Source: Phycisphaera mikurensis NBRC 102666
GTDB taxonomy: Bacteria > Planctomycetota > Phycisphaerae > Phycisphaerales > Phycisphaeraceae
Assembly: GCF_000284115.1 (NCBI RefSeq)
Contig: NC_017080.1
Location: forward strand, 1,530,001-1,562,000
Length of the DNA: 32,000 nucleotides
Reading direction: 5' to 3'
Translations under genes and position numbers: made by a program
The notes under the pieces: generated by a model
The model's input: only the letters and a program-made list of their open reading frames with translations
Databases searched by the model: none
Told to the model about the DNA's origin: nothing
In this document: positions 1 through 32,000 of the stretch, piece after piece
How positions within the stretch are numbered: position 1 is the first letter of the stretch
Layout of the letters: each line of letters begins with the position of its first letter

Positions 1-1
1 C

Positions 2-739
2 CTCTACCGCGAGGGCGCCCTGCCCCGCGCCGCGGCCACCCGCGACCACACGCACCTGGTCGAGGGCTACCAGAAGGGCGAGATCGCGCTGATCCAAACC
101 GGCAGCAACATGCTCGGCCGCATCCGCGACGCCGCGCCCGACGTGTACGGCGAAACCGTCGTGAAGCCCGGCGTCACCGGCCGCCTGCAGCGCTCGCACA
201 TCGCCGCCATGGTGGTCGGCGTGAGCGGCAGAAGCGAACACCCCGAGGAGGCGGCCGCGCTCGCCGCCTTCCTCACGAGCCCCGCCAGCCAGACCGGCCT
301 CTCCAAGCAAAGCGGCGTGCTGCCCTCGACGCCCGCCAGCCTCGACGACCCGTACTTCGCCTTCCCGGAGGGCGCGTCCGATGATCCGGAGGCCCGGCTC
401 ACGGAGGCCCGCGCCACCAGCGCCGCCTCGCTGCGCACCGCCGTGGCGTTCACCCCCGCGATGGAGACCTGGCCCGAGCTGCGCCGCGCCTTCAACGAGG
501 GCATCAAGCGCGCCCTGCTCGGCGGCGAGCCGACCGCCGGCGTCCTCGCCTCCATCGAGGCCGAGTGGAACCGCATCCTCGCCGCCGCCCGCCCCGTCGG
601 CCCCGACGCCCTCCCGCCGGCGTCCCGGGTGCCACGCCCCTTGGGGGGTGGCGTTGGAAGTTCGGTGAGCGTCCCCACCCCCCAAGGGGCGTGGCACCCG
701 GTTCCGGCCGCGGGCCTCGTCCTGCCGGAGGCCGCGTGA
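2..739 (+). CDS. ABC transporter extracellular solute-binding protein (carbohydrate type), 3' part; 5' end lies upstream of the window
   Basis: The frame is open from the window edge (LYREGALP...EGYQKGEIALIQTGSNMLGRIRD...). The C-terminal sequence is SBP-like (...LGGEPTAGVLASIEAEWNRIL). Its TGA overlaps the GTG of the next permease gene (GTGA at 736-739). The last ~45 codons run through a 25-bp inverted repeat. Confidence 0.8.
   Translation, partial: LYREGALPRAAATRDHTHLVEGYQKGEIALIQTGSNMLGRIRDAAPDVYGETVVKPGVTGRLQRSHIAAMVVGVSGRSEHPEEAAALAAFLTSPASQTGLSKQSGVLPSTPASLDDPYFAFPEGASDDPEARLTEARATSAASLRTAVAFTPAMETWPELRRAFNEGIKRALLGGEPTAGVLASIEAEWNRILAAARPVGPDALPPASRVPRPLGGGVGSSVSVPTPQGAWHPVPAAGLVLPEAA
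627..699. repeat. Perfect 25-bp inverted repeat (hairpin) at the SBP/permease junction
   Basis: GGGTGCCACGCCCCTTGGGGGGTGG (627-651) and CCACCCCCCAAGGGGCGTGGCACCC (675-699) are exact reverse complements, separated by a 23-nt loop. The element lies inside the 3' tail of the SBP ORF. Confidence 0.9.
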
Positions 740-1581
740 AGCGAATCACCCCGTGGCTGTTCCTGTTCCCGGCGCTCCTGGTCCTGGGCGTGTTCGTCGT
801 CGCGACCTTCGTGCAGGTCCTCTGGTACTCCTTCACCGACTTCAACGCCTTCAACGACGGCCGCTTCGTGGGCCTCGCCAACTACCGCCGCCTGCTCGCC
901 GACGAGAAGTTCTGGTTCTGCCTCGGCAACAGCTTCCTCTACCTGCTCGTGACGCCGGTGCTGATGGCGCTCGCCCTCGCCGCCGCGCTGCTCGTCCACG
1001 CCGGGCTCCGCGGCCTCTGGGGCCTGCGGGCGTGGCTCTTCCTCCCGGTCGTCACGCCGACGATCGTCGCGGCGATCGCCTGGCGGCTGCTGCTCGACGA
1101 GGACGGCGGGCTCTTCAACCAGGTGCTGGCGTGGCTGGGCTCGGGCCCGGTCTACTGGCTCAGCGAGCGGCCCTGGAGCCTGATGTCGGCGATGATGGTG
1201 ACGGTGTGGAAGGGCTTCGGCTACTTCATGATGGTCTTCCTCGCCGGCCTGGTCGGCATCCCGCGCGAGCTGCACGAGGCCGCCGAGATCGACGGCGCCG
1301 GCCGCTGGTCGTCCTTCCTGCACGTCACGCTCCCGGGCTTGCGTCCGGTGCTGGTGCTGGTCGCGCTGATCTCCTCGATCTCGGCGCTCAAGGTCTTCGA
1401 AGAGCTCTACGTCACCATCAAGGGCGCCCCCGTCAGCCAGCAGACCGCCGTGCCGCTGATCTTCGACACCGCCTTCGAGCAAGGCGACTTCGGCCGGGCC
1501 TGCGCCATCGGCGTCGTGCTCTTCGCGGTCGTTCTCGTGTTCTCGCTGGTGCAGCTGCGGGTGGTCCGGGACCAGGCATGA
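736..1581 (+). CDS. Carbohydrate ABC transporter permease (MalF/UgpA-like)
   Basis: GTG at 736 gives VKRITPWLFLFPALLVLGVF..., a multi-TM protein. It carries the EAA-loop-like LHEAAEIDGAGRWSSFLHVTLPGLRP. Start and stop overlap both neighbours. The part of the track ORF upstream of 736 (565-735) is an Arg/Pro-rich artefact. Confidence 0.85.
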   Translation: MKRITPWLFLFPALLVLGVFVVATFVQVLWYSFTDFNAFNDGRFVGLANYRRLLADEKFWFCLGNSFLYLLVTPVLMALALAAALLVHAGLRGLWGLRAWLFLPVVTPTIVAAIAWRLLLDEDGGLFNQVLAWLGSGPVYWLSERPWSLMSAMMVTVWKGFGYFMMVFLAGLVGIPRELHEAAEIDGAGRWSSFLHVTLPGLRPVLVLVALISSISALKVFEELYVTIKGAPVSQQTAVPLIFDTAFEQGDFGRACAIGVVLFAVVLVFSLVQLRVVRDQA

Positions 1582-2414
1582 GCGGACTCTCCCCCACCGC
1601 CCGCCCGCTGCCGCTGCTGGTCGCCATGTACCTGGGAGCGCTCGCGCTCATGCTGCTGGCGGTGGGGCCGGCGATCTGGCTGGTGGGGGTGGCGCTCTCG
1701 CCGCCGAGCGTGCCGCTGTCGCGGCTGCCCGGGCCGAGCGAGATGACGCTGGGCAACTTCGAGGGCGCTTGGAACGAGGCGCAGCTGGGGCGGGCGCTCG
1801 CCAACTCGGTGATCGTCACCGCCGCGCAGACGCTGCTCAACGTGCTGCTTGCCGCGATGGCCGCCTACCCGCTGGCCCGCATGCGCTTCCGCGGCCGCGG
1901 GCTGGTCTTCGTGCTCGTGCTCGCGACGATCATGGTGCCCGAGCAGGTGATCCTCGTGCCGCTGTTCCGCACCGTCGTCGGCCTGGGCCTCTACGATACG
2001 CTCGCCGCGGTGGTCCTGCCCTTCAGCGTCACCGCCTTCGGCATCTACCTCTGCCGGCAGGCCTTCCTCGCCCTGCCGATGGAGCTCGAGGAAGCCGCCA
2101 CGCTCGACGGCGCCGGCCCGTGGCGCACCTGGTGGAGCGTGATGCTCCCGCTGACCGCTCCCACGCTGGCGACGCTCGCCGTCTTCAGCGTCATCGGCGC
2201 CTGGAGCAACCTGCTCTGGCCGCTGGTCGTGCTGCAGAGCCGCGACACCTTCACCCTGCCGGTCGCGCTCAACCAGCTGCTGGGCGTCTTCGCCACCAAC
2301 CAGCGGTTTGCCTACGCGGGGGCCGTGCTCGCCGTCCTGCCGGTCGTCGCGTTCTACGCCCTCGCCAGCCGCTGGCTGAAGGGCGGGATGCTCGGCGGGG
2401 CAGTGAAGGGCTGA
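1578..2414 (+). CDS. Carbohydrate ABC transporter permease (MalG/UgpE-like)
   Basis: ATG at 1578 overlaps the previous stop (ATGA). The 278-aa product contains LEEAATLDGAGPWRTWWSVMLPLTAPTL (EAA loop) and hydrophobic segments. The track ORF 753-2414 upstream of 1578 is an alternate frame of the preceding gene. Confidence 0.85.
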   Translation: MSGLSPTARPLPLLVAMYLGALALMLLAVGPAIWLVGVALSPPSVPLSRLPGPSEMTLGNFEGAWNEAQLGRALANSVIVTAAQTLLNVLLAAMAAYPLARMRFRGRGLVFVLVLATIMVPEQVILVPLFRTVVGLGLYDTLAAVVLPFSVTAFGIYLCRQAFLALPMELEEAATLDGAGPWRTWWSVMLPLTAPTLATLAVFSVIGAWSNLLWPLVVLQSRDTFTLPVALNQLLGVFATNQRFAYAGAVLAVLPVVAFYALASRWLKGGMLGGAVKG

Positions 2415-2658
2415 AGCGCGTTCCGGAGAACCCTGAGGCGTTTCCGCACGCTCGCCAGGTTTGGAACGCGCAGGACGCGGAGCCGGGATCCGCCGCAGCC
2501 GCGACGCCGCGCGGTGGAGCGTTACCGCACGGCGGCCGGGTTGGTGCCGGTGGCTGCAAGCTCCGCGTGCTCTGCGGCCTCCGCGGTCCTGCCCGGGTGG
2601 ACCCACCAAGAGCCTCCGGCGCCCACGCATGAGGTTCGTCCGGGACGCGTACGGGCCG

Positions 2659-2704
2659 CCGCGGACCGCCGGCGTTCCGGGCCGTTCCGAGCGACGGTCC
2701 GCGG
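2659..2704. repeat. GC-rich hairpin element (family X), probable terminator for the convergent genes
   Basis: CCGCGGACCGCCG (2659-2671) pairs with CGACGGTCCGCGG (2692-2704), with one mismatch in 13 bp. The stem has the same sequence as the perfect 14-bp repeat at 26941-26986. It sits 6 nt after the GH25 stop codon. Confidence 0.6.
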
Positions 2705-2709
2705 GGGGC

Positions 2710-3489
2710 TCAGCCGACGCGGCGGCGTCGCCCGCCGAGCAGCGTGAGACCCGCGGCGGCGAGCAGGGCGGTGGCCGGTTCGGGGACCGGCGCCGAGAAG
2801 CGCAGGGCGTCGAGGTCCGCGAGGGTGCCGTCGAAGACGTTGCTGTCGACGCCGCCGGTGTTGATGCCGGGGAGGTCGCGGCGGTCGGTGTACTGGTGGA
2901 AGAGCCAGCCCTGCGGCCAGCCGCGGATGTCGGTGGGGTTCAGATTCGGGTTGCGGGTGTAGTTGGCGACCCAGAGCTCGGTCTGCAGCACCGACGCGTC
3001 GAGGAAGTCCTCGGCGTAGAACTCGCTCGCGTACACGATCGGCCGCACGCCGGTGCGGCTCTCGACGCGGTCGAGGAAGCGGTCGCTCCACGAGGTCAGG
3101 AACGACCGCCCGGCGCTCTGGAACACCTCCATGTCGAGGACCGGCGGGAGGTAGCCCTCGCCCATCGCGAAACCGGCCGTGTCCACGAAGTAGTCGGCCT
3201 CGTTGAGCGGATCGTTGGATCCGCCGGTGTCGGGGCGGGCGAAGTGGTACACGCCGATGGGCAGGTCGACGCGGTTCGCCTCCGACACGTTGCGGAAGAG
3301 CTTCGCGTCGCGGAACCCGACCCCCTCGGTCGCCTTGAGGAACGCGAAGTCGACGTTGGGCTGAGCCTGCACCGTGTCCCAGTCGACGTCGCCCTGGAAG
3401 TTGGAGACGTCGATGCCCAGGAGCCGCGCGGAGGCGCCCGGGGCCAGGAGCAGCGGGACGGCGAGGATCGGGAGGCGGCGTCGCGTCAT
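2710..3489 (-). CDS. GH25 muramidase (lysozyme) with signal peptide and C-terminal PEP-CTERM sorting domain
   Basis: GH25 motifs are present: GIDVSNFQGDVDWDTV, FAFLKATEG, PPVLDMEVF (D-x-E). The N-terminal signal is MTRRRLPILAVPLLLAPGASA. The C-terminus is VPEPATALLAAAGLTLLGGRRRRVG (PEP, TM helix, Arg cluster). Confidence 0.85.
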   Translation of the reverse strand: MTRRRLPILAVPLLLAPGASARLLGIDVSNFQGDVDWDTVQAQPNVDFAFLKATEGVGFRDAKLFRNVSEANRVDLPIGVYHFARPDTGGSNDPLNEADYFVDTAGFAMGEGYLPPVLDMEVFQSAGRSFLTSWSDRFLDRVESRTGVRPIVYASEFYAEDFLDASVLQTELWVANYTRNPNLNPTDIRGWPQGWLFHQYTDRRDLPGINTGGVDSNVFDGTLADLDALRFSAPVPEPATALLAAAGLTLLGGRRRRVG

Positions 3490-3595
3490 GGGCGGGATGT
3501 CATCGGGAGGAACGGCATCGCGTTTGCGAGGGAGGTGTCAACCCCCGGCTGGCCTGGTCGGCGCAGGCGGGGGTCGCTCCCAGAGCCTGCCGCGG

Positions 3596-4477
3596 TCAGT
3601 TGCGGTCCCAGTCGTTCAGGTCCCGCGAGCTCACCCAGTCGGTGAGCTCGTCCGGGCCCCAGACGAAATCGGGATCCTGCACGCGGACCGCGCTGCCGTG
3701 GCCGTCGGCGTAGCTCACGTTGATGGAGTTGCCGTGGCGTGCGTCCGCGTGCCCGTACGCCGCGGTCGGAGCGGCGGGACCCGGGAACAGGTAGGCGACG
3801 CCGGCCGTTTCGCCCGGCGTGTAACCCAGCGTCGAGCCGAGGTCCGGCGCACCGGTTTCCATCGCGAGGTTCTTCGAGTCCGCGAAGTGGATGGTCTCGG
3901 TCGGGTTCCGGATCATCCCGGCCTCGGGGCTCTTGTTCGCGAGCGAGGGGTCCGAGCCGGCCACCGGCTGCTCCAGCATGGACCCGACGCCCATGAAGTT
4001 CATCCCGTAGTGGCTGCGGAACCAGTCGGGGTGCCCCTTCCAGTTCGCGCTGGGGCCGCCCTTGGTGGGCACGTTGAGGAACTTCGCGTCGGTCGTCTCG
4101 AGTTCCGGGCAGATGAACACCGCCGAACCCGGCATATAATCGTCCGAGACGAGCTTGCTCACCCAGATCCACCGCTCCGAGTTCGGCGTGGGGTTGCCGG
4201 AGTTGGCGCCCGAAAACAGATTCGCGCCCTGGTAGGGCTCGAAGTTGAAGACGTTGCTGAAGGGCAGGTGTCGCTGCTTGTTGTCCGCGAGGAAGGTCTG
4301 CGACGCGATCTCCACCTGCCGGACGTTGCTCAGGCTGGCCAGGCCCCGCGCGGCACCGCGGGCGGCACCCAGCGCCGGCAGGAGGATGCCGATCAGGAGC
4401 GCGATGATGGAGATCACCACGAGCAGCTCGATCAGCGTGAAACCGTGGGCGGGATGGGTGTGCGGGCGGGGGTTCAT
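3596..4477 (-). CDS. Prepilin-type N-terminal cleavage/methylation domain protein, H-X9-DG (DUF1559-like) family
   Basis: The N-terminus [25 protein letters not shown] is a class III signal/pseudopilin motif. Near the C-terminus, [14 protein letters not shown] matches H-x9-DG. This family is typical of Planctomycetota and Verrucomicrobiota. Confidence 0.85.
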
Positions 4478-4545
4478 CTGAGCGTGATCGGGCGGCGGTG
4501 GCGGAGGCGGGCTGGAGGCGGGCCCGGGGGCTCCGCCGACGTCTT

Positions 4546-4573
4546 ATTCTAGAAGGCGATCCGACGCACGCAA
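4546..4573 (-). promoter_or_regulatory. Candidate sigma70-type promoter for the H-X9-DG gene
   Basis: The minus strand reads TTGCGT-N16-TAGAAT, about 60-70 nt upstream of the ATG at 4477. It overlaps the palindrome TTCTAGAA (4547-4554) in the least GC-rich part of the divergent intergenic region. Confidence 0.45.
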
Positions 4574-4634
4574 GGGTCTGCGGCGATGTCGATCGGATTT
4601 GCACTCAAGGTAGGCAGTTTTTGAGAGCGGCCCG

Positions 4635-4662
4635 TTGCACTTCGGCGACAGACTGCTAGCAT
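4635..4662 (+). promoter_or_regulatory. Candidate sigma70-type promoter for the PEP-CTERM gene at 4720
   Basis: TTGCAC (4635-4640), a 16-nt spacer, then TAGCAT (4657-4662), 57 nt upstream of the ATG. Two further TTGCAC copies lie nearby. Confidence 0.45.
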
Positions 4663-4719
4663 TCAGGAAGCTTCAGTCGCTGCGACCGTTGCACACGCGC
4701 CACCCCCGAGGACTCGGAC

Positions 4720-5634
4720 ATGAGAAAGATCACCACCCCCGCCGCCGCTCTGCTGCTCGCCGCCGCCCCGGCCGCTCTCGCCGCCCCCGGCGACATCCTG
4801 TTCCAGGACGACTTCGAAAGCGGTTCCATCGCGAGCTACACGGTGGAGGCGCTGAGCACCTTCGACACCGGCGACGCCGCCACGTACGGCTTCGACTACG
4901 GCAGCTTCGGCGTCCCCGGCGTCTCCGGCAACGGGCTGCTGCTGGAGACCGACGACGCGCTGACCGTGTTCGTCAACGGCCTGAGCGTCTCGACGCCGAT
5001 CTCCATCAAGTTCGACGCCATCGCCTCGGCGGTGAGCGGCGGCTCGACGGAGGCCCTGACGGCCGGCGTCGCCAACGCGCTCCTCCCCTTCGACATCGAC
5101 CTCAGCCCGAGCGACCTCAGCGAGTCGGCGGCCTCCAACGGGCTCTTCGTGGGCGCGCTGACCGACTCCGACACGGCGGGCAGCGGCGACTACGGCGTGT
5201 ACGACAGCCTCGGCGGCGCGGTGCCGACGGCCCTGTCCTTCATGGACGCGGCGGGCCTCACGGACACGGGCATCGGCTTCGGCAACGCCGCGGTCCTTCC
5301 CGAGATCCCCGGCCAGTCGTCGGCCGGCGTGCTCGACGGCCGCTCGGCGGAGTTCGAGATCCTGGTCGACGGGGCCCGTCTGCAGTGGTTCATCAACGGC
5401 ACGCTGATCACCGACGTGACCGCCAGCGCCGCGCCCACGGGCACCGTGGGCATCGGCATCTCGGATCCGTTCCCCGGCTTCAACAACGGCACCGTCGGCC
5501 AGGGCACCGGCACCGCCTTCGCGATCGACAACCTGCTGATCACCGAAACCGCCGCCATCCCCGAGCCCACGACGCTGGGTGTCGCCGCCGCGGGCCTCGC
5601 CCTGCTGGCCGGCCGCCGCCGCCGCGTCGCCTGA
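4720..5634 (+). CDS. Secreted PEP-CTERM protein, probably a concanavalin/LamG-like jelly-roll domain
   Basis: Signal peptide MRKITTPAAALLLAAAPAALAAPG. The mature start GDILFQDDFESGS and the end GTAFAIDNLLITE resemble LamG/DUF1080-type folds. The C-terminus is IPEPTTLGVAAAGLALLAGRRRRVA (PEP-CTERM). An intrinsic terminator follows. Confidence 0.8.
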   Translation: MRKITTPAAALLLAAAPAALAAPGDILFQDDFESGSIASYTVEALSTFDTGDAATYGFDYGSFGVPGVSGNGLLLETDDALTVFVNGLSVSTPISIKFDAIASAVSGGSTEALTAGVANALLPFDIDLSPSDLSESAASNGLFVGALTDSDTAGSGDYGVYDSLGGAVPTALSFMDAAGLTDTGIGFGNAAVLPEIPGQSSAGVLDGRSAEFEILVDGARLQWFINGTLITDVTASAAPTGTVGIGISDPFPGFNNGTVGQGTGTAFAIDNLLITETAAIPEPTTLGVAAAGLALLAGRRRRVA

Positions 5635-5660
5635 TCGGCCCGGCGGATTCTGACGGAGAA

Positions 5661-5701
5661 GAAAAAGAGGCCGCGGACTCATCAGGGTCGGCGGCCTTTT
5701 C
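5661..5701. terminator. Intrinsic (potentially bidirectional) terminator
   Basis: The sequence is an A-run (GAAAAAG), the stem arm AGGCCGCGGAC, an 8-nt loop, the stem arm GTCGGCGGCCT, then TTTT. The stem is 11 bp with one mismatch. It lies 27 nt after the stop at 5634. Confidence 0.6.
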
Positions 5702-5715
5702 GCACGGACGTAGGG

Positions 5716-5881
5716 ATGACCCGCCGTGGCAGCCATGAAGGGCGAAGCCTGTGCGGGAGCGGGGCGTGGCCTTCGGCCACCAGGCTGCCACGGCGTGTCA
5801 GCCCTACGGGCGAGGCTCGTGCGCGTGGTGTGGCCTTCGGCCACCGGGCTGCTATGGCGTCTCCGCCCTGCGGGAGCGGGT
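5716..5881. repeat. Tandem GC-rich intergenic repeats (family Y), two ~60-bp units plus a partial unit
   Basis: Unit 5766-5815 is GTGGCCTTCGGCCACCAGGCTGCCACGGCGTGTCAGCCCTACGGGCGAGG. Unit 5831-5880 is GTGGCCTTCGGCCACCGGGCTGCTATGGCGTCTCCGCCCTGCGGGAGCGGG, about 85% identical by eye. Each unit has the mini-hairpin GTGGCC-TTCG-GGCCAC. 5721-5734 (CCGCCGTGGCAGCC) is complementary to 5784-5796. Confidence 0.75.
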
Positions 5882-6921
5882 CACTCGCCGAGGAGCTTCT
5901 CAACCCCCAGCCGGACCCGCTCCCAGTCGAAGGCCGGGCCGGGGTCGACTTTGTCGGGATCGAGGTGCCAGTGGGCGACCAGGCCGGAGAAGTCTTTCCA
6001 GTCCTGCTCGCTGAGCTCCTGCCGATCGGCTTTGCCGTCCGCGCCGCGGGGGTAGTCGTTGGGGAGCTTGGGGAAGAGCTCGGTGAGGGTCGCGGTGAGG
6101 TGGATCAGCGCCGTGTATTGGTCGTCGGTGAGGTCGAACTGGACGAGGTCGCGGTCGTGGATGATCCCGGTGACGGGGCCGTCGCCGGAGGGGCGGTAGA
6201 CGCCCTCGGGGTCGAGGTGGCCCAGCGGGCGGTCGTCGGGGAGGACGATCCGCCAGCCGCGGCCGTCGCGGGCGTACCACTTCTCGAGCACCGAGGTGTC
6301 GTCGGGCGGGTAGGCGCCGATGTTGGCGATCTCGATGCCGATCGAGCGGCTGTTGGCCTGTGCGGCGTGCCAGGCGCGCTCGGCGACGTCGAGGGTCTGG
6401 TAGATCATCCCGTCGGCGTCGAGCATGAACTGCACGGAGAGGCCGCGGTGGTCGTGCAGCACCTCGAAGCAGTACGCGCTGGTGCCGCACACGTCGTAGT
6501 GCATGACGAACTGGTCGACGACGGTGCCCAGCTGCTCCAGCGTCCAGCCGTCGCGGATCGCTTCGCGCTCCTCCTCGGAGAGGTCGTCCCGGAAGCCGAA
6601 GCGGTCGACCCGCTGGTTGTACCGGGCGGCGGGCACGCCCGACTCGGGCGTCCAGCGGGCGTTCTCCGGGCCCTGGAAGCGGAGGTTCACGTCGTAGCCG
6701 TTGTAGCCGCCGTCGTCGAACCAGAGCTTGACGGGCGTGCCGGTGTGGAAGAGGCGGCCCGCGACGACGATCTCGTCGCCGGTGCGGCTGAGCTCGGTGC
6801 CGGGCGCGGCCCGGCCGGGCTGGGCGTGGGCGTGGTCGCGGTGCGCCTCCCCCCCCGCGGCGGGCGCGGCGAGGCAGGCGGCGAGGAGCAGGGCGGCGGG
6901 CGCGTGGGGGGTGGGATGCAT
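5881..6921 (-). CDS. N-acetylmuramoyl-L-alanine amidase (Amidase_2/PGRP fold), secreted
   Basis: ATG at 6921 gives a 346-aa product with signal MHPTPHAPAALLLAACLAAPAAG. Amidase_2-like motifs are FVMHYDVCGTS, ERAWHAAQANSRSIGIEIANIG and LVAHWHLDP. The rest of the 813-aa track ORF is antisense to dacB and rejected. Confidence 0.8.
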   Translation of the reverse strand: MHPTPHAPAALLLAACLAAPAAGGEAHRDHAHAQPGRAAPGTELSRTGDEIVVAGRLFHTGTPVKLWFDDGGYNGYDVNLRFQGPENARWTPESGVPAARYNQRVDRFGFRDDLSEEEREAIRDGWTLEQLGTVVDQFVMHYDVCGTSAYCFEVLHDHRGLSVQFMLDADGMIYQTLDVAERAWHAAQANSRSIGIEIANIGAYPPDDTSVLEKWYARDGRGWRIVLPDDRPLGHLDPEGVYRPSGDGPVTGIIHDRDLVQFDLTDDQYTALIHLTATLTELFPKLPNDYPRGADGKADRQELSEQDWKDFSGLVAHWHLDPDKVDPGPAFDWERVRLGVEKLLGE

Positions 6922-6955
6922 CGCGTTGGGGGGGTGGGGTGGGGAGCCGGCCCCA

Positions 6956-6969
6956 AAATTACATAATCT
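6956..6969. promoter_or_regulatory. AT-rich island with back-to-back -10-like hexamers (bidirectional promoter candidate)
   Basis: AAAATTACATAATCTT is the only AT-rich stretch in the 54-bp gap between the divergent amidase and dacB genes. Plus-strand TAATCT (6964-6969) ends 6 nt before the dacB ATG. Minus-strand TAATTT (6961-6956) lies ~35 nt before the amidase ATG. Confidence 0.45.
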
Positions 6970-6975
6970 TCCCGG

Positions 6976-8454
6976 ATGATCCGCCTCGCCGCCGCTCTTG
7001 CCGCTCTGGTCGCCGGGAACGCGTCGGGCGAGCTGCAGCGGGAGGTCCGGGAGCTGATCGCGTCCGCCGCCCTCGGCGACGCGGTGGCGGGGGTGGTCGT
7101 CGCGGAGCTGACGCCCGGGGGATCCGAGGTGCGGGTCGACCTCAACGGCGACCTCGCCCTGGGCCCCGCGTCGAACATGAAGCTGGTGACCACGGCGGCG
7201 GCGCTGGACCTGCTCGGCGAGGGCTTCGCCTTCGAGACGACGCTCTCGCTGCTGCCGGCGGGAGACCGCGCACCCTCGCTGCTCGTGCGGGGCTCCGGTG
7301 ACCCGGGCTTCGGCGATCCGCCGCTGCTCGAGGCCGCCGGCGAGACGCCGGCGGGCGTGGTCGCCCGCTGGGTGGAGGCGGTGCGGGCGACGGGCCGGAC
7401 CCGCTTCGCGACGCTGCGCATGGACGACGCGATCTTCGACGCGCAGCGGGTGCACCCGGACTGGCCGGCGGACCAGCAGGCGTACTGGTACTGCGCGGAG
7501 GTGGCGGGGATCAACTTCAACGACAACTGCATCGACGTGCGGCGCGAGCCGGGGCCGGAGCCGGGGGCTCCGGCGGTGCTGCACTTCTTTCCTTCGTTCC
7601 CGGGCCTGGCGGCGCAGGCGACGAACGAGACGGTCACCGGCGAGTCCGACACGTTCGACTTCTCCCGCCCCGCCGATCGCAACGCGTTCAGCTTCACCGG
7701 CGTCGTGGACGGGCCCGGCCTCGACTACGCGGCCGTTCACGACCCCGCGCTGTTCTTCGGCCGGCACCTCGCCCACGAGCTGGCGGAGGCGGGCGTCGGG
7801 GTGGGCGAGGTGGTGCGGGGCGGCGCCCCCGCGGGTGTCGTGCCCGAGAGCCTCGGCGTGGTGAGGACGACGCTGGCCGGCGTGCTCGACCGGACCAACC
7901 GCAACTCGCAGAACCTCTTCGCCGAGGCGCTGCTCAAGCGGATGGGCCGCGAGGCGGCCGGGGAGCCGGGCTCCTTCGCCAACGGCTCGGCGGCGGTGCG
8001 GTCCTACCTCGCCCGGGTGCTCCCGGAGGCGGACCTCTCCGGGGTGGTGGTGGCCGACGGCTCGGGGCTGGCGCGGACGAACCGGCTGACCGCGCGGCTG
8101 CTGGTGGGGCTGCTCGACCGCGTCACGCGGCTGCCGCCGGCGGAGGCGCGGACCTACCGGGAGTCGCTCGCGGAGCTGGGCCGGAGCGGGACGCTGCGCC
8201 ACCGCGGCGAGGGTGTGCGGACGGCCCGGGTGTTCGCGAAGACGGGCACGATCTCGGGCGTCTCGGCGCTCTCGGGCTACCTGGTGACGCCGGCGACGGA
8301 AGAGGCGGCGGAGCGGGTCCACGCGTTCTCAATGCTGTTCAACGGATTCGCCCCGCCGGTGAGCACCCGGGACGTGCGGCGGGTGCAGGACGAGGTGCTG
8401 GCGCTGCTGGACCGCCGCCTGGCCCCGGCGGCGACGCCGGCGGAGTCGCCGTGA
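6976..8454 (+). CDS. dacB: D-alanyl-D-alanine carboxypeptidase/endopeptidase (PBP4, peptidase S13)
   Basis: SxxK is present in GPASNMKLVTTAAAL and KTG in VFAKTGTISGVSALSGY. DGSGLARTNRLT, NRNSQNLFAEALLK and the N-terminal signal are typical of the PBP4 family. Confidence 0.85.
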   Translation: MIRLAAALAALVAGNASGELQREVRELIASAALGDAVAGVVVAELTPGGSEVRVDLNGDLALGPASNMKLVTTAAALDLLGEGFAFETTLSLLPAGDRAPSLLVRGSGDPGFGDPPLLEAAGETPAGVVARWVEAVRATGRTRFATLRMDDAIFDAQRVHPDWPADQQAYWYCAEVAGINFNDNCIDVRREPGPEPGAPAVLHFFPSFPGLAAQATNETVTGESDTFDFSRPADRNAFSFTGVVDGPGLDYAAVHDPALFFGRHLAHELAEAGVGVGEVVRGGAPAGVVPESLGVVRTTLAGVLDRTNRNSQNLFAEALLKRMGREAAGEPGSFANGSAAVRSYLARVLPEADLSGVVVADGSGLARTNRLTARLLVGLLDRVTRLPPAEARTYRESLAELGRSGTLRHRGEGVRTARVFAKTGTISGVSALSGYLVTPATEEAAERVHAFSMLFNGFAPPVSTRDVRRVQDEVLALLDRRLAPAATPAESP

Positions 8455-9572
8455 GGCGGCGTGCGCTGCTCGGCCGCGCGGCGGCGTTGGCGGCCGCCGC
8501 GACGCTGCCCCCCGGCTGCCGGACCGCGACGCTGCGCGGCGGTCCGCCGGTGCCGCGTGGCCTGCACCCCGCCCCGTCGCTGGACGAGCCGGTGTTCCTG
8601 GGCAGCCGGGTGGGGCTGCGGCCGTGGCGGGCCGGCGGCTTCCGGGTCGAGGCGGACCGCCGCGGCACCAAGCCGCTGGTGCACAACTACGGGCACGGCG
8701 GGGCGGGCTGGACGCTGGCCTGGGGGTCGGCGGTGGAGGCGGCGGACCTGCTGGGCACGCCGCGCGCCGTGACGGTGCTGGGCGCGGGCATCGTGGGGCT
8801 GACCACGGCGGCCGTGCTGGCCGAGCGTGGCTTCCGCGTCGCGGTGGCGGCGGCCGAACGCGGCACCGGGGCGACGGCCTCCGCGGCGGCGGGGGCGCAG
8901 TTCGCGCCGGCGGGGGTGGTGCCGCCGGCGGGGCCCGCGGGGGCGGCCCGGCTCGGGCGGATGCTGCTCGAGGGGCACCGGCGCTTCACGCGGACGCTGC
9001 CGTCGCTGGCGGGCGCGGTGCTGCCGCGGGTGAACTACAGCACGCGTCCGCCGGAGCGGATCGCGCTGGGCCGGCTGCCGGTTTCGATCAGCCGCGCCCG
9101 GCCGGTGAGCCCGATGCCGATCCGGCGGCGGGGCGGGCCGCTGGACGGCTGGGCCTACGACACGCTGTGCATCGAGCCGCCGGCTTACCTCCACGGGCTG
9201 CGCGGCCACCTGCAGGGGCAGGGCGTCCGCTTCGAGCACCGGCGGGTGCGGGGGCGGCTGGACCTCGGCGAGATCCCCGGCGAGGCGGTGGTGCTGTGCC
9301 TGGGCGTTGGCGCGCGCGAGGCCGCCGGGGACCCCGCCGTGGTCCCGATCCGCGGGCAGATCGAGTGCCTGGCCCCGCCGCCCGGCGGCGGGCTGCGGTA
9401 CATGCTCAGCGATCGCGGCTACGCCTTCGGCCGGCGCGACTGCACGGTGCTCGGCGGGACGTACGACCGGGGCGACGAGGGGCTGGCGTTCCGCGCGGCG
9501 GACCGGGCGGCGACGCTGGCGAAGGCGCGCCGCTTCTTCGGCACGCCCGACGCCGCCTCGCTGCCGCGCTGA
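8451..9572 (+). CDS. FAD-dependent D-amino-acid-oxidase-like protein, circularly permuted, with a Tat-like signal
   Basis: The GTG at 8451 overlaps the dacB stop (GTGA). MRRRALLGRAAALAAAATLPPGC looks like a twin-arginine signal. The DAAO C-terminal signature VGLRPWR...LVHNYGHGGAGWTLAWGSA comes before the N-terminal Rossmann motif VTVLGAGIVGLTTA. Later DAAO-like blocks are VVPIRGQIECL and CTVLGGTYD. Confidence 0.8.
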   Translation: MRRRALLGRAAALAAAATLPPGCRTATLRGGPPVPRGLHPAPSLDEPVFLGSRVGLRPWRAGGFRVEADRRGTKPLVHNYGHGGAGWTLAWGSAVEAADLLGTPRAVTVLGAGIVGLTTAAVLAERGFRVAVAAAERGTGATASAAAGAQFAPAGVVPPAGPAGAARLGRMLLEGHRRFTRTLPSLAGAVLPRVNYSTRPPERIALGRLPVSISRARPVSPMPIRRRGGPLDGWAYDTLCIEPPAYLHGLRGHLQGQGVRFEHRRVRGRLDLGEIPGEAVVLCLGVGAREAAGDPAVVPIRGQIECLAPPPGGGLRYMLSDRGYAFGRRDCTVLGGTYDRGDEGLAFRAADRAATLAKARRFFGTPDAASLPR

Positions 9573-9734
9573 GCCCCGGCCGCGATGAAGCGGCCGGGGT
9601 CCCGGCCCTCGGCGACCGCCGGCGGCGCGGACCGGCCGGCGCCGCTTCCGCGTCATGCCGCGGGCAGCCACGTCGCGGACGTCCGGAGGGCGTGGCTCCG
9701 TGATCCGATGGGATGCTCTAATCTTCTAGAACAG

Positions 9735-11120
9735 ATGATCGGAGCGCAAGATTCGAAACCGGAATCCGGGGACTGGAACTGGGAACGGCAGCCCGCCGCG
9801 GCGACGCTGCTCGCCGGCTGGCTGGAGGCGGCGCAGGCGGCGAACCCGTGGCTCCGCGACTTCGCGGAGCGCCTCCACGCCGAGAGCGGGAACCGCCTGG
9901 CGGACCTCGTCGACCTCTGGTCGCGGCCGGACACGCCCGACGCGCGGCTCGCCATCGAGCGGGCGGGGTACCGCCCGCTGGAAGCCGCCGCCGGCGGCCA
10001 CCTCTTCCACCACCCCCGGGGGATGTTCCCCCGCGTGCTGCTGCACCCGCGCGCGGGCGTCGCCGTGGACCTCCGGGTGGAGAGCTGCGCCGACTTCGGC
10101 TCCGCCCACGGCCTGAGCGCCGCGATCGAGGGCGTCCCGGGCGCGCCGCTGCGGCGGCTGGCGGTCTACACCGCGGGCGGCGTCGCCGTGCGGGCGGCGC
10201 GCCGGCGGGGCAGCCTGGCGGCCGTGATCACCGGGGGCCCCTGCGAGCCGACGCTGACCGACCAGGCCCTCGTGCTCGAGTCCTTCCGCGGCCGGCCCCG
10301 GCGGTTCGCCGACGAGGCGGCCGGCTTCGACGAGCTCGCCGAGCGGGTGGACGCCGCCGTCGCGCGCGTGGGTCGCGACGTCGCGTGCTCGCTGTTCTTC
10401 GCCGCGGAGCGGGATTTCTGGGAGAGGCGGAACGCCGCCGCCCGCTGGCAGGCGAGCCGGCAGGCTGCGCTGGGCATCGGGTGGGCGAACCACGACCACC
10501 ACACCTACCGCTCGTCGCGGGTCCACTTCCACCGCCTGGTCGCGCTCTTCGAGAAGCTCGGCTTCCACTGCCGCGAGCGCTTCTCGCCGGGCGCCGCCGC
10601 CGGCTGGGGGGCACAGGTGATGGAGCAGCCGGTGTGCGGCATCGTCACCTTCAACGACGTCGACCTCTCGCCGGCGGAGCTGCGGACCGACTTCGCCCAC
10701 ACGCCGCTCGGGGAGCGCGACACGCTGGCGACGGTGGGCCTGTGGTGCGGGCTCCACGGCGAGTCCATCCTCCAAGCCGGCATGCACCACCTCGAGTGCA
10801 CCTTCGACTTCGGCGAGCTGCGCGAGCAGATGGCCTCCGGCGGGATCGAGACGATGCGGCCCTTCACCGACTTCGACCACCTCAAGCAGGCCTTCACGCG
10901 CGGCGAGCTCTGGCAGGTGGAGGAGGGGCGGCTGAACCGGCTGGTCGACGCGGGGAGGATCAGCGGGGCCGAGGCGGAGGCCTTCCGCCGCGACGGCGCG
11001 ATCGGCAGCCACCTGGAGAACCTCGAGCGGAACGAGGGTTTCAAGGGCTTCAACCAGCGCGGCGTCACCGAGGTGATCCACGCGACCGACCCGCGGCGCC
11101 AGCCGTCCTCGCCCGCGTAG
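9735..11120 (+). CDS. Conserved hypothetical protein, possibly a VOC/HPPD-like (DUF1338-type) metalloenzyme
   Basis: The long ORF has strong GC3 bias. I prefer the ATG at 9735 because the preceding 60 nt are unusually AT-rich and contain TAATCT and TTCTAGAA; in-frame alternatives are 9585 and 9708. Motifs NHDHHTYRS (H-x-T-x-R), MHHLECTFD and SHLENLERNEGFKGFNQRGV resemble VOC-superfamily metal-ligand motifs. This assignment is weak. Confidence 0.6.
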   Translation: MIGAQDSKPESGDWNWERQPAAATLLAGWLEAAQAANPWLRDFAERLHAESGNRLADLVDLWSRPDTPDARLAIERAGYRPLEAAAGGHLFHHPRGMFPRVLLHPRAGVAVDLRVESCADFGSAHGLSAAIEGVPGAPLRRLAVYTAGGVAVRAARRRGSLAAVITGGPCEPTLTDQALVLESFRGRPRRFADEAAGFDELAERVDAAVARVGRDVACSLFFAAERDFWERRNAAARWQASRQAALGIGWANHDHHTYRSSRVHFHRLVALFEKLGFHCRERFSPGAAAGWGAQVMEQPVCGIVTFNDVDLSPAELRTDFAHTPLGERDTLATVGLWCGLHGESILQAGMHHLECTFDFGELREQMASGGIETMRPFTDFDHLKQAFTRGELWQVEEGRLNRLVDAGRISGAEAEAFRRDGAIGSHLENLERNEGFKGFNQRGVTEVIHATDPRRQPSSPA

Positions 11121-11166
11121 CCCCGGCGGCCGCCGGTCGCCCCTCCGCCGCCCGACCCCGCCCGCC

Positions 11167-12225
11167 ATGCGTCGCCCCGCACCGCTCCCGATCCCGCTCC
11201 TGACCGCCCTCGCCGCCGCCCTGGCGGCCGGGTGCTCCTCCGCTCCGCCGCCGCCGGATCCCGGGCTCACGCGCACGCCCGCGACCGCGAGTGCGCCCGC
11301 GCCCGCCGACGCCGCGACGCTGGCCGAGCGACTCGCGTACGGGTCCCGGACCCGCACGAAGCTGCCGCCGGCGTACCTGCACGAGCGTCTGCGGGAGCGG
11401 GCGGCGACGCCGGCGGTGGACGCGGCCTTCGAGCGCGTCCGCGCGGACGACACGCCGGCCAACCGGTCGGCGCTGCTGCACGCCCTCGAGCGGGGCTTCG
11501 TCCACGCCGAGACGACCTCCTCGCTGGACCTGCTCGGCCCGGAGCTCGGGCAGCGCTTCCGGTCTTTCAACTGGCACGACGACGACTACCCCGGCGGGCC
11601 GGTGGGCCCGAACGAGCACTGGGCCGGGACGCTCGCCGACGCGCTCGACGGCGTCAGCCCCGAGCGGCGGGCGAACCGCTCCGCGGTGGCGGCTCTCCGG
11701 CGGGAGGAGGCGACGGAGCCGATCTGGGAACGCCTGCTCGCGGCTTGGCGGCCGATCCCCGGCGAGGAGGGCCACCGGCTGAACCGGCACGCCGTCGGCC
11801 CGTACCTCGCGATGCGGGAGGCCGCGGCGGCCGACGGCGTCGAGCTGGTGATCGTCTCGGCCCACCGCGACCCCCGGCGTGCCCGGGCCAACGCCGCCAG
11901 GGCCGCGAATCCCTTCGCCGTCGCCAGCTTCTCCTCGCACGCGCTCGGGCTCGCCATCGACCTCGCGCTCCCGATTCCCGGCGGCCCGGCCGGCGATGCG
12001 GCGGCGTTCCCGCTGTCCACCCGGCCGATGGCCCGGGTGGTCGACATGCGGCGGTCGCCGGTGCACAAGTGGATGCACCTGCACGCCAGCGGCTTCGGCT
12101 GGTACCCGTACCAGCACGAGCCCTGGCACTGGGAGTACAACCCGCCGGGCTTCCGGGCGGTGCTTCTTGAGGATCTCGGGGGCGGGCCGTCGCCGCGTGG
12201 AGCGCCACCGGCGTCGCCCGGTTGA
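11167..12225 (+). CDS. Lipoprotein with VanY/peptidase M15B D-Ala-D-Ala carboxypeptidase domain
   Basis: Lipobox LAAGC follows MRRPAPLPIPLLTALAAALAAGC. M15 motifs are VIVSAHRD, SSHALGLAIDL (SxHxxGxAxD) and GFGWYPYQHEPWHWEY. Confidence 0.8.
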   Translation: MRRPAPLPIPLLTALAAALAAGCSSAPPPPDPGLTRTPATASAPAPADAATLAERLAYGSRTRTKLPPAYLHERLRERAATPAVDAAFERVRADDTPANRSALLHALERGFVHAETTSSLDLLGPELGQRFRSFNWHDDDYPGGPVGPNEHWAGTLADALDGVSPERRANRSAVAALRREEATEPIWERLLAAWRPIPGEEGHRLNRHAVGPYLAMREAAAADGVELVIVSAHRDPRRARANAARAANPFAVASFSSHALGLAIDLALPIPGGPAGDAAAFPLSTRPMARVVDMRRSPVHKWMHLHASGFGWYPYQHEPWHWEYNPPGFRAVLLEDLGGGPSPRGAPPASPG

Positions 12226-12246
12226 GCGACCCGGCGGCGTCGCTCA
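12223..12246. terminator. Hairpin spanning both stop codons of convergent genes
   Basis: TGAGCGAC (12223-12230) pairs with GTCGCTCA (12239-12246) across an 8-nt loop. The TGA of the VanY-like gene pairs with the TCA (the TGA on the other strand) of the TIM-barrel gene. There is no T-tract. Confidence 0.35.
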
Positions 12247-13062
12247 CGCGGGGCGCATGAGCGGGCGCAGCTCCGCCGCGCCGGCACGCAGGTCGTCCAC
12301 GCGCGCGTCGCCGGCCTCCCGCTCCAGGATCAGCTCGCCGTCGTAGCCGCCGCCCCGCAGGATCTCGAGGAAGGCCGCCCAGTCGACCGCCCCCTCGCCG
12401 ACGGGCACCTCGGTGCCCCAGGTCCCCGGTTCGGCGGCCGGCACGGCGTCCTTCGCGTGCGCCTGCTTCACCCGCGGCAGCAGCGTCCGCAGCGCCGCGA
12501 GCGGGTCGCCCATGCCGTAGAGGATCATGTTCGCCGGGTCGAAGTTGAGGAAGAGGTTCGGCCGGTCGGCCGCGTCGAGGAAGCGGTCGAGCGTGGCGGC
12601 GTCCTCCTGCCCGGTCTCCAGCAGCAGGTCGAGCCCGCGGTCGGCGAAGAGGTCCGCCACCGCGCCGGTGCGTCGCGTCAGCGGGTGGTCCGCGGCGTCG
12701 GCGGCGTCGTGGGGCAGGAAGCCGGCGTGCAGGCTGACCGAGGGGAGGCCCAGCCCGGCGGCGAGGTCGGCGACGCGGGCGGCGGTGTCGCGGTTGTGCT
12801 CCCAGTGCTCGTCGGGCAGCAGCCCGCCGGTGACGCGGATCGTGTCGAGGGTGCTGTAGTCCTCGCCGCGGGTCTGCATCATCCCCGAGACGAGCTCGAC
12901 GCCCCCCTCGCGGAGGGCGGCGGGGGCGTCGGCCCACGCGGGATCCTCGGCGACGTCGTCCAGCCGCAGCTGGACGCGCGGGATCCCGGTCGCCCGGACC
13001 TTCTCGACGAGGTCGGCGGGGGAGGTCGCCTGGAGGCTCCAGCTGCAGATGGCGAGGCGCAT
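12244..13062 (-). CDS. Sugar phosphate isomerase/epimerase (xylose-isomerase-like TIM barrel)
   Basis: ATG at 13062 gives MRLAICSWSL..., 272 aa. Family-typical blocks are VSLHAGF, LLLETGQE, FLNFDPANMILYG and DGELILERE. The upstream part of the track ORF (to 13560) is rejected. Confidence 0.8.
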   Translation of the reverse strand: MRLAICSWSLQATSPADLVEKVRATGIPRVQLRLDDVAEDPAWADAPAALREGGVELVSGMMQTRGEDYSTLDTIRVTGGLLPDEHWEHNRDTAARVADLAAGLGLPSVSLHAGFLPHDAADAADHPLTRRTGAVADLFADRGLDLLLETGQEDAATLDRFLDAADRPNLFLNFDPANMILYGMGDPLAALRTLLPRVKQAHAKDAVPAAEPGTWGTEVPVGEGAVDWAAFLEILRGGGYDGELILEREAGDARVDDLRAGAAELRPLMRPA

Positions 13063-13068
13063 CGTGCC

Positions 13069-13074
13069 GTTATA
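13069..13074 (-). promoter_or_regulatory. -10-like hexamer TATAAC, 6 nt upstream of the ATG at 13062 (leaderless candidate)
   Basis: The minus strand reads CTTCTATAAC-GGCACG-ATG. Confidence 0.45.
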
Positions 13075-13284
13075 GAAGGTTTCCGCCGGAGGCCCTCGCC
13101 GGGCCGGCTCCGGCCCGGTGGCGTGCTTGTGCCCGGCGGCGACGACGCCGGGCTCCGGCTGCGTGGGGCGCGGCTTCCGCCGCCGGACCCGGCCGTCTCG
13201 GCCACTTCCGCGACAGCCTTTGAACCGGCGAACCCCGCTCTCCACCGGCTCCGCCAGGCGGCCGGAGCGTCCACCTCCCCCGCG

Positions 13285-13290
13285 TACCCT
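13285..13290 (+). promoter_or_regulatory. -10-like hexamer TACCCT, 7 nt upstream of the dnaB GTG (leaderless candidate)
   Basis: The plus strand reads CGCGTACCCT-CCGCCTC-GTG. Confidence 0.4.
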
Positions 13291-13297
13291 CCGCCTC

Positions 13298-14779
13298 GTG
13301 GTCGACTTCGGAAACAGCGAGAGCGGGGGCGGCGGCGACCTCCGGGCGTTCGGCGGGGCGGCCCCGGGGCCGTCGAAGCAGGGCGACGGCTGGAAGGACC
13401 GCAAGAAGAAGCCGCGGACGGTCGACCTCAGCCGCCTGCTGGATCGCCTCCCGCCGCAGGCCATCGAGGCGGAGATGGCGCTCCTGGGCTCGATGATCCT
13501 CGACTGGCGGACCGTCGGCGACGTGGTGCAGGTGCTCGTCGACGCGGAGGTGTTCCACAAGCCCGAGCACCAGTCGATCTACGCCGTGCTCGTCGAGCTC
13601 TACGACAAGCACCAGTCGATCGACATGGTGCAGCTGCATGCCAAGCTGTCCGACCGCGGCGTCCTCGAGCAGGTCGGCGGGCTGGACTACCTCGTCGAGC
13701 TCGGCGAGGCCGTGCCCTCGGCCAGCGGAGCCGTCCGCTACGCGGAGATCGTCCGCGACAAGGCGCTGCTGCGGAAGATGATCCACACGGCGGGCACGAT
13801 CCTCGAGGACTGCCACGGCTGCGACGAGCCGGTGGTGGAGCTGTTCGACAAGATCGAGAGCACCATCTTCGAGATCGCCGAGAAGCGCACGCAGGACGGC
13901 ACGGCCGCGCTGTCGGTCCTGCTGCAGGAGACCTTCGACAAGCTCGAGGCGCAGGACGGCCAGGTCATCACCGGCGTCGAAACCGGCTTCAAAGACCTCG
14001 ACGAGATGACCAACGGCCTCCAGCCCGGCGAGCTGATCATCGTCGCGGCGCGCCCGAGCATGGGCAAGACGGCCTTCGCGCTCAACGTCTCCGAGCACAT
14101 CGGGGCGGTGGCGGGGCGGCCGGTGGGCGTGTTCTCGCTGGAGATGAGCAAGCAGCAGCTGGCCCAGCGGCTGCTGTGCTCGCGGAGCCAGGTCAACTCG
14201 CACCGGCTGCGGCGGAACATGCTCTCGCGGGAGGACTTCTCGAAGCTGAGCCACGCCGTGGGCGAGCTGTCCGAGGCGCCGATCTACATCGACGACACGG
14301 CCGGCCTGACGCTGATGGGCCTGCGGGCGAAGGCTCGGCGGATGAAGCAGCGCTACGGCATCGAGGCGCTGATGGTCGACTACCTGCAGCTGATGAGCAA
14401 CCCCTCGACGAAGGACGGCCGGCAGAACGAGGTGTCCGCGATCTCGCGGGGCGTGAAGGCGCTCGCGCGGGAGCTGGAGTGCCCGATCATCTGCCTGTCG
14501 CAGCTGAACCGGGCGGCGGAGCAGCGCGAGGGGCACCGGCCGCGGATGAGCGACCTGCGCGAGTCCGGCTCCATCGAGCAGGACGCCGACGTCATCATGA
14601 TGCTGCACCGGGAGGACTACTACCACCGTGGCGATCCCGAGCACGTCGACAACAACGAGGCGGAGGTCATCGTCACCAAGCAGCGCAACGGACCGACCGG
14701 CACGGTCAAGCTGATGTTCGACGGCGGGACGACCCGCTTCAAGAACCTGGCGCTCGGCGGCTCGTCGCCGTCGTATTGA
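13298..14779 (+). CDS. dnaB: Replicative DNA helicase DnaB
   Basis: LPPQAIEAEMALLGSMIL is the DnaB N-terminal domain. Walker A is ARPSMGKTAF and Walker B is LMVDYLQLM. SQLNRAAEQREGHRPRMSDLRESGSIEQDADVIMMLHRE is also present. The start was set at the GTG at 13298; the 13118 ATG adds a junk-like Arg/Pro N-terminus. Confidence 0.9.
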   Translation: MVDFGNSESGGGGDLRAFGGAAPGPSKQGDGWKDRKKKPRTVDLSRLLDRLPPQAIEAEMALLGSMILDWRTVGDVVQVLVDAEVFHKPEHQSIYAVLVELYDKHQSIDMVQLHAKLSDRGVLEQVGGLDYLVELGEAVPSASGAVRYAEIVRDKALLRKMIHTAGTILEDCHGCDEPVVELFDKIESTIFEIAEKRTQDGTAALSVLLQETFDKLEAQDGQVITGVETGFKDLDEMTNGLQPGELIIVAARPSMGKTAFALNVSEHIGAVAGRPVGVFSLEMSKQQLAQRLLCSRSQVNSHRLRRNMLSREDFSKLSHAVGELSEAPIYIDDTAGLTLMGLRAKARRMKQRYGIEALMVDYLQLMSNPSTKDGRQNEVSAISRGVKALARELECPIICLSQLNRAAEQREGHRPRMSDLRESGSIEQDADVIMMLHREDYYHRGDPEHVDNNEAEVIVTKQRNGPTGTVKLMFDGGTTRFKNLALGGSSPSY

Positions 14780-14787
14780 GGTTCGCC

Positions 14788-14802
14788 GCCCGCGCAGCGG
14801 GC
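14788..14802. terminator. Short GC hairpin between convergent dnaB and queA
   Basis: GCCCGC-GCA-GCGGGC lies within the 28-bp gap. There is no T-tract. Confidence 0.3.
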
Positions 14803-14807
14803 ATCCT

Positions 14808-15920
14808 TCAAACAACCACCATCGCGTCGCCGAAGGAGTAGAAGCGGTAGGCCTCGCCGATGGCCTCCTCGTACCAGCCGAGCAGGCGGTCGAGCCCGAC
14901 GCCGGGCAGAGCGGCCACCAGCGCGAGCAGCGTCGACCTCGGCAGGTGGAAGTTGGTCAGGAGCAGGTCGGTGTTGCGGAAGGCGAAGCCCGCGTCGGGC
15001 CGGATGAACAGGTCGGTCTCGCCGGCGAGGCCGGCGGTCGGAGCCGGTTCGGGCAGCGGGAAGGGCAGGCTCTCCAGCGTCCGCACGCTCGTCGTGCCGA
15101 TCGCGAGCACGCGGCCGCCGGCGGCGCGGCTGGCGCGGAGGGCGTCGAGCGTCGCGGCGGGAGCGTGCCACCGCTCGGCGTGCATCGGGTGTTCGGCGAG
15201 CTCGTCGGCTCTCACCGGCAGGAAGGTGCCGGGGCCGACCTCCAGCGTGACCGCTTCGGTGCGCACGCCGGCGGCGCGGAGGCCGGCGAGCACGGCCTCG
15301 GTCAGGTGCAGGCCCGCGGTGGGCGCGGCGACGGAGCGTTGCGAAGCGGCGGAGCGGTCGGCGAAAACGGTCTGGTACCGCTCGGCGTCGCCGGGCAGGT
15401 CGGCGGGGCCGCCGGCCCGCTCGCGGGCCCGGAGCAGGTAAGGCGGCAGCGGCGGGAGGCCCACGCGGCGGAGGACCTCCAGCGACGCGTCGATCGGCAT
15501 CGGCTCGCCGGCGAGGTCCCGCGGCCGGAGGCGCCAGCGGCCGCCACCCCGCGGCGAGAGCAGCTCCAGCTCGCAGGCGTCGCCGAGCTGCAGCCGTTCG
15601 CCGATCCGCGGGCGGCCGCCGCTCTTGAGCATCGCGGTCCACAAGCCGGCGTCGTCGTGGCCGAGGTAGAGGCCGGTGACCCGCCCGCCGGTTCCGGCGC
15701 GGGTGGCCTCGAAGCGAGCCGGCAGCACCGCCGTTCGGTTCACCACCATGAGGTCGCCATCGCCGACCAGGCCCAGCCCCGGCAGGTCCGACACGCGGCG
15801 GTGGTGGACGCTCCCGGTGGCCCGGTCGCAGACCATCAGCCGCGCGCTGTCGCGGGGCTCCGCCGCGGTGGTCGCGATCAGCCGCTCGGGGAGGTGGAAG
15901 TCGAGTTCGTCGGTGCGCAC
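14808..15920 (-). CDS. queA: S-adenosylmethionine:tRNA ribosyltransferase-isomerase
   Basis: QueA blocks are present: LDFHLPERLIA, ERYQTVFA, VAAPTAGLHLT, IGTTSVRTLES, LLTNFHLPRSTLLALV and YRFYSFGDAMVV. The start is the GTG at 15920. Confidence 0.9.
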   Translation of the reverse strand: MRTDELDFHLPERLIATTAAEPRDSARLMVCDRATGSVHHRRVSDLPGLGLVGDGDLMVVNRTAVLPARFEATRAGTGGRVTGLYLGHDDAGLWTAMLKSGGRPRIGERLQLGDACELELLSPRGGGRWRLRPRDLAGEPMPIDASLEVLRRVGLPPLPPYLLRARERAGGPADLPGDAERYQTVFADRSAASQRSVAAPTAGLHLTEAVLAGLRAAGVRTEAVTLEVGPGTFLPVRADELAEHPMHAERWHAPAATLDALRASRAAGGRVLAIGTTSVRTLESLPFPLPEPAPTAGLAGETDLFIRPDAGFAFRNTDLLLTNFHLPRSTLLALVAALPGVGLDRLLGWYEEAIGEAYRFYSFGDAMVVV

Positions 15921-15926
15921 GCGGGC

Positions 15927-15932
15927 AAGCTA
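15927..15932 (-). promoter_or_regulatory. -10-like hexamer TAGCTT, 6 nt upstream of the queA GTG (leaderless candidate)
   Basis: The minus strand reads CCGTAGCTT-GCCCGC-GTG. Confidence 0.45.
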
Positions 15933-16056
15933 CGGCGGCCTCCGCCGCGGGCGCCCGCCGATCTACGATCGGCCACGCACGCCGCCCGCACCCCCTGGAG
16001 CCTGTCCCTTGGGTTTCTCTCGATCGAAGAGCCGACCCCGCGAGACGCGGGAATCG

Positions 16057-16245
16057 ATGATCCGCGACACGAGCCGCTTCCTCACCTGGGCGATGGCCGC
16101 CGACCGCGGCCTCGCCCGGATCCCCACCCGGCGGTCGGACGATGGCGGGTTCTCGGCGCTGATGCGGCGGCCGGCGGCCCGGCTGATGGCCTCGCACTGG
16201 TGGCACCGCGCGGTGGATCGAGCGGGCGAGGCGTTTGGCCGATGA
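16057..16245 (+). CDS. Possible small protein (62 aa), hypothetical
   Basis: The ORF (ATG to TGA) lies in the 407-bp queA-divergent gap. Its product is MIRDTSRFLTWAMAADRGLARIPTRRSDDGGFSALMRRPAARLMASHWWHRAVDRAGEAFGR. By eye, 57 of 62 codons end in G or C, matching the coding bias of neighbouring genes. I recognise no homology and no clear RBS. Confidence 0.35.
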   Translation: MIRDTSRFLTWAMAADRGLARIPTRRSDDGGFSALMRRPAARLMASHWWHRAVDRAGEAFGR

Positions 16246-16327
16246 CCCCGGCCGAAACGCGGGCCGGGACGCGGGCAGGCTCTACGCTGCCGACCCGCCC
16301 GCCGCACCCGCCTTCCCGAGCGCCCGC

Positions 16328-16999
16328 ATGAACGACGCCGCCACCGCACCCCTCCGCGCCCGCATCAGCAAGGGCTACCGCATCCGGCTGGCGCTCATCG
16401 GGCTCGGCCTGACCGCCTTCGGCTGCTGGGCGCTCTACGACGGCTTCATCGAGTACCCGCGGCGGGCGGAGGTGTACGCCCAGCTCCAGCAGATGCAGGA
16501 GGACCACGTCGACTGGGCCACCCGCTGGCAGGCGTACGCCGCCGAGCGTGGCCTCGAGACCAACCCCAACAAGGTCAAGCCGCTGGAGGACAAGGACATT
16601 TGGACGCAGTACGTCATGGCGGCGATCTGCCTGCCGATCGGCGGCTTCTTCCTCCTGAACTTCGTGCGGGCCAGCGGCCGCAAGGTCGAGGCCGACGCGC
16701 TGGGCATCCGCGGGCGCGAGGGCTCGGCGACCTGGGACGAGGTCCACGGCCTCGACGACGCCCGCTGGCGGACCAAGGGCATCTCCCGCGTGCTCTTCCG
16801 CGACGCCGGCGGCGCCGAGGGCAAGATCGTGCTCGACGACTGGAAGTACGAGCGGGAGCCCACCGTCGCCATCCACGCGCGGGTGGCGGAGAAGCTCGGC
16901 CTGGAGGACGGCGCCGCGGTGCCCGCGGAGGGCGCGGAGACGCCGCCTCCGGCCGAGGCGGCTGAAGCGGCTGAGCCCGACAAGCCCAGCGGGGCTTGA
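16328..16999 (+). CDS. Hypothetical membrane protein (two predicted TM helices plus a soluble C-terminal domain)
   Basis: ATG at 16328 gives 223 aa. The predicted TM segments are IRLALIGLGLTAFGCWALY and YVMAAICLPIGGFFLLNFV. The tail is acidic and Ala/Pro-rich. GC3 bias is strong. Confidence 0.7.
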   Translation: MNDAATAPLRARISKGYRIRLALIGLGLTAFGCWALYDGFIEYPRRAEVYAQLQQMQEDHVDWATRWQAYAAERGLETNPNKVKPLEDKDIWTQYVMAAICLPIGGFFLLNFVRASGRKVEADALGIRGREGSATWDEVHGLDDARWRTKGISRVLFRDAGGAEGKIVLDDWKYEREPTVAIHARVAEKLGLEDGAAVPAEGAETPPPAEAAEAAEPDKPSGA

Positions 17000-17013
17000 G
17001 GCGGCGGCGGCTC

Positions 17014-17034
17014 AGGCCCGCTGCGCAGCGGCCT
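17014..17034. terminator. Imperfect hairpin between convergent genes
   Basis: AGGCC(C)GCT-GCGC-AGCGGCCT forms 8 bp with one bulge, 15 nt after the stop at 16999. Confidence 0.25.
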
Positions 17035-17081
17035 CCGAATCCGCCGGTTCCGATCGCTCGCAAGCCGGGGAGGCTGCCCGC

Positions 17082-17732
17082 TTAGCCCTTGCGTCCGAAG
17101 TCGGCGGGGATCTCGCCCCAAGCCCTGGTGTCCCACACGCGGATGTCCGGTTTCGCGCCGGAGGGCTGGCTCTTCAGCCAGGCCAGCGCGTCCTCCAGGC
17201 GAGCGGCGACCCGCGATCCGGCCTTGCCGTCGCGGAGGAAGGCCGAGTTCAGCGCCCGCTTCCGCACCCAAGCCCGGGCCGTCAAGGAGTCGCTGTAGAG
17301 CGTCCGCTCCTCTCCGCCGGGCCGCCGCAGCGCGTCGACGATCGCGAGGAACTCGCCGAAGTTGGCGTTCGCTCCCGTGAAGGGTCCCTCCGCGAAGAGC
17401 ACCTCGCCGGTCTGGAGGTCCACGCCCCGGTACTCCATCACCCACCGCGTGGTGTCGCACGCGGCGTCGACGCAGGTCGCCGGGCCCGTCGGCCGGCCCC
17501 CGGGCGCCGCGGACCGCGACGCGAGGCCGGCGGATTCGGCCGCAGTCCGCGGCGCCGCGCCGCCCGCGTCGGGGTCGCCGGCGGCGAAGGCGGCCTCCGC
17601 TTGAGCCCGCGTCGCGTAGCCGTTCTGCCGTGCGCCCGGGAAGCCGCGGGTGGCCGCGAGCACGGGCGCCCAGGCGTCGAAGACGCCGGTCTCGCGGCCC
17701 GACCACACCACGTACGCCTTCTTCTTCGCCAT
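17082..17732 (-). CDS. rnhA: Ribonuclease H with N-terminal hybrid-binding (Cauli_VI/HBD) domain
   Basis: The N-terminus KKKAYVVWSGRETGVFDAWAPVLAATRGFPGARQNGYATRAQAEAAF matches the RNase H1 HBD pattern. A low-complexity linker follows. The RNase H-like core is CVDAACD...GEFLAIVDAL...LYSDSLTARAWV. Confidence 0.75.
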   Translation of the reverse strand: MAKKKAYVVWSGRETGVFDAWAPVLAATRGFPGARQNGYATRAQAEAAFAAGDPDAGGAAPRTAAESAGLASRSAAPGGRPTGPATCVDAACDTTRWVMEYRGVDLQTGEVLFAEGPFTGANANFGEFLAIVDALRRPGGEERTLYSDSLTARAWVRKRALNSAFLRDGKAGSRVAARLEDALAWLKSQPSGAKPDIRVWDTRAWGEIPADFGRKG

Positions 17733-17738
17733 GCGGCG

Positions 17739-17744
17739 AACCTA
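17739..17744 (-). promoter_or_regulatory. -10-like hexamer TAGGTT, 6 nt upstream of the RNase H ATG (leaderless candidate)
   Basis: The minus strand reads GTTCTAGGTT-CGCCGC-ATG. Confidence 0.45.
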
Positions 17745-17811
17745 GAACATCGGAGCCAATCGCGGAGCCACCGCCCGCGGCCCGGGGGCGAGAGCGCCCG
17801 GGAACGCGTCG

Positions 17812-18945
17812 CTAGCGCGGGCCGGTGGAGACCGCCGGGAGGCGCAGGTCGGCGAGGTCGCCGGCGAGCAGCAGGTCGTGCCCGGCGGCCGCGATCATCG
17901 CCCCGTTGTCGACGCAGTGGGCGGGCGCCGGCAGCCGGCACGGAAGCCCCCGCGCCTCCGCCCACGCCGTCACCCGCTCGCGGAGGTGGCGGTTCGCGCT
18001 GACCCCGCCGCCGAGCACGACCGCCCCGGGGGGCGTCCCCTCCGCCGCCAGCGCCTCCAGCGCCCGGCCGAGCTTCTTCACGATCACGTCGACGGCGGCA
18101 AACTGGAACGCCGCGGCCAGCGCCGCCCGCTCGGCCTCGGGAAGATCGGCCTCGCTCCGCGGGAAGCGCGTCTTCCCGTCCGGCCCCTTCTCCGGCTGGC
18201 CCCGCACCGCGTACAGCAGCGCGGTCTTGAGGCCGGAGAACGAGAAGTCCAGCGATCCGCGGCCGAGCAGCGAACGCGGCAGGCGCACCCGGGCGTCGGC
18301 CGCCTCGCGGGTGACACCCGCCGCCAGGCGTTCGATCGCGGGGCCGCCGGGGTGGCCGAGCCCGAGGATCTTCGCCGCCTTGTCGAAGGCCTCGCCCACC
18401 GCGTCGTCGAGGGTGGAGCCGAGCACGCGGGGGCTGCCCGCGTCGGGCACCGCGTAGAGGCTCGTGTGCCCGCCGGAGACGACGAGGCCGAGCTGCGGGA
18501 GGTCGGGGGTGTCGGGTGCCTCCGCCGCGGCGACGAATGTACCTGACACCTTCGCGGGTTCGCGCAGACGCGCAGCGACTAGGTGCGCCAGCACGTGATC
18601 CACACCCAGCAGCGGCACGCCCAGCGACCAGCTCATCGCCTTCGCCGCCGCGACGCCGACCACCAGCGAGCCGACGAGGCCGGGCCGGTTGCCGACGGCG
18701 ATGGCCGTCAGGTCCGCCGCGTCGACGCCCGACGCCTCGATCGCCCCGGCCAGCGTCGGCGTGAGCACGTCGACGTGCGCGCGGCTCGCCAGCTCGGGAA
18801 CGACGCCGCCGTAAGGCCGGTGCAGCTCGTGCTGGGTCGCCACGCGGGCACCCCGCACGAGCCAGCCGTTCTCGACGACGGCCGCGGCCGTCTCGTCGCA
18901 GCTGGTCTCGATCCCCAGGATCAGCGAGCGGCCCGGGCGGCTCAC
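17812..18945 (-). CDS. tsaD: tRNA N6-adenosine threonylcarbamoyltransferase
   Basis: TsaD blocks are present: LILGIETSCDETAAAVV, YGGVVPELASRAH, VSGGHTSL, DDAVGEAFDKAAKILGL, LDFSFSGLKTA, LGGGVSANRHLR and CVDNGAMIA. The GTG at 18945 overlaps the ctpA stop (GTGA). The product is 377 aa. Confidence 0.9.
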   Translation of the reverse strand: MSRPGRSLILGIETSCDETAAAVVENGWLVRGARVATQHELHRPYGGVVPELASRAHVDVLTPTLAGAIEASGVDAADLTAIAVGNRPGLVGSLVVGVAAAKAMSWSLGVPLLGVDHVLAHLVAARLREPAKVSGTFVAAAEAPDTPDLPQLGLVVSGGHTSLYAVPDAGSPRVLGSTLDDAVGEAFDKAAKILGLGHPGGPAIERLAAGVTREAADARVRLPRSLLGRGSLDFSFSGLKTALLYAVRGQPEKGPDGKTRFPRSEADLPEAERAALAAAFQFAAVDVIVKKLGRALEALAAEGTPPGAVVLGGGVSANRHLRERVTAWAEARGLPCRLPAPAHCVDNGAMIAAAGHDLLLAGDLADLRLPAVSTGPR

Positions 18946-20555
18946 GGCGCCGCCGCGGGCTCGGTCTCGCCCCCGCCGGCGTTCGCGTCCGCCGGCTCCG
19001 CCGCCTCTTCGAGCGCCGCTCTCGCCTCGGGCGAGACCGTCTCGACGGGCGCCAAGCCGGCGGAGCCGATCGTCTCGGGCTGCAGGCCCTCCAGCTCCTC
19101 GTTCACCCGGGCGAGCTGCTCCTGCAGCTGCTCCTTCGCCCGCACGAGATTCGCGCGCTCCTGCTCGGCGATCACCGCGTCGGCGTTCTTCTGCCCGACC
19201 TGCGGGAACTCGCCGGTCTCCAGCTTGCCCTCGATGGCGGTCAACGCGGCGGCGAGCTGCGGGTCGGAGAGGTTCTCGAGGATCCACGCCGGATCGACCT
19301 CGCCGGCCGCCGCGGCGGCGGCCAGCGTCTCCTGCACCCCGCGGTCGCGGCGGGCCTCGAGCATCGCGACGATCTCGTCGCGGGTCATCGGCACGTAGTC
19401 GCCGTCGGTGGGGTCCACGCCCCACTCCTTGTCGATGTCCTCGTCCTCGCCGAGGATCGGCCGCCGGTGGATGTTCCGGCCCGAGGGCAAGTAGTAGTAC
19501 GCGTTGGTGATCTTGAGAGCGCCGAGGTTCTTGTCGAGGACCTTGAGCTGCTGCACGCTGCCCTTGCCGAACGTCCGCGTGCCCACCAGCAGCGAGCGGC
19601 CGTTCTCGGAGAGCGCTCCCGCGACGATCTCCGCCGCCGAGGCCGAGGCCTCGTTCGCCAGCACCACCACCGCGACGTCCTCGGGCACGAGGGTCTCGGG
19701 CGTCGAGGTGAAGGTGCTCTCCCGCACCGCCCGCCCCCGCACCGACACGATCGTCTGGCCCCCGTCGAGGAACATGTCCGAGATCGCCTCGGCCGCGTCG
19801 AGCAGGCCGCCGGGGTTGAACCGCATGTCGAAGACGAGCCCCTTCATGCCGGCGTCCACGAGCGACCGGAGCGTGTCGCGCACCTCGCCAACGGAGTTCT
19901 CGTTGAACTGCGTGAGACGGAGGTAGGCGATCTTGGCCTCGGGATCGATCCAGTGGCGTTGGATCCCCTCGGCCCCGGACGCGAAGCCCTTGACGCTGTC
20001 GACCTTGATCCGGGCGCGGGTGATCGTGATCTCCTCGGTCTCGCCGCCCTCGTGCCGCACGACGATCGTGACGTCGGTGCCTTCCTCCCCGGTCAGCTTC
20101 TTGACCGCGTCGATGATGGACATCTCGAAGGTGTCCTCCCCGTCGATCGTCATCACGATGTCGCCGGCCTGCACGCCCTGGTTCCAGGCGGGCGAGTCCT
20201 CCAGCGGGCTGACGATCTGCAGCCGCTTCTCGGTCGCGTCGATCTGCACCTCCGCCCCGATGCCGGAGAACGAGCCGCTCACGTGCTTGTTGAAGTCCTC
20301 GAACTCCTCGGCCGTCATGTAGGCGGTGTAGGGGTCGTTGAGCGCCTCGATCATGCCCTTGACGCCCCCCTCGATGAGGTCGGTGCTGTCGGGCTCCTCC
20401 ACGTACTCCCGCAGCAGGTCGTGCCGCAGCGTCACGAAGAGGTCGATCTCGTCGAAGGTGTCTGCCGAGCGTGCCCAGGTCGGGTGCAGCGCGACCGTCA
20501 GCACGAGCGCCACGGCGGCGAGGGAGAGGTTGGTGGCGAGCTTCGAGCGCTTCAT
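18942..20555 (-). CDS. ctpA: Carboxyl-terminal processing protease (peptidase S41, PDZ domain) with a long acidic/coiled C-terminal extension
   Basis: S41 blocks are GIGAEV, the PDZ segment SPLEDSPAWNQGVQAGDIVMTIDGE, DMRFNPGGLLDAA, ASASAAEIVAGAL and GTRTFGKGSVQ. I prefer the ATG at 20555 (MKRSKLATNLSLAAVALVL signal, with TACGCT 6 nt upstream); the alternative is 20606. Confidence 0.85.
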   Translation of the reverse strand: MKRSKLATNLSLAAVALVLTVALHPTWARSADTFDEIDLFVTLRHDLLREYVEEPDSTDLIEGGVKGMIEALNDPYTAYMTAEEFEDFNKHVSGSFSGIGAEVQIDATEKRLQIVSPLEDSPAWNQGVQAGDIVMTIDGEDTFEMSIIDAVKKLTGEEGTDVTIVVRHEGGETEEITITRARIKVDSVKGFASGAEGIQRHWIDPEAKIAYLRLTQFNENSVGEVRDTLRSLVDAGMKGLVFDMRFNPGGLLDAAEAISDMFLDGGQTIVSVRGRAVRESTFTSTPETLVPEDVAVVVLANEASASAAEIVAGALSENGRSLLVGTRTFGKGSVQQLKVLDKNLGALKITNAYYYLPSGRNIHRRPILGEDEDIDKEWGVDPTDGDYVPMTRDEIVAMLEARRDRGVQETLAAAAAAGEVDPAWILENLSDPQLAAALTAIEGKLETGEFPQVGQKNADAVIAEQERANLVRAKEQLQEQLARVNEELEGLQPETIGSAGLAPVETVSPEARAALEEAAEPADANAGGGETEPAAAP

Positions 20556-20561
20556 GGCCCG

Positions 20562-20567
20562 AGCGTA
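20562..20567 (-). promoter_or_regulatory. -10-like hexamer TACGCT, 6 nt upstream of the ctpA ATG at 20555 (leaderless candidate)
   Basis: The minus strand reads CTCCGTACGCT-CGGGCC-ATG. Confidence 0.4.
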
Positions 20568-20641
20568 CGGAGCCGGCTTCCCGCGGGTTTGCCCGGTAAA
20601 CGTCATACTGGCGGCGCACCGGCGGCCCGCGACGCTTCTCG

Positions 20642-21454
20642 ATGCCCGAACGAGCCGACATGAACGCGTCGGAAGCCCTCGCGGTCCTGCGCCTCGTCGG
20701 CGAGTGCGAGGAGCTTTGGGCCGACCCGCAGGGCTGGCAGAGGCACCTGCTCGAGGGGGCCGTCGCGCTGGTCGGCGGGAAGACGGGCCTGTGGTTCGAG
20801 GCCGACCCGCACCCCGACGAGGTCTTCGACCTGCTCGACTCGGGCTGGAACCAGGGCGAGCGGCAGCACTTCCAGGCGGCCTGGGCGGCGCGGGCGCTGG
20901 ACTTCCACCCGGCGGCGGGGGCGATGATCCGCGCCTTCCGCGGCCGCGACGCGGTGACGCGGGAGCGGCGCGAGCACGTGGCCTGCCGCGACTGGTACCG
21001 GCACCCGGCGTACGAGCGCTTCGTGAAGCCGGCGGGCAACGACGACTACCTTTCCACCACGGTCCGGCGGCGCGACCGGCAGGAATCCGCCATCGTCGTG
21101 GTGAACCGCGCCCCCGGAGACCGCCGCTTCACCGGCCGCGACCACGCCGTGCTCCACCTGCTGGGCACCGCCATCGCCGAACGCGTCGGCGTCCGCCTCG
21201 CGACGCGGCGGCACCGCTGCCTGGAGGGCCTCTCCAGCCGCCGGCGCGGCGTCCTCTCCCGCCTGCTCGCCGGCGACGCCGAGAAGCAGGCCGCCGCGGC
21301 GCTGGGCATCCGCCCGGGCACGGTGCACGACCACGTCAAGGCGCTGCACCGCCACTTCGGCGTGCGGAGCCGCGGCGAGCTGCTCGCGTACTTCGTCGAG
21401 CGTCGGCCCCGGCCGCGGAACGCCGCGGACCCGGGCACGCGGCGTAAGCCGTGA
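20642..21454 (+). CDS. LuxR/GerE-family transcriptional regulator with an uncharacterised N-terminal sensor domain
   Basis: The C-terminal HTH is LSSRRRGVLSRLLAGDAEKQAAAALGIRPGTVHDHVKALHRHFGVRSRGELLAYF. The gene is divergent from ctpA. Confidence 0.8.
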   Translation: MPERADMNASEALAVLRLVGECEELWADPQGWQRHLLEGAVALVGGKTGLWFEADPHPDEVFDLLDSGWNQGERQHFQAAWAARALDFHPAAGAMIRAFRGRDAVTRERREHVACRDWYRHPAYERFVKPAGNDDYLSTTVRRRDRQESAIVVVNRAPGDRRFTGRDHAVLHLLGTAIAERVGVRLATRRHRCLEGLSSRRRGVLSRLLAGDAEKQAAAALGIRPGTVHDHVKALHRHFGVRSRGELLAYFVERRPRPRNAADPGTRRKP

Positions 21455-21475
21455 GCCGAATCCGCGAGGCTGCGC

Positions 21476-21481
21476 TAGCGT
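21476..21481 (+). promoter_or_regulatory. -10-like hexamer TAGCGT, 5 nt upstream of the cupin ATG at 21487 (leaderless candidate)
   Basis: The plus strand reads GCGCTAGCGT-CGCGG-ATG. Confidence 0.35.
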
Positions 21482-21486
21482 CGCGG

Positions 21487-21792
21487 ATGGAACACAGCAC
21501 CCACCGAAACGACGCCCCGACCGGCGACCGCGGCCAGAAGCAGCTCATCGAGGGCGACGGCGCTCTGCTCCGCCTCTGGCAGGACGCGCAGCCGGGACAG
21601 CACAGCGAGATGCACACGACGCCGTACGAGACGCTCGGCTACGTGATCTCCGGCCGCGGCATCTGCCACCTCGGCGACGAGGCGATCCCGCTCGGCCCCG
21701 GCACCGCCTGGCGGGTGCCCAAAGACACGCCGCACAGGTACGAGATCACCGAGGCGCTGACGGCGGTGGAGTCGATCACGCCGAGGCCCTGA
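21487..21792 (+). CDS. Cupin domain protein
   Basis: The cupin_2-like core is HSEMHTTPYETLGYVISGRGICHLGDEAIPLGPGTAWRVPKDTPHRY. I prefer the ATG at 21487; the alternative GTG at 21451 overlaps the LuxR stop. Confidence 0.7.
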   Translation: MEHSTHRNDAPTGDRGQKQLIEGDGALLRLWQDAQPGQHSEMHTTPYETLGYVISGRGICHLGDEAIPLGPGTAWRVPKDTPHRYEITEALTAVESITPRP

Positions 21793-21884
21793 GGCGCGGC
21801 CACCCCCCACGCTCCGGGCCGGAGCCGGGGCCGAAGGATCGGCGCTCCCGCCCCTGGGGCGCCGGCAGGCCGGCAGACGCTCGA

Positions 21885-21890
21885 TAGGCT
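21885..21890 (+). promoter_or_regulatory. -10-like hexamer TAGGCT, 6 nt upstream of the trkH GTG (leaderless candidate)
   Basis: The plus strand reads CTCGATAGGCT-CCGCGC-GTG. Confidence 0.45.
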
Positions 21891-21896
21891 CCGCGC

Positions 21897-23462
21897 GTGA
21901 ACTTCCGACGCGTGAGCCGGGCACTCGGCCTCCTGCTGCTGATGCTCTCCGCGTGCATGGCGATCGCGCTGGTCGCGGAGCTCTGCGGCTTCGGCACGCC
22001 GGATCCACGCTGGGAGCCGGTGGTGGAGTCCTTCGGCATCGCGCTGGCGATGGGGGCGCTGCTCGGCGCGGCCTTCATCTTCGGCGGCCGCGAGCCCGGC
22101 GCCCCGCTGCTGGACTCGCCCAACCGGCGGGAGGCCTTGCTCCTGGTCGGGACCGGCTGGCTGCTCGCGGCATCGGTCGCCGCGATCCCGTTCTACGCGT
22201 GGTCCTACCTGCAGCCGGCGGTGGGGGCCGAGCACCCCTTCGCCCGGTACGCGGCGTGCTGGTTCGAGGCGATGAGCGGCCTCACCGCGACGGGCGGGAC
22301 CGTCCTGGGCGAGCAGGGCAACACGATCGAGGCGCTGCCCTCGGGCCTGCTGCTCTGGCGCTCGGGTGTGCAGTGGCTCGGAGGCCTGGGCATCGTGGTG
22401 CTCTTCGTCGCGGTGCTGCCGCTGCTGGGCGCCGGGGCGAAGTCGATGCTCCGCTTCGAAACCAGCGGCCCGGTGAAGAAGGGCGTGCAGCCGCGCATCT
22501 CCGAGACCGCCCGGGAGCTGTGGCTGATCTACCTCGGCCTCACCTGTGCGTGCGCGGCGTTGCTCGCGACCGTCGGCGGGATGAGCCTCTTCGACGCCGT
22601 CAATCACACCTTCACCGCCGTCGCCACCGCCGGCTTCTCCACGCGCAACGCCAGCGCCGGCGCGTACGACAGCGTCGCGGTCGACACGATTCTGCTGTGC
22701 TTCATGGTGATCGGCGGCGTGAACTTCGCCCTCTACCACCAGCTGCTCAAGGGCCGGCTGGTGAGCGTCTGGCGAGACGCCGAGTTCCGCACCTACGCGT
22801 CGCTGCTGCTCATCGGCACCGCCATCGTCGCCTGCTGCATCGTCGGCACCGAAGTCACGCTGCTCACCGGCGAGGTCCGCGTGCCCGGCGTTGTCGACAG
22901 CCTCCGCTACGCCGGCTTCCAGGTGGCGTCGATCATGACGACGACCGGGCTCGCCACCGCGGACTTCGACCAGTGGGGTTTCGTGCCCAAAGCCGTGCTC
23001 TTCTCGCTCATGTTCGTCGGCGGCTGCGCGGGCTCCACCTCCGGCGGGCTCAAGGTCATCCGCGTGATGGTGATGTGCCGGATCTTCGCGGGCGACCTGG
23101 AAAAGGTTTACCGGCCGACGGTCATCCGCTCGGTGCGCATCGGCGGCGTGACGGTCACCGACGACCTCCGCCGCAGCGTGACGACCTTCGTGGTGACGAT
23201 GTTCGCGCTGGCGGGGCTCGGTGCCCTGTGCGTGAAGCTCATCCAGGGCGACGAGCTCGACGTGGTCTCCGCGGCGATGGCGTCGGTCGCGTGCCTCTTC
23301 AACATCGGGCCGGGCTTCCGGCAGGTGGGCCCGACGCAGAGCTTCGCCTTCTTCTCCGACGCCTCGCTGCTGATCCTCGGCTTGCTGATGGCCATGGGCC
23401 GGCTGGAGGTCTTCGCGCTGCTCGTGCTGGTCAGCCCCCGCTTCTGGCGCGACTCCTCGTAG
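21897..23462 (+). CDS. trkH: TrkH/KtrB-family potassium uptake protein
   Basis: The 521-aa product is polytopic. Repeated selectivity-filter-like segments are MSGLTATGGTV, TAVATAGFST, IMTTTGLATADF and GCAGSTSGGLKVIR, plus WLGGLGIVVLFVAVLP. Confidence 0.85.
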   Translation: MNFRRVSRALGLLLLMLSACMAIALVAELCGFGTPDPRWEPVVESFGIALAMGALLGAAFIFGGREPGAPLLDSPNRREALLLVGTGWLLAASVAAIPFYAWSYLQPAVGAEHPFARYAACWFEAMSGLTATGGTVLGEQGNTIEALPSGLLLWRSGVQWLGGLGIVVLFVAVLPLLGAGAKSMLRFETSGPVKKGVQPRISETARELWLIYLGLTCACAALLATVGGMSLFDAVNHTFTAVATAGFSTRNASAGAYDSVAVDTILLCFMVIGGVNFALYHQLLKGRLVSVWRDAEFRTYASLLLIGTAIVACCIVGTEVTLLTGEVRVPGVVDSLRYAGFQVASIMTTTGLATADFDQWGFVPKAVLFSLMFVGGCAGSTSGGLKVIRVMVMCRIFAGDLEKVYRPTVIRSVRIGGVTVTDDLRRSVTTFVVTMFALAGLGALCVKLIQGDELDVVSAAMASVACLFNIGPGFRQVGPTQSFAFFSDASLLILGLLMAMGRLEVFALLVLVSPRFWRDSS

Positions 23463-23500
23463 ACGCTGCGTGGCGGCCGGTTCGCGACCGGGGGCCCGCG

Positions 23501-23520
23501 CCGCGGACCGTCGCGGTTTT
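23501..23520 (+). terminator. Short hairpin plus T-tract after trkH; shares the family X 13-mer
   Basis: CCGCG-GACCGT-CGCGG is followed by TTTT, 39 nt after the trkH stop. CCGCGGACCGTCG (23501-23513) is identical to the arm of the 26941 repeat. Confidence 0.4.
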
Positions 23521-23549
23521 CGCCTCCAGAGCCCCGCGATCCGCGGCGC

Positions 23550-23555
23550 TACCGT
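23550..23555 (+). promoter_or_regulatory. -10-like hexamer TACCGT, 6 nt upstream of the DUF427 GTG (leaderless candidate)
   Basis: The plus strand reads GCGCTACCGT-CCCGCC-GTG. Confidence 0.4.
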
Positions 23556-23561
23556 CCCGCC

Positions 23562-24059
23562 GTGCAGCGCCCGACACCCCAACCGCCCGGGCCGGGGCAG
23601 GAATCGGCTTGGGACTACCCGCGCCCGCCGCGGCTGGAGCCCGTCGGCGAGCGGCTGCGGATCGAGTTCAACGGCGTGGCCATCGCCGACACCACCGCCG
23701 GCCACCGCGTGCTGGAGACGTCGCACCCGCCGGTCTACTACTTCCCGCCGCGGGACCTCCTGCCCGCGTCGATCGTCGACGCCGGCGGCGGCAGCTTCTG
23801 CGAGTGGAAGGGCCGGGCGTGCTACCACGACGTGGTCGTCGGCGACCGCCGGCTCGAACGCGTCGCGTGGAGCTACCCCAACCCGACGGACCGTTTCGCG
23901 GCCATCGCCGGGCACCTCGCCTTCTACTGCGGGCCGATGGACGGCTGCTACGTCGGGAGCGAGCGGGCGACGCCGCAGCCCGGCGGCTTCTACGGCGGCT
24001 GGGTGACGTCGAGGGTCGTCGGGCCCTTCAAAGGCGAGCCCGGCACGGAGGGCTGGTGA
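23562..24059 (+). CDS. DUF427 domain protein
   Basis: ESAWDYPRPPRLEPV, SHPPVYYFPPRDL, CEWKGRACYHDV and FYGGWVT are typical DUF427 blocks. Confidence 0.75.
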   Translation: MQRPTPQPPGPGQESAWDYPRPPRLEPVGERLRIEFNGVAIADTTAGHRVLETSHPPVYYFPPRDLLPASIVDAGGGSFCEWKGRACYHDVVVGDRRLERVAWSYPNPTDRFAAIAGHLAFYCGPMDGCYVGSERATPQPGGFYGGWVTSRVVGPFKGEPGTEGW

Positions 24060-24123
24060 GGGCGCGGGCGACGCCGTCGGCCCGAGCCGGGCCCGCGGCC
24101 CGCGGCCCGGCCCGCGGCGCGGC

Positions 24124-24429
24124 TTAGATCTCGTGGAACGCGGTCTCAAGCAGCCGCGTCTTCTTCCGCGTCGCCCGCCGCCGGCGCGGGTCGCGGCCGA
24201 CCCGCATCGTCACGAGCTCGCAGCGCTGGCAGCGCCAGGCCGGCAGCCGGTTCGCCTTGAGGATCGCCGAGGTGCCCGGGATGGCCTCCGCGAAATCGGA
24301 AGGGCCTTCCGCGTTCCGCAACCACAGCAGCCCCTCGCTCACCGCCACGAAGCCGGCTTGCTGCCACCCGTCGCAGCTGGGGCACCGCAGCGCCTCCTCC
24401 TCGTCCGCGGGTGCATGGGGATCGCTCAC
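24124..24429 (-). CDS. Small zinc-ribbon-like hypothetical protein (101 aa)
   Basis: GTG at 24429 gives VSDPHAPADEEEALRCPSCDGW...WRCQRCELV (two CxxC pairs) with a basic tail. The ORF upstream of 24429 would overlap the GS-like gene and is rejected. Confidence 0.55.
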   Translation of the reverse strand: MSDPHAPADEEEALRCPSCDGWQQAGFVAVSEGLLWLRNAEGPSDFAEAIPGTSAILKANRLPAWRCQRCELVTMRVGRDPRRRRATRKKTRLLETAFHEI

Positions 24430-24434
24430 GGGCG

Positions 24435-24440
24435 AGGGTA
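24435..24440 (-). promoter_or_regulatory. -10-like hexamer TACCCT, 5 nt upstream of the GTG at 24429 (leaderless candidate)
   Basis: The minus strand reads GGACCTACCCT-CGCCC-GTG. Confidence 0.35.
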
Positions 24441-24500
24441 GGTCCGGATCGCCCGGCGGTACGGATCGCGGGGCGGCGCAAAATGGCTCCGCGGTGCGGA

Positions 24501-25913
24501 TCAGCCGGCGGCGGGCGCGGGTGCCCGCGGCGGGTCCACCGCGAAGAAGGCCCGCTCCCATCGCTTGTGGCCGAAGGCGAGGAAGGTCTGCTTGTAGCTG
24601 CCGAAGGCCAGCTCGCTGATCGGATCGGCCTCGAAGGCGTCGATGGCGTGCAGGAGGGTGGGCGGGAGCGTGTGGACGCCGCGGGCCCGGAGCTCCTGCT
24701 TGTCGAAGCGGTAGAGGTCGGTGTTGAAGGGGCTGCCGGGGTCGAGCCCCTGCTCGATGCCGTCGAGGCCGGCGTGGAGCATGAGGGCGGCGGCGAGGTG
24801 GGGGTTGACGCTGACGTCGACGGCCCGGTTCTCGATGCACGGGCGGTTGAGCGGGGCGCGGACCATCGCGCTGCGGTTGTTGTCGCCGTAGGCCTGGATC
24901 ACCGGGGCCCAGGAGAAGTCGCTCAGGGCGCCCTGCGCGATCAGGCCCTGGTAGCTGTTGTAAGCGGGGCAGCCGACGGCGGTGATCGCGGCGGCGTGCT
25001 TCAGCAGCCCGGCGGTGAAGTGGTACGCGGCGTCGGGCAGCGGGAGGCCGTGCGTGGCGGCGAGATCGCCGGTGCCGCGGGCTTCGCGGTCGAAGAGGTT
25101 GACACCGTTGCCATCGACGAGGCTCATGTTGAAGTGGGCCCCGCTGCGGAAATCGTCGGCGAAGGGCTTGGGCTCGAAGACCGCGACCGCCCCGATCGAA
25201 CGAGCGACCTCAGAAGCGAGGAAGCGGAAGAAGACGAGGCGATCGGCGGAGGTGAGCGCATCGGCGTGGCCGAAGTCGAACTCGTGCTGGCCGCGGCCGC
25301 ACTCCTGGTCGTAGGAGTACAGGCCCCAGCCCAAGTCCTCCAGGTGCCGGGCCATCGGCGCCAGGAAGGGGTCGCTCTCGACGGTGGCGCGCAGGTCGTA
25401 GCAGGCGTTGGGGCCCTCAAATCGCGTGCTCGTGATCGGCACGAGCCGTCCGGTTTCGGCGTCTTCCCGGAGCACGTAGAACTCCGGCTCGATGCCGAGG
25501 TGGAAGGTGAGGCCCATCGAGGCGGCGCGGTCGAGCGCGCGCTTCAGGATCCCCCGCGGGTCGCCAGCGAAGGGCGCGCCGTGGTGCCAGAGGTCGGCGT
25601 GCATCCAGGCTTTCTTCTTGTCCCACGGGCAGACCACCGCCGTGGCCGGGTCCGGAACGGCCGCGCACTCGTCCTCGTGCGGGCCGGCGAGGCCGAGGCC
25701 CTCGACGGCGCCGACGGTGTACAGCTCGGCCCCGCGGCAGAGCTTCTCGAAGCAGGAGATCGGCGTGACCTTCGCCTTGGGGTGGCCGTGGACGTCGGTC
25801 CACACGCCGAGCGCGTCGGCGACGCCGGCGGCGCGGAGCCTCTCCGCGGCCGCCGCGATGGCGGCTTCATCGAACGCGAAATCGGGCGGCAGCGGGGACT
25901 TGGCGGTGGGCAT
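24501..25913 (-). CDS. Glutamine synthetase family protein (GS-like gamma-glutamyl ligase, PuuA/GlnT-like)
   Basis: GS motifs are HLGIEPEFYV, FEPKPFADDFRSGAHFNMSL, YGDNNRSAMVRAP and IENRAVDVSVNPHLAAA. I prefer the ATG at 25913 (MPTAKS...). The 8 codons from 25937 have very low GC3 (ttt gtt gtt cga aga gat). Confidence 0.85.
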   Translation of the reverse strand: MPTAKSPLPPDFAFDEAAIAAAAERLRAAGVADALGVWTDVHGHPKAKVTPISCFEKLCRGAELYTVGAVEGLGLAGPHEDECAAVPDPATAVVCPWDKKKAWMHADLWHHGAPFAGDPRGILKRALDRAASMGLTFHLGIEPEFYVLREDAETGRLVPITSTRFEGPNACYDLRATVESDPFLAPMARHLEDLGWGLYSYDQECGRGQHEFDFGHADALTSADRLVFFRFLASEVARSIGAVAVFEPKPFADDFRSGAHFNMSLVDGNGVNLFDREARGTGDLAATHGLPLPDAAYHFTAGLLKHAAAITAVGCPAYNSYQGLIAQGALSDFSWAPVIQAYGDNNRSAMVRAPLNRPCIENRAVDVSVNPHLAAALMLHAGLDGIEQGLDPGSPFNTDLYRFDKQELRARGVHTLPPTLLHAIDAFEADPISELAFGSYKQTFLAFGHKRWERAFFAVDPPRAPAPAAG

Positions 25914-25947
25914 GGCATCTCTTCGAACAACAAACATCTTCCGGGCC

Positions 25948-26829
25948 TCACGGTGTCTGCGACCTCCAGCGCTCCGCTGAAGGTGGCTGACACCTTTGCG
26001 CTTCGGCGTCGACCCCCAACGGCGCCGCTTCGGCCTTCGCCCTCTCCAGCACCGCCGCCAGCGCCTCCCCGCAGCGACGCAGCAACGCCTCCCCGTCGGC
26101 TGCGTTGGCGAGGGAGGGCGAGCCGGTCACCCCGTTCGTGCTGGTGACGCCGACCGGGTGCGAGAAGGCGCTGCCGACGGTGCGGTCGGGGTCGTCGGCT
26201 TTGGCCATCGCGTCGCGGTCGACGAGGTGGGGGCAGAGCAAGAGCAGGAGGTCGGTCTCGGCCTTGTTCGCGTGCAGGTCGGCGGCGTCCTCGCGGAACG
26301 TCCGCCAGATCTCCGGTGTCAGCGTGAAGGTCGCGTGCAGGCCCACGAGGAGCGCGCCGAGGTGCGTGGTCCGCAGCCGGTCGACCGCGACCCGCAGCGG
26401 GGCGTCGTTGCCCATGTGGCTGCTCACCAGGATCAGCCGGTCGAAGCCGGTGGCGAGCAGCCAGGCGGCGATCGACCCGACGGCGTCCGAGAGGTTCTGG
26501 TGGCCGAGCGAGACCGTCCCGGGCCAGCGCGGCGTGTGGCCGACGCTGCAGCCGATCGCCAGCGTGGGCAGCACGACGACGCCGGTGAGCGCCGAGGCGT
26601 AGGCGCAGACGGCCTCGCCGATGATCGTGTCGCAGCCGGTGGGCAGGTGCGGGCCGTGCTGCTCGGTCGCGGCGACCGGCAGCACGGCCAGCGTGTCGCC
26701 CGCGTCGCGGCGGGCGGCGAGGGCGGGCCAGGCGAGGTGCTCCCAGAGAACCGGAGCCCCGGGCACGAGCCGGCAGGCGGCGCGGAGGTGGCCGGGCAGG
26801 TGGGCAAGCTCGGGGCGATCGTCGGCCAC
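25948..26829 (-). CDS. Creatininase/ArfB/MftE-family amidohydrolase
   Basis: LAVLPVAATEQHGPHLPTGCDT and LILVSSHMGN are family blocks. The GTG at 26829 is preceded by the SD-like AGGAAGG 5 nt upstream. The ATG at 26940 would add low-GC3 codons and is not preferred. Confidence 0.75.
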   Translation of the reverse strand: MADDRPELAHLPGHLRAACRLVPGAPVLWEHLAWPALAARRDAGDTLAVLPVAATEQHGPHLPTGCDTIIGEAVCAYASALTGVVVLPTLAIGCSVGHTPRWPGTVSLGHQNLSDAVGSIAAWLLATGFDRLILVSSHMGNDAPLRVAVDRLRTTHLGALLVGLHATFTLTPEIWRTFREDAADLHANKAETDLLLLLCPHLVDRDAMAKADDPDRTVGSAFSHPVGVTSTNGVTGSPSLANAADGEALLRRCGEALAAVLERAKAEAAPLGVDAEAQRCQPPSAERWRSQTP

Positions 26830-26880
26830 GCCGCCCTTCCTGCAAGAGCCGGGCCGGAGCGGCGGAAGCCGCGGGAACGG

Positions 26881-26894
26881 ATGCGCGTGCGCAT
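26881..26894. promoter_or_regulatory. Operator-like inverted repeat ATGCGC-GT-GCGCAT in the divergent control region
   Basis: The 6+2+6 inverted repeat directly abuts the only AT-rich patch (GCATTTAAGAGGCAT, 26890-26904) between the creatininase-family and TIM-barrel genes. Confidence 0.35.
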
Positions 26895-26940
26895 TTAAGA
26901 GGCATCCTTGCTTGGGTGCGCAGGGAGCGTGCAGCCGCAT

Positions 26941-26986
26941 CCGCGGACCGTCGGGCGGATCGTCCGAATCGACCGACGGTCCGCGG
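26941..26986. repeat. Perfect 14-bp inverted repeat (family X hairpin) in the divergent control region / 5' leader
   Basis: CCGCGGACCGTCGG (26941-26954) and CCGACGGTCCGCGG (26973-26986) are exact reverse complements across an 18-nt loop, 36 nt upstream of the GTG at 27022. Confidence 0.85.
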
Positions 26987-27021
26987 ATTCTCGCTGGCAC
27001 GGCGCTTGCATCGACCGCGAC

Positions 27022-27891
27022 GTGGAGCTCAAGCTGCTGCGTTCGATGTGGGGGGCACCGGAGGATCCGGCGGCGCTCGTCGGGCACGTGGTCGGGATGG
27101 GGATGGACGGCGTCGAAGGGCCGCCGCCCCCGACGCCCGCTGCGCGGGCCGACCTCCGCCGCCGGCTCGACGACGCCGGGCTCGTGTTCGTCGCCGAAGC
27201 CTGCACGGGCCGGCCACGGGGCGACGAGCCCGCGGCGGAGCGGTGGTGGATGGCGGATCCCGGGGCTCCGCCGGAGCGTCACCTCGACGACCTCCGCCGG
27301 GTGGTCGACGGCGCCCTGGAGATGAACGCCCTGCTCGTGAGCGGGCTGACCGGCTTCGACGCCTGGCCGCTGCAGCGTTCGATCGACTTCCTCGGCGAGC
27401 TATCCGCTCTGGACGCCGGCATCCCCGCCACCGCTGAGACGCACCGCGGCCGCAGCCTCTTCAACCCCTGGGTGACCGACACCGTCCTCGCCGCGCTCCC
27501 GGGGCTGGAGCTGACGTGCGACTTCAGCCACTGGTGCGTGGTCGCCGAGCGGCTGATCGACTCGGAGCTGCCGAGCATCGAGCGGGCGGCCGCGCGATGT
27601 CGGCACCTCCACGGCCGCGTCGGCTGGGCGCAGTCTGCGCAAGTCGGTGACCCGCGCGACCCGGTCCACGCCGACGCGCTCGCCGCTCACGAGCGCTGGT
27701 GGGACCTGTGTTGGAGCGCCCAGGAAGCACGCGGCTTCAGCACCTCCACCATGACCCTCGAGTTCGGGCCCGACGGCTACACGCCGCTGCTGCCCTTCAC
27801 CCGCCAGCCGGTCAGCGACCTGAACGACGTCATCCGCTGGATGGCCGACCGGCAGCGCGGCCGCTTCGCCGCGCGAGGATCCACCCCATGA
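27022..27891 (+). CDS. Xylose-isomerase-like TIM-barrel protein
   Basis: GTG at 27022 gives VELKLLRSMWGAPED... Family-like blocks are AETHRGRSLF, TCDFSHWCVV, RHLHGRVGWAQSAQV and TLEFGPDGY. The stop overlaps the Rieske start (ATGA). The start is uncertain; the track gives TTG at 26908. Confidence 0.7.
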   Translation: MELKLLRSMWGAPEDPAALVGHVVGMGMDGVEGPPPPTPAARADLRRRLDDAGLVFVAEACTGRPRGDEPAAERWWMADPGAPPERHLDDLRRVVDGALEMNALLVSGLTGFDAWPLQRSIDFLGELSALDAGIPATAETHRGRSLFNPWVTDTVLAALPGLELTCDFSHWCVVAERLIDSELPSIERAAARCRHLHGRVGWAQSAQVGDPRDPVHADALAAHERWWDLCWSAQEARGFSTSTMTLEFGPDGYTPLLPFTRQPVSDLNDVIRWMADRQRGRFAARGSTP

Positions 27892-29090
27892 TCGAGACCC
27901 TGATCGACCAGATCGCCGCCACCGCCGCGCTCCCGCTGGAGCGGGCGCAGACGCTGCCCGCCGCCGTCTACACCGACCCTGACTGGCACGCCTTCGAGCG
28001 GGACGCGCTGCTGCCCAAGGAATGGCTCTCGGTCGCGCACGTCTCGCAGGTGCCCCACGCCGGCGACTTCCTCCGCCTCGACGTGCTCGGTGAACCGATG
28101 CTCGTCGTCCGTGGGAAAGACGGCGTGGTCCGCGTGCTGTCCCGCGTGTGCCGCCACCGCGGGATGGACCTGATGCCCGCCGGCCACGGCTACGCCGACG
28201 CCGGCAACGAGCGGACGCTGCTGTGCCCGTATCACTACTGGAGCTACGACCTCAACGGCAAGCTCAAGGGCGCGCCGGAGATGCAGAAAGCCGAAGGCTT
28301 CGACCGCTCGGAGGTGTGCCTGCACGAGCACCGCAGCGAGATCTTCGAGGGCTTCGTCTTCGTGACGCAGGACCGCGAAGCTCCGCCGGTGGCCGAGAAG
28401 CTGGCCGGGCTCCGCGACCGGTTCATCGGCCGCTGGGGGCTCGGCGACGCCGAAGTCGTCTACGAGAAGCATTGGGAGTCGGCCTTCGACTGGAAGCTGC
28501 TCGTCGAGAACTTCATGGAGCCCTACCACCACATGGGCAGCCACCGCGACACGCTCCAGCCGATCATGCCGGCGCACGGCTGCTGGACCGAGCCCGAGGA
28601 CCCGGATTGGGTCGCGTGCCACCTGCCGCTGTCGAAGAAGCTGCAGGAGGAGGCCGACCGCAACGGCCGGCTCGCCGGCTTCACGCCCTTCCCCGGACTC
28701 GAGCCCGACGACCACAAGCAGTGGTGGGTCTTCCTGGGGCACCCGACCTTCCTGCTGTTCGTCGGGCCCAATGAAGTCTTCTGGTACCGGCTGCTCCCGA
28801 CCGGCCCGGGCACGTGCTCGCTTCTGACGACGCTGCTGGTGTCCGGTGAGGCGAAGCAGGCGGAGGACTATGCGGCCTCGTTTGCCGCCGACACGAAGCT
28901 GATCGTCGACGTCCACCTGGAGGACGTGGAGGCGCTGGAGGGCATGCAGCGGGGGGCGGCGAGCGTGGGCTGCGCCCCCGGCCGGCTCTCGCACCTGGAA
29001 GAGCCGATCCACCACTTCCAGCGCTGGCTGGCGCGGGCGGCGGAGCGGGCGATGTCGGGGCAGGGGGTGACGGTGGGCGCGACGGGATGA
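27888..29090 (+). CDS. Rieske [2Fe-2S] / mononuclear-iron oxygenase alpha subunit (GbcA/CntA-like class)
   Basis: The Rieske ligands are CRHRG...(22 residues)...CPYHYW. The catalytic-domain motif is ENFMEPYHHMGSHRD. ATG at 27888 gives MIETLIDQ..., 400 aa. The gene has ATGA overlaps on both sides. Confidence 0.85.
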   Translation: MIETLIDQIAATAALPLERAQTLPAAVYTDPDWHAFERDALLPKEWLSVAHVSQVPHAGDFLRLDVLGEPMLVVRGKDGVVRVLSRVCRHRGMDLMPAGHGYADAGNERTLLCPYHYWSYDLNGKLKGAPEMQKAEGFDRSEVCLHEHRSEIFEGFVFVTQDREAPPVAEKLAGLRDRFIGRWGLGDAEVVYEKHWESAFDWKLLVENFMEPYHHMGSHRDTLQPIMPAHGCWTEPEDPDWVACHLPLSKKLQEEADRNGRLAGFTPFPGLEPDDHKQWWVFLGHPTFLLFVGPNEVFWYRLLPTGPGTCSLLTTLLVSGEAKQAEDYAASFAADTKLIVDVHLEDVEALEGMQRGAASVGCAPGRLSHLEEPIHHFQRWLARAAERAMSGQGVTVGATG

Positions 29091-29782
29091 GCGATGGCGT
29101 CCTCCCGGAGATGGCGCGGATCGAGCCGGGCCGCTTCCTGATGGGTGCGACGGAGAACGACCGCTTCGCATCCGTGCTGGAGCTGCCGCGGCACGAGGTG
29201 GAGATCCCGCGAGCGTTCGAGATCGCGACAACACCGGTCACGCGGGCGGCCTGGGCGGCTTACGCGGGCGACGTCGGGGCCGACGATCGGCCGGTGATGG
29301 GCGTCAGCCGGGAGGACGCCGAAAGCTACCTCGACTGGCTCTCGGCGGAGACGGGGCTCACGCTGCGGCTGCCGTCCGAGGCGGAGTGGGAGTACGCGGC
29401 CCGGGCGGGCACCACCGGCGCCTTCCACACCGGCGACGACCTGACCCCGCGGCAGGCGAACTACCTCTACGACGAGCGGGCCCGGCGGGTGGGGCCGGGG
29501 CACCCGACCCCGGTGCGGGCGTACCCGCCGAATCCGTGGGGCCTCTTCGACACGCTCGGGAGCGTCGCGGAGTGGGTCGCCGACGACTGGCACCGCGGGT
29601 ACGGCGGGGGGCCGGGCGACGGCTCGGCGTGGGTCGAGGCGCCGCGGTCGCGCGTCGGCGTCGTCCGCGGCGGCGCTTGGGATCTGCTCCCGCGGCTGTG
29701 CCGGTGCGCGTACCGGGACGCGCTGGAGGTGGACGCGCGGATCGACAACGTCGGGTTCCGCTTCGTCTCGGTGCGGGGCTGA
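29087..29782 (+). CDS. Formylglycine-generating-enzyme (SUMF1/EgtB-C) fold protein, short form
   Basis: FGE-sulfatase-domain blocks are [49 protein letters not shown] and NVGFRFV. The product is 231 aa. Confidence 0.8.
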
Positions 29783-29854
29783 CACGCCGTGGCAGCCTTC
29801 GCTTGGGCCTGCCCCCCCGGCTTCGCCGGTCGTGGCTGCCGGGGCCCGGCAGCC
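29776..29854. repeat. Family Y repeat copy (inverted orientation) plus a 21-nt palindrome
   Basis: 29776-29798 (GGGCTGACACGCCGTGGCAGCCT) is the exact reverse complement of 5782-5804. GGCTGCCGGG-G-CCCGGCAGCC lies at 29834-29854. The repeat overlaps the TGA of the FGE-like gene. Confidence 0.8.
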
Positions 29855-29894
29855 CCACAGGGGCAGATGCGCGCTCTGCACGCACGATAGATAC

Positions 29895-29906
29895 ACGTGC
29901 GCACGT
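29895..29906. promoter_or_regulatory. Perfect 12-bp palindrome ACGTGCGCACGT upstream of the SBP gene
   Basis: It lies in the least GC-rich patch (CACGATAGATACACGTGCGCACGTAGC), 100 nt upstream of the ATG at 30006. It shares the GTGCGCA core with the 26881 repeat, and GATGCGCG recurs at about 29866. Confidence 0.35.
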
Positions 29907-30005
29907 AGCGGGCAGGTGAAACCGCCGGGAGGCGGCTTCGCTGCGCGGCACGCCGCTTGCACCGTCACGCGTGGAACTTCCCCGCCCGCTCCCGGACCTC
30001 CCACG

Positions 30006-31025
30006 ATGCTCACCCGCCGCCGCCTGACCGCCACCCTTGCCCGCCTCGCCGCCGCCGCGACGATCGCCGGCTCCCTCGTCCTGCCCGTTGCCTCGGCTTC
30101 CGCCCAGAACGAGCCGCTGAAGATCGGCTACAGCGACTGGCCCGGCTGGGTTGCCTGGGAGATCGGCATCCAGAAGGGCTGGTTCGAGGAGGCCGACGTC
30201 GACGTCGACTTCCTTTGGTTCGACTACGTCGCCTCCATGGACGCCTACGTGGCCGGTCGGGTCGACGCCGTGGCCATGACCAACGGCGACGCGCTGGTCA
30301 CCGGCGGCACGGGCAAGCCGTCGGTCACGATCCTCATCAACGACTACTCCAACGGCAACGACATGCTCGTCGTGAAGCCCGAGGTGAAGACGGTCGCCGG
30401 CCTGAAGGGCAAGAAGATCGGCGCCGAGCTGGGCTTCGTCGGGCACCTGCTCGCGATCACCGGGCTGGAGATGGCCGGCCTCAGCGCCGACGACGTCGAG
30501 TTCGTCGACACGCCCACCGACCAGACCGCCTCCGTGCTCGCCAACGGCGACGTTTCCGCCATCGCCGCCTGGCAGCCGAACTCCGGCGAAGCGTTGAAGG
30601 CCGTCGAGGGCGCCCGCGCGCTGTTCACCTCGGCCGATGCGCCCGGCATCATCTACGACGTCCTCGCCGTGTCGCCCGAGAGCCTGGAGTCCCGCCGCGA
30701 CGACTGGATGAAGGTCATCGGCGTGTGGTACCGCATCGTCGAGTACCTCAAGGACGAGGACAACATGGACGACGCGCTCGCCATTCTCGCCGCCCGCGTA
30801 AACGTGACGCCCCGCGAGTACGAGCCCTTCTTCGAGGGCACGTACATCCTGACGCTGGACGAGGCGATGGAGCGCTGGGAAGAGGGCGACGGCCTCGGCT
30901 CGATCTACGGGTCCACCGCGTACGTCAACGCCTTCAACGTGGAGCAGGGCGTGTACGACAAGCCGCTGGACGTGTCGGCGTACCTGGATCCGTCGCTGAT
31001 GGAGGCGTTCGCGGAGATGGATTGA
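30006..31025 (+). CDS. ABC transporter substrate-binding protein, NitT/TauT (NMT1-like) family
   Basis: The signal is [93 protein letters not shown] is typical of the family. The start is the ATG at 30006 within the track ORF 29832-31025. Confidence 0.85.
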
Positions 31026-31059
31026 GCTTCCGATGCCGCTCGCGGACCGAAGACGGGTT

Positions 31060-31092
31060 CAGCCACCTTTTCCGAGGCGGAAAAGGTGGCTG
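31060..31092. repeat. Perfect 14-bp hairpin between the SBP and permease genes
   Basis: CAGCCACCTTTTCC (31060-31073) and GGAAAAGGTGGCTG (31079-31092) are exact reverse complements across a 5-nt loop, 35 nt after the SBP stop. Confidence 0.85.
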
Positions 31093-31128
31093 GCCCCATG
31101 AGGATTGACGGACGATGGGTTTCTCGAC

Positions 31129-32000
31129 ATGGCCGCACCCCCTTCTCGATCTCCGTGGTTCGCGATCCGGCGGGAGGTGCCGACGCATCGCAGCGGGCTG
31201 CTGATGGCGGCTTCGTTCGCGGTGCCGGTGCTCATCTGGTGCGTGCTCGCGTACGTGCCCCTCTTCCACGCCGACTACCGGCTGACGGTGGTGGCCGAGC
31301 GACAGGCGGCGAACACGGCGACGCTGACCGTGGGCGACCGCGTGGAGAAGGGCTACTTCCAGGACTACCTCGACGAGGTGGCGGCGATGAACGAGCAGAT
31401 CCGGGCCCGCGTGGCCGCGGGCGATCTTGACGCCTCGACGCGGTCCAACACGAGGATCCTCCGGGCGCTGCGGCCGGTGGCGGAGTCCAACGGCCTGCTC
31501 GCGGGTGTCGACACGGGCGACAGCGGCGTGGTCGACGCGAAGCTCTACGAGCTCTGGCTCGCGGCCGCGGATGGCGAGCGACCCGAGCTGATGGCGGCGC
31601 TGTCGGAGGAGAACCAGGCGGTGGTCCGCGGCAACGCCGAGGTCCTGCGGCGGTTCCCGCCGGAGGATCGCCAGAGCAAGCCGAAGGTGCGGGAGCCGCT
31701 GCTGAACCTGCTGCCGCAGGGTGTCTCCGCCTCGCCGGTGTACCTGCCGTCGCCCGGCGAGTGCATCCGAGCCTTCGTCGACGACTTCACCACCGAGCCG
31801 CCCAACGGCCAGCCGTGGATGCACGAGCGGCTGCTGTCGTCGCTGAAGGTCGTGTTCGGCGGCTTCGGGATGGCCGTGCTGATCGGGCTGCCGCTGGGGA
31901 TTCTGTGCGGCTGCTACGGCGTCTTCGCGCGGCTGTTCGAGCCCTTCACCGACTTCTTCCGCTACATGCCGGCCCCGACCTTCAGCCTGCTGCTGGTCGC
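31129..32000 (+). CDS. ABC transporter permease (NitT/TauT family) with a large N-terminal extracytoplasmic insertion; 3' end outside the window
   Basis: My own translation from the ATG at 31129 reads MAAPPSRSPWFAIRREVPTHRSGLLMAASFAVPVLIWCVLAYV... About 155 soluble residues follow, then LPSPGECIRAF...HERLLSSLKVVFGGFGMAVLIGLPLGILCG...FFRYMPAPTFSLLLV. The frame is open to the window end and is not in the ORF track because no stop is reached. Confidence 0.8.
   Translation, partial: MAAPPSRSPWFAIRREVPTHRSGLLMAASFAVPVLIWCVLAYVPLFHADYRLTVVAERQAANTATLTVGDRVEKGYFQDYLDEVAAMNEQIRARVAAGDLDASTRSNTRILRALRPVAESNGLLAGVDTGDSGVVDAKLYELWLAAADGERPELMAALSEENQAVVRGNAEVLRRFPPEDRQSKPKVREPLLNLLPQGVSASPVYLPSPGECIRAFVDDFTTEPPNGQPWMHERLLSSLKVVFGGFGMAVLIGLPLGILCGCYGVFARLFEPFTDFFRYMPAPTFSLLLV

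Follow-up and report, generated by a model that had tools for sequence, protein, structure and literature searches.

Hexamers next to ten start codons

The window, i.e. the whole stretch of 32 kb of Phycisphaera mikurensis DNA that was analysed, contains ten genes with a hexamer resembling a bacterial -10 element 5 to 7 nt upstream of the start codon. On the plus strand these are dacB (Peptidase_S13 according to Pfam; 6964..6978, TAATCT, ATG at 6976), dnaB (13285..13300, TACCCT, GTG at 13298), a cupin gene (21476..21489, TAGCGT, ATG at 21487), trkH (21885..21899, TAGGCT, GTG at 21897) and a DUF427 gene (23550..23564, TACCGT, GTG at 23562); the ranges run from the hexamer through the start codon. 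The minus strand carries a TIM-barrel gene (AP_endonuc_2; 13060..13074, TATAAC, ATG at 13062), queA (15918..15932, TAGCTT, GTG at 15920), an RNase H-like gene with a Cauli_VI domain (17730..17744, TAGGTT, ATG at 17732), ctpA (Peptidase_S41; 20553..20567, TACGCT, ATG at 20555) and a Zn-ribbon gene (DUF6487; 24427..24440, TACCCT, GTG at 24429). The spacer between hexamer and start codon is 6 nt in seven genes, 5 nt in the cupin and the Zn-ribbon gene and 7 nt in dnaB. Five of the ten start codons are GTG. In dacB the TAA of the hexamer doubles as the in-frame stop that closes the open reading frame.

All ten strings of hexamer, spacer and start codon listed in a preliminary description of this DNA were recovered when the sequence was read again. 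The consensus TAnnnT given there for all ten starts holds for nine of them and fails for the TIM-barrel gene, the hexamer of which is TATAAC. The motif had also been estimated to occur at less than 1% of sites. The measured value was far lower, with TAnnnT at about 0.04% of positions in the 32-kb window. The 25 copies are distributed over the plus strand (14) and the minus strand (11), and 9 of the 25 are located 5 to 7 nt upstream of claimed gene starts. One further TAnnnT lies 7 nt before a GTG within a gene (1997) and looks like chance.

Other promoter elements were searched for around the ten hexamers. No recognisable -35 box was found there, with at most three of six matches to TTGACA, and no extended -10 element (TGn). 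A scan for E. coli-type promoters with an obligatory -35 box yielded 0 sites in 20 kb and was uninformative here. An Rfam search of the window found nothing. On the other hand, two leadered genes were confirmed to carry hexamers of the same kind together with TTGC-type -35 boxes at 16-nt spacing. These are TTGCAC-16-TAGCAT (4635..4662, plus strand) for the gene starting at 4720, which has a leader of about 50 nt with a GAGGA Shine-Dalgarno core, and TTGCGT-16-TAGAAT (4546..4573, minus strand) for a prepilin-type gene starting at 4477.

The ten starts had been described as devoid of Shine-Dalgarno sequences. Because the duplex energy with the anti-Shine-Dalgarno sequence discriminates poorly, 40% of random 20-mers in the genome reaching <= -5 kcal/mol, we scored core motifs instead (GGAG, GAGG or AGGA within -17..-4). 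In agreement with the description, a core was present in 0 of 11 candidate starts. Among 30 other genes of this contig 10 had one, and so did 14% of random positions.

Start codons and conservation in relatives

Promoters at these positions would give rise to ordinary short leaders if some of the true starts were located further downstream. Such a shift would be compatible with the 52, 32 and 33 residues that precede the first Pfam domain in the products of dnaB, the cupin gene and the DUF427 gene, respectively. Yet the boundary of coding potential, as determined with a codon log-odds gene caller, is never more than about 50 nt away from the claimed start, and the Pfam domains of QueA and the RNase H-like protein open at residues 4 and 5. 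The N-termini of three products are conserved as protein in relatives, with VVDFGNS in dnaB, MK(R/S)KLATNLSL in ctpA and M(S/E)xSTHK in the cupin gene. Furthermore, an exact distance of 5 to 7 nt to an in-frame start codon would be unexpected if translation started elsewhere. We consider downstream starts improbable. The start of trkH was confirmed by homologues which align from residue 1. The annotation agrees with all ten starts, an agreement that is not independent if its gene caller models such promoters. The proposal that the hexamer may guide the choice of start codons gained support for dnaB (13298), ctpA (20555) and the cupin gene (21487).

The conservation of the hexamers was assessed at three loci of close relatives (L134, L135 and L136) for the seven genes other than dacB, the DUF427 gene and the Zn-ribbon gene. 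Hexamer and spacing were kept in the three relatives for the RNase H-like gene, ctpA, queA, dnaB and the TIM-barrel gene. T1, A2, T6 and the distance to the start codon stay the same, while the DNA around them, in the spacer as well as further upstream, has diverged. For the RNase H-like gene, ctpA and queA these three bases were invariant in 9 of 9 columns as opposed to 14 of 81 other columns in -30..-1 (P = 1e-6). In ctpA the hexamer TACGCT was found at 6 nt in 3 of 3 relatives; the RNase H-like gene had TAGCTT, TAGATT and TACCTT, each at 6 nt, and dnaB had TACGAT or TACCCT at 7 nt. The deviating TATAAC of the TIM-barrel gene was kept at the same place in all three loci. Before the cupin gene, two of the relatives' loci had TATGAC at 6 nt, and TACGGT was found at 5 nt.

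The arrangement at trkH is not common to the close relatives, in which TAGCCT is located 47 nt upstream. A metagenome scan yielded distant homologues only (<= 48% identity), with trkH following trkA; these bear on the start codon of trkH and not on the conservation of its promoter.

For queA the comparison was extended to 66 Phycisphaerae loci. Synteny around the gene was nearly absent in these genomes, which limited the comparison to queA and a single neighbour. TAnnnT was found 4 to 9 nt before the conserved MRTD start in 29 of the 66 loci, at 6 to 9 nt in 28 of them and at 4 nt in one.

Position in transcription units and spacing

A signal next to the start codon might act in translation rather than in transcription, e.g. 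as an A/U-containing site for the ribosome or protein S1 on leadered mRNAs, like the Bacteroidetes-type group B of GeneMarkS-2. In one planctomycete genome leaderless and S1 signals could indeed not be told apart (Nakagawa 2017, PMC5397173). The group B motif precedes first and internal genes of operons alike. Both classes were compared among 755 genes from the 66 Phycisphaerae loci. First-in-unit genes had 78 matches with 39 expected (P = 3e-8), while the 12 matches in operon-internal genes did not differ significantly from the 8.9 expected. Likewise, the overlapping or coupled genes of the window (8451, 1578, 27888 and 29087) all lack the motif. The restriction of the peak to first-in-unit genes fits a promoter and not a ribosome-binding motif. 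In addition, leadered genes are preceded by the same type of hexamer at a distance of 34 to 60 nt, and two of these hexamers are accompanied by a -35 box. A translation signal of this kind is thus very unlikely. In a 47-kb stretch of the contig, about 10 to 11 of roughly 30 transcription units carry a start-adjacent -10 element.

The spacing was analysed with a gene caller blind to the motif. Two callers relying on GC3 only picked antisense shadow ORFs, and a codon-usage caller (codon log-odds) was used instead, which gave 29 genes with 56 candidate starts in the window. Matches at spacings (d) of 5, 6 and 7 nt numbered 2, 6 and 1, respectively, and the other 43 offsets together had 7. The 9 matches at d = 5-7 compare to 0.49 expected (Poisson P = 2.8e-9). 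In the 47-kb stretch 10 of 44 genes had a start-adjacent hexamer (P = 2e-8). The density of the hexamer is regional, as 15 kb flanking the window added only 1 case in 18 genes. The same pipeline produced a peak at d = 6 with Deinococcus radiodurans MP1 (10 observed, 3.1 expected) and no peak with Cupriavidus necator pHG1 (2 observed, 5.1 expected).

Chance or an artefact of ORF definition, in which TAA or TAG in the hexamer serves as an in-frame stop at a spacing of 6 and pulls TA-hexamers towards starts, would suit the four hexamers at d = 6 that open with such a codon (dacB, queA, RNase H and trkH) but is hardly credible, given that the other in-frame offsets (0, 3, 9, 12 and so on) had 0 matches against 6 at d = 6 in the window, that the high-GC negative control was without a peak, that TAC hexamers (ctpA, DUF427, dnaB and Zn-ribbon) stand at the same start-adjacent spacing, and that T6 is kept in relatives though no stop codon needs it. 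The data confirm the placement of the hexamers as a genuine feature that chance does not explain.

Probable leaderless transcription in Phycisphaera

Spacing, conservation, restriction to first-in-unit genes, lack of Shine-Dalgarno cores and the Deinococcus and Cupriavidus controls all support the proposal of the preliminary description that these genes are transcribed into leaderless mRNAs. We favor the view, with a probability of roughly 0.8, that the hexamers are -10-only promoters that would yield such mRNAs; the point of transcription start and the mode of ribosome loading are what we infer from the DNA. The nine TAnnnT hexamers and the TATAAC variant would be the -10 elements of housekeeping-sigma promoters lacking a recognisable -35 box. 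Because the last base of the hexamer is 5 to 7 nt away from ATG or GTG, RNA polymerase would start on the purine of the start codon or within 1 to 2 nt of it. The resulting mRNA would possess neither a 5' untranslated region nor a Shine-Dalgarno sequence, and, if mycobacteria and Deinococcus are a guide, ribosomes would load straight onto the 5'-terminal AUG or GUG. The remaining transcription units would use leadered promoters, often with a Shine-Dalgarno core. Three genes follow a co-directional gene at a short distance, i.e. the cupin gene (32 nt after the stop of a GerE gene), the RNase H-like gene (79 nt) and the Zn-ribbon gene (71 nt), and read-through transcription may be an additional route for them.

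In Actinobacteria and Deinococcus leaderless genes are a familiar feature. Their signature, a TANNNT some 12 nt before the start codon, has been published (PMC3160421, PMC6028130), and gene finders already model it. The signal reported here is best read as that of the "TA-led" genes (Zheng et al. 2011, PMC3160421) and of GeneMarkS-2 group C (PMC6028130). It shares the TAnnnT consensus with uninformative middle bases, a first T that precedes the start codon by about 12 nt and leaves 6 to 8 nt behind the hexamer, the occurrence at first genes of operons alongside Shine-Dalgarno-led genes, and the proportion of 25-50% of operons affected. What differs is the lineage, here Planctomycetota. Planctomycetes are absent from the phyla that Zheng 2011 lists as having leaderless genes (PMC3160421), and group C consists mainly of Actinobacteria and Deinococcus-Thermus according to the text of GeneMarkS-2 (PMC6028130).

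Leaderless transcripts have been mapped in Mycobacterium (Cortes 2013, Shell 2015) and Deinococcus deserti (de Groot 2014), as cited in PMC6028130 and PMC5397173. According to these accounts, they resemble the present case in -10-only promoters in GC-rich DNA, in AUG and GUG both as 5'-terminal start codons and in about one quarter to one half of the transcripts being leaderless. The evidence there comprises mapped 5' ends and reporter or proteomic data, whereas ours consists of sequence statistics and conservation. ProTISA lists only an "atypical" non-Shine-Dalgarno signal and no TA-like one for its one planctomycete genome (PMC2238952). That genome belongs to the same phylum and likewise shows low Shine-Dalgarno use, but Phycisphaerae, and this genus especially, do have a TA-like signal.

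The preliminary description had held that leaderless genes are not established in this lineage. In keeping with this, a literature search, with the species tables of Zheng 2011 and GeneMarkS-2 outside its range, found no report of them and no mapping of transcription starts in Planctomycetes. The mechanism itself is not new. On balance, we lean towards regarding the Phycisphaera-type Planctomycetota as an unrecognised leaderless-rich lineage of the PVC superphylum. About one third of their units would be -10-only, half of them GUG-started, and single genes would change from the leadered to the leaderless form or back among close relatives, apparently so in the case of trkH, with a weaker but persisting signal across Phycisphaerales and Tepidisphaerales. 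Leaderless initiation would then be common in a PVC lineage too, which is relevant to the question of an ancestral origin of the trait as against its repeated emergence in GC-rich genomes. At 73% GC, the ORFs of these genomes frequently extend well upstream beyond the true start. For annotation the hexamer offers a practical rule for placing starts. The data also indicate that -10-only, leaderless designs are usable for expression in Phycisphaerae.

Finally, a TAATCT is located 10 nt upstream of the ATG at 9735 (9719..9737, plus strand), where a hypothetical protein of 461 aa begins. The mRNA of this gene may have a very short leader, of 3 to 4 nt.

Hexamers at gene starts

The window has a G+C content of 73% and holds 25 copies of TAnnnT on both strands of its 32 kb, so that the motif is far rarer than guessed in the preliminary description. 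About 17 of the 25 copies fall in intergenic DNA, which makes up roughly 10% of the window, and in nine cases 5-7 nt separate the motif from a gene start that follows it. The ten strings of hexamer, spacer and start codon reported earlier were all found as written, at dacB (6976), dnaB (13298), the cupin gene (21487), trkH (21897) and the DUF427 gene (23562) on the plus strand and at the TIM-barrel gene (13062), queA (15920), the RNase H gene (17732), ctpA (20555) and the Zn-ribbon gene (24429) on the minus strand. Nine conform to TAnnnT; the TIM-barrel hexamer TATAAC ends in C and does not. The two leadered promoters, TTGCAC-16-TAGCAT (gene starting at 4720, plus strand) and TTGCGT-16-TAGAAT (4477, minus strand), had also been read correctly.

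Genes were called with a codon log-odds model blind to upstream sequence, so the choice of starts was not circular. All in-frame ATG, GTG and TTG codons near each coding-potential boundary served as candidate starts, and TAnnnT was then tabulated by its spacing, i.e. the nucleotides between hexamer end and start codon. For 29 genes with 56 candidate starts there were 2, 6 and 1 matches at 5, 6 and 7 nt with 0.49 expected at this peak, and 7 at the other 43 offsets together (P = 2.8e-9). A 47-kb data set, i.e. the window plus 15 kb of flanks from contig JACHEL010000003.1 (360 kb; assembly GCA_014207395.1), yielded 10 matches at 5-8 nt in 44 genes, where 0.8 were expected (P = 2e-8). Because the flanks on their own gave just one further case in 18 genes, the window is a dense patch. 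On the 47 kb the signal is carried by 23% of genes, which is roughly a third of transcription units. Loci labelled Phycisphaeraceae carry it, by excess over background, at about 15% of genes, and loci labelled Phycisphaerales and Tepidisphaerales at about 6%.

An in-frame TAA or TAG opens four of the hexamers, and use of the first start after a stop codon could pull TA-hexamers toward starts. This artefact was excluded by the absence of a peak in Cupriavidus necator pHG1 (100 kb, 83 genes; 2 matches at 5-8 nt, 5.1 expected) together with the in-frame offsets 0, 3, 9 and 12, which had no TAnnnT match at the motif-blind starts of the window. Deinococcus radiodurans MP1 (100 kb, 75 genes) showed 10 matches at 5-8 nt with a maximum at 6 nt and 3.1 expected (P = 0.001).

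Conservation of hexamer and spacing

Protein identity between the window and the syntenic loci of three close relatives (L134, L135 and L136) is 72-90%, but the intergenic DNA has diverged. A spacing of 6 nt was kept throughout at the RNase H gene (TAGGTT in the window; TAGCTT, TAGATT and TACCTT in the relatives), at ctpA (TACGCT in all four) and at queA (TAGCTT; twice TAGCTT and once TACGTT). At these three genes columns T1, A2 and T6 were invariant in 9 of 9 cases, compared with 14 of 81 other columns between -30 and -1 (P = 1e-6). The dnaB hexamer TACCCT (TACGAT in two relatives, TACCCT in the third) stood at 7 nt throughout, and TATAAC of the TIM-barrel gene recurred in all three relatives at 6-7 nt. 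Conservation was partial at the cupin gene (TAGCGT; twice TATGAC, once TACGGT; 5 or 6 nt).

The trkH hexamer was not conserved. TAGGCT at 6 nt (21885-21899) is start-adjacent in the window's genome only, whereas the relatives have TAGCCT 47 nt upstream of a TTG or GTG start (L134 5518, L135 4562). There, with a G-rich stretch before the start, trkH probably has a leader. This difference suggests that close relatives can change a gene from a leadered to a leaderless form or back.

Among 66 queA loci, every one from Phycisphaerae (best match a Phycisphaeraceae MAG, 61% identity), 29 had TAnnnT within the 4-9 nt scanned before the conserved ATG of MRTD, 28 of them at 6-9 nt and a single one at 4 nt. 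Phycisphaerales account for most of these loci, and their form is gcgTAccAT, 7-8 nt from the start. Many Phycisphaerales loci (L005, L006, L010, L032, L033, L040, L042, L057 and others) have an inverted repeat, GTTGC-N-GCAAC(A), directly upstream of the hexamer and about 15-35 nt upstream of queA. This repeat may bind a regulator; in its place the window has the palindrome CCGATC-TAC-GATCGG (15958-15972). In L134 (2441) and L135 (1026), TACGTT also precedes, by 7-8 nt, the ATG of a Porin_O_P (phosphate-selective porin) gene that is absent from the window.

Probable promoters and predicted leaderless transcripts

In 755 genes of the 66 Phycisphaerae loci, the first genes of transcription units had 78 matches at 5-8 nt with 39 expected (P = 3e-8), and operon-internal genes showed no excess (12 matches, 8.9 expected). 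No overlapping or coupled gene of the window has the motif. The claim that these starts are free of Shine-Dalgarno sequences held: the core was found at 0 of 11 candidate starts vs 10 of 30 other genes and 14% of random positions. No -35 box was recognisable at any of the ten hexamers; mycobacteria, too, typically have -10-only promoters. Similar hexamers lie 10-60 nt upstream of the genes starting at 4720, 4477, 6921, 9735 and 16328, the last one kept in relatives, and these would give leadered transcripts.

With a -10 hexamer that ends 6 nt before the start codon, transcription would canonically begin at the codon's first base, which is a purine in every candidate case; spacings of 5 and 7 nt would fall within the usual variation of start-site selection. 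The mRNAs would thus lack a leader or have 1-2 nucleotides more, and their translation would begin on an AUG or GUG at the 5' end. The analysis shows hexamer placement, conservation and operon position; where the mRNAs begin and how they load ribosomes is inferred. The start-adjacent hexamers themselves are confirmed, and the spacing peak, the conservation, the confinement to first genes and the lack of a Shine-Dalgarno core support their interpretation as a sign of leaderless mRNAs.

The signature is the same as that of the TA-led genes of high-GC genomes, which have a TANNNT consensus with uninformative middle bases, placed about 12 nt ahead of the start codon (Zheng et al. 2011, PMC3160421). 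GeneMarkS-2 models it under the name group C, in which 25-50% of operons have a Pribnow box at a distance of 6-8 nt from the start (PMC6028130). Planctomycetes are not among the phyla with leaderless genes of the former study (PMC3160421). ProTISA gives an atypical signal only, in the single planctomycete genome covered (PMC2238952), Nakagawa 2017 notes for one planctomycete a bias that is ambiguous ('leaderless and/or S1'; PMC5397173), and in a 2024 survey Phycisphaerae appear only for 46% Shine-Dalgarno use. In the papers searched we found no transcription-start-site mapping for Planctomycetes and, apart from a possible implicit classification in the GeneMarkS-2 species tables, no earlier report for the lineage, in line with the preliminary description. 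The signal is of a known kind and the scientific surprise is modest; it is useful for annotation and genetic tools.

Start codons and neighbouring genes

In the ORFs of dacB, queA, the RNase H gene and trkH, no start is possible ahead of the claimed codon. The Pfam domain begins at residue 4 in QueA and the N-terminal domain at residue 5 in RNase H, and metagenome homologues of TrkH align from residue 1. N-termini are kept as protein in the relatives for dnaB (VVDFGNS), ctpA (MKxKLATNLSL) and the cupin (MxxSTHK). All ten starts match the public assembly's own gene calls, which is not independent evidence if the caller models promoters. For a 461-aa protein the start that gives the longest ORF, at 9585, is probably not the right one; within 9585-9737, ATG 9735 is favoured by the public gene call, coding potential and TAATCT 10 nt upstream.

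Among the proteins of the window are prepilin-type N-methyl and PEP-CTERM ones, types typical of Planctomycetota. The window dnaB encodes 493 aa without an intein, and the dnaB genes of the three relatives encode 850-883 aa (L134 14603-17158, L135 14216-16768, L136 10706-13357) with an intein, as judged by Hom_end/LAGLIDADG matches between two DnaB_C halves. A 62-aa ORF of no obvious family (16057-16245, plus strand) between queA and the gene starting at 16328 has 79-89% amino-acid identity in the three close relatives, where it is called as a gene.

The 54-bp divergent amidase/dacB spacer (6922-6975) contains two back-to-back -10 hexamers, TAATTT on the minus and TAATCT on the plus strand, in a single A/T island, AAAATTACATAATCT, adjoined by the G-run GGGGGGGTGGGGTGGGGAG. 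The amidase mRNA would begin with a leader of about 28 nt, rich in C and without a Shine-Dalgarno sequence. The TIM-barrel and amidase genes are adjacent, co-directional and overlapping in L134 (17895-19735) and in the same order in L135, where the TIM-barrel call is fragmented. A 5.3-kb block (6976-12225) of four opposite-strand genes, i.e. dacB, a DAO oxidase gene, the gene of the 461-aa hypothetical protein and VanY, parts them in the window, and it looks as if a block of cell-wall genes had been inserted or deleted.

What the first reader, a model, noticed from the sequence alone, without database searches (positions are those of the whole stretch)
8451..9572. Circularly permuted, Tat-signal D-amino-acid-oxidase-like flavoprotein translationally coupled to dacB
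In canonical DAAO the GxGxxG dinucleotide-binding motif is at the extreme N-terminus. The ...GFRPxR...HNYGHGGxG...WG... segment forms the last ~60 residues. Here the order is swapped. Residues ~50-105 read SRVGLRPWRAGGFRVEADRRGTKPLVHNYGHGGAGWTLAWGSAVEAADLLG. They run directly into AVTVLGAGIVGLTTAAVLAERGF. The protein then ends (...VVPIRGQIECL...CTVLGGTYDRGDEGLAF...ARRFFGTP) about where the GFRPxR segment would normally begin. The new N-terminus MRRRALLGRAAALAAAATLPPGC looks like a twin-arginine signal, which would export a folded FAD enzyme, possibly with a Cys lipid anchor. Its GTG overlaps the dacB stop codon (GTGA at 8451-8454). PBP4 releases free D-Ala outside the cytoplasm. A co-translated exported D-amino-acid oxidase would therefore be a periplasmic D-Ala sink producing pyruvate, NH3 and H2O2. 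I know of no characterised permuted or periplasmic DAAO.
Basis: partly seen in the sequence, partly recalled or inferred. Interest (0 to 1): 0.8.

Follow-up and report, generated by a model that had tools for sequence, protein, structure and literature searches.

The report
Circularly permuted, exported D-amino-acid oxidase homologue
This Phycisphaera mikurensis gene encodes a D-amino-acid-oxidase-type flavoprotein whose last ~60 residues have moved to the front behind an export signal, and it belongs to a large family with this layout, found in many bacterial phyla, that I could not find described in the literature searched; its pairing with the cell-wall gene dacB is peculiar to this genome.

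Summary
ORF 8451-9572 (+, 373 aa; 100% identical to a P. mikurensis "FAD-dependent oxidoreductase") is a real circular permutant of the DAAO/DDO fold. Residues 42-102 match human DAAO 268-331, and residues 106-351 match DAAO/DDO residues 3-259. An in-silico re-permuted sequence aligns collinearly to Pfam DAO and to yeast DAAO. The AlphaFold model is confident, and its best structural matches are DAAO and DDO.

It is not an assembly artefact. 194 of 269 collected relatives share the same order and the same breakpoint, across Sphingomonadales, Caulobacterales, Acidobacteriota, Phycisphaerales, Longimicrobiales, Gammaproteobacteria, Bacteroidota and others. About 89% of full-length members carry an RR signal and about 59% a lipobox-like Cys. 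In 67 of 121 members a Cys pair brackets the cut site, which suggests a disulfide.

The GTG start overlaps the dacB stop codon (GTGA). The dacB linkage is not conserved: 0 of 80 loci have it, and neither do the two closest relatives. No conserved neighbour exists.

The best reading is a Tat-exported, possibly lipid-anchored, periplasmic D-amino-acid oxidase or dehydrogenase. In this genome it was recruited into a cluster of D-Ala-releasing cell-wall enzymes. Activity and localisation are untested. No paper describing a permuted or periplasmic DAAO was found. It is a new variant of a known kind.

The parts
8451..9572 (+). Gene for the circularly permuted DAAO-family flavoprotein (373 aa, GTG start, TGA stop)
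   Evidence: ORF list and sequence. 100% identical to P. mikurensis 'FAD-dependent oxidoreductase' P0001. Pfam DAO E=2.1e-26 in two stretches.
8451..8519 (+). Predicted signal peptide, residues 1-23: MRRRALLGRAAALAAAATLPPG-C. It has a twin arginine, an Ala-rich uncharged stretch (A10-C23) and a non-canonical lipobox-like LPPGC
   Evidence: R3/R4 align with the RR that is at least 90% conserved in 73 family members. Of 157 full-length members, 139 have RR and 125 have RR followed by at least 13 uncharged residues. Pfam TAT_signal hits 21 of 103 family N-termini but not this one. The AF2 model puts a helix at 3-17 and then low-confidence coil.
8574..8756 (+). Transplanted 'C-terminal' module, residues 42-102. 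It comprises the strand with GLRPWR (R57 = human DAAO Arg283), a beta-hairpin, HNYGHGGAG (G84 = Gly313) and the following helix
   Evidence: phmmer: residues 42-102 = human DAAO 268-331. Pfam DAO profile positions 298-353. R57, P58, R60 and H78-G84, G86 are invariant in 73 sequences. pLDDT 93-98.
8751..8765 (+). Short linker (LGTPR, residues 101-105) that joins the old C-terminal helix to the old N-terminal strand beta1
   Evidence: Alignment A1. pLDDT about 98 across the junction.
8766..9548 (+). Main body, residues 106-366. It corresponds to canonical DAAO residues about 2-267: the Rossmann beta-alpha-beta with GAGIVG (111-116, nt 8781-8798), the substrate/interface domain, and Y317/Y324
   Evidence: Pfam DAO profile 2-298. 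DDO/DAAO alignment 3-259. Foldseek top hits are DAAO/DDO with about 280 aligned columns.
8451..8454 (+). GTGA start/stop overlap between dacB and the oxidase gene. An SD-like GGAG at 8442-8445 lies 5 nt upstream
   Evidence: Read directly from the sequence. No earlier start codon exists in this frame.
6976..8454 (+). dacB / PBP4 (DD-carboxypeptidase/endopeptidase) with a Sec-type signal
   Evidence: Pfam Peptidase_S13 E=3.9e-68; TIGR00666 E=3.1e-48.
9735..11120 (+). Same-strand downstream gene, 461 aa as annotated (longest ORF from 9585). It belongs to a conserved family without a domain assignment, has a predicted HPPD/hydroxymandelate-synthase-like VOC fold, and has no obvious signal peptide
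   Evidence: No Pfam, NCBIfam or PDB sequence hit. More than 5400 homologues. AF2 pLDDT 89.2. Foldseek HPPD E=3e-8 but TM only about 0.3.
11167..12225 (+). Same-strand VanY-like (M15) D-Ala-D-Ala carboxypeptidase with a lipoprotein-type N-terminus (…LAAGC)
   Evidence: Pfam VanY E=1.2e-6, 28.8 bits against a cut-off of 25. Sequence.
5881..6957 (-). Divergently transcribed N-acetylmuramoyl-L-alanine amidase (Amidase_2) with the lipobox LLLAAC
   Evidence: Pfam Amidase_2 E=2.9e-16. Sequence.

Best explanation
The gene encodes a natural circular permutant of the D-amino-acid/D-aspartate oxidase fold. The canonical last ~60 residues are the GxRPxR strand carrying the carboxylate-binding Arg, followed by the HNYGHGGxG FAD-contacting helix. 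Here that module is encoded first and joins the Rossmann beta1-GxGxxG through a 5-residue linker. The chain ends where the canonical enzyme would enter the GxRPxR strand.

In front of the relocated module sits a twin-arginine-type signal peptide. The most likely mechanism, in order:
1. The protein binds FAD and folds in the cytoplasm.
2. It is exported folded by Tat.
3. The signal is removed, possibly with lipidation of Cys23.
4. In the periplasm the enzyme oxidatively deaminates free D-amino acids to 2-oxo acids and ammonium. The flavin is reoxidised by O2 (giving H2O2) or by an unidentified acceptor.

In P. mikurensis the gene has been inserted between two D-Ala-releasing cell-wall enzymes, PBP4 and a VanY-like carboxypeptidase, and overlaps the dacB stop codon. 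Here it probably consumes D-Ala released during peptidoglycan trimming. Across the family it is a stand-alone gene, which suggests a general role in scavenging or detoxifying periplasmic D-amino acids.

Shown: the permutation, the DAAO-type fold and active-site residues, the family-wide signal peptides, and the local gene overlap. Inferred: Tat use, lipidation, substrate, electron acceptor and physiological role.
For: Permutation:
- HMM and pairwise alignments appear in swapped order.
- The re-permuted sequence becomes collinear.
- BLASTP of permuted P0042 against the canonical-order relative P0267 gives HSPs 121-357<->23-267 and 37-96<->278-337.

Fold:
- AF2 gives pLDDT 88.5 and pTM 0.86, with pLDDT about 98 across the new junction.
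- The Foldseek PDB top 30 are all DAAO/DDO, E about 5e-12, with about 280 columns aligned. That is what a sequential aligner should return for a permutant.

Active site:
- R57 (=Arg283) and G84 (=Gly313) are invariant.
- Y324 (position of Tyr228) and Y317 are at least 90% conserved.
- The TTS...AGG...P region is conserved.

Not an artefact: 194 of 269 collected homologues are permuted with the same breakpoint. 80 genomic loci come from at least 8 phyla.

Export:
- RR is at least 90% conserved and aligns with R3R4 of this protein.
- 139 of 157 members have RR, and 125 of 157 also have at least 13 uncharged residues after it.
- 92 of 157 have a Cys in a lipobox-like context (LPGC, LPAC, LSGC, LAGC).
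- Pfam TAT_signal is the only family recurring in the N-termini, in 21 of 103.
- 30 of 34 canonical-order relatives start directly at the Rossmann motif.
- A Cys 17-19 residues before GLRP co-occurs with a Cys about 3 residues from the C-terminus: 67 both, 50 neither, 4 N-terminal only, 0 C-terminal only. This implies a disulfide across the cut site and therefore an oxidising compartment.

Local context:
- GTGA overlap with dacB, then gaps of 12 nt (to the longest downstream ORF) and 46 nt to the next two same-strand genes.
- Neighbours are VanY-like, Amidase_2 and a GH25 muramidase.
- The 69% identical relative is followed by NamZ, an exo-muramidase.
Against: - No activity, cofactor or localisation data exist.
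- Pfam TAT_signal does not score this protein's own N-terminus. Its n-region is a single residue and an Arg interrupts the hydrophobic region.
- Its lipobox has Pro at -3 and -2 (LPPGC), outside the usual [LVI][ASTVI][GAS]C. Only 36 of 157 family members have a strict lipobox.
- Some family members have no Cys at all, or carry Sec-type signals, which is odd for a protein with a non-covalent FAD.
- dacB linkage is absent from all 80 other loci and from the two nearest relatives.
- The neighbour survey shows no enrichment of cell-wall or amino-acid genes.
- Producing H2O2 in the periplasm is costly, so the physiological acceptor may not be O2.
- I did not check whether P. mikurensis has Tat genes.
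Confidence: 0.6

Rival explanations
1. The enzyme exists to work with PBP4 as a translationally coupled, co-exported D-Ala sink that turns D-Ala released from peptidoglycan into pyruvate, NH3 and H2O2. The dacB pairing is then the functional core of the system.
For: - GTGA overlap and an SD-like GGAG.
- A same-strand cluster of dacB, the oxidase, an HPPD-like gene and a VanY-like gene, with gaps of -4, 12 and 46 nt.
- No intrinsic terminator is detected in the cluster.
- Both flanking peptidases release D-Ala, which is established enzymology of PBP4 and VanY.
- An Amidase_2 and a GH25 muramidase lie nearby.
Against: - 0 of 80 homologous loci have a PBP4 homologue within 10 kb.
- The 63% identical relative sits between unrelated genes, and the 69% relative is next to NamZ, not dacB.
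- Other Phycisphaerales loci have HtrA and PanB as neighbours instead.
- The family as a whole has no conserved partner.
- The association is therefore recent and limited to this lineage.
Confidence: 0.25
2. The protein is exported and binds flavin, but it is not a D-amino-acid oxidase in vivo. It could act on another amine or 2-hydroxy-acid substrate such as glycine, sarcosine, opines or D-2-hydroxy acids. Alternatively it works as a dehydrogenase that passes electrons to a periplasmic cytochrome or to membrane quinone through its lipid anchor, as DadA does on the cytoplasmic face.
For: - The DAO superfamily is functionally diverse. Weaker matches include MnmC, CmiS2, iminodiacetate oxidase and glycine oxidase.
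- The GxRPxR and YGHGGxG motifs also occur in some glycine oxidases (PMC9844085).
- The permuted family has its own near-invariant residues that are absent from mammalian DAAO, namely P327, R328 and D330 after Y324.
- Lipid anchoring in about 59% of members would place the flavin near the membrane.
Against: - Sequence matches to DAAO/DDO are 10-20 orders of magnitude better than those to glycine oxidase or LAAO.
- The residues that hold the alpha-carboxylate and position the substrate in DAAO (Arg283, Tyr228, Gly313) are conserved.
- No cytochrome or other redox partner gene is conserved nearby.
Confidence: 0.3
3. The protein is cytoplasmic. The RR-containing N-terminus is not a working signal, either because the real start is downstream or because the peptide is a membrane tether or has no function. 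The permutation would then be a neutral rearrangement of an ordinary intracellular DAAO.
For: - Pfam TAT_signal gives no hit on this N-terminus.
- The n-region is very short, and Arg9 sits inside the hydrophobic stretch.
- In-frame alternative starts exist at codons 13 (TTG), 34 and 48 (GTG).
Against: - The N-terminus aligns residue for residue with family signals of the type M-x-RR-x-F-L-G...L-P-x-C.
- RR, the hydrophobic stretch and the Cys are conserved across phyla, although they lie outside the enzyme fold.
- The co-varying Cys pair argues for an oxidising compartment.
- Canonical-order relatives lack any such extension.
Confidence: 0.1
4. The order is a sequencing, assembly or annotation artefact: a frameshift, a chimeric join or a pseudogene.
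For: None was found. The gene's GC content (79-80%) is somewhat above that of its flanks (71-77%).
Against: - The ORF is continuous at 373 codons.
- The sequence is identical in the complete 3.80-Mb chromosome record.
- About 190 homologues from independent isolates and metagenomes have the same order and breakpoint.
- The AF2 model is confident across the junction.
Confidence: 0.01

Closest known systems
Eukaryotic D-amino-acid oxidase and D-aspartate oxidase (human DAAO 2du8, pig DAAO 1kif, R. gracilis DAAO 1c0i, human DDO 6rkf)
   Same: - They are the best sequence matches in PDB (E 1e-22 to 1e-15) and the best structural matches.
- They share the Rossmann GxGxxG, the TTS/AAG region, and the GxRPxR Arg (Arg283), the Tyr228 position and HNYGHGGxG with Gly313.
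   Different: - The order of the chain differs. The 268-331 module comes first and the 1-267 body second, joined by a 5-residue linker.
- This protein has an N-terminal RR signal, whereas the eukaryotic enzymes carry a C-terminal peroxisomal signal (from my own knowledge).
- The loop between the two active-site Tyr residues is 3 residues longer.
- P327, R328 and D330 are conserved here but not in the eukaryotic enzymes.
Characterised bacterial DAAOs (Streptomyces coelicolor, Rubrobacter xylanophilus, Arthrobacter protophormiae). All are Actinobacteria according to PMC9844085.
   Same: - They share the bacterial signature motifs GxRPxR and YGHGGxG (PMC9844085).
- Streptomyces homologues are 56-70% identical to this protein over the relocated module and about 32-35% over the body.
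   Different: - They have the canonical order and start directly at the Rossmann motif with no signal.
- They are restricted to Actinobacteria in the literature.
- The permuted clade is mostly from Gram-negative phyla (Proteobacteria, Acidobacteriota, Planctomycetota, Gemmatimonadota, Bacteroidota), with some Eremiobacterota and Actinomycetota MAGs.
P0267, an uncharacterised canonical-order, signal-less metagenomic homologue
   Same: It is the nearest canonical-order sequence in my set. It is 37% identical over the body and 43% over the module to a permuted member, and it shows the uninterrupted junction (…QFIANAGRAMGFAPPKIAPERYVRAIAGLRPFR…) exactly where the permuted proteins are cut.
   Different: It is not permuted and has no signal peptide. 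The tree placing it next to the permuted clade is weakly supported.
DadA-type D-amino-acid dehydrogenase (NCBIfam PRK00711)
   Same: It belongs to the same DAO superfamily, oxidises D-amino acids in bacteria and is membrane-associated (from my own knowledge).
   Different: - Only the N-terminal Rossmann part matches (residues 107-176, E=5e-11, far below the family cut-off).
- DadA is cytoplasmic-face and quinone-linked, and is neither exported nor permuted.
Tat-exported cofactor enzymes and Tat lipoproteins in general
   Same: The N-termini follow the pattern RR-x-F-L plus a mildly hydrophobic Ala/Gly-rich stretch, often followed by Cys. The passenger carries a non-covalent cofactor that must be loaded before export.
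   Different: I found no DAAO-family member reported as a Tat substrate. This protein's own motif (MRRRALLG) and lipobox (LPPGC) are weak versions of the consensus.

Membership tests
DAAO/DDO family (Pfam DAO PF01266, D-amino-acid oxidase branch) | Significant match to the family profile over the whole domain | tested here: met
   PF01266 E=2.1e-26, 93.7 bits against a cut-off of 27.9. Together the two stretches cover profile positions 2-353.
DAAO/DDO family (Pfam DAO PF01266, D-amino-acid oxidase branch) | Rossmann beta-alpha-beta with GxGxxG for the ADP part of FAD | tested here: met
   GAGIVG at residues 111-116. G111, G113 and G116 are invariant in 73 sequences. In the model, strand 106-110, helix 114-125 and strand 129-134. 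The motif is internal here, not N-terminal.
DAAO/DDO family (Pfam DAO PF01266, D-amino-acid oxidase branch) | Substrate-carboxylate Arg (human Arg283), Tyr228 and Gly313 in HNYGHGGxG | tested here: met
   R57 and G84 align directly with Arg283 and Gly313 and are invariant. Y324 lies 10 residues before the LGG motif, as Tyr228 does, and is at least 90% conserved. The Tyr assignment rests on spacing, not on a printed alignment.
DAAO/DDO family (Pfam DAO PF01266, D-amino-acid oxidase branch) | Canonical linear order: GxGxxG at the N-terminus, GxRPxR and HNYGHGG in the last ~70 residues | tested here: not met
   The order is reversed: HNYGHGG at 78, GxGxxG at 111. This is the point of the finding. 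The protein has the same fold and is homologous, but its topology differs.
DAAO/DDO family (Pfam DAO PF01266, D-amino-acid oxidase branch) | Two-domain DAAO fold | tested here: met
   AF2 pLDDT 88.5, pTM 0.86. Foldseek top hits are human DAAO, human DDO and pig DAAO, E 5e-12 to 2e-11, TM (target-normalised) 0.60-0.63 over about 280 columns. A non-sequential superposition could not be run.
DAAO/DDO family (Pfam DAO PF01266, D-amino-acid oxidase branch) | FAD-dependent oxidative deamination of D-amino acids with O2 | not testable with these tools
   Needs expression and assay.
Natural circular permutant (definition) | Two segments each homologous to the reference but in swapped order; re-joining the termini restores collinearity; the same breakpoint in relatives | tested here: met
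   73 sequences align end to end with this protein. 194 of 269 homologues are classed as permuted.
Twin-arginine (Tat) signal peptides | RR within an (S/T)-R-R-x-F-L-K-like motif in the n-region | tested here: inconclusive
   This protein has M-R-R-R-A-L-L-G. Its RR aligns with the family RR (at least 90% conserved). Pfam TAT_signal gives no hit for this protein, but it hits 21 of 103 homologue N-termini at E<=0.01, and one exceeds the gathering score.
Twin-arginine (Tat) signal peptides | Uncharged, weakly hydrophobic stretch of about 13 or more residues after RR | tested here: met
   A10-C23 (AAALAAAATLPPGC) is 14 uncharged residues. 125 of 157 family members meet the same rule (my own rule-based script, not TatP or SignalP).
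Twin-arginine (Tat) signal peptides | Tat translocase present in the organism; export abolished by RR->KK | not tested
   Only a 32-kb window was available, and no tat genes were seen among the ORFs scanned. The mutation test needs an experiment.
Bacterial lipoproteins | Lipobox [LVI][ASTVI][GAS]-C at the end of the signal | tested here: not met
   This protein has L-P-P-G-C, with Pro at -3 and -2. In the family, 92 of 157 have a Cys in a loose lipobox context but only 36 of 157 have a strict one. LPGC (29) and LPAC (13) are the most common forms. Lipidation is possible but unproven.

The most novel reading that the evidence does not exclude
A phylum-spanning clade of circularly permuted DAAO homologues is a previously unrecognised class of exported enzymes. 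They would be Tat-dependent, often lipid-anchored periplasmic D-amino-acid oxidases or dehydrogenases. In about half the members a disulfide would re-staple the permutation cut site. Many Gram-negative bacteria would then have a way to destroy or harvest free D-amino acids (released from cell wall or from the environment) before they enter the cytoplasm or are mis-incorporated into peptidoglycan. P. mikurensis would show the first operon-level link to D-Ala-releasing peptidases.
Probability: 0.45. Interest if true: 0.75.

Novelty: new variant of a known kind. Interest (0 to 1): 0.62.

Why it matters
Bacterial DAAOs are regarded as rare. A 2022 survey counts just over ten genes, all from Actinobacteria (PMC9844085). 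Bacterial D-amino-acid catabolism is usually ascribed to cytoplasmic-face DadA and to racemases.

If active, the permuted clade would extend DAAO-type enzymes to many Gram-negative phyla and would place D-amino-acid oxidation in the periplasm. That bears on four questions:
- recycling of D-Ala and D-Glu from peptidoglycan;
- resistance to non-canonical D-amino acids;
- use of D-amino acids in soil and marine organic matter;
- envelope H2O2 production.

For protein science, it is a clean natural example of a circular permutation in a two-domain flavoenzyme. The breakpoint is defined, a canonical-order relative is available, and an apparent compensatory disulfide is present. The family could also supply new scaffolds for DAAO biocatalysis and biosensors. 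Standard motif-position-based searches would miss these genes.

Tried and rejected
- **dacB linkage.** tblastn of PBP4, the VanY-like protein, Amidase_2 and the downstream protein against 80 homologous loci (+/-10 kb) gave no hit for any of them. Conserved linkage is rejected.
- **Neighbour clustering.** Unbiased clustering of neighbouring ORFs found only lineage-level synteny: HslV in Sphingomonadales, HtrA and PanB in Phycisphaerales.
- **Neighbour Pfam scans.** Scans of the longest upstream and downstream ORFs were heterogeneous. No partner gene emerged.
- **Single origin.** An NJ tree of re-permuted versus canonical sequences put 32 of 33 canonical sequences together, but bootstrap support for a permuted-free canonical split was only 14 of 50. 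A single origin rests on the shared breakpoint, not on the tree. An earlier tree script timed out, and one had a faulty split test.
- **Promoter and terminator scan.** Nothing was found in 5600-13800. This is uninformative at 75% GC.
- **Literature.** Searches for permuted, Tat or periplasmic DAAO found only unrelated uses, namely cpYFP sensors and DAAO as an assay reagent. One search was too broad to be useful.
- **Duplication remnant.** I looked for overlapping homology at the two termini by eye. The cut looks clean, so I make no claim about the permutation mechanism.

Full report
**What is there.** ORF 8451-9572 on the + strand encodes 373 residues and starts at the only available start codon of its frame, a GTG. 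The window is about 71-80% GC. The protein is 100% identical to a Phycisphaera mikurensis protein on a 3.80-Mb contig, named 'FAD-dependent oxidoreductase' or 'D-amino-acid oxidase' by automatic annotation. The GTG (8451-8453) overlaps the TGA (8452-8454) of the upstream gene 6976-8454. That gene is a clear PBP4/dacB (Peptidase_S13 E=3.9e-68; TIGR00666 E=3.1e-48). A GGAG sits 5 nt upstream of the GTG.

**The permutation is real.**
- Pfam DAO matches in two stretches. Residues 107-366 correspond to profile positions 2-298.
- Scanned on their own, the first 105 residues match profile positions 298-353 (residues 42-100; E=2.2e-6).
- Against PDB sequences, residues 42-102 align with human DAAO 268-331, and residues 106-351 with DAAO/DDO 3-259.
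- I cut the N-terminal piece off and pasted it behind the C-terminus. Pfam then gave one collinear hit over positions 2-353 (E=4.2e-27). R. gracilis DAAO aligned in a single stretch, 9-354.
- The AlphaFold2 model built on 73 homologues is confident (pLDDT 88.5, pTM 0.86). It reaches about 98 across the new junction between the old C-terminal helix (83-101) and the old first strand (106-110).
- The order of elements is the canonical DAAO order rotated: long strand with GLRPWR, hairpin, LVHNY strand, helix, then beta1, helix, beta2 of the Rossmann fold.
- The top 30 Foldseek hits in PDB are all DAAO or DDO (E about 5e-12). Only about 280 columns align, with TM 0.55-0.63. That is what a sequential aligner should give for a permutant.

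**Active site.** The residues that define DAAO chemistry are present.
- R57 aligns with Arg283 and G84 with Gly313 of human DAAO. Both are invariant in the family.
- Y324 occupies the Tyr228 position (same spacing to the LGG motif) and Y317 the Tyr224 region. Both are at least 90% conserved.
- Matches to glycine oxidase, L-amino-acid oxidases or DadA cover only the Rossmann part and are many orders of magnitude weaker.

**It is a family, not an accident.**
- The word-indexed search returned many proteins 30-45% identical over 85-97% of the query, which requires the same order.
- The exhaustive representative search found 3937 proteins at E<=1e-3. Most of the top 150 cluster representatives match in one stretch running from before residue 55 to beyond residue 340.
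- Classified by motif order, 194 of 269 collected proteins are permuted, 34 are canonical, and the rest are unclassified.
- 73 of them align end to end with the same breakpoint.
- Eighty genomic loci with the permuted form come from Sphingomonadales, Caulobacterales/Hyphomonadaceae, Acidobacteriota, Phycisphaerales, Longimicrobiales/Gemmatimonas, Gammaproteobacteria (Pseudohongiella, Paraglaciecola), Bacteroidota (Dyadobacter, Emticicia), Eremiobacterota, Myxococcota and others.
- A canonical-order, signal-less relative (P0267) shows the intact junction. BLASTP against a permuted member gives two HSPs in swapped order, 121-357<->23-267 and 37-96<->278-337.
- My NJ tree is too weakly supported to prove a single origin. 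The shared breakpoint makes a single origin the economical reading.

**Export signal.**
- In the family alignment the twin arginine is at least 90% conserved and aligns with R3R4 of this protein. The typical pattern is M-x-RR-x-F-L-G…L-P-G-C-A-T.
- Of 157 permuted proteins with a complete N-terminus, 139 have RR. 125 also have at least 13 uncharged residues after it. 92 have a Cys in a lipobox-like context, but only 36 in a strict one.
- Pfam TAT_signal is the only family that recurs when 103 N-termini are scanned (21 hits at E<=0.01). It does not score the P. mikurensis N-terminus itself.
- Thirty of 34 canonical-order relatives begin directly at the Rossmann motif.
- One canonical-order protein (P0205) does have an RR signal, so export does not require the permutation.
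- A few permuted members have Sec-like signals without RR.

**A probable disulfide.** Among 121 complete permuted proteins I looked for two cysteines: one 17-19 residues upstream of GLRP, and one about 3 residues from the C-terminus.

| Cys pattern | Proteins |
|---|---|
| Both | 67 |
| Neither | 50 |
| N-terminal only | 4 |
| C-terminal only | 0 |

Fisher's test gives p about 1e-29, not corrected for phylogeny. These two positions flank the permutation cut, where the chain is continuous in canonical enzymes. This looks like a disulfide that staples the new termini, and it points to an oxidising compartment. The P. mikurensis protein belongs to the 'neither' group.

**The dacB story.** In this genome the context is suggestive. 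Amidase_2 lies on the opposite strand. On the + strand come dacB, the oxidase, a conserved unknown gene and a VanY-like carboxypeptidase, separated by -4, 12 and 46 nt. A GH25 muramidase lies further upstream. PBP4 and VanY-type enzymes both release D-Ala, which is established enzymology. The linkage is not conserved, however.
- None of the 80 loci has a PBP4, VanY-like or amidase homologue within 10 kb.
- The 63% identical relative has unrelated neighbours.
- The 69% identical relative is followed by NamZ.
- Clustering and Pfam scans of neighbours show only lineage-level synteny.

The pairing is therefore a local recruitment. It fits a D-Ala-consuming role here but does not define the family.

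**Mechanism proposed.** FAD is loaded and the protein folds in the cytoplasm. Tat exports it. The signal is removed, possibly with lipidation at Cys23. In the periplasm the enzyme oxidises free D-amino acids to 2-oxo acids and ammonium, using O2 or another acceptor. Of this, only the fold, the motifs, the signal features and the gene overlap are shown. The rest is inference. My rough confidences are:

| Claim | Confidence |
|---|---|
| Permutation | >0.95 |
| Export of the family | ~0.85 |
| Export of this protein | ~0.7-0.75 |
| D-amino-acid substrate | ~0.55 |
| Specific PBP4-coupled D-Ala role | ~0.25 |

**Novelty.** Full-text searches for permuted, Tat-dependent or periplasmic DAAO found nothing relevant. 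A 2022 survey states that just over ten bacterial DAAO genes are known, all from Actinobacteria. It lists GxRPxR and YGHGGxG as bacterial signatures and does not mention permutation or signals (PMC9844085). A secretome study of Asaia bogorensis lists a 'D-amino acid oxidase' among released proteins (PMC12502724). I could not check whether it belongs to this family. I class the finding as a new variant of a known kind: the fold and chemistry are known, while the topology, the predicted compartment and the taxonomic range are new.

**Limits.**
- No dedicated signal-peptide predictor was available.
- I could not run a non-sequential structural superposition.
- I did not check whether the organism has Tat genes.
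- The phylogeny is weak.
- The literature library covers open-access papers only.

Noticed in passing
window 9735-11120 (+); longest ORF from 9585: The gene downstream of the oxidase is annotated 'hypothetical protein' (461 aa) and has no Pfam, NCBIfam or PDB sequence match. It nevertheless has more than 5400 homologues. The top 120 are 47-70% identical, mostly over more than 90% of the length, and the named ones are Planctomycetota. Invariant His/Glu-rich motifs include WANHDHHTYRSSR, MHHLECTFDF and GSHLENLERN. The AF2 model (pLDDT 89) matches 4-hydroxyphenylpyruvate dioxygenase and hydroxymandelate synthase by Foldseek (E 3e-8, but TM only about 0.3). This suggests an undescribed VOC-fold enzyme, possibly a 2-oxo-acid dioxygenase. 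That is intriguing next to an enzyme that makes 2-oxo acids, but it has no signal peptide and is not linked to the oxidase elsewhere.
   Followed up: partly
family of P0001 (alignment A1; proteins P0005, P0017, P0023 and others): Two cysteines co-vary: one 17-19 residues before GLRP and one about 3 residues from the C-terminus (67 both, 50 neither, 4 and 0 single). They bracket the permutation cut site and probably form a disulfide. Both are absent from the P. mikurensis protein.
   Followed up: partly
P0205 (350 aa) and P0267 (339 aa): P0205 has the canonical order but carries an RR-type signal (…SSRRAVLRTAGFAAAATALTSSAPAVG…) before the Rossmann motif. P0267 has the canonical order, no signal, and is the nearest canonical relative of the permuted clade. 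The two may mark steps on the route to the exported permutant.
   Followed up: partly
family N-termini listed: A minority of permuted members have classical Sec-type signals without RR (for example MVKKFLFVILIWHGAVFAQS and MRKIVLLFLVLSQLVYAP). This raises the question of how FAD would be loaded after Sec export.
   Followed up: no
P0178 (1042 aa, match at 698-1021), P0175 (620 aa), P0260 (627 aa, canonical order, match at 313-550): Some homologues are fused to long additional regions of unknown nature.
   Followed up: no
window 2710-3489 (-), 4720-5634 (+): Two proteins have PEP-CTERM sorting signals. One is a GH25 muramidase (E=1.6e-40). The other is an Ala/Gly/Ser-rich secreted protein. A lysozyme-type enzyme with a PEP-CTERM anchor is unusual.
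   Followed up: no
window 5881-6957 (-), 11167-12225 (+): The Amidase_2 (lipobox LLLAAC) and the VanY-like M15 peptidase (…ALAAGC) both look like lipoproteins. With PBP4 and GH25 they form a cell-wall-hydrolase-rich neighbourhood around the oxidase.
   Followed up: partly
L082:2007-3242 (contig with the 69% identical relative P0002): The closest relative's gene is followed by a NamZ-type exo-beta-N-acetylmuramidase (PF07075, PF20732). This is a second, independent association with peptidoglycan recycling in the Phycisphaera-like lineage.
   Followed up: no
window 8200-9600: GC content is 79-80% over the oxidase gene, against 71-77% in the flanking genes. The shift is mild. I did not analyse it for horizontal transfer.
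   Followed up: no
window 1407-2630 (-), 14946-16331 (+), 16435-17706 (-), 21639-24149 (-): Four long ORFs (406-835 aa) have no Pfam match at E<=1e-3. At this GC content I could not decide whether they are real genes.
   Followed up: no

Follow-up and report, generated by a model that had tools for sequence, protein, structure and literature searches.

The window, a stretch of 32,000 nucleotides of the Phycisphaera mikurensis genome, ends in a group of genes (Table 1) that an earlier note had read as a divergent cluster of two operons. Genes were called from a GC3 frame plot together with the ORF list, and families were assigned with Pfam, each above its gathering score; the layout, overlaps and gaps described previously were all reproduced. 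The Rieske protein matches a P. mikurensis protein at 100% identity, in line with the Planctomycetota origin. ATGA overlaps join the TIM-barrel gene to the Rieske gene and the Rieske gene to the FGE-fold gene, and a gap of 223 bp then precedes the SBP gene. On the other strand, AGGAAGG does lie upstream of the GTG start of the creatininase-family gene, whose stop codon is 10 or 34 nt from the GS-like start, depending on the initiation codon chosen: the ATG at 25937 gives 478 aa, and the publicly annotated start at 25913 gives 470 aa.

Table 1. Features at the right-hand end of the window.
Feature	Position	Strand	Basis
Small Zn-ribbon protein, DUF6487, 101 aa	24124-24429	-	PF20097, 29 bits (cut-off 24)
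GS-like gamma-glutamyl ligase, GlnT/GmaS clade	24501-25937 or 25913	-	Gln-synt_C, 250 bits
Creatininase-family metallo-amidohydrolase, 293 aa	25948-26829	-	PF02633, 202 bits
Divergent promoter region	26830-27021		Sequence and repeats read
Palindrome ATGCGCGTGCGCAT	26881-26894		In the creatininase/TIM intergenic region
REP-like hairpin	26941-26986		In the same intergenic region
AP_endonuc_2 xylose-isomerase-like TIM barrel, divergent, 289 aa	27022-27891	+	PF01261, 31.8 bits (cut-off 31.1)
Rieske non-haem-iron oxygenase alpha subunit, 400 aa	27888-29090	+	Rieske and Ring_hydroxyl_A domains
Short FGE-fold (DUF323-type) protein, 231 aa	29087-29782	+	PF03781, 157 bits
NMT1/SsuA-type SBP	30006-31025	+	Best NCBIfam match TIGR03427
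ABC permease, 468 aa in full, ~200-aa N-terminal extension	31129-32000 (gene cut by window end)	+	Full gene seen in L001

Past the window, the P. mikurensis locus (L001) continues with the ABC ATPase, which had been presumed to lie there, and with genes for a TetR regulator, a GdmH ortholog, HypA and HypB. No Rieske reductase (GbcB/CntB type included), small oxygenase subunit or glutamine-amidotransferase-like hydrolase is encoded within 10 kb on each side, so that these absences, already pointed out for the window, hold in the wider region; that of a reductase counts against the guanidine-scavenging role proposed below. The cluster genes include no sulfonate-cleaving enzyme. The DUF6487 gene, also called in L001, was found by tblastn in this locus only among 85 loci, and the Zn-ribbon protein is probably outside the conserved system.

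The REP-like hairpin in the divergent promoter region is a dispersed repeat rather than an element peculiar to this operon; the closest relative (L092) has a palindrome near-identical to that of Table 1 upstream of its SBP gene. The search for riboswitches was negative for the window and for the Verrucomicrobiota and Planctomycetota loci that were tested, another point counted against guanidine scavenging.

Conservation and Guanidine Neighbourhood

We surveyed 80 species-representative loci, mostly from Verrucomicrobiota (38 of them fully flanked), and metagenome loci in addition. The block is conserved across many of these genomes and in metagenomic relatives, and its five enzymes (GS-like, creatininase-like, TIM-barrel, Rieske and FGE-fold) all score below every characterised NCBIfam equivalog cut-off; the proposal of a conserved, uncharacterised uptake and catabolic system for a small nitrogen compound is, thus, supported, as is the view that its genes do not fall cleanly into characterised pathways.

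The order FGE-TIM-Rieske occurs 67 times in the 80 loci, with NikR-CgdA directly 3' in 27 of them; median gaps in the run Rieske-NikR-CgdA-CgdB-guanidine carboxylase-allophanate hydrolase are 13-82 nt, and CgdA, CgdB, the carboxylase and the allophanate hydrolase each exceed their NCBIfam cut-off. The neighbour of the shared modules is GdmH in P. mikurensis, L092 and L093, and CgdAB or allophanate hydrolase in Verrucomicrobiota and other Planctomycetota (L081, L083): two non-homologous guanidine-degrading systems swap beside the same modules.

The gene content of the two-operon description stands, but the division into two units does not: since metagenomic relatives have the GS/creatininase pair with guanidine genes but no Rieske module, we divide the cluster into three separable modules. 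Module A consists of a NitT/TauT ABC importer (SBP, long permease and ATPase), then TetR, the GdmH ortholog and HypA/HypB-like genes; module B, transcribed divergently, of the creatininase-family metallo-amidohydrolase and the GmaS-like gamma-glutamyl ligase; module C of the TIM-barrel metalloenzyme, the alpha-only Rieske monooxygenase and the FGE-fold protein. Modules B and C, each found independently beside or inside operons of one or the other known guanidine-degrading system, are enzyme modules so far uncharacterised, and our literature search found no published description of the three-module system.

Because the two enzyme modules recur beside known systems of guanidine import and breakdown, the cluster probably channels guanidine-type compounds into the assimilation of nitrogen. 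The small nitrogen compound first envisaged as the substrate is retained and narrowed, through the GdmH and CgdAB neighbours, to guanidine or guanidino compounds; the sulfonate option found no support. We give an even chance to the fuller reading that the region is most of a nitrogen-scavenging island of about 13 genes for guanidine-type compounds, organized in three modules and turning substituted guanidines into free guanidine. The absence of a guanidine-degrading gene within 10 kb in 15 of the 38 fully flanked loci counts against it. The Rieske-TIM-SBP2 unit of cyanobacteria and proteobacteria has no guanidine gene within 10 kb, so its substrate need not be a guanidine.

Importer and Guanidine Hydrolase

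The arginase-family gene past the window matches Synechocystis GdmH (7esr/7oi1) over its full length at 505 bits and is, judging by sequence, a clear ortholog of this Ni-dependent guanidine hydrolase; L092 has the same gene order, GdmH and HypA/HypB-like region included. The importer is GimABC-like. Its SBP shares aromatic and Asp motif columns with a TIGR03427-class SBP encoded directly 3' of a guanidine-I riboswitch, to which it is 30% identical, and W45, D113, D119, W189 and D218 are invariant within its own family. It scores 149 bits on TIGR03427 itself ("urea carboxylase-associated" SBP; cut-off 334), a shortfall counted against the guanidine-scavenging reading.

Creatininase-Like Hydrolase and GS-Like Ligase

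The GS-like gene adjoins the creatininase gene in 28 of the 80 genome loci, as it does in many loci from metagenomes, and the pair is at most 10 kb away in 31 of the 38 fully flanked loci. Loci that lack the Rieske gene can still have the creatininase gene beside guanidine genes: L093 reads HypB-HypA-GdmH-GdmH-TetR-ATPase-permease-SBP, then divergent creatininase-GS, without module C, and L136 reads creatininase-NikR-CgdAB-carboxylase-allophanate hydrolase, without a GS-like gene. The pair and importer also occur without module C in L123 and L129.

The creatininase-family protein scores 100 bits on the creatininase profile TIGR04448 (cut-off 235) and 112 bits on MftE (cut-off 172); across 43 homologs, conservation is 95% or higher in the columns E56-x-H58, D67, H138, H186 and E191. 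The ligase reaches 396 bits on TIGR03105 (cut-off 469.6); a bona fide glnA is ruled out by its 233 bits on TIGR00653 (cut-off 429). Its best solved relative is the glutamate-methylamine ligase 9qur (255 bits), then 7cql, a kinship that we counted in favour of guanidine scavenging. Where GS that use ammonia have YEAP, their Glu327 flap, the ligase reads SWAP and the aligned 9qur reads TWAP.

In L137, a guanidine-I riboswitch (90 bits; gathering score 63) precedes an operon with two TIGR03427 SBPs, homologs of the TIM-barrel (40% identity), creatininase (50%) and GS-like (54%) proteins and an arginase-family enzyme; this arrangement was counted in favour of guanidine scavenging. The locus has neither Rieske nor FGE-fold gene, an absence counted against the three-module island. 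Guanidine-I riboswitches sense free guanidine, and the riboswitch of L137, placed before TIM-SBP-creatininase-GS-arginase-family, argues for another use of module B, which, possibly aided by the TIM barrel, would be a third ATP-dependent route for free guanidine. The ligase would acylate guanidine with glutamate, and the creatininase-like or arginase-family hydrolase would split gamma-glutamylguanidine into glutamine and urea, or glutamate, urea and ammonia, paralleling the carboxylation-then-deimination logic of the guanidine carboxylase pathway. Consistent with this are the pair directly 3' of a guanidine-type importer in 28 genome loci, the three loci with pair and importer but no module C, loci such as Haloferula luteola L086 (importer, GS and creatininase, no known guanidine-degrading gene nearby) and the SWAP/TWAP residues. 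Such a route is nevertheless unlikely: in most loci it would be redundant with GdmH or guanidine carboxylase, encoded alongside; creatininase-type enzymes cut the acyl-N bond and would, thus, merely reverse the ligation; L136 has the creatininase gene without the GS-like one; and no GS-like enzyme is known to accept guanidine.

TIM Barrel, Rieske Oxygenase and FGE-Fold Protein

The TIM gene adjoins the Rieske gene in 68 of 73 loci, and the FGE-fold gene adjoins TIM-Rieske in 66 of 69. The TIM barrel matched no PDB sequence; its AF2 model (pLDDT 91) resembles, in Foldseek, psicose epimerases, UlaE, AsbF and DgpB-C (TM ~0.6, 12-15% identity). The barrel belongs to a small family (102 representatives at E<=1e-30 of 1.84 billion) in which E139, D167, H195 and E247 are invariant. 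The FGE-fold protein is closest, among solved structures, to PvdO (103 bits); no cysteine is conserved in 77 homologs, and its identification as a formylglycine-generating enzyme was rejected. In the Rieske protein, the CxH...CxxH and E-x3-E-x2-H-x4-H columns are invariant across 29 homologs; its nearest solved relatives, carnitine monooxygenase CntA and stachydrine demethylase Stc2 (113-119 bits, N-terminal half only), cleave or demethylate at a carbon beside a cationic nitrogen, which was counted in favour of guanidino substrates.

With CntA, Stc2 and GbcA as best characterised relatives, and a transporter of the NitT/TauT (SsuA/TauA) family, module C could be an ordinary quaternary-amine or osmolyte demethylase or a sulfonate system, its adjacency to guanidine genes being coincidental, as the cyanobacterial and proteobacterial members without nearby guanidine genes might suggest. 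We find this very improbable: the similarity, confined to the N-terminal half, is far under all equivalog cut-offs (133 bits on GbcA against 670), there is no cognate GbcB/CntB-type reductase nor a sulfonate-cleaving enzyme in the cluster, and chance is hard to credit with a CgdAB/carboxylase linkage in 27 species and GdmH in Phycisphaera-like genomes.

The earlier note had also drawn an analogy with gamma-glutamylation-dependent Rieske oxidation. The cluster would then assimilate alkylamines: the GmaS-like ligase would form a gamma-glutamyl alkylamide (e.g., from methylamine), whose N-alkyl carbon would be hydroxylated by the Rieske enzyme; cleavage of the hemiaminal by the TIM or FGE-fold protein would give glutamine and an aldehyde, and the creatininase-like protein would hydrolyse an amide or formamide. 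Guanidine would come in indirectly, through methylamine from methylguanidine or co-location in a nitrogen-scavenging island. Besides the affinity of the ligase with glutamate-methylamine ligases, this is favoured by second Rieske paralogs adjoining GS-like paralogs (4 genome loci, similar pairs in metagenome loci), by the co-occurrence of GS-like and Rieske genes in Planctomycetota and Verrucomicrobiota, including Tepidisphaeraceae without a creatininase gene, and by GS-like/oxygenase pairs reportedly acting in aniline and 1-naphthylamine degradation. However, Rieske-TIM occurs without a GS-like gene in cyanobacteria and proteobacteria, and GS/creatininase without a Rieske gene, so the analogy is possible but not required; Rieske genes share operons with CgdAB and guanidine carboxylase, not with a GS-like gene, and the aromatic and Asp columns of riboswitch-linked guanidine-type SBPs are retained in both SBP families. 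Alkylamine assimilation is quite unlikely in our opinion.

Proposed Mechanism

For the scavenging of guanidine-type compounds, the reading that we prefer, the importer would bring in guanidine, small N-substituted guanidines or both. Hydroxylation by the Rieske enzyme would fall on the carbon bonded to a guanidino nitrogen, an oxidative N-dealkylation modelled on its nearest relatives (acting on quaternary amines) and on the unrelated MgdH (methylguanidine). The TIM-barrel and/or FGE-fold protein may resolve a stable hemiaminal or handle the aldehyde product, and the creatininase-like hydrolase may cut an N-acyl or cyclic guanidine bond. With ATP, the GmaS-like ligase might capture the released small amine, or guanidine, as a gamma-glutamyl amide; this role is the weakest part of the proposal, since oxidative dealkylation yields an aldehyde, not an amine. 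Free guanidine would be hydrolysed by GdmH to urea and ammonium or, in relatives, carboxylated instead by guanidine carboxylase.

Comparison with Known Systems

As in gamma-glutamylation-dependent amine catabolism (AtdA/TdnQ, GmaS, IpuC, PuuA), a ligase closest to GmaS is encoded with a Rieske oxygenase; unlike in those systems, there is no beta subunit, reductase or glutamine-amidotransferase-like hydrolase, ligase and oxygenase each occur without the other in some genomes, and the ligase is under the TIGR03105 cut-off. With CntA, Stc2 and GbcA, the Rieske protein shares the two-domain architecture, the conserved Rieske and mononuclear-iron motifs and the lack of a beta subunit; it differs in a similarity of only 113-133 bits over the N-terminal half, a Rieske-loop insertion conserved throughout its family and the lack of a partner reductase gene.

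Creatinine is a cyclic N-acylguanidine, and the module B hydrolase shares the fold family and conserved metal-ligand columns of creatininase (TIGR04448; PDB 1j2t, 3a6h), scoring 69-71 bits against the solved creatininases. Unlike creatininase, it is always paired with the GS-like ligase and/or a guanidine-type importer, a pairing that is not known for creatininase.

[quoted passage not shown] Both systems have an extra oxygenase and partner genes between importer and guanidine-degrading genes, and the logic, from substituted to free guanidine, would be the same. The proteins are unrelated, however: P. mikurensis has a Rieske enzyme in place of the 2-oxoglutarate dioxygenase, the partners of this enzyme have TIM-barrel and FGE folds where MgdL is a small beta-barrel lyase, a GS-like ligase and a creatininase-like hydrolase are added, and the tested Planctomycetota and Verrucomicrobiota loci are without a riboswitch.

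The guanidine assimilation cluster of Synechocystis, gdmH-ghaA-ghaB-gimABC, is controlled by NtcA and a riboswitch (PMC12704784; PMC12186494). P. mikurensis likewise combines a GdmH ortholog (505 bits against 7esr) and HypA/HypB-like Ni chaperones with a NitT/TauT importer encoded alongside, whose SBP is distant from riboswitch-linked TIGR03427 SBPs (30% identity); unlike Synechocystis, it shows no detected guanidine-I riboswitch, has a TetR gene and has five additional enzymes attached.

Gene Content of the Cluster

Raw ORF lists were noisy because of the high G+C content of the window (about 72%); gene calls were resolved with a third-position GC frame plot, keeping one gene per stretch. The frame plot gives the same genes, with the same order, overlaps, and gaps, that an earlier note had read from the sequence, and Pfam searches agree with each of the families named there. 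A Phycisphaera mikurensis protein matches the Rieske protein at 100% identity. The other genes of the window are housekeeping genes with no relation to the cluster, DnaB, QueA, and peptidoglycan enzymes among them; a GH25 lysozyme-family protein with a C-terminal PEP-CTERM sorting motif is likewise unrelated to the cluster. The small Zn-ribbon gene was detected by tblastn in the P. mikurensis locus only, and we excluded it from the system because it is not conserved in the other loci.

Positions of genes and sequence elements in the window, in the P. mikurensis locus including DNA past the window end (L001), in its closest relative (L092), and in other homologous loci
Feature	Locus	Position	Strand	Remark
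Small Zn-ribbon gene (DUF6487)	Window	24124–24429	−	Downstream of GS-like gene
GS-like ligase	Window	24501–25937 or 25913	−	10- or 34-nt gap to creatininase-family gene
Creatininase-family gene	Window	25948–26829	−	GTG start, AGGAAGG upstream
TIM barrel	Window	27022–27891	+	Pfam
Rieske alpha subunit	Window	27888–29090	+	ATGA overlap with TIM barrel gene; Pfam
FGE-fold protein	Window	29087–29782	+	ATGA overlap with Rieske gene; Pfam
NitT/TauT-type binding protein (SBP)	Window	30006–31025	+	223-bp gap after FGE-fold gene; Pfam
ABC permease	Window	From 31129, runs off at 32000	+	Full gene L001 13242–14648, 468 aa
REP-like palindrome	Window	2659–2704, 26941–26986		Second copy in divergent promoter
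REP-like palindrome	L092	1297–1342, 4893–4938		
6-2-6 palindrome	Window	26881–26894		Divergent promoter
6-2-6 palindrome, near-identical	L092	7901–7914		Upstream of SBP gene
6-2-6 palindrome, degenerate	L001	16329–16342		Between TetR and gdmH
6-2-6 palindrome, degenerate	L092	12482–12495		Between TetR and gdmH
GH25 lysozyme-family protein	Window	2710–3489		
Short permease	L005	6418–7290		About 290 aa
NikR-like protein	L044	11240–11668		Between Rieske and CgdA
Opposite-strand genes	L081	13674–14726, 14937–15764		Deoxyhypusine-synthase-like and HRI1-like
Opposite-strand gene	L083	13005–13736		HRI1-like
Extension after Rieske	L022	11173–13456		
Second GS-like and Rieske genes	L022	1602–4506		
Tandem GdmH paralogs	L093	2915–5415		
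RF02514 (5' ureB sRNA) match	L093	14425–14708		
Arginase-family and nitrilase-superfamily genes	L137	Within 12127–14984		

Guanidine Genes Past the End of the Window

Beyond the window, the locus continues with the rest of the permease gene, an ABC ATPase (presumed there by the earlier note), a TetR gene, an arginase-family gene, and then HypA-like and HypB-like genes. The arginase-family protein aligns over its whole length (residues 23–380) with the Ni-dependent guanidine hydrolase GdmH of Synechocystis, Sll1077 (7esr/7oi1, 505 bits; 503 bits against 9fek), versus 160 bits against guanidinobutyrase. The HypB-like gene scores above its cut-off (239 bits) and the HypA-like gene below (64 bits, cut-off 88). 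With this close full-length homology and the HypA/HypB-like accessory genes, the set belongs to the GdmH-GhaA-GhaB system. The closest relative found, with a Rieske protein at 81% identity, keeps this gene order as far as TetR, the arginase-family gene, and HypA.

The importer adjoins gdmH in P. mikurensis. The best-scoring family of its binding protein is the “urea carboxylase-associated” SBP TIGR03427 (149 bits), a score below the cut-off of 334, which weakens the link to guanidine. The protein is 30% identical to a TIGR03427 SBP linked to a guanidine riboswitch in the metagenomic locus L137, and the columns common to the two are W/Y, D-x-S-x-G-N-D, A-W, and D. In the Verrucomicrobial loci, both SBP families keep W45, W/Y48, W51, D119, W189, and D218; in its residue spacing, the pattern is similar to the guanidinium site published for GimA (W59, W62, F205, D135, and D233). 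The window permease has an N-terminal extension of about 200 aa; Verrucomicrobial counterparts reach the same length (in L005, 463 aa with 51% identity over residues 8–426), and a second, shorter permease type also occurs there.

Conservation across Genomes

Species-representative genomes, one per species, were scanned with the Rieske alignment as query, and the window proteins and reference neighbours were placed on the resulting 80 loci by tblastn. These belong mostly to Verrucomicrobiota (Akkermansiaceae, Luteolibacter, Haloferula), with a few Planctomycetota and Proteobacteria. The gene order is conserved across them, as had to be the case if the cluster were, as first proposed, a system for the uptake and catabolism of a small N-containing compound. 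The canonical layout opens with SBP–long permease–ATPase–GS–creatininase, followed by MarR, a short permease, and a second binding-protein family (SBP2) as a bracketed set; it continues with FGE–TIM–Rieske–NikR–CgdA–CgdB–guanidine (urea) carboxylase–allophanate hydrolase. TIM adjoins Rieske in 68 of 73 loci, and FGE adjoins the TIM–Rieske pair in 66 of 69. Among 38 fully flanked loci, GS and creatininase lie within 10 kb in 31 and the guanidine carboxylase pathway in 23, all of which also have GS and creatininase. The exact order Rieske–NikR–CgdA occurs in 27 loci; median gaps are 13–82 nt from Rieske through to allophanate hydrolase, and CgdA, CgdB, the carboxylase, and the allophanate hydrolase pass their NCBIfam cut-offs. 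These carboxylase genes being co-operonic, two non-homologous guanidine-degrading systems swap beside the same modules. One has to weigh against this that 15 of the 38 fully flanked genome loci have no guanidine-degrading gene within 10 kb.

Haloferula luteola has exactly the eight-gene set of the window and no other gene of this system. Three Planctomycetota loci (L081–L083) keep the divergent GS/creatininase pair opposite Rieske–FGE, with a second creatininase paralog in place of the TIM barrel, the importer next, and CgdAB or allophanate hydrolase after it. Two of these clusters contain opposite-strand genes: an HRI1-like gene in L081 and L083 and, in L081 alone, a deoxyhypusine-synthase-like gene. 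In 13 genome loci, the Rieske gene is followed by a variant extension encoding an SDR dehydrogenase, a polysaccharide-deacetylase-fold protein, and a second FGE-fold protein; the best match of the deacetylase-fold protein is the allantoinase PuuE (93 bits), another cyclic-ureide-type enzyme.

The modules also occur separately. In cyanobacteria (Leptolyngbya, Phormidium), only SBP2–Rieske–TIM is found, beside AsnC, the Leptolyngbya Rieske protein being 46% identical to that of the window, and Proteobacteria have permease–Rieske–SBP2–ATPase; that the Rieske–TIM unit stands alone in these two groups weakens its link to guanidine, and its substrate need not be a guanidine. A metagenome scan with the creatininase alignment as query, followed by mapping of the loci, gave the closest metagenomic relative, L093 (creatininase 64%, GS 67% identical), with the order HypB–HypA–GdmH–GdmH–TetR–ATPase–permease–SBP and then divergent creatininase–GS, i.e., the architecture of the window without TIM, Rieske, and FGE. 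Its tandem GdmH paralogs are 85% and 66% identical to the P. mikurensis protein, and an RF02514 match points to an adjacent urease cluster. Another metagenomic locus, L136, has an importer beside creatininase–NikR–CgdA–CgdB–carboxylase–allophanate hydrolase. Since the modules are found apart elsewhere, the cluster of P. mikurensis is composite, with a GimABC-like importer and guanidinase divergent to the creatininase/GS pair and TIM–Rieske–FGE placed between the promoter and the importer.

Riboswitches and Promoter Elements

Searches with Rfam (gathering score and E ≤ 1) found no guanidine-I, -II, -III, or -IV aptamer in the window; no riboswitch was found in seven Verrucomicrobiota and Planctomycetota loci, and two additional batches of 22 metagenome loci yielded tRNAs only. 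This lack in the window and in the tested loci of both phyla is a weak point of the link to guanidine. L137 has three guanidine riboswitches. A guanidine-I aptamer (90 bits, gathering score 63) lies there directly upstream of an operon that starts with a TIGR03427 SBP (530 bits), a full-length TIM barrel homolog (40% identity), and a second TIGR03427 SBP, and goes on with creatininase (50%) and GS-like (54%) homologs, an arginase-family enzyme, and a nitrilase-superfamily hydrolase. Permease–ATPase–CgdA–CgdB stand behind a second guanidine-I aptamer, with a guanidine-II aptamer after CgdB. This locus has neither a Rieske nor an FGE-fold gene, another weak point of the link. The L137 arginase-family enzyme matches 3-guanidinopropionase (171 bits), GdmH (164 bits), and metformin hydrolase A (160 bits) about equally well. 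Between the two riboswitch operons, on the other strand, lies a 2-oxoglutarate/Fe(II) oxygenase, a possible substitute for the Rieske enzyme.

A full-length NikR-like protein is found between Rieske and CgdA in the genome locus listed in the table and in at least 27 other loci, as well as in L136. It heads the guanidine carboxylase genes in Verrucomicrobiota, scores 96 bits against NF003381 (cut-off 105), and might be a guanidine- or Ni-responsive regulator standing in for a riboswitch.

The divergent promoter contains a hairpin of about 50 nt (−44 kcal/mol, z −4.8) whose arms are kept in the closest relative. We rejected it as a regulatory element: the same arms recur with the same spacing elsewhere in the window and in that relative, so that it is a dispersed REP-like repeat, not specific to the operon, of the form CCGCGGACCG-N26-CGGTCCGCGG, with conserved arms and variable inner stems. 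The same promoter has a 6-2-6 palindrome, ATGCGCGTGCGCAT, with a near-identical copy before the SBP gene of the closest relative and degenerate copies between TetR and gdmH in both loci. Matches to ATGCGCnnGCGCAT with up to two mismatches are not enriched over shuffles, and the two perfect copies alone are noteworthy. The palindrome is a candidate TetR operator.

Relation of the Enzymes to Characterised Families

All five enzymes score below the curated NCBIfam cut-offs of characterised families. The GS-like gene is not a bona fide glnA, in line with the earlier note: it reaches 233 bits against GlnA type I (TIGR00653, cut-off 429), and its nearest family is Type III/GlnT-GmaS (TIGR03105, 396 bits, cut-off 469.6). 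Its best PDB matches are glutamate-methylamine ligases (9qur, 255 bits; 7cql, 216 bits), true glutamine synthetases staying below 200 bits. It has SWAP where the aligned GmaS 9qur has TWAP, a position that we take to correspond to YEAP, the Glu327 flap, in ammonia-using GS. A second GS-like paralog (about 55% identity) lies directly before a second Rieske gene (about 42%) in L022, and such pairs are also present in L008, L027, L037, L111, and L133, a hint that the substrates form a related family and that ligase and oxygenase are functionally coupled.

The creatininase-like hydrolase belongs to its Pfam family and keeps the metal-ligand columns, with 100 bits against creatininase (TIGR04448, cut-off 235) and 112 bits against MftE (TIGR03964, cut-off 172); no mycofactocin genes are present.

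The Rieske protein keeps both iron centres. Its match to GbcA covers the N-terminal half only (133 bits, cut-off 670), and its nearest solved relatives, CntA and Stc2, give 113–119 bits. It differs from the GbcA/CntA/Stc2 enzymes in having no full-length similarity above the cut-off and no cognate reductase gene within 10 kb on either side in P. mikurensis; the missing reductase is a further weak point of the reading proposed below. The FGE-fold protein scores 132 bits against PvdO (cut-off 500), which is also its best PDB match (103 bits, versus 50–56 bits for FGEs). We discarded a formylglycine-generating enzyme because no cysteine is conserved: among 77 homologs, no cysteine column reaches 95% conservation, and the catalytic pair is, thus, not kept. 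The TIM barrel scores just above the PF01261 cut-off (31.8 versus 31.1 bits), and a PDB sequence search gave no match. Its structural model (pLDDT 91) retrieves members of that family with Foldseek at probability 1.0, with a TM-score of about 0.6 and 12–15% identity, which places the modelled protein in the xylose-isomerase-like superfamily. E139, D167, H195, and E247 are invariant and probably form a Glu-Asp-His-Glu metal site. This is a small family: 102 representatives out of 1.84 billion reach E ≤ 1e-30.

Proposed Chemistry and Significance

Three independent lines of evidence link these uncharacterised genes with guanidine: they adjoin GdmH and its Ni chaperones, they are co-operonic with the carboxylase pathway, and a guanidine-I riboswitch precedes homologs of three of them (TIM, creatininase, GS-like). 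We class the cluster as a guanidine-assimilation operon with accessory enzymes, and there is a substantial chance that genuinely new enzymology lies inside it.

A precedent for accessory genes within guanidine operons is MgdH/MgdL: the 2-oxoglutarate dioxygenase MgdH converts methylguanidine to a surprisingly stable hemiaminal, which is split by MgdL, a small beta-barrel lyase (PMC12508155). Neither type of domain is found in the P. mikurensis cluster, and the likeness is functional only, by analogy. We propose oxidative N-dealkylation of a substituted guanidine by the Rieske enzyme because of this analogy and because its relatives oxidise carbon next to a cationic nitrogen. The TIM-barrel and/or the FGE-fold protein would then handle the hemiaminal or aldehyde. 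Creatininase-family enzymes break the acyl-N bond in a cyclic acylguanidine, and the member here would open N-acyl or cyclic guanidines. The part played by the GmaS-like ligase is the least certain: it might serve to trap a released amine, to activate guanidine as such, or to prepare the substrate for the oxygenase. All these steps are inferred.

More tentatively, and as a possibility that we would not rate as the probable one, aquatic Verrucomicrobiota and Planctomycetota and some other bacteria could carry hitherto unrecognised enzymology for guanidine compounds: a Rieske/TIM/FGE route freeing guanidine from N-alkylated guanidines, plus a GmaS-like/creatininase-like pair as a third, ATP-dependent assimilation of guanidine or N-acyl/cyclic guanidines beside the carboxylase and guanidinase pathways.

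Guanidine is a genuine bacterial nitrogen source, recognised only since 2017. The cluster offers five enzyme families that are conserved and uncharacterised and that have a physical link to both known guanidine pathways, in abundant freshwater and marine Verrucomicrobiota and Planctomycetota. As some hosts are cultured (P. mikurensis, Luteolibacter algae, Haloferula luteola), the link to guanidine is directly testable, and testing could show which guanidino compounds move through the aquatic nitrogen cycle. Where guanidine and methylated guanidines originate in nature is an open question (PMC12508155, PMC12186494).

Comparison with Known Systems

Full-text literature searches turned up no paper that describes this set of genes or that places one of the five enzyme families in guanidine metabolism. 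The riboswitch-controlled gdmH-hypAB-ABC cluster of marine Synechococcus and Cyanobium is reported to have an unexplained “Rieske Fe-sulfur protein” (CK_00002251) after it (bioRxiv 10.1101/2022.08.17.504260); with the cyanobacterial Rieske homolog as query, there was no picocyanobacterial match among the best 120. Aniline-dioxygenase-type gamma-glutamylation systems unite a ligase, a glutamine-amidotransferase-like hydrolase, alpha and beta subunits, and a reductase in one cluster, whereas P. mikurensis has only the ligase and the alpha subunit within 10 kb on either side, which bears out the missing small subunit, reductase, and hydrolase reported at first reading. Known so far are two pathways of guanidine breakdown, a single importer, and a single accessory system for demethylation (PMC12508155, PMC12186494), and the P. 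mikurensis genes past the window match the gdmH-ghaA-ghaB-gimABC arrangement known from cyanobacteria (PMC12704784, PMC12186494).
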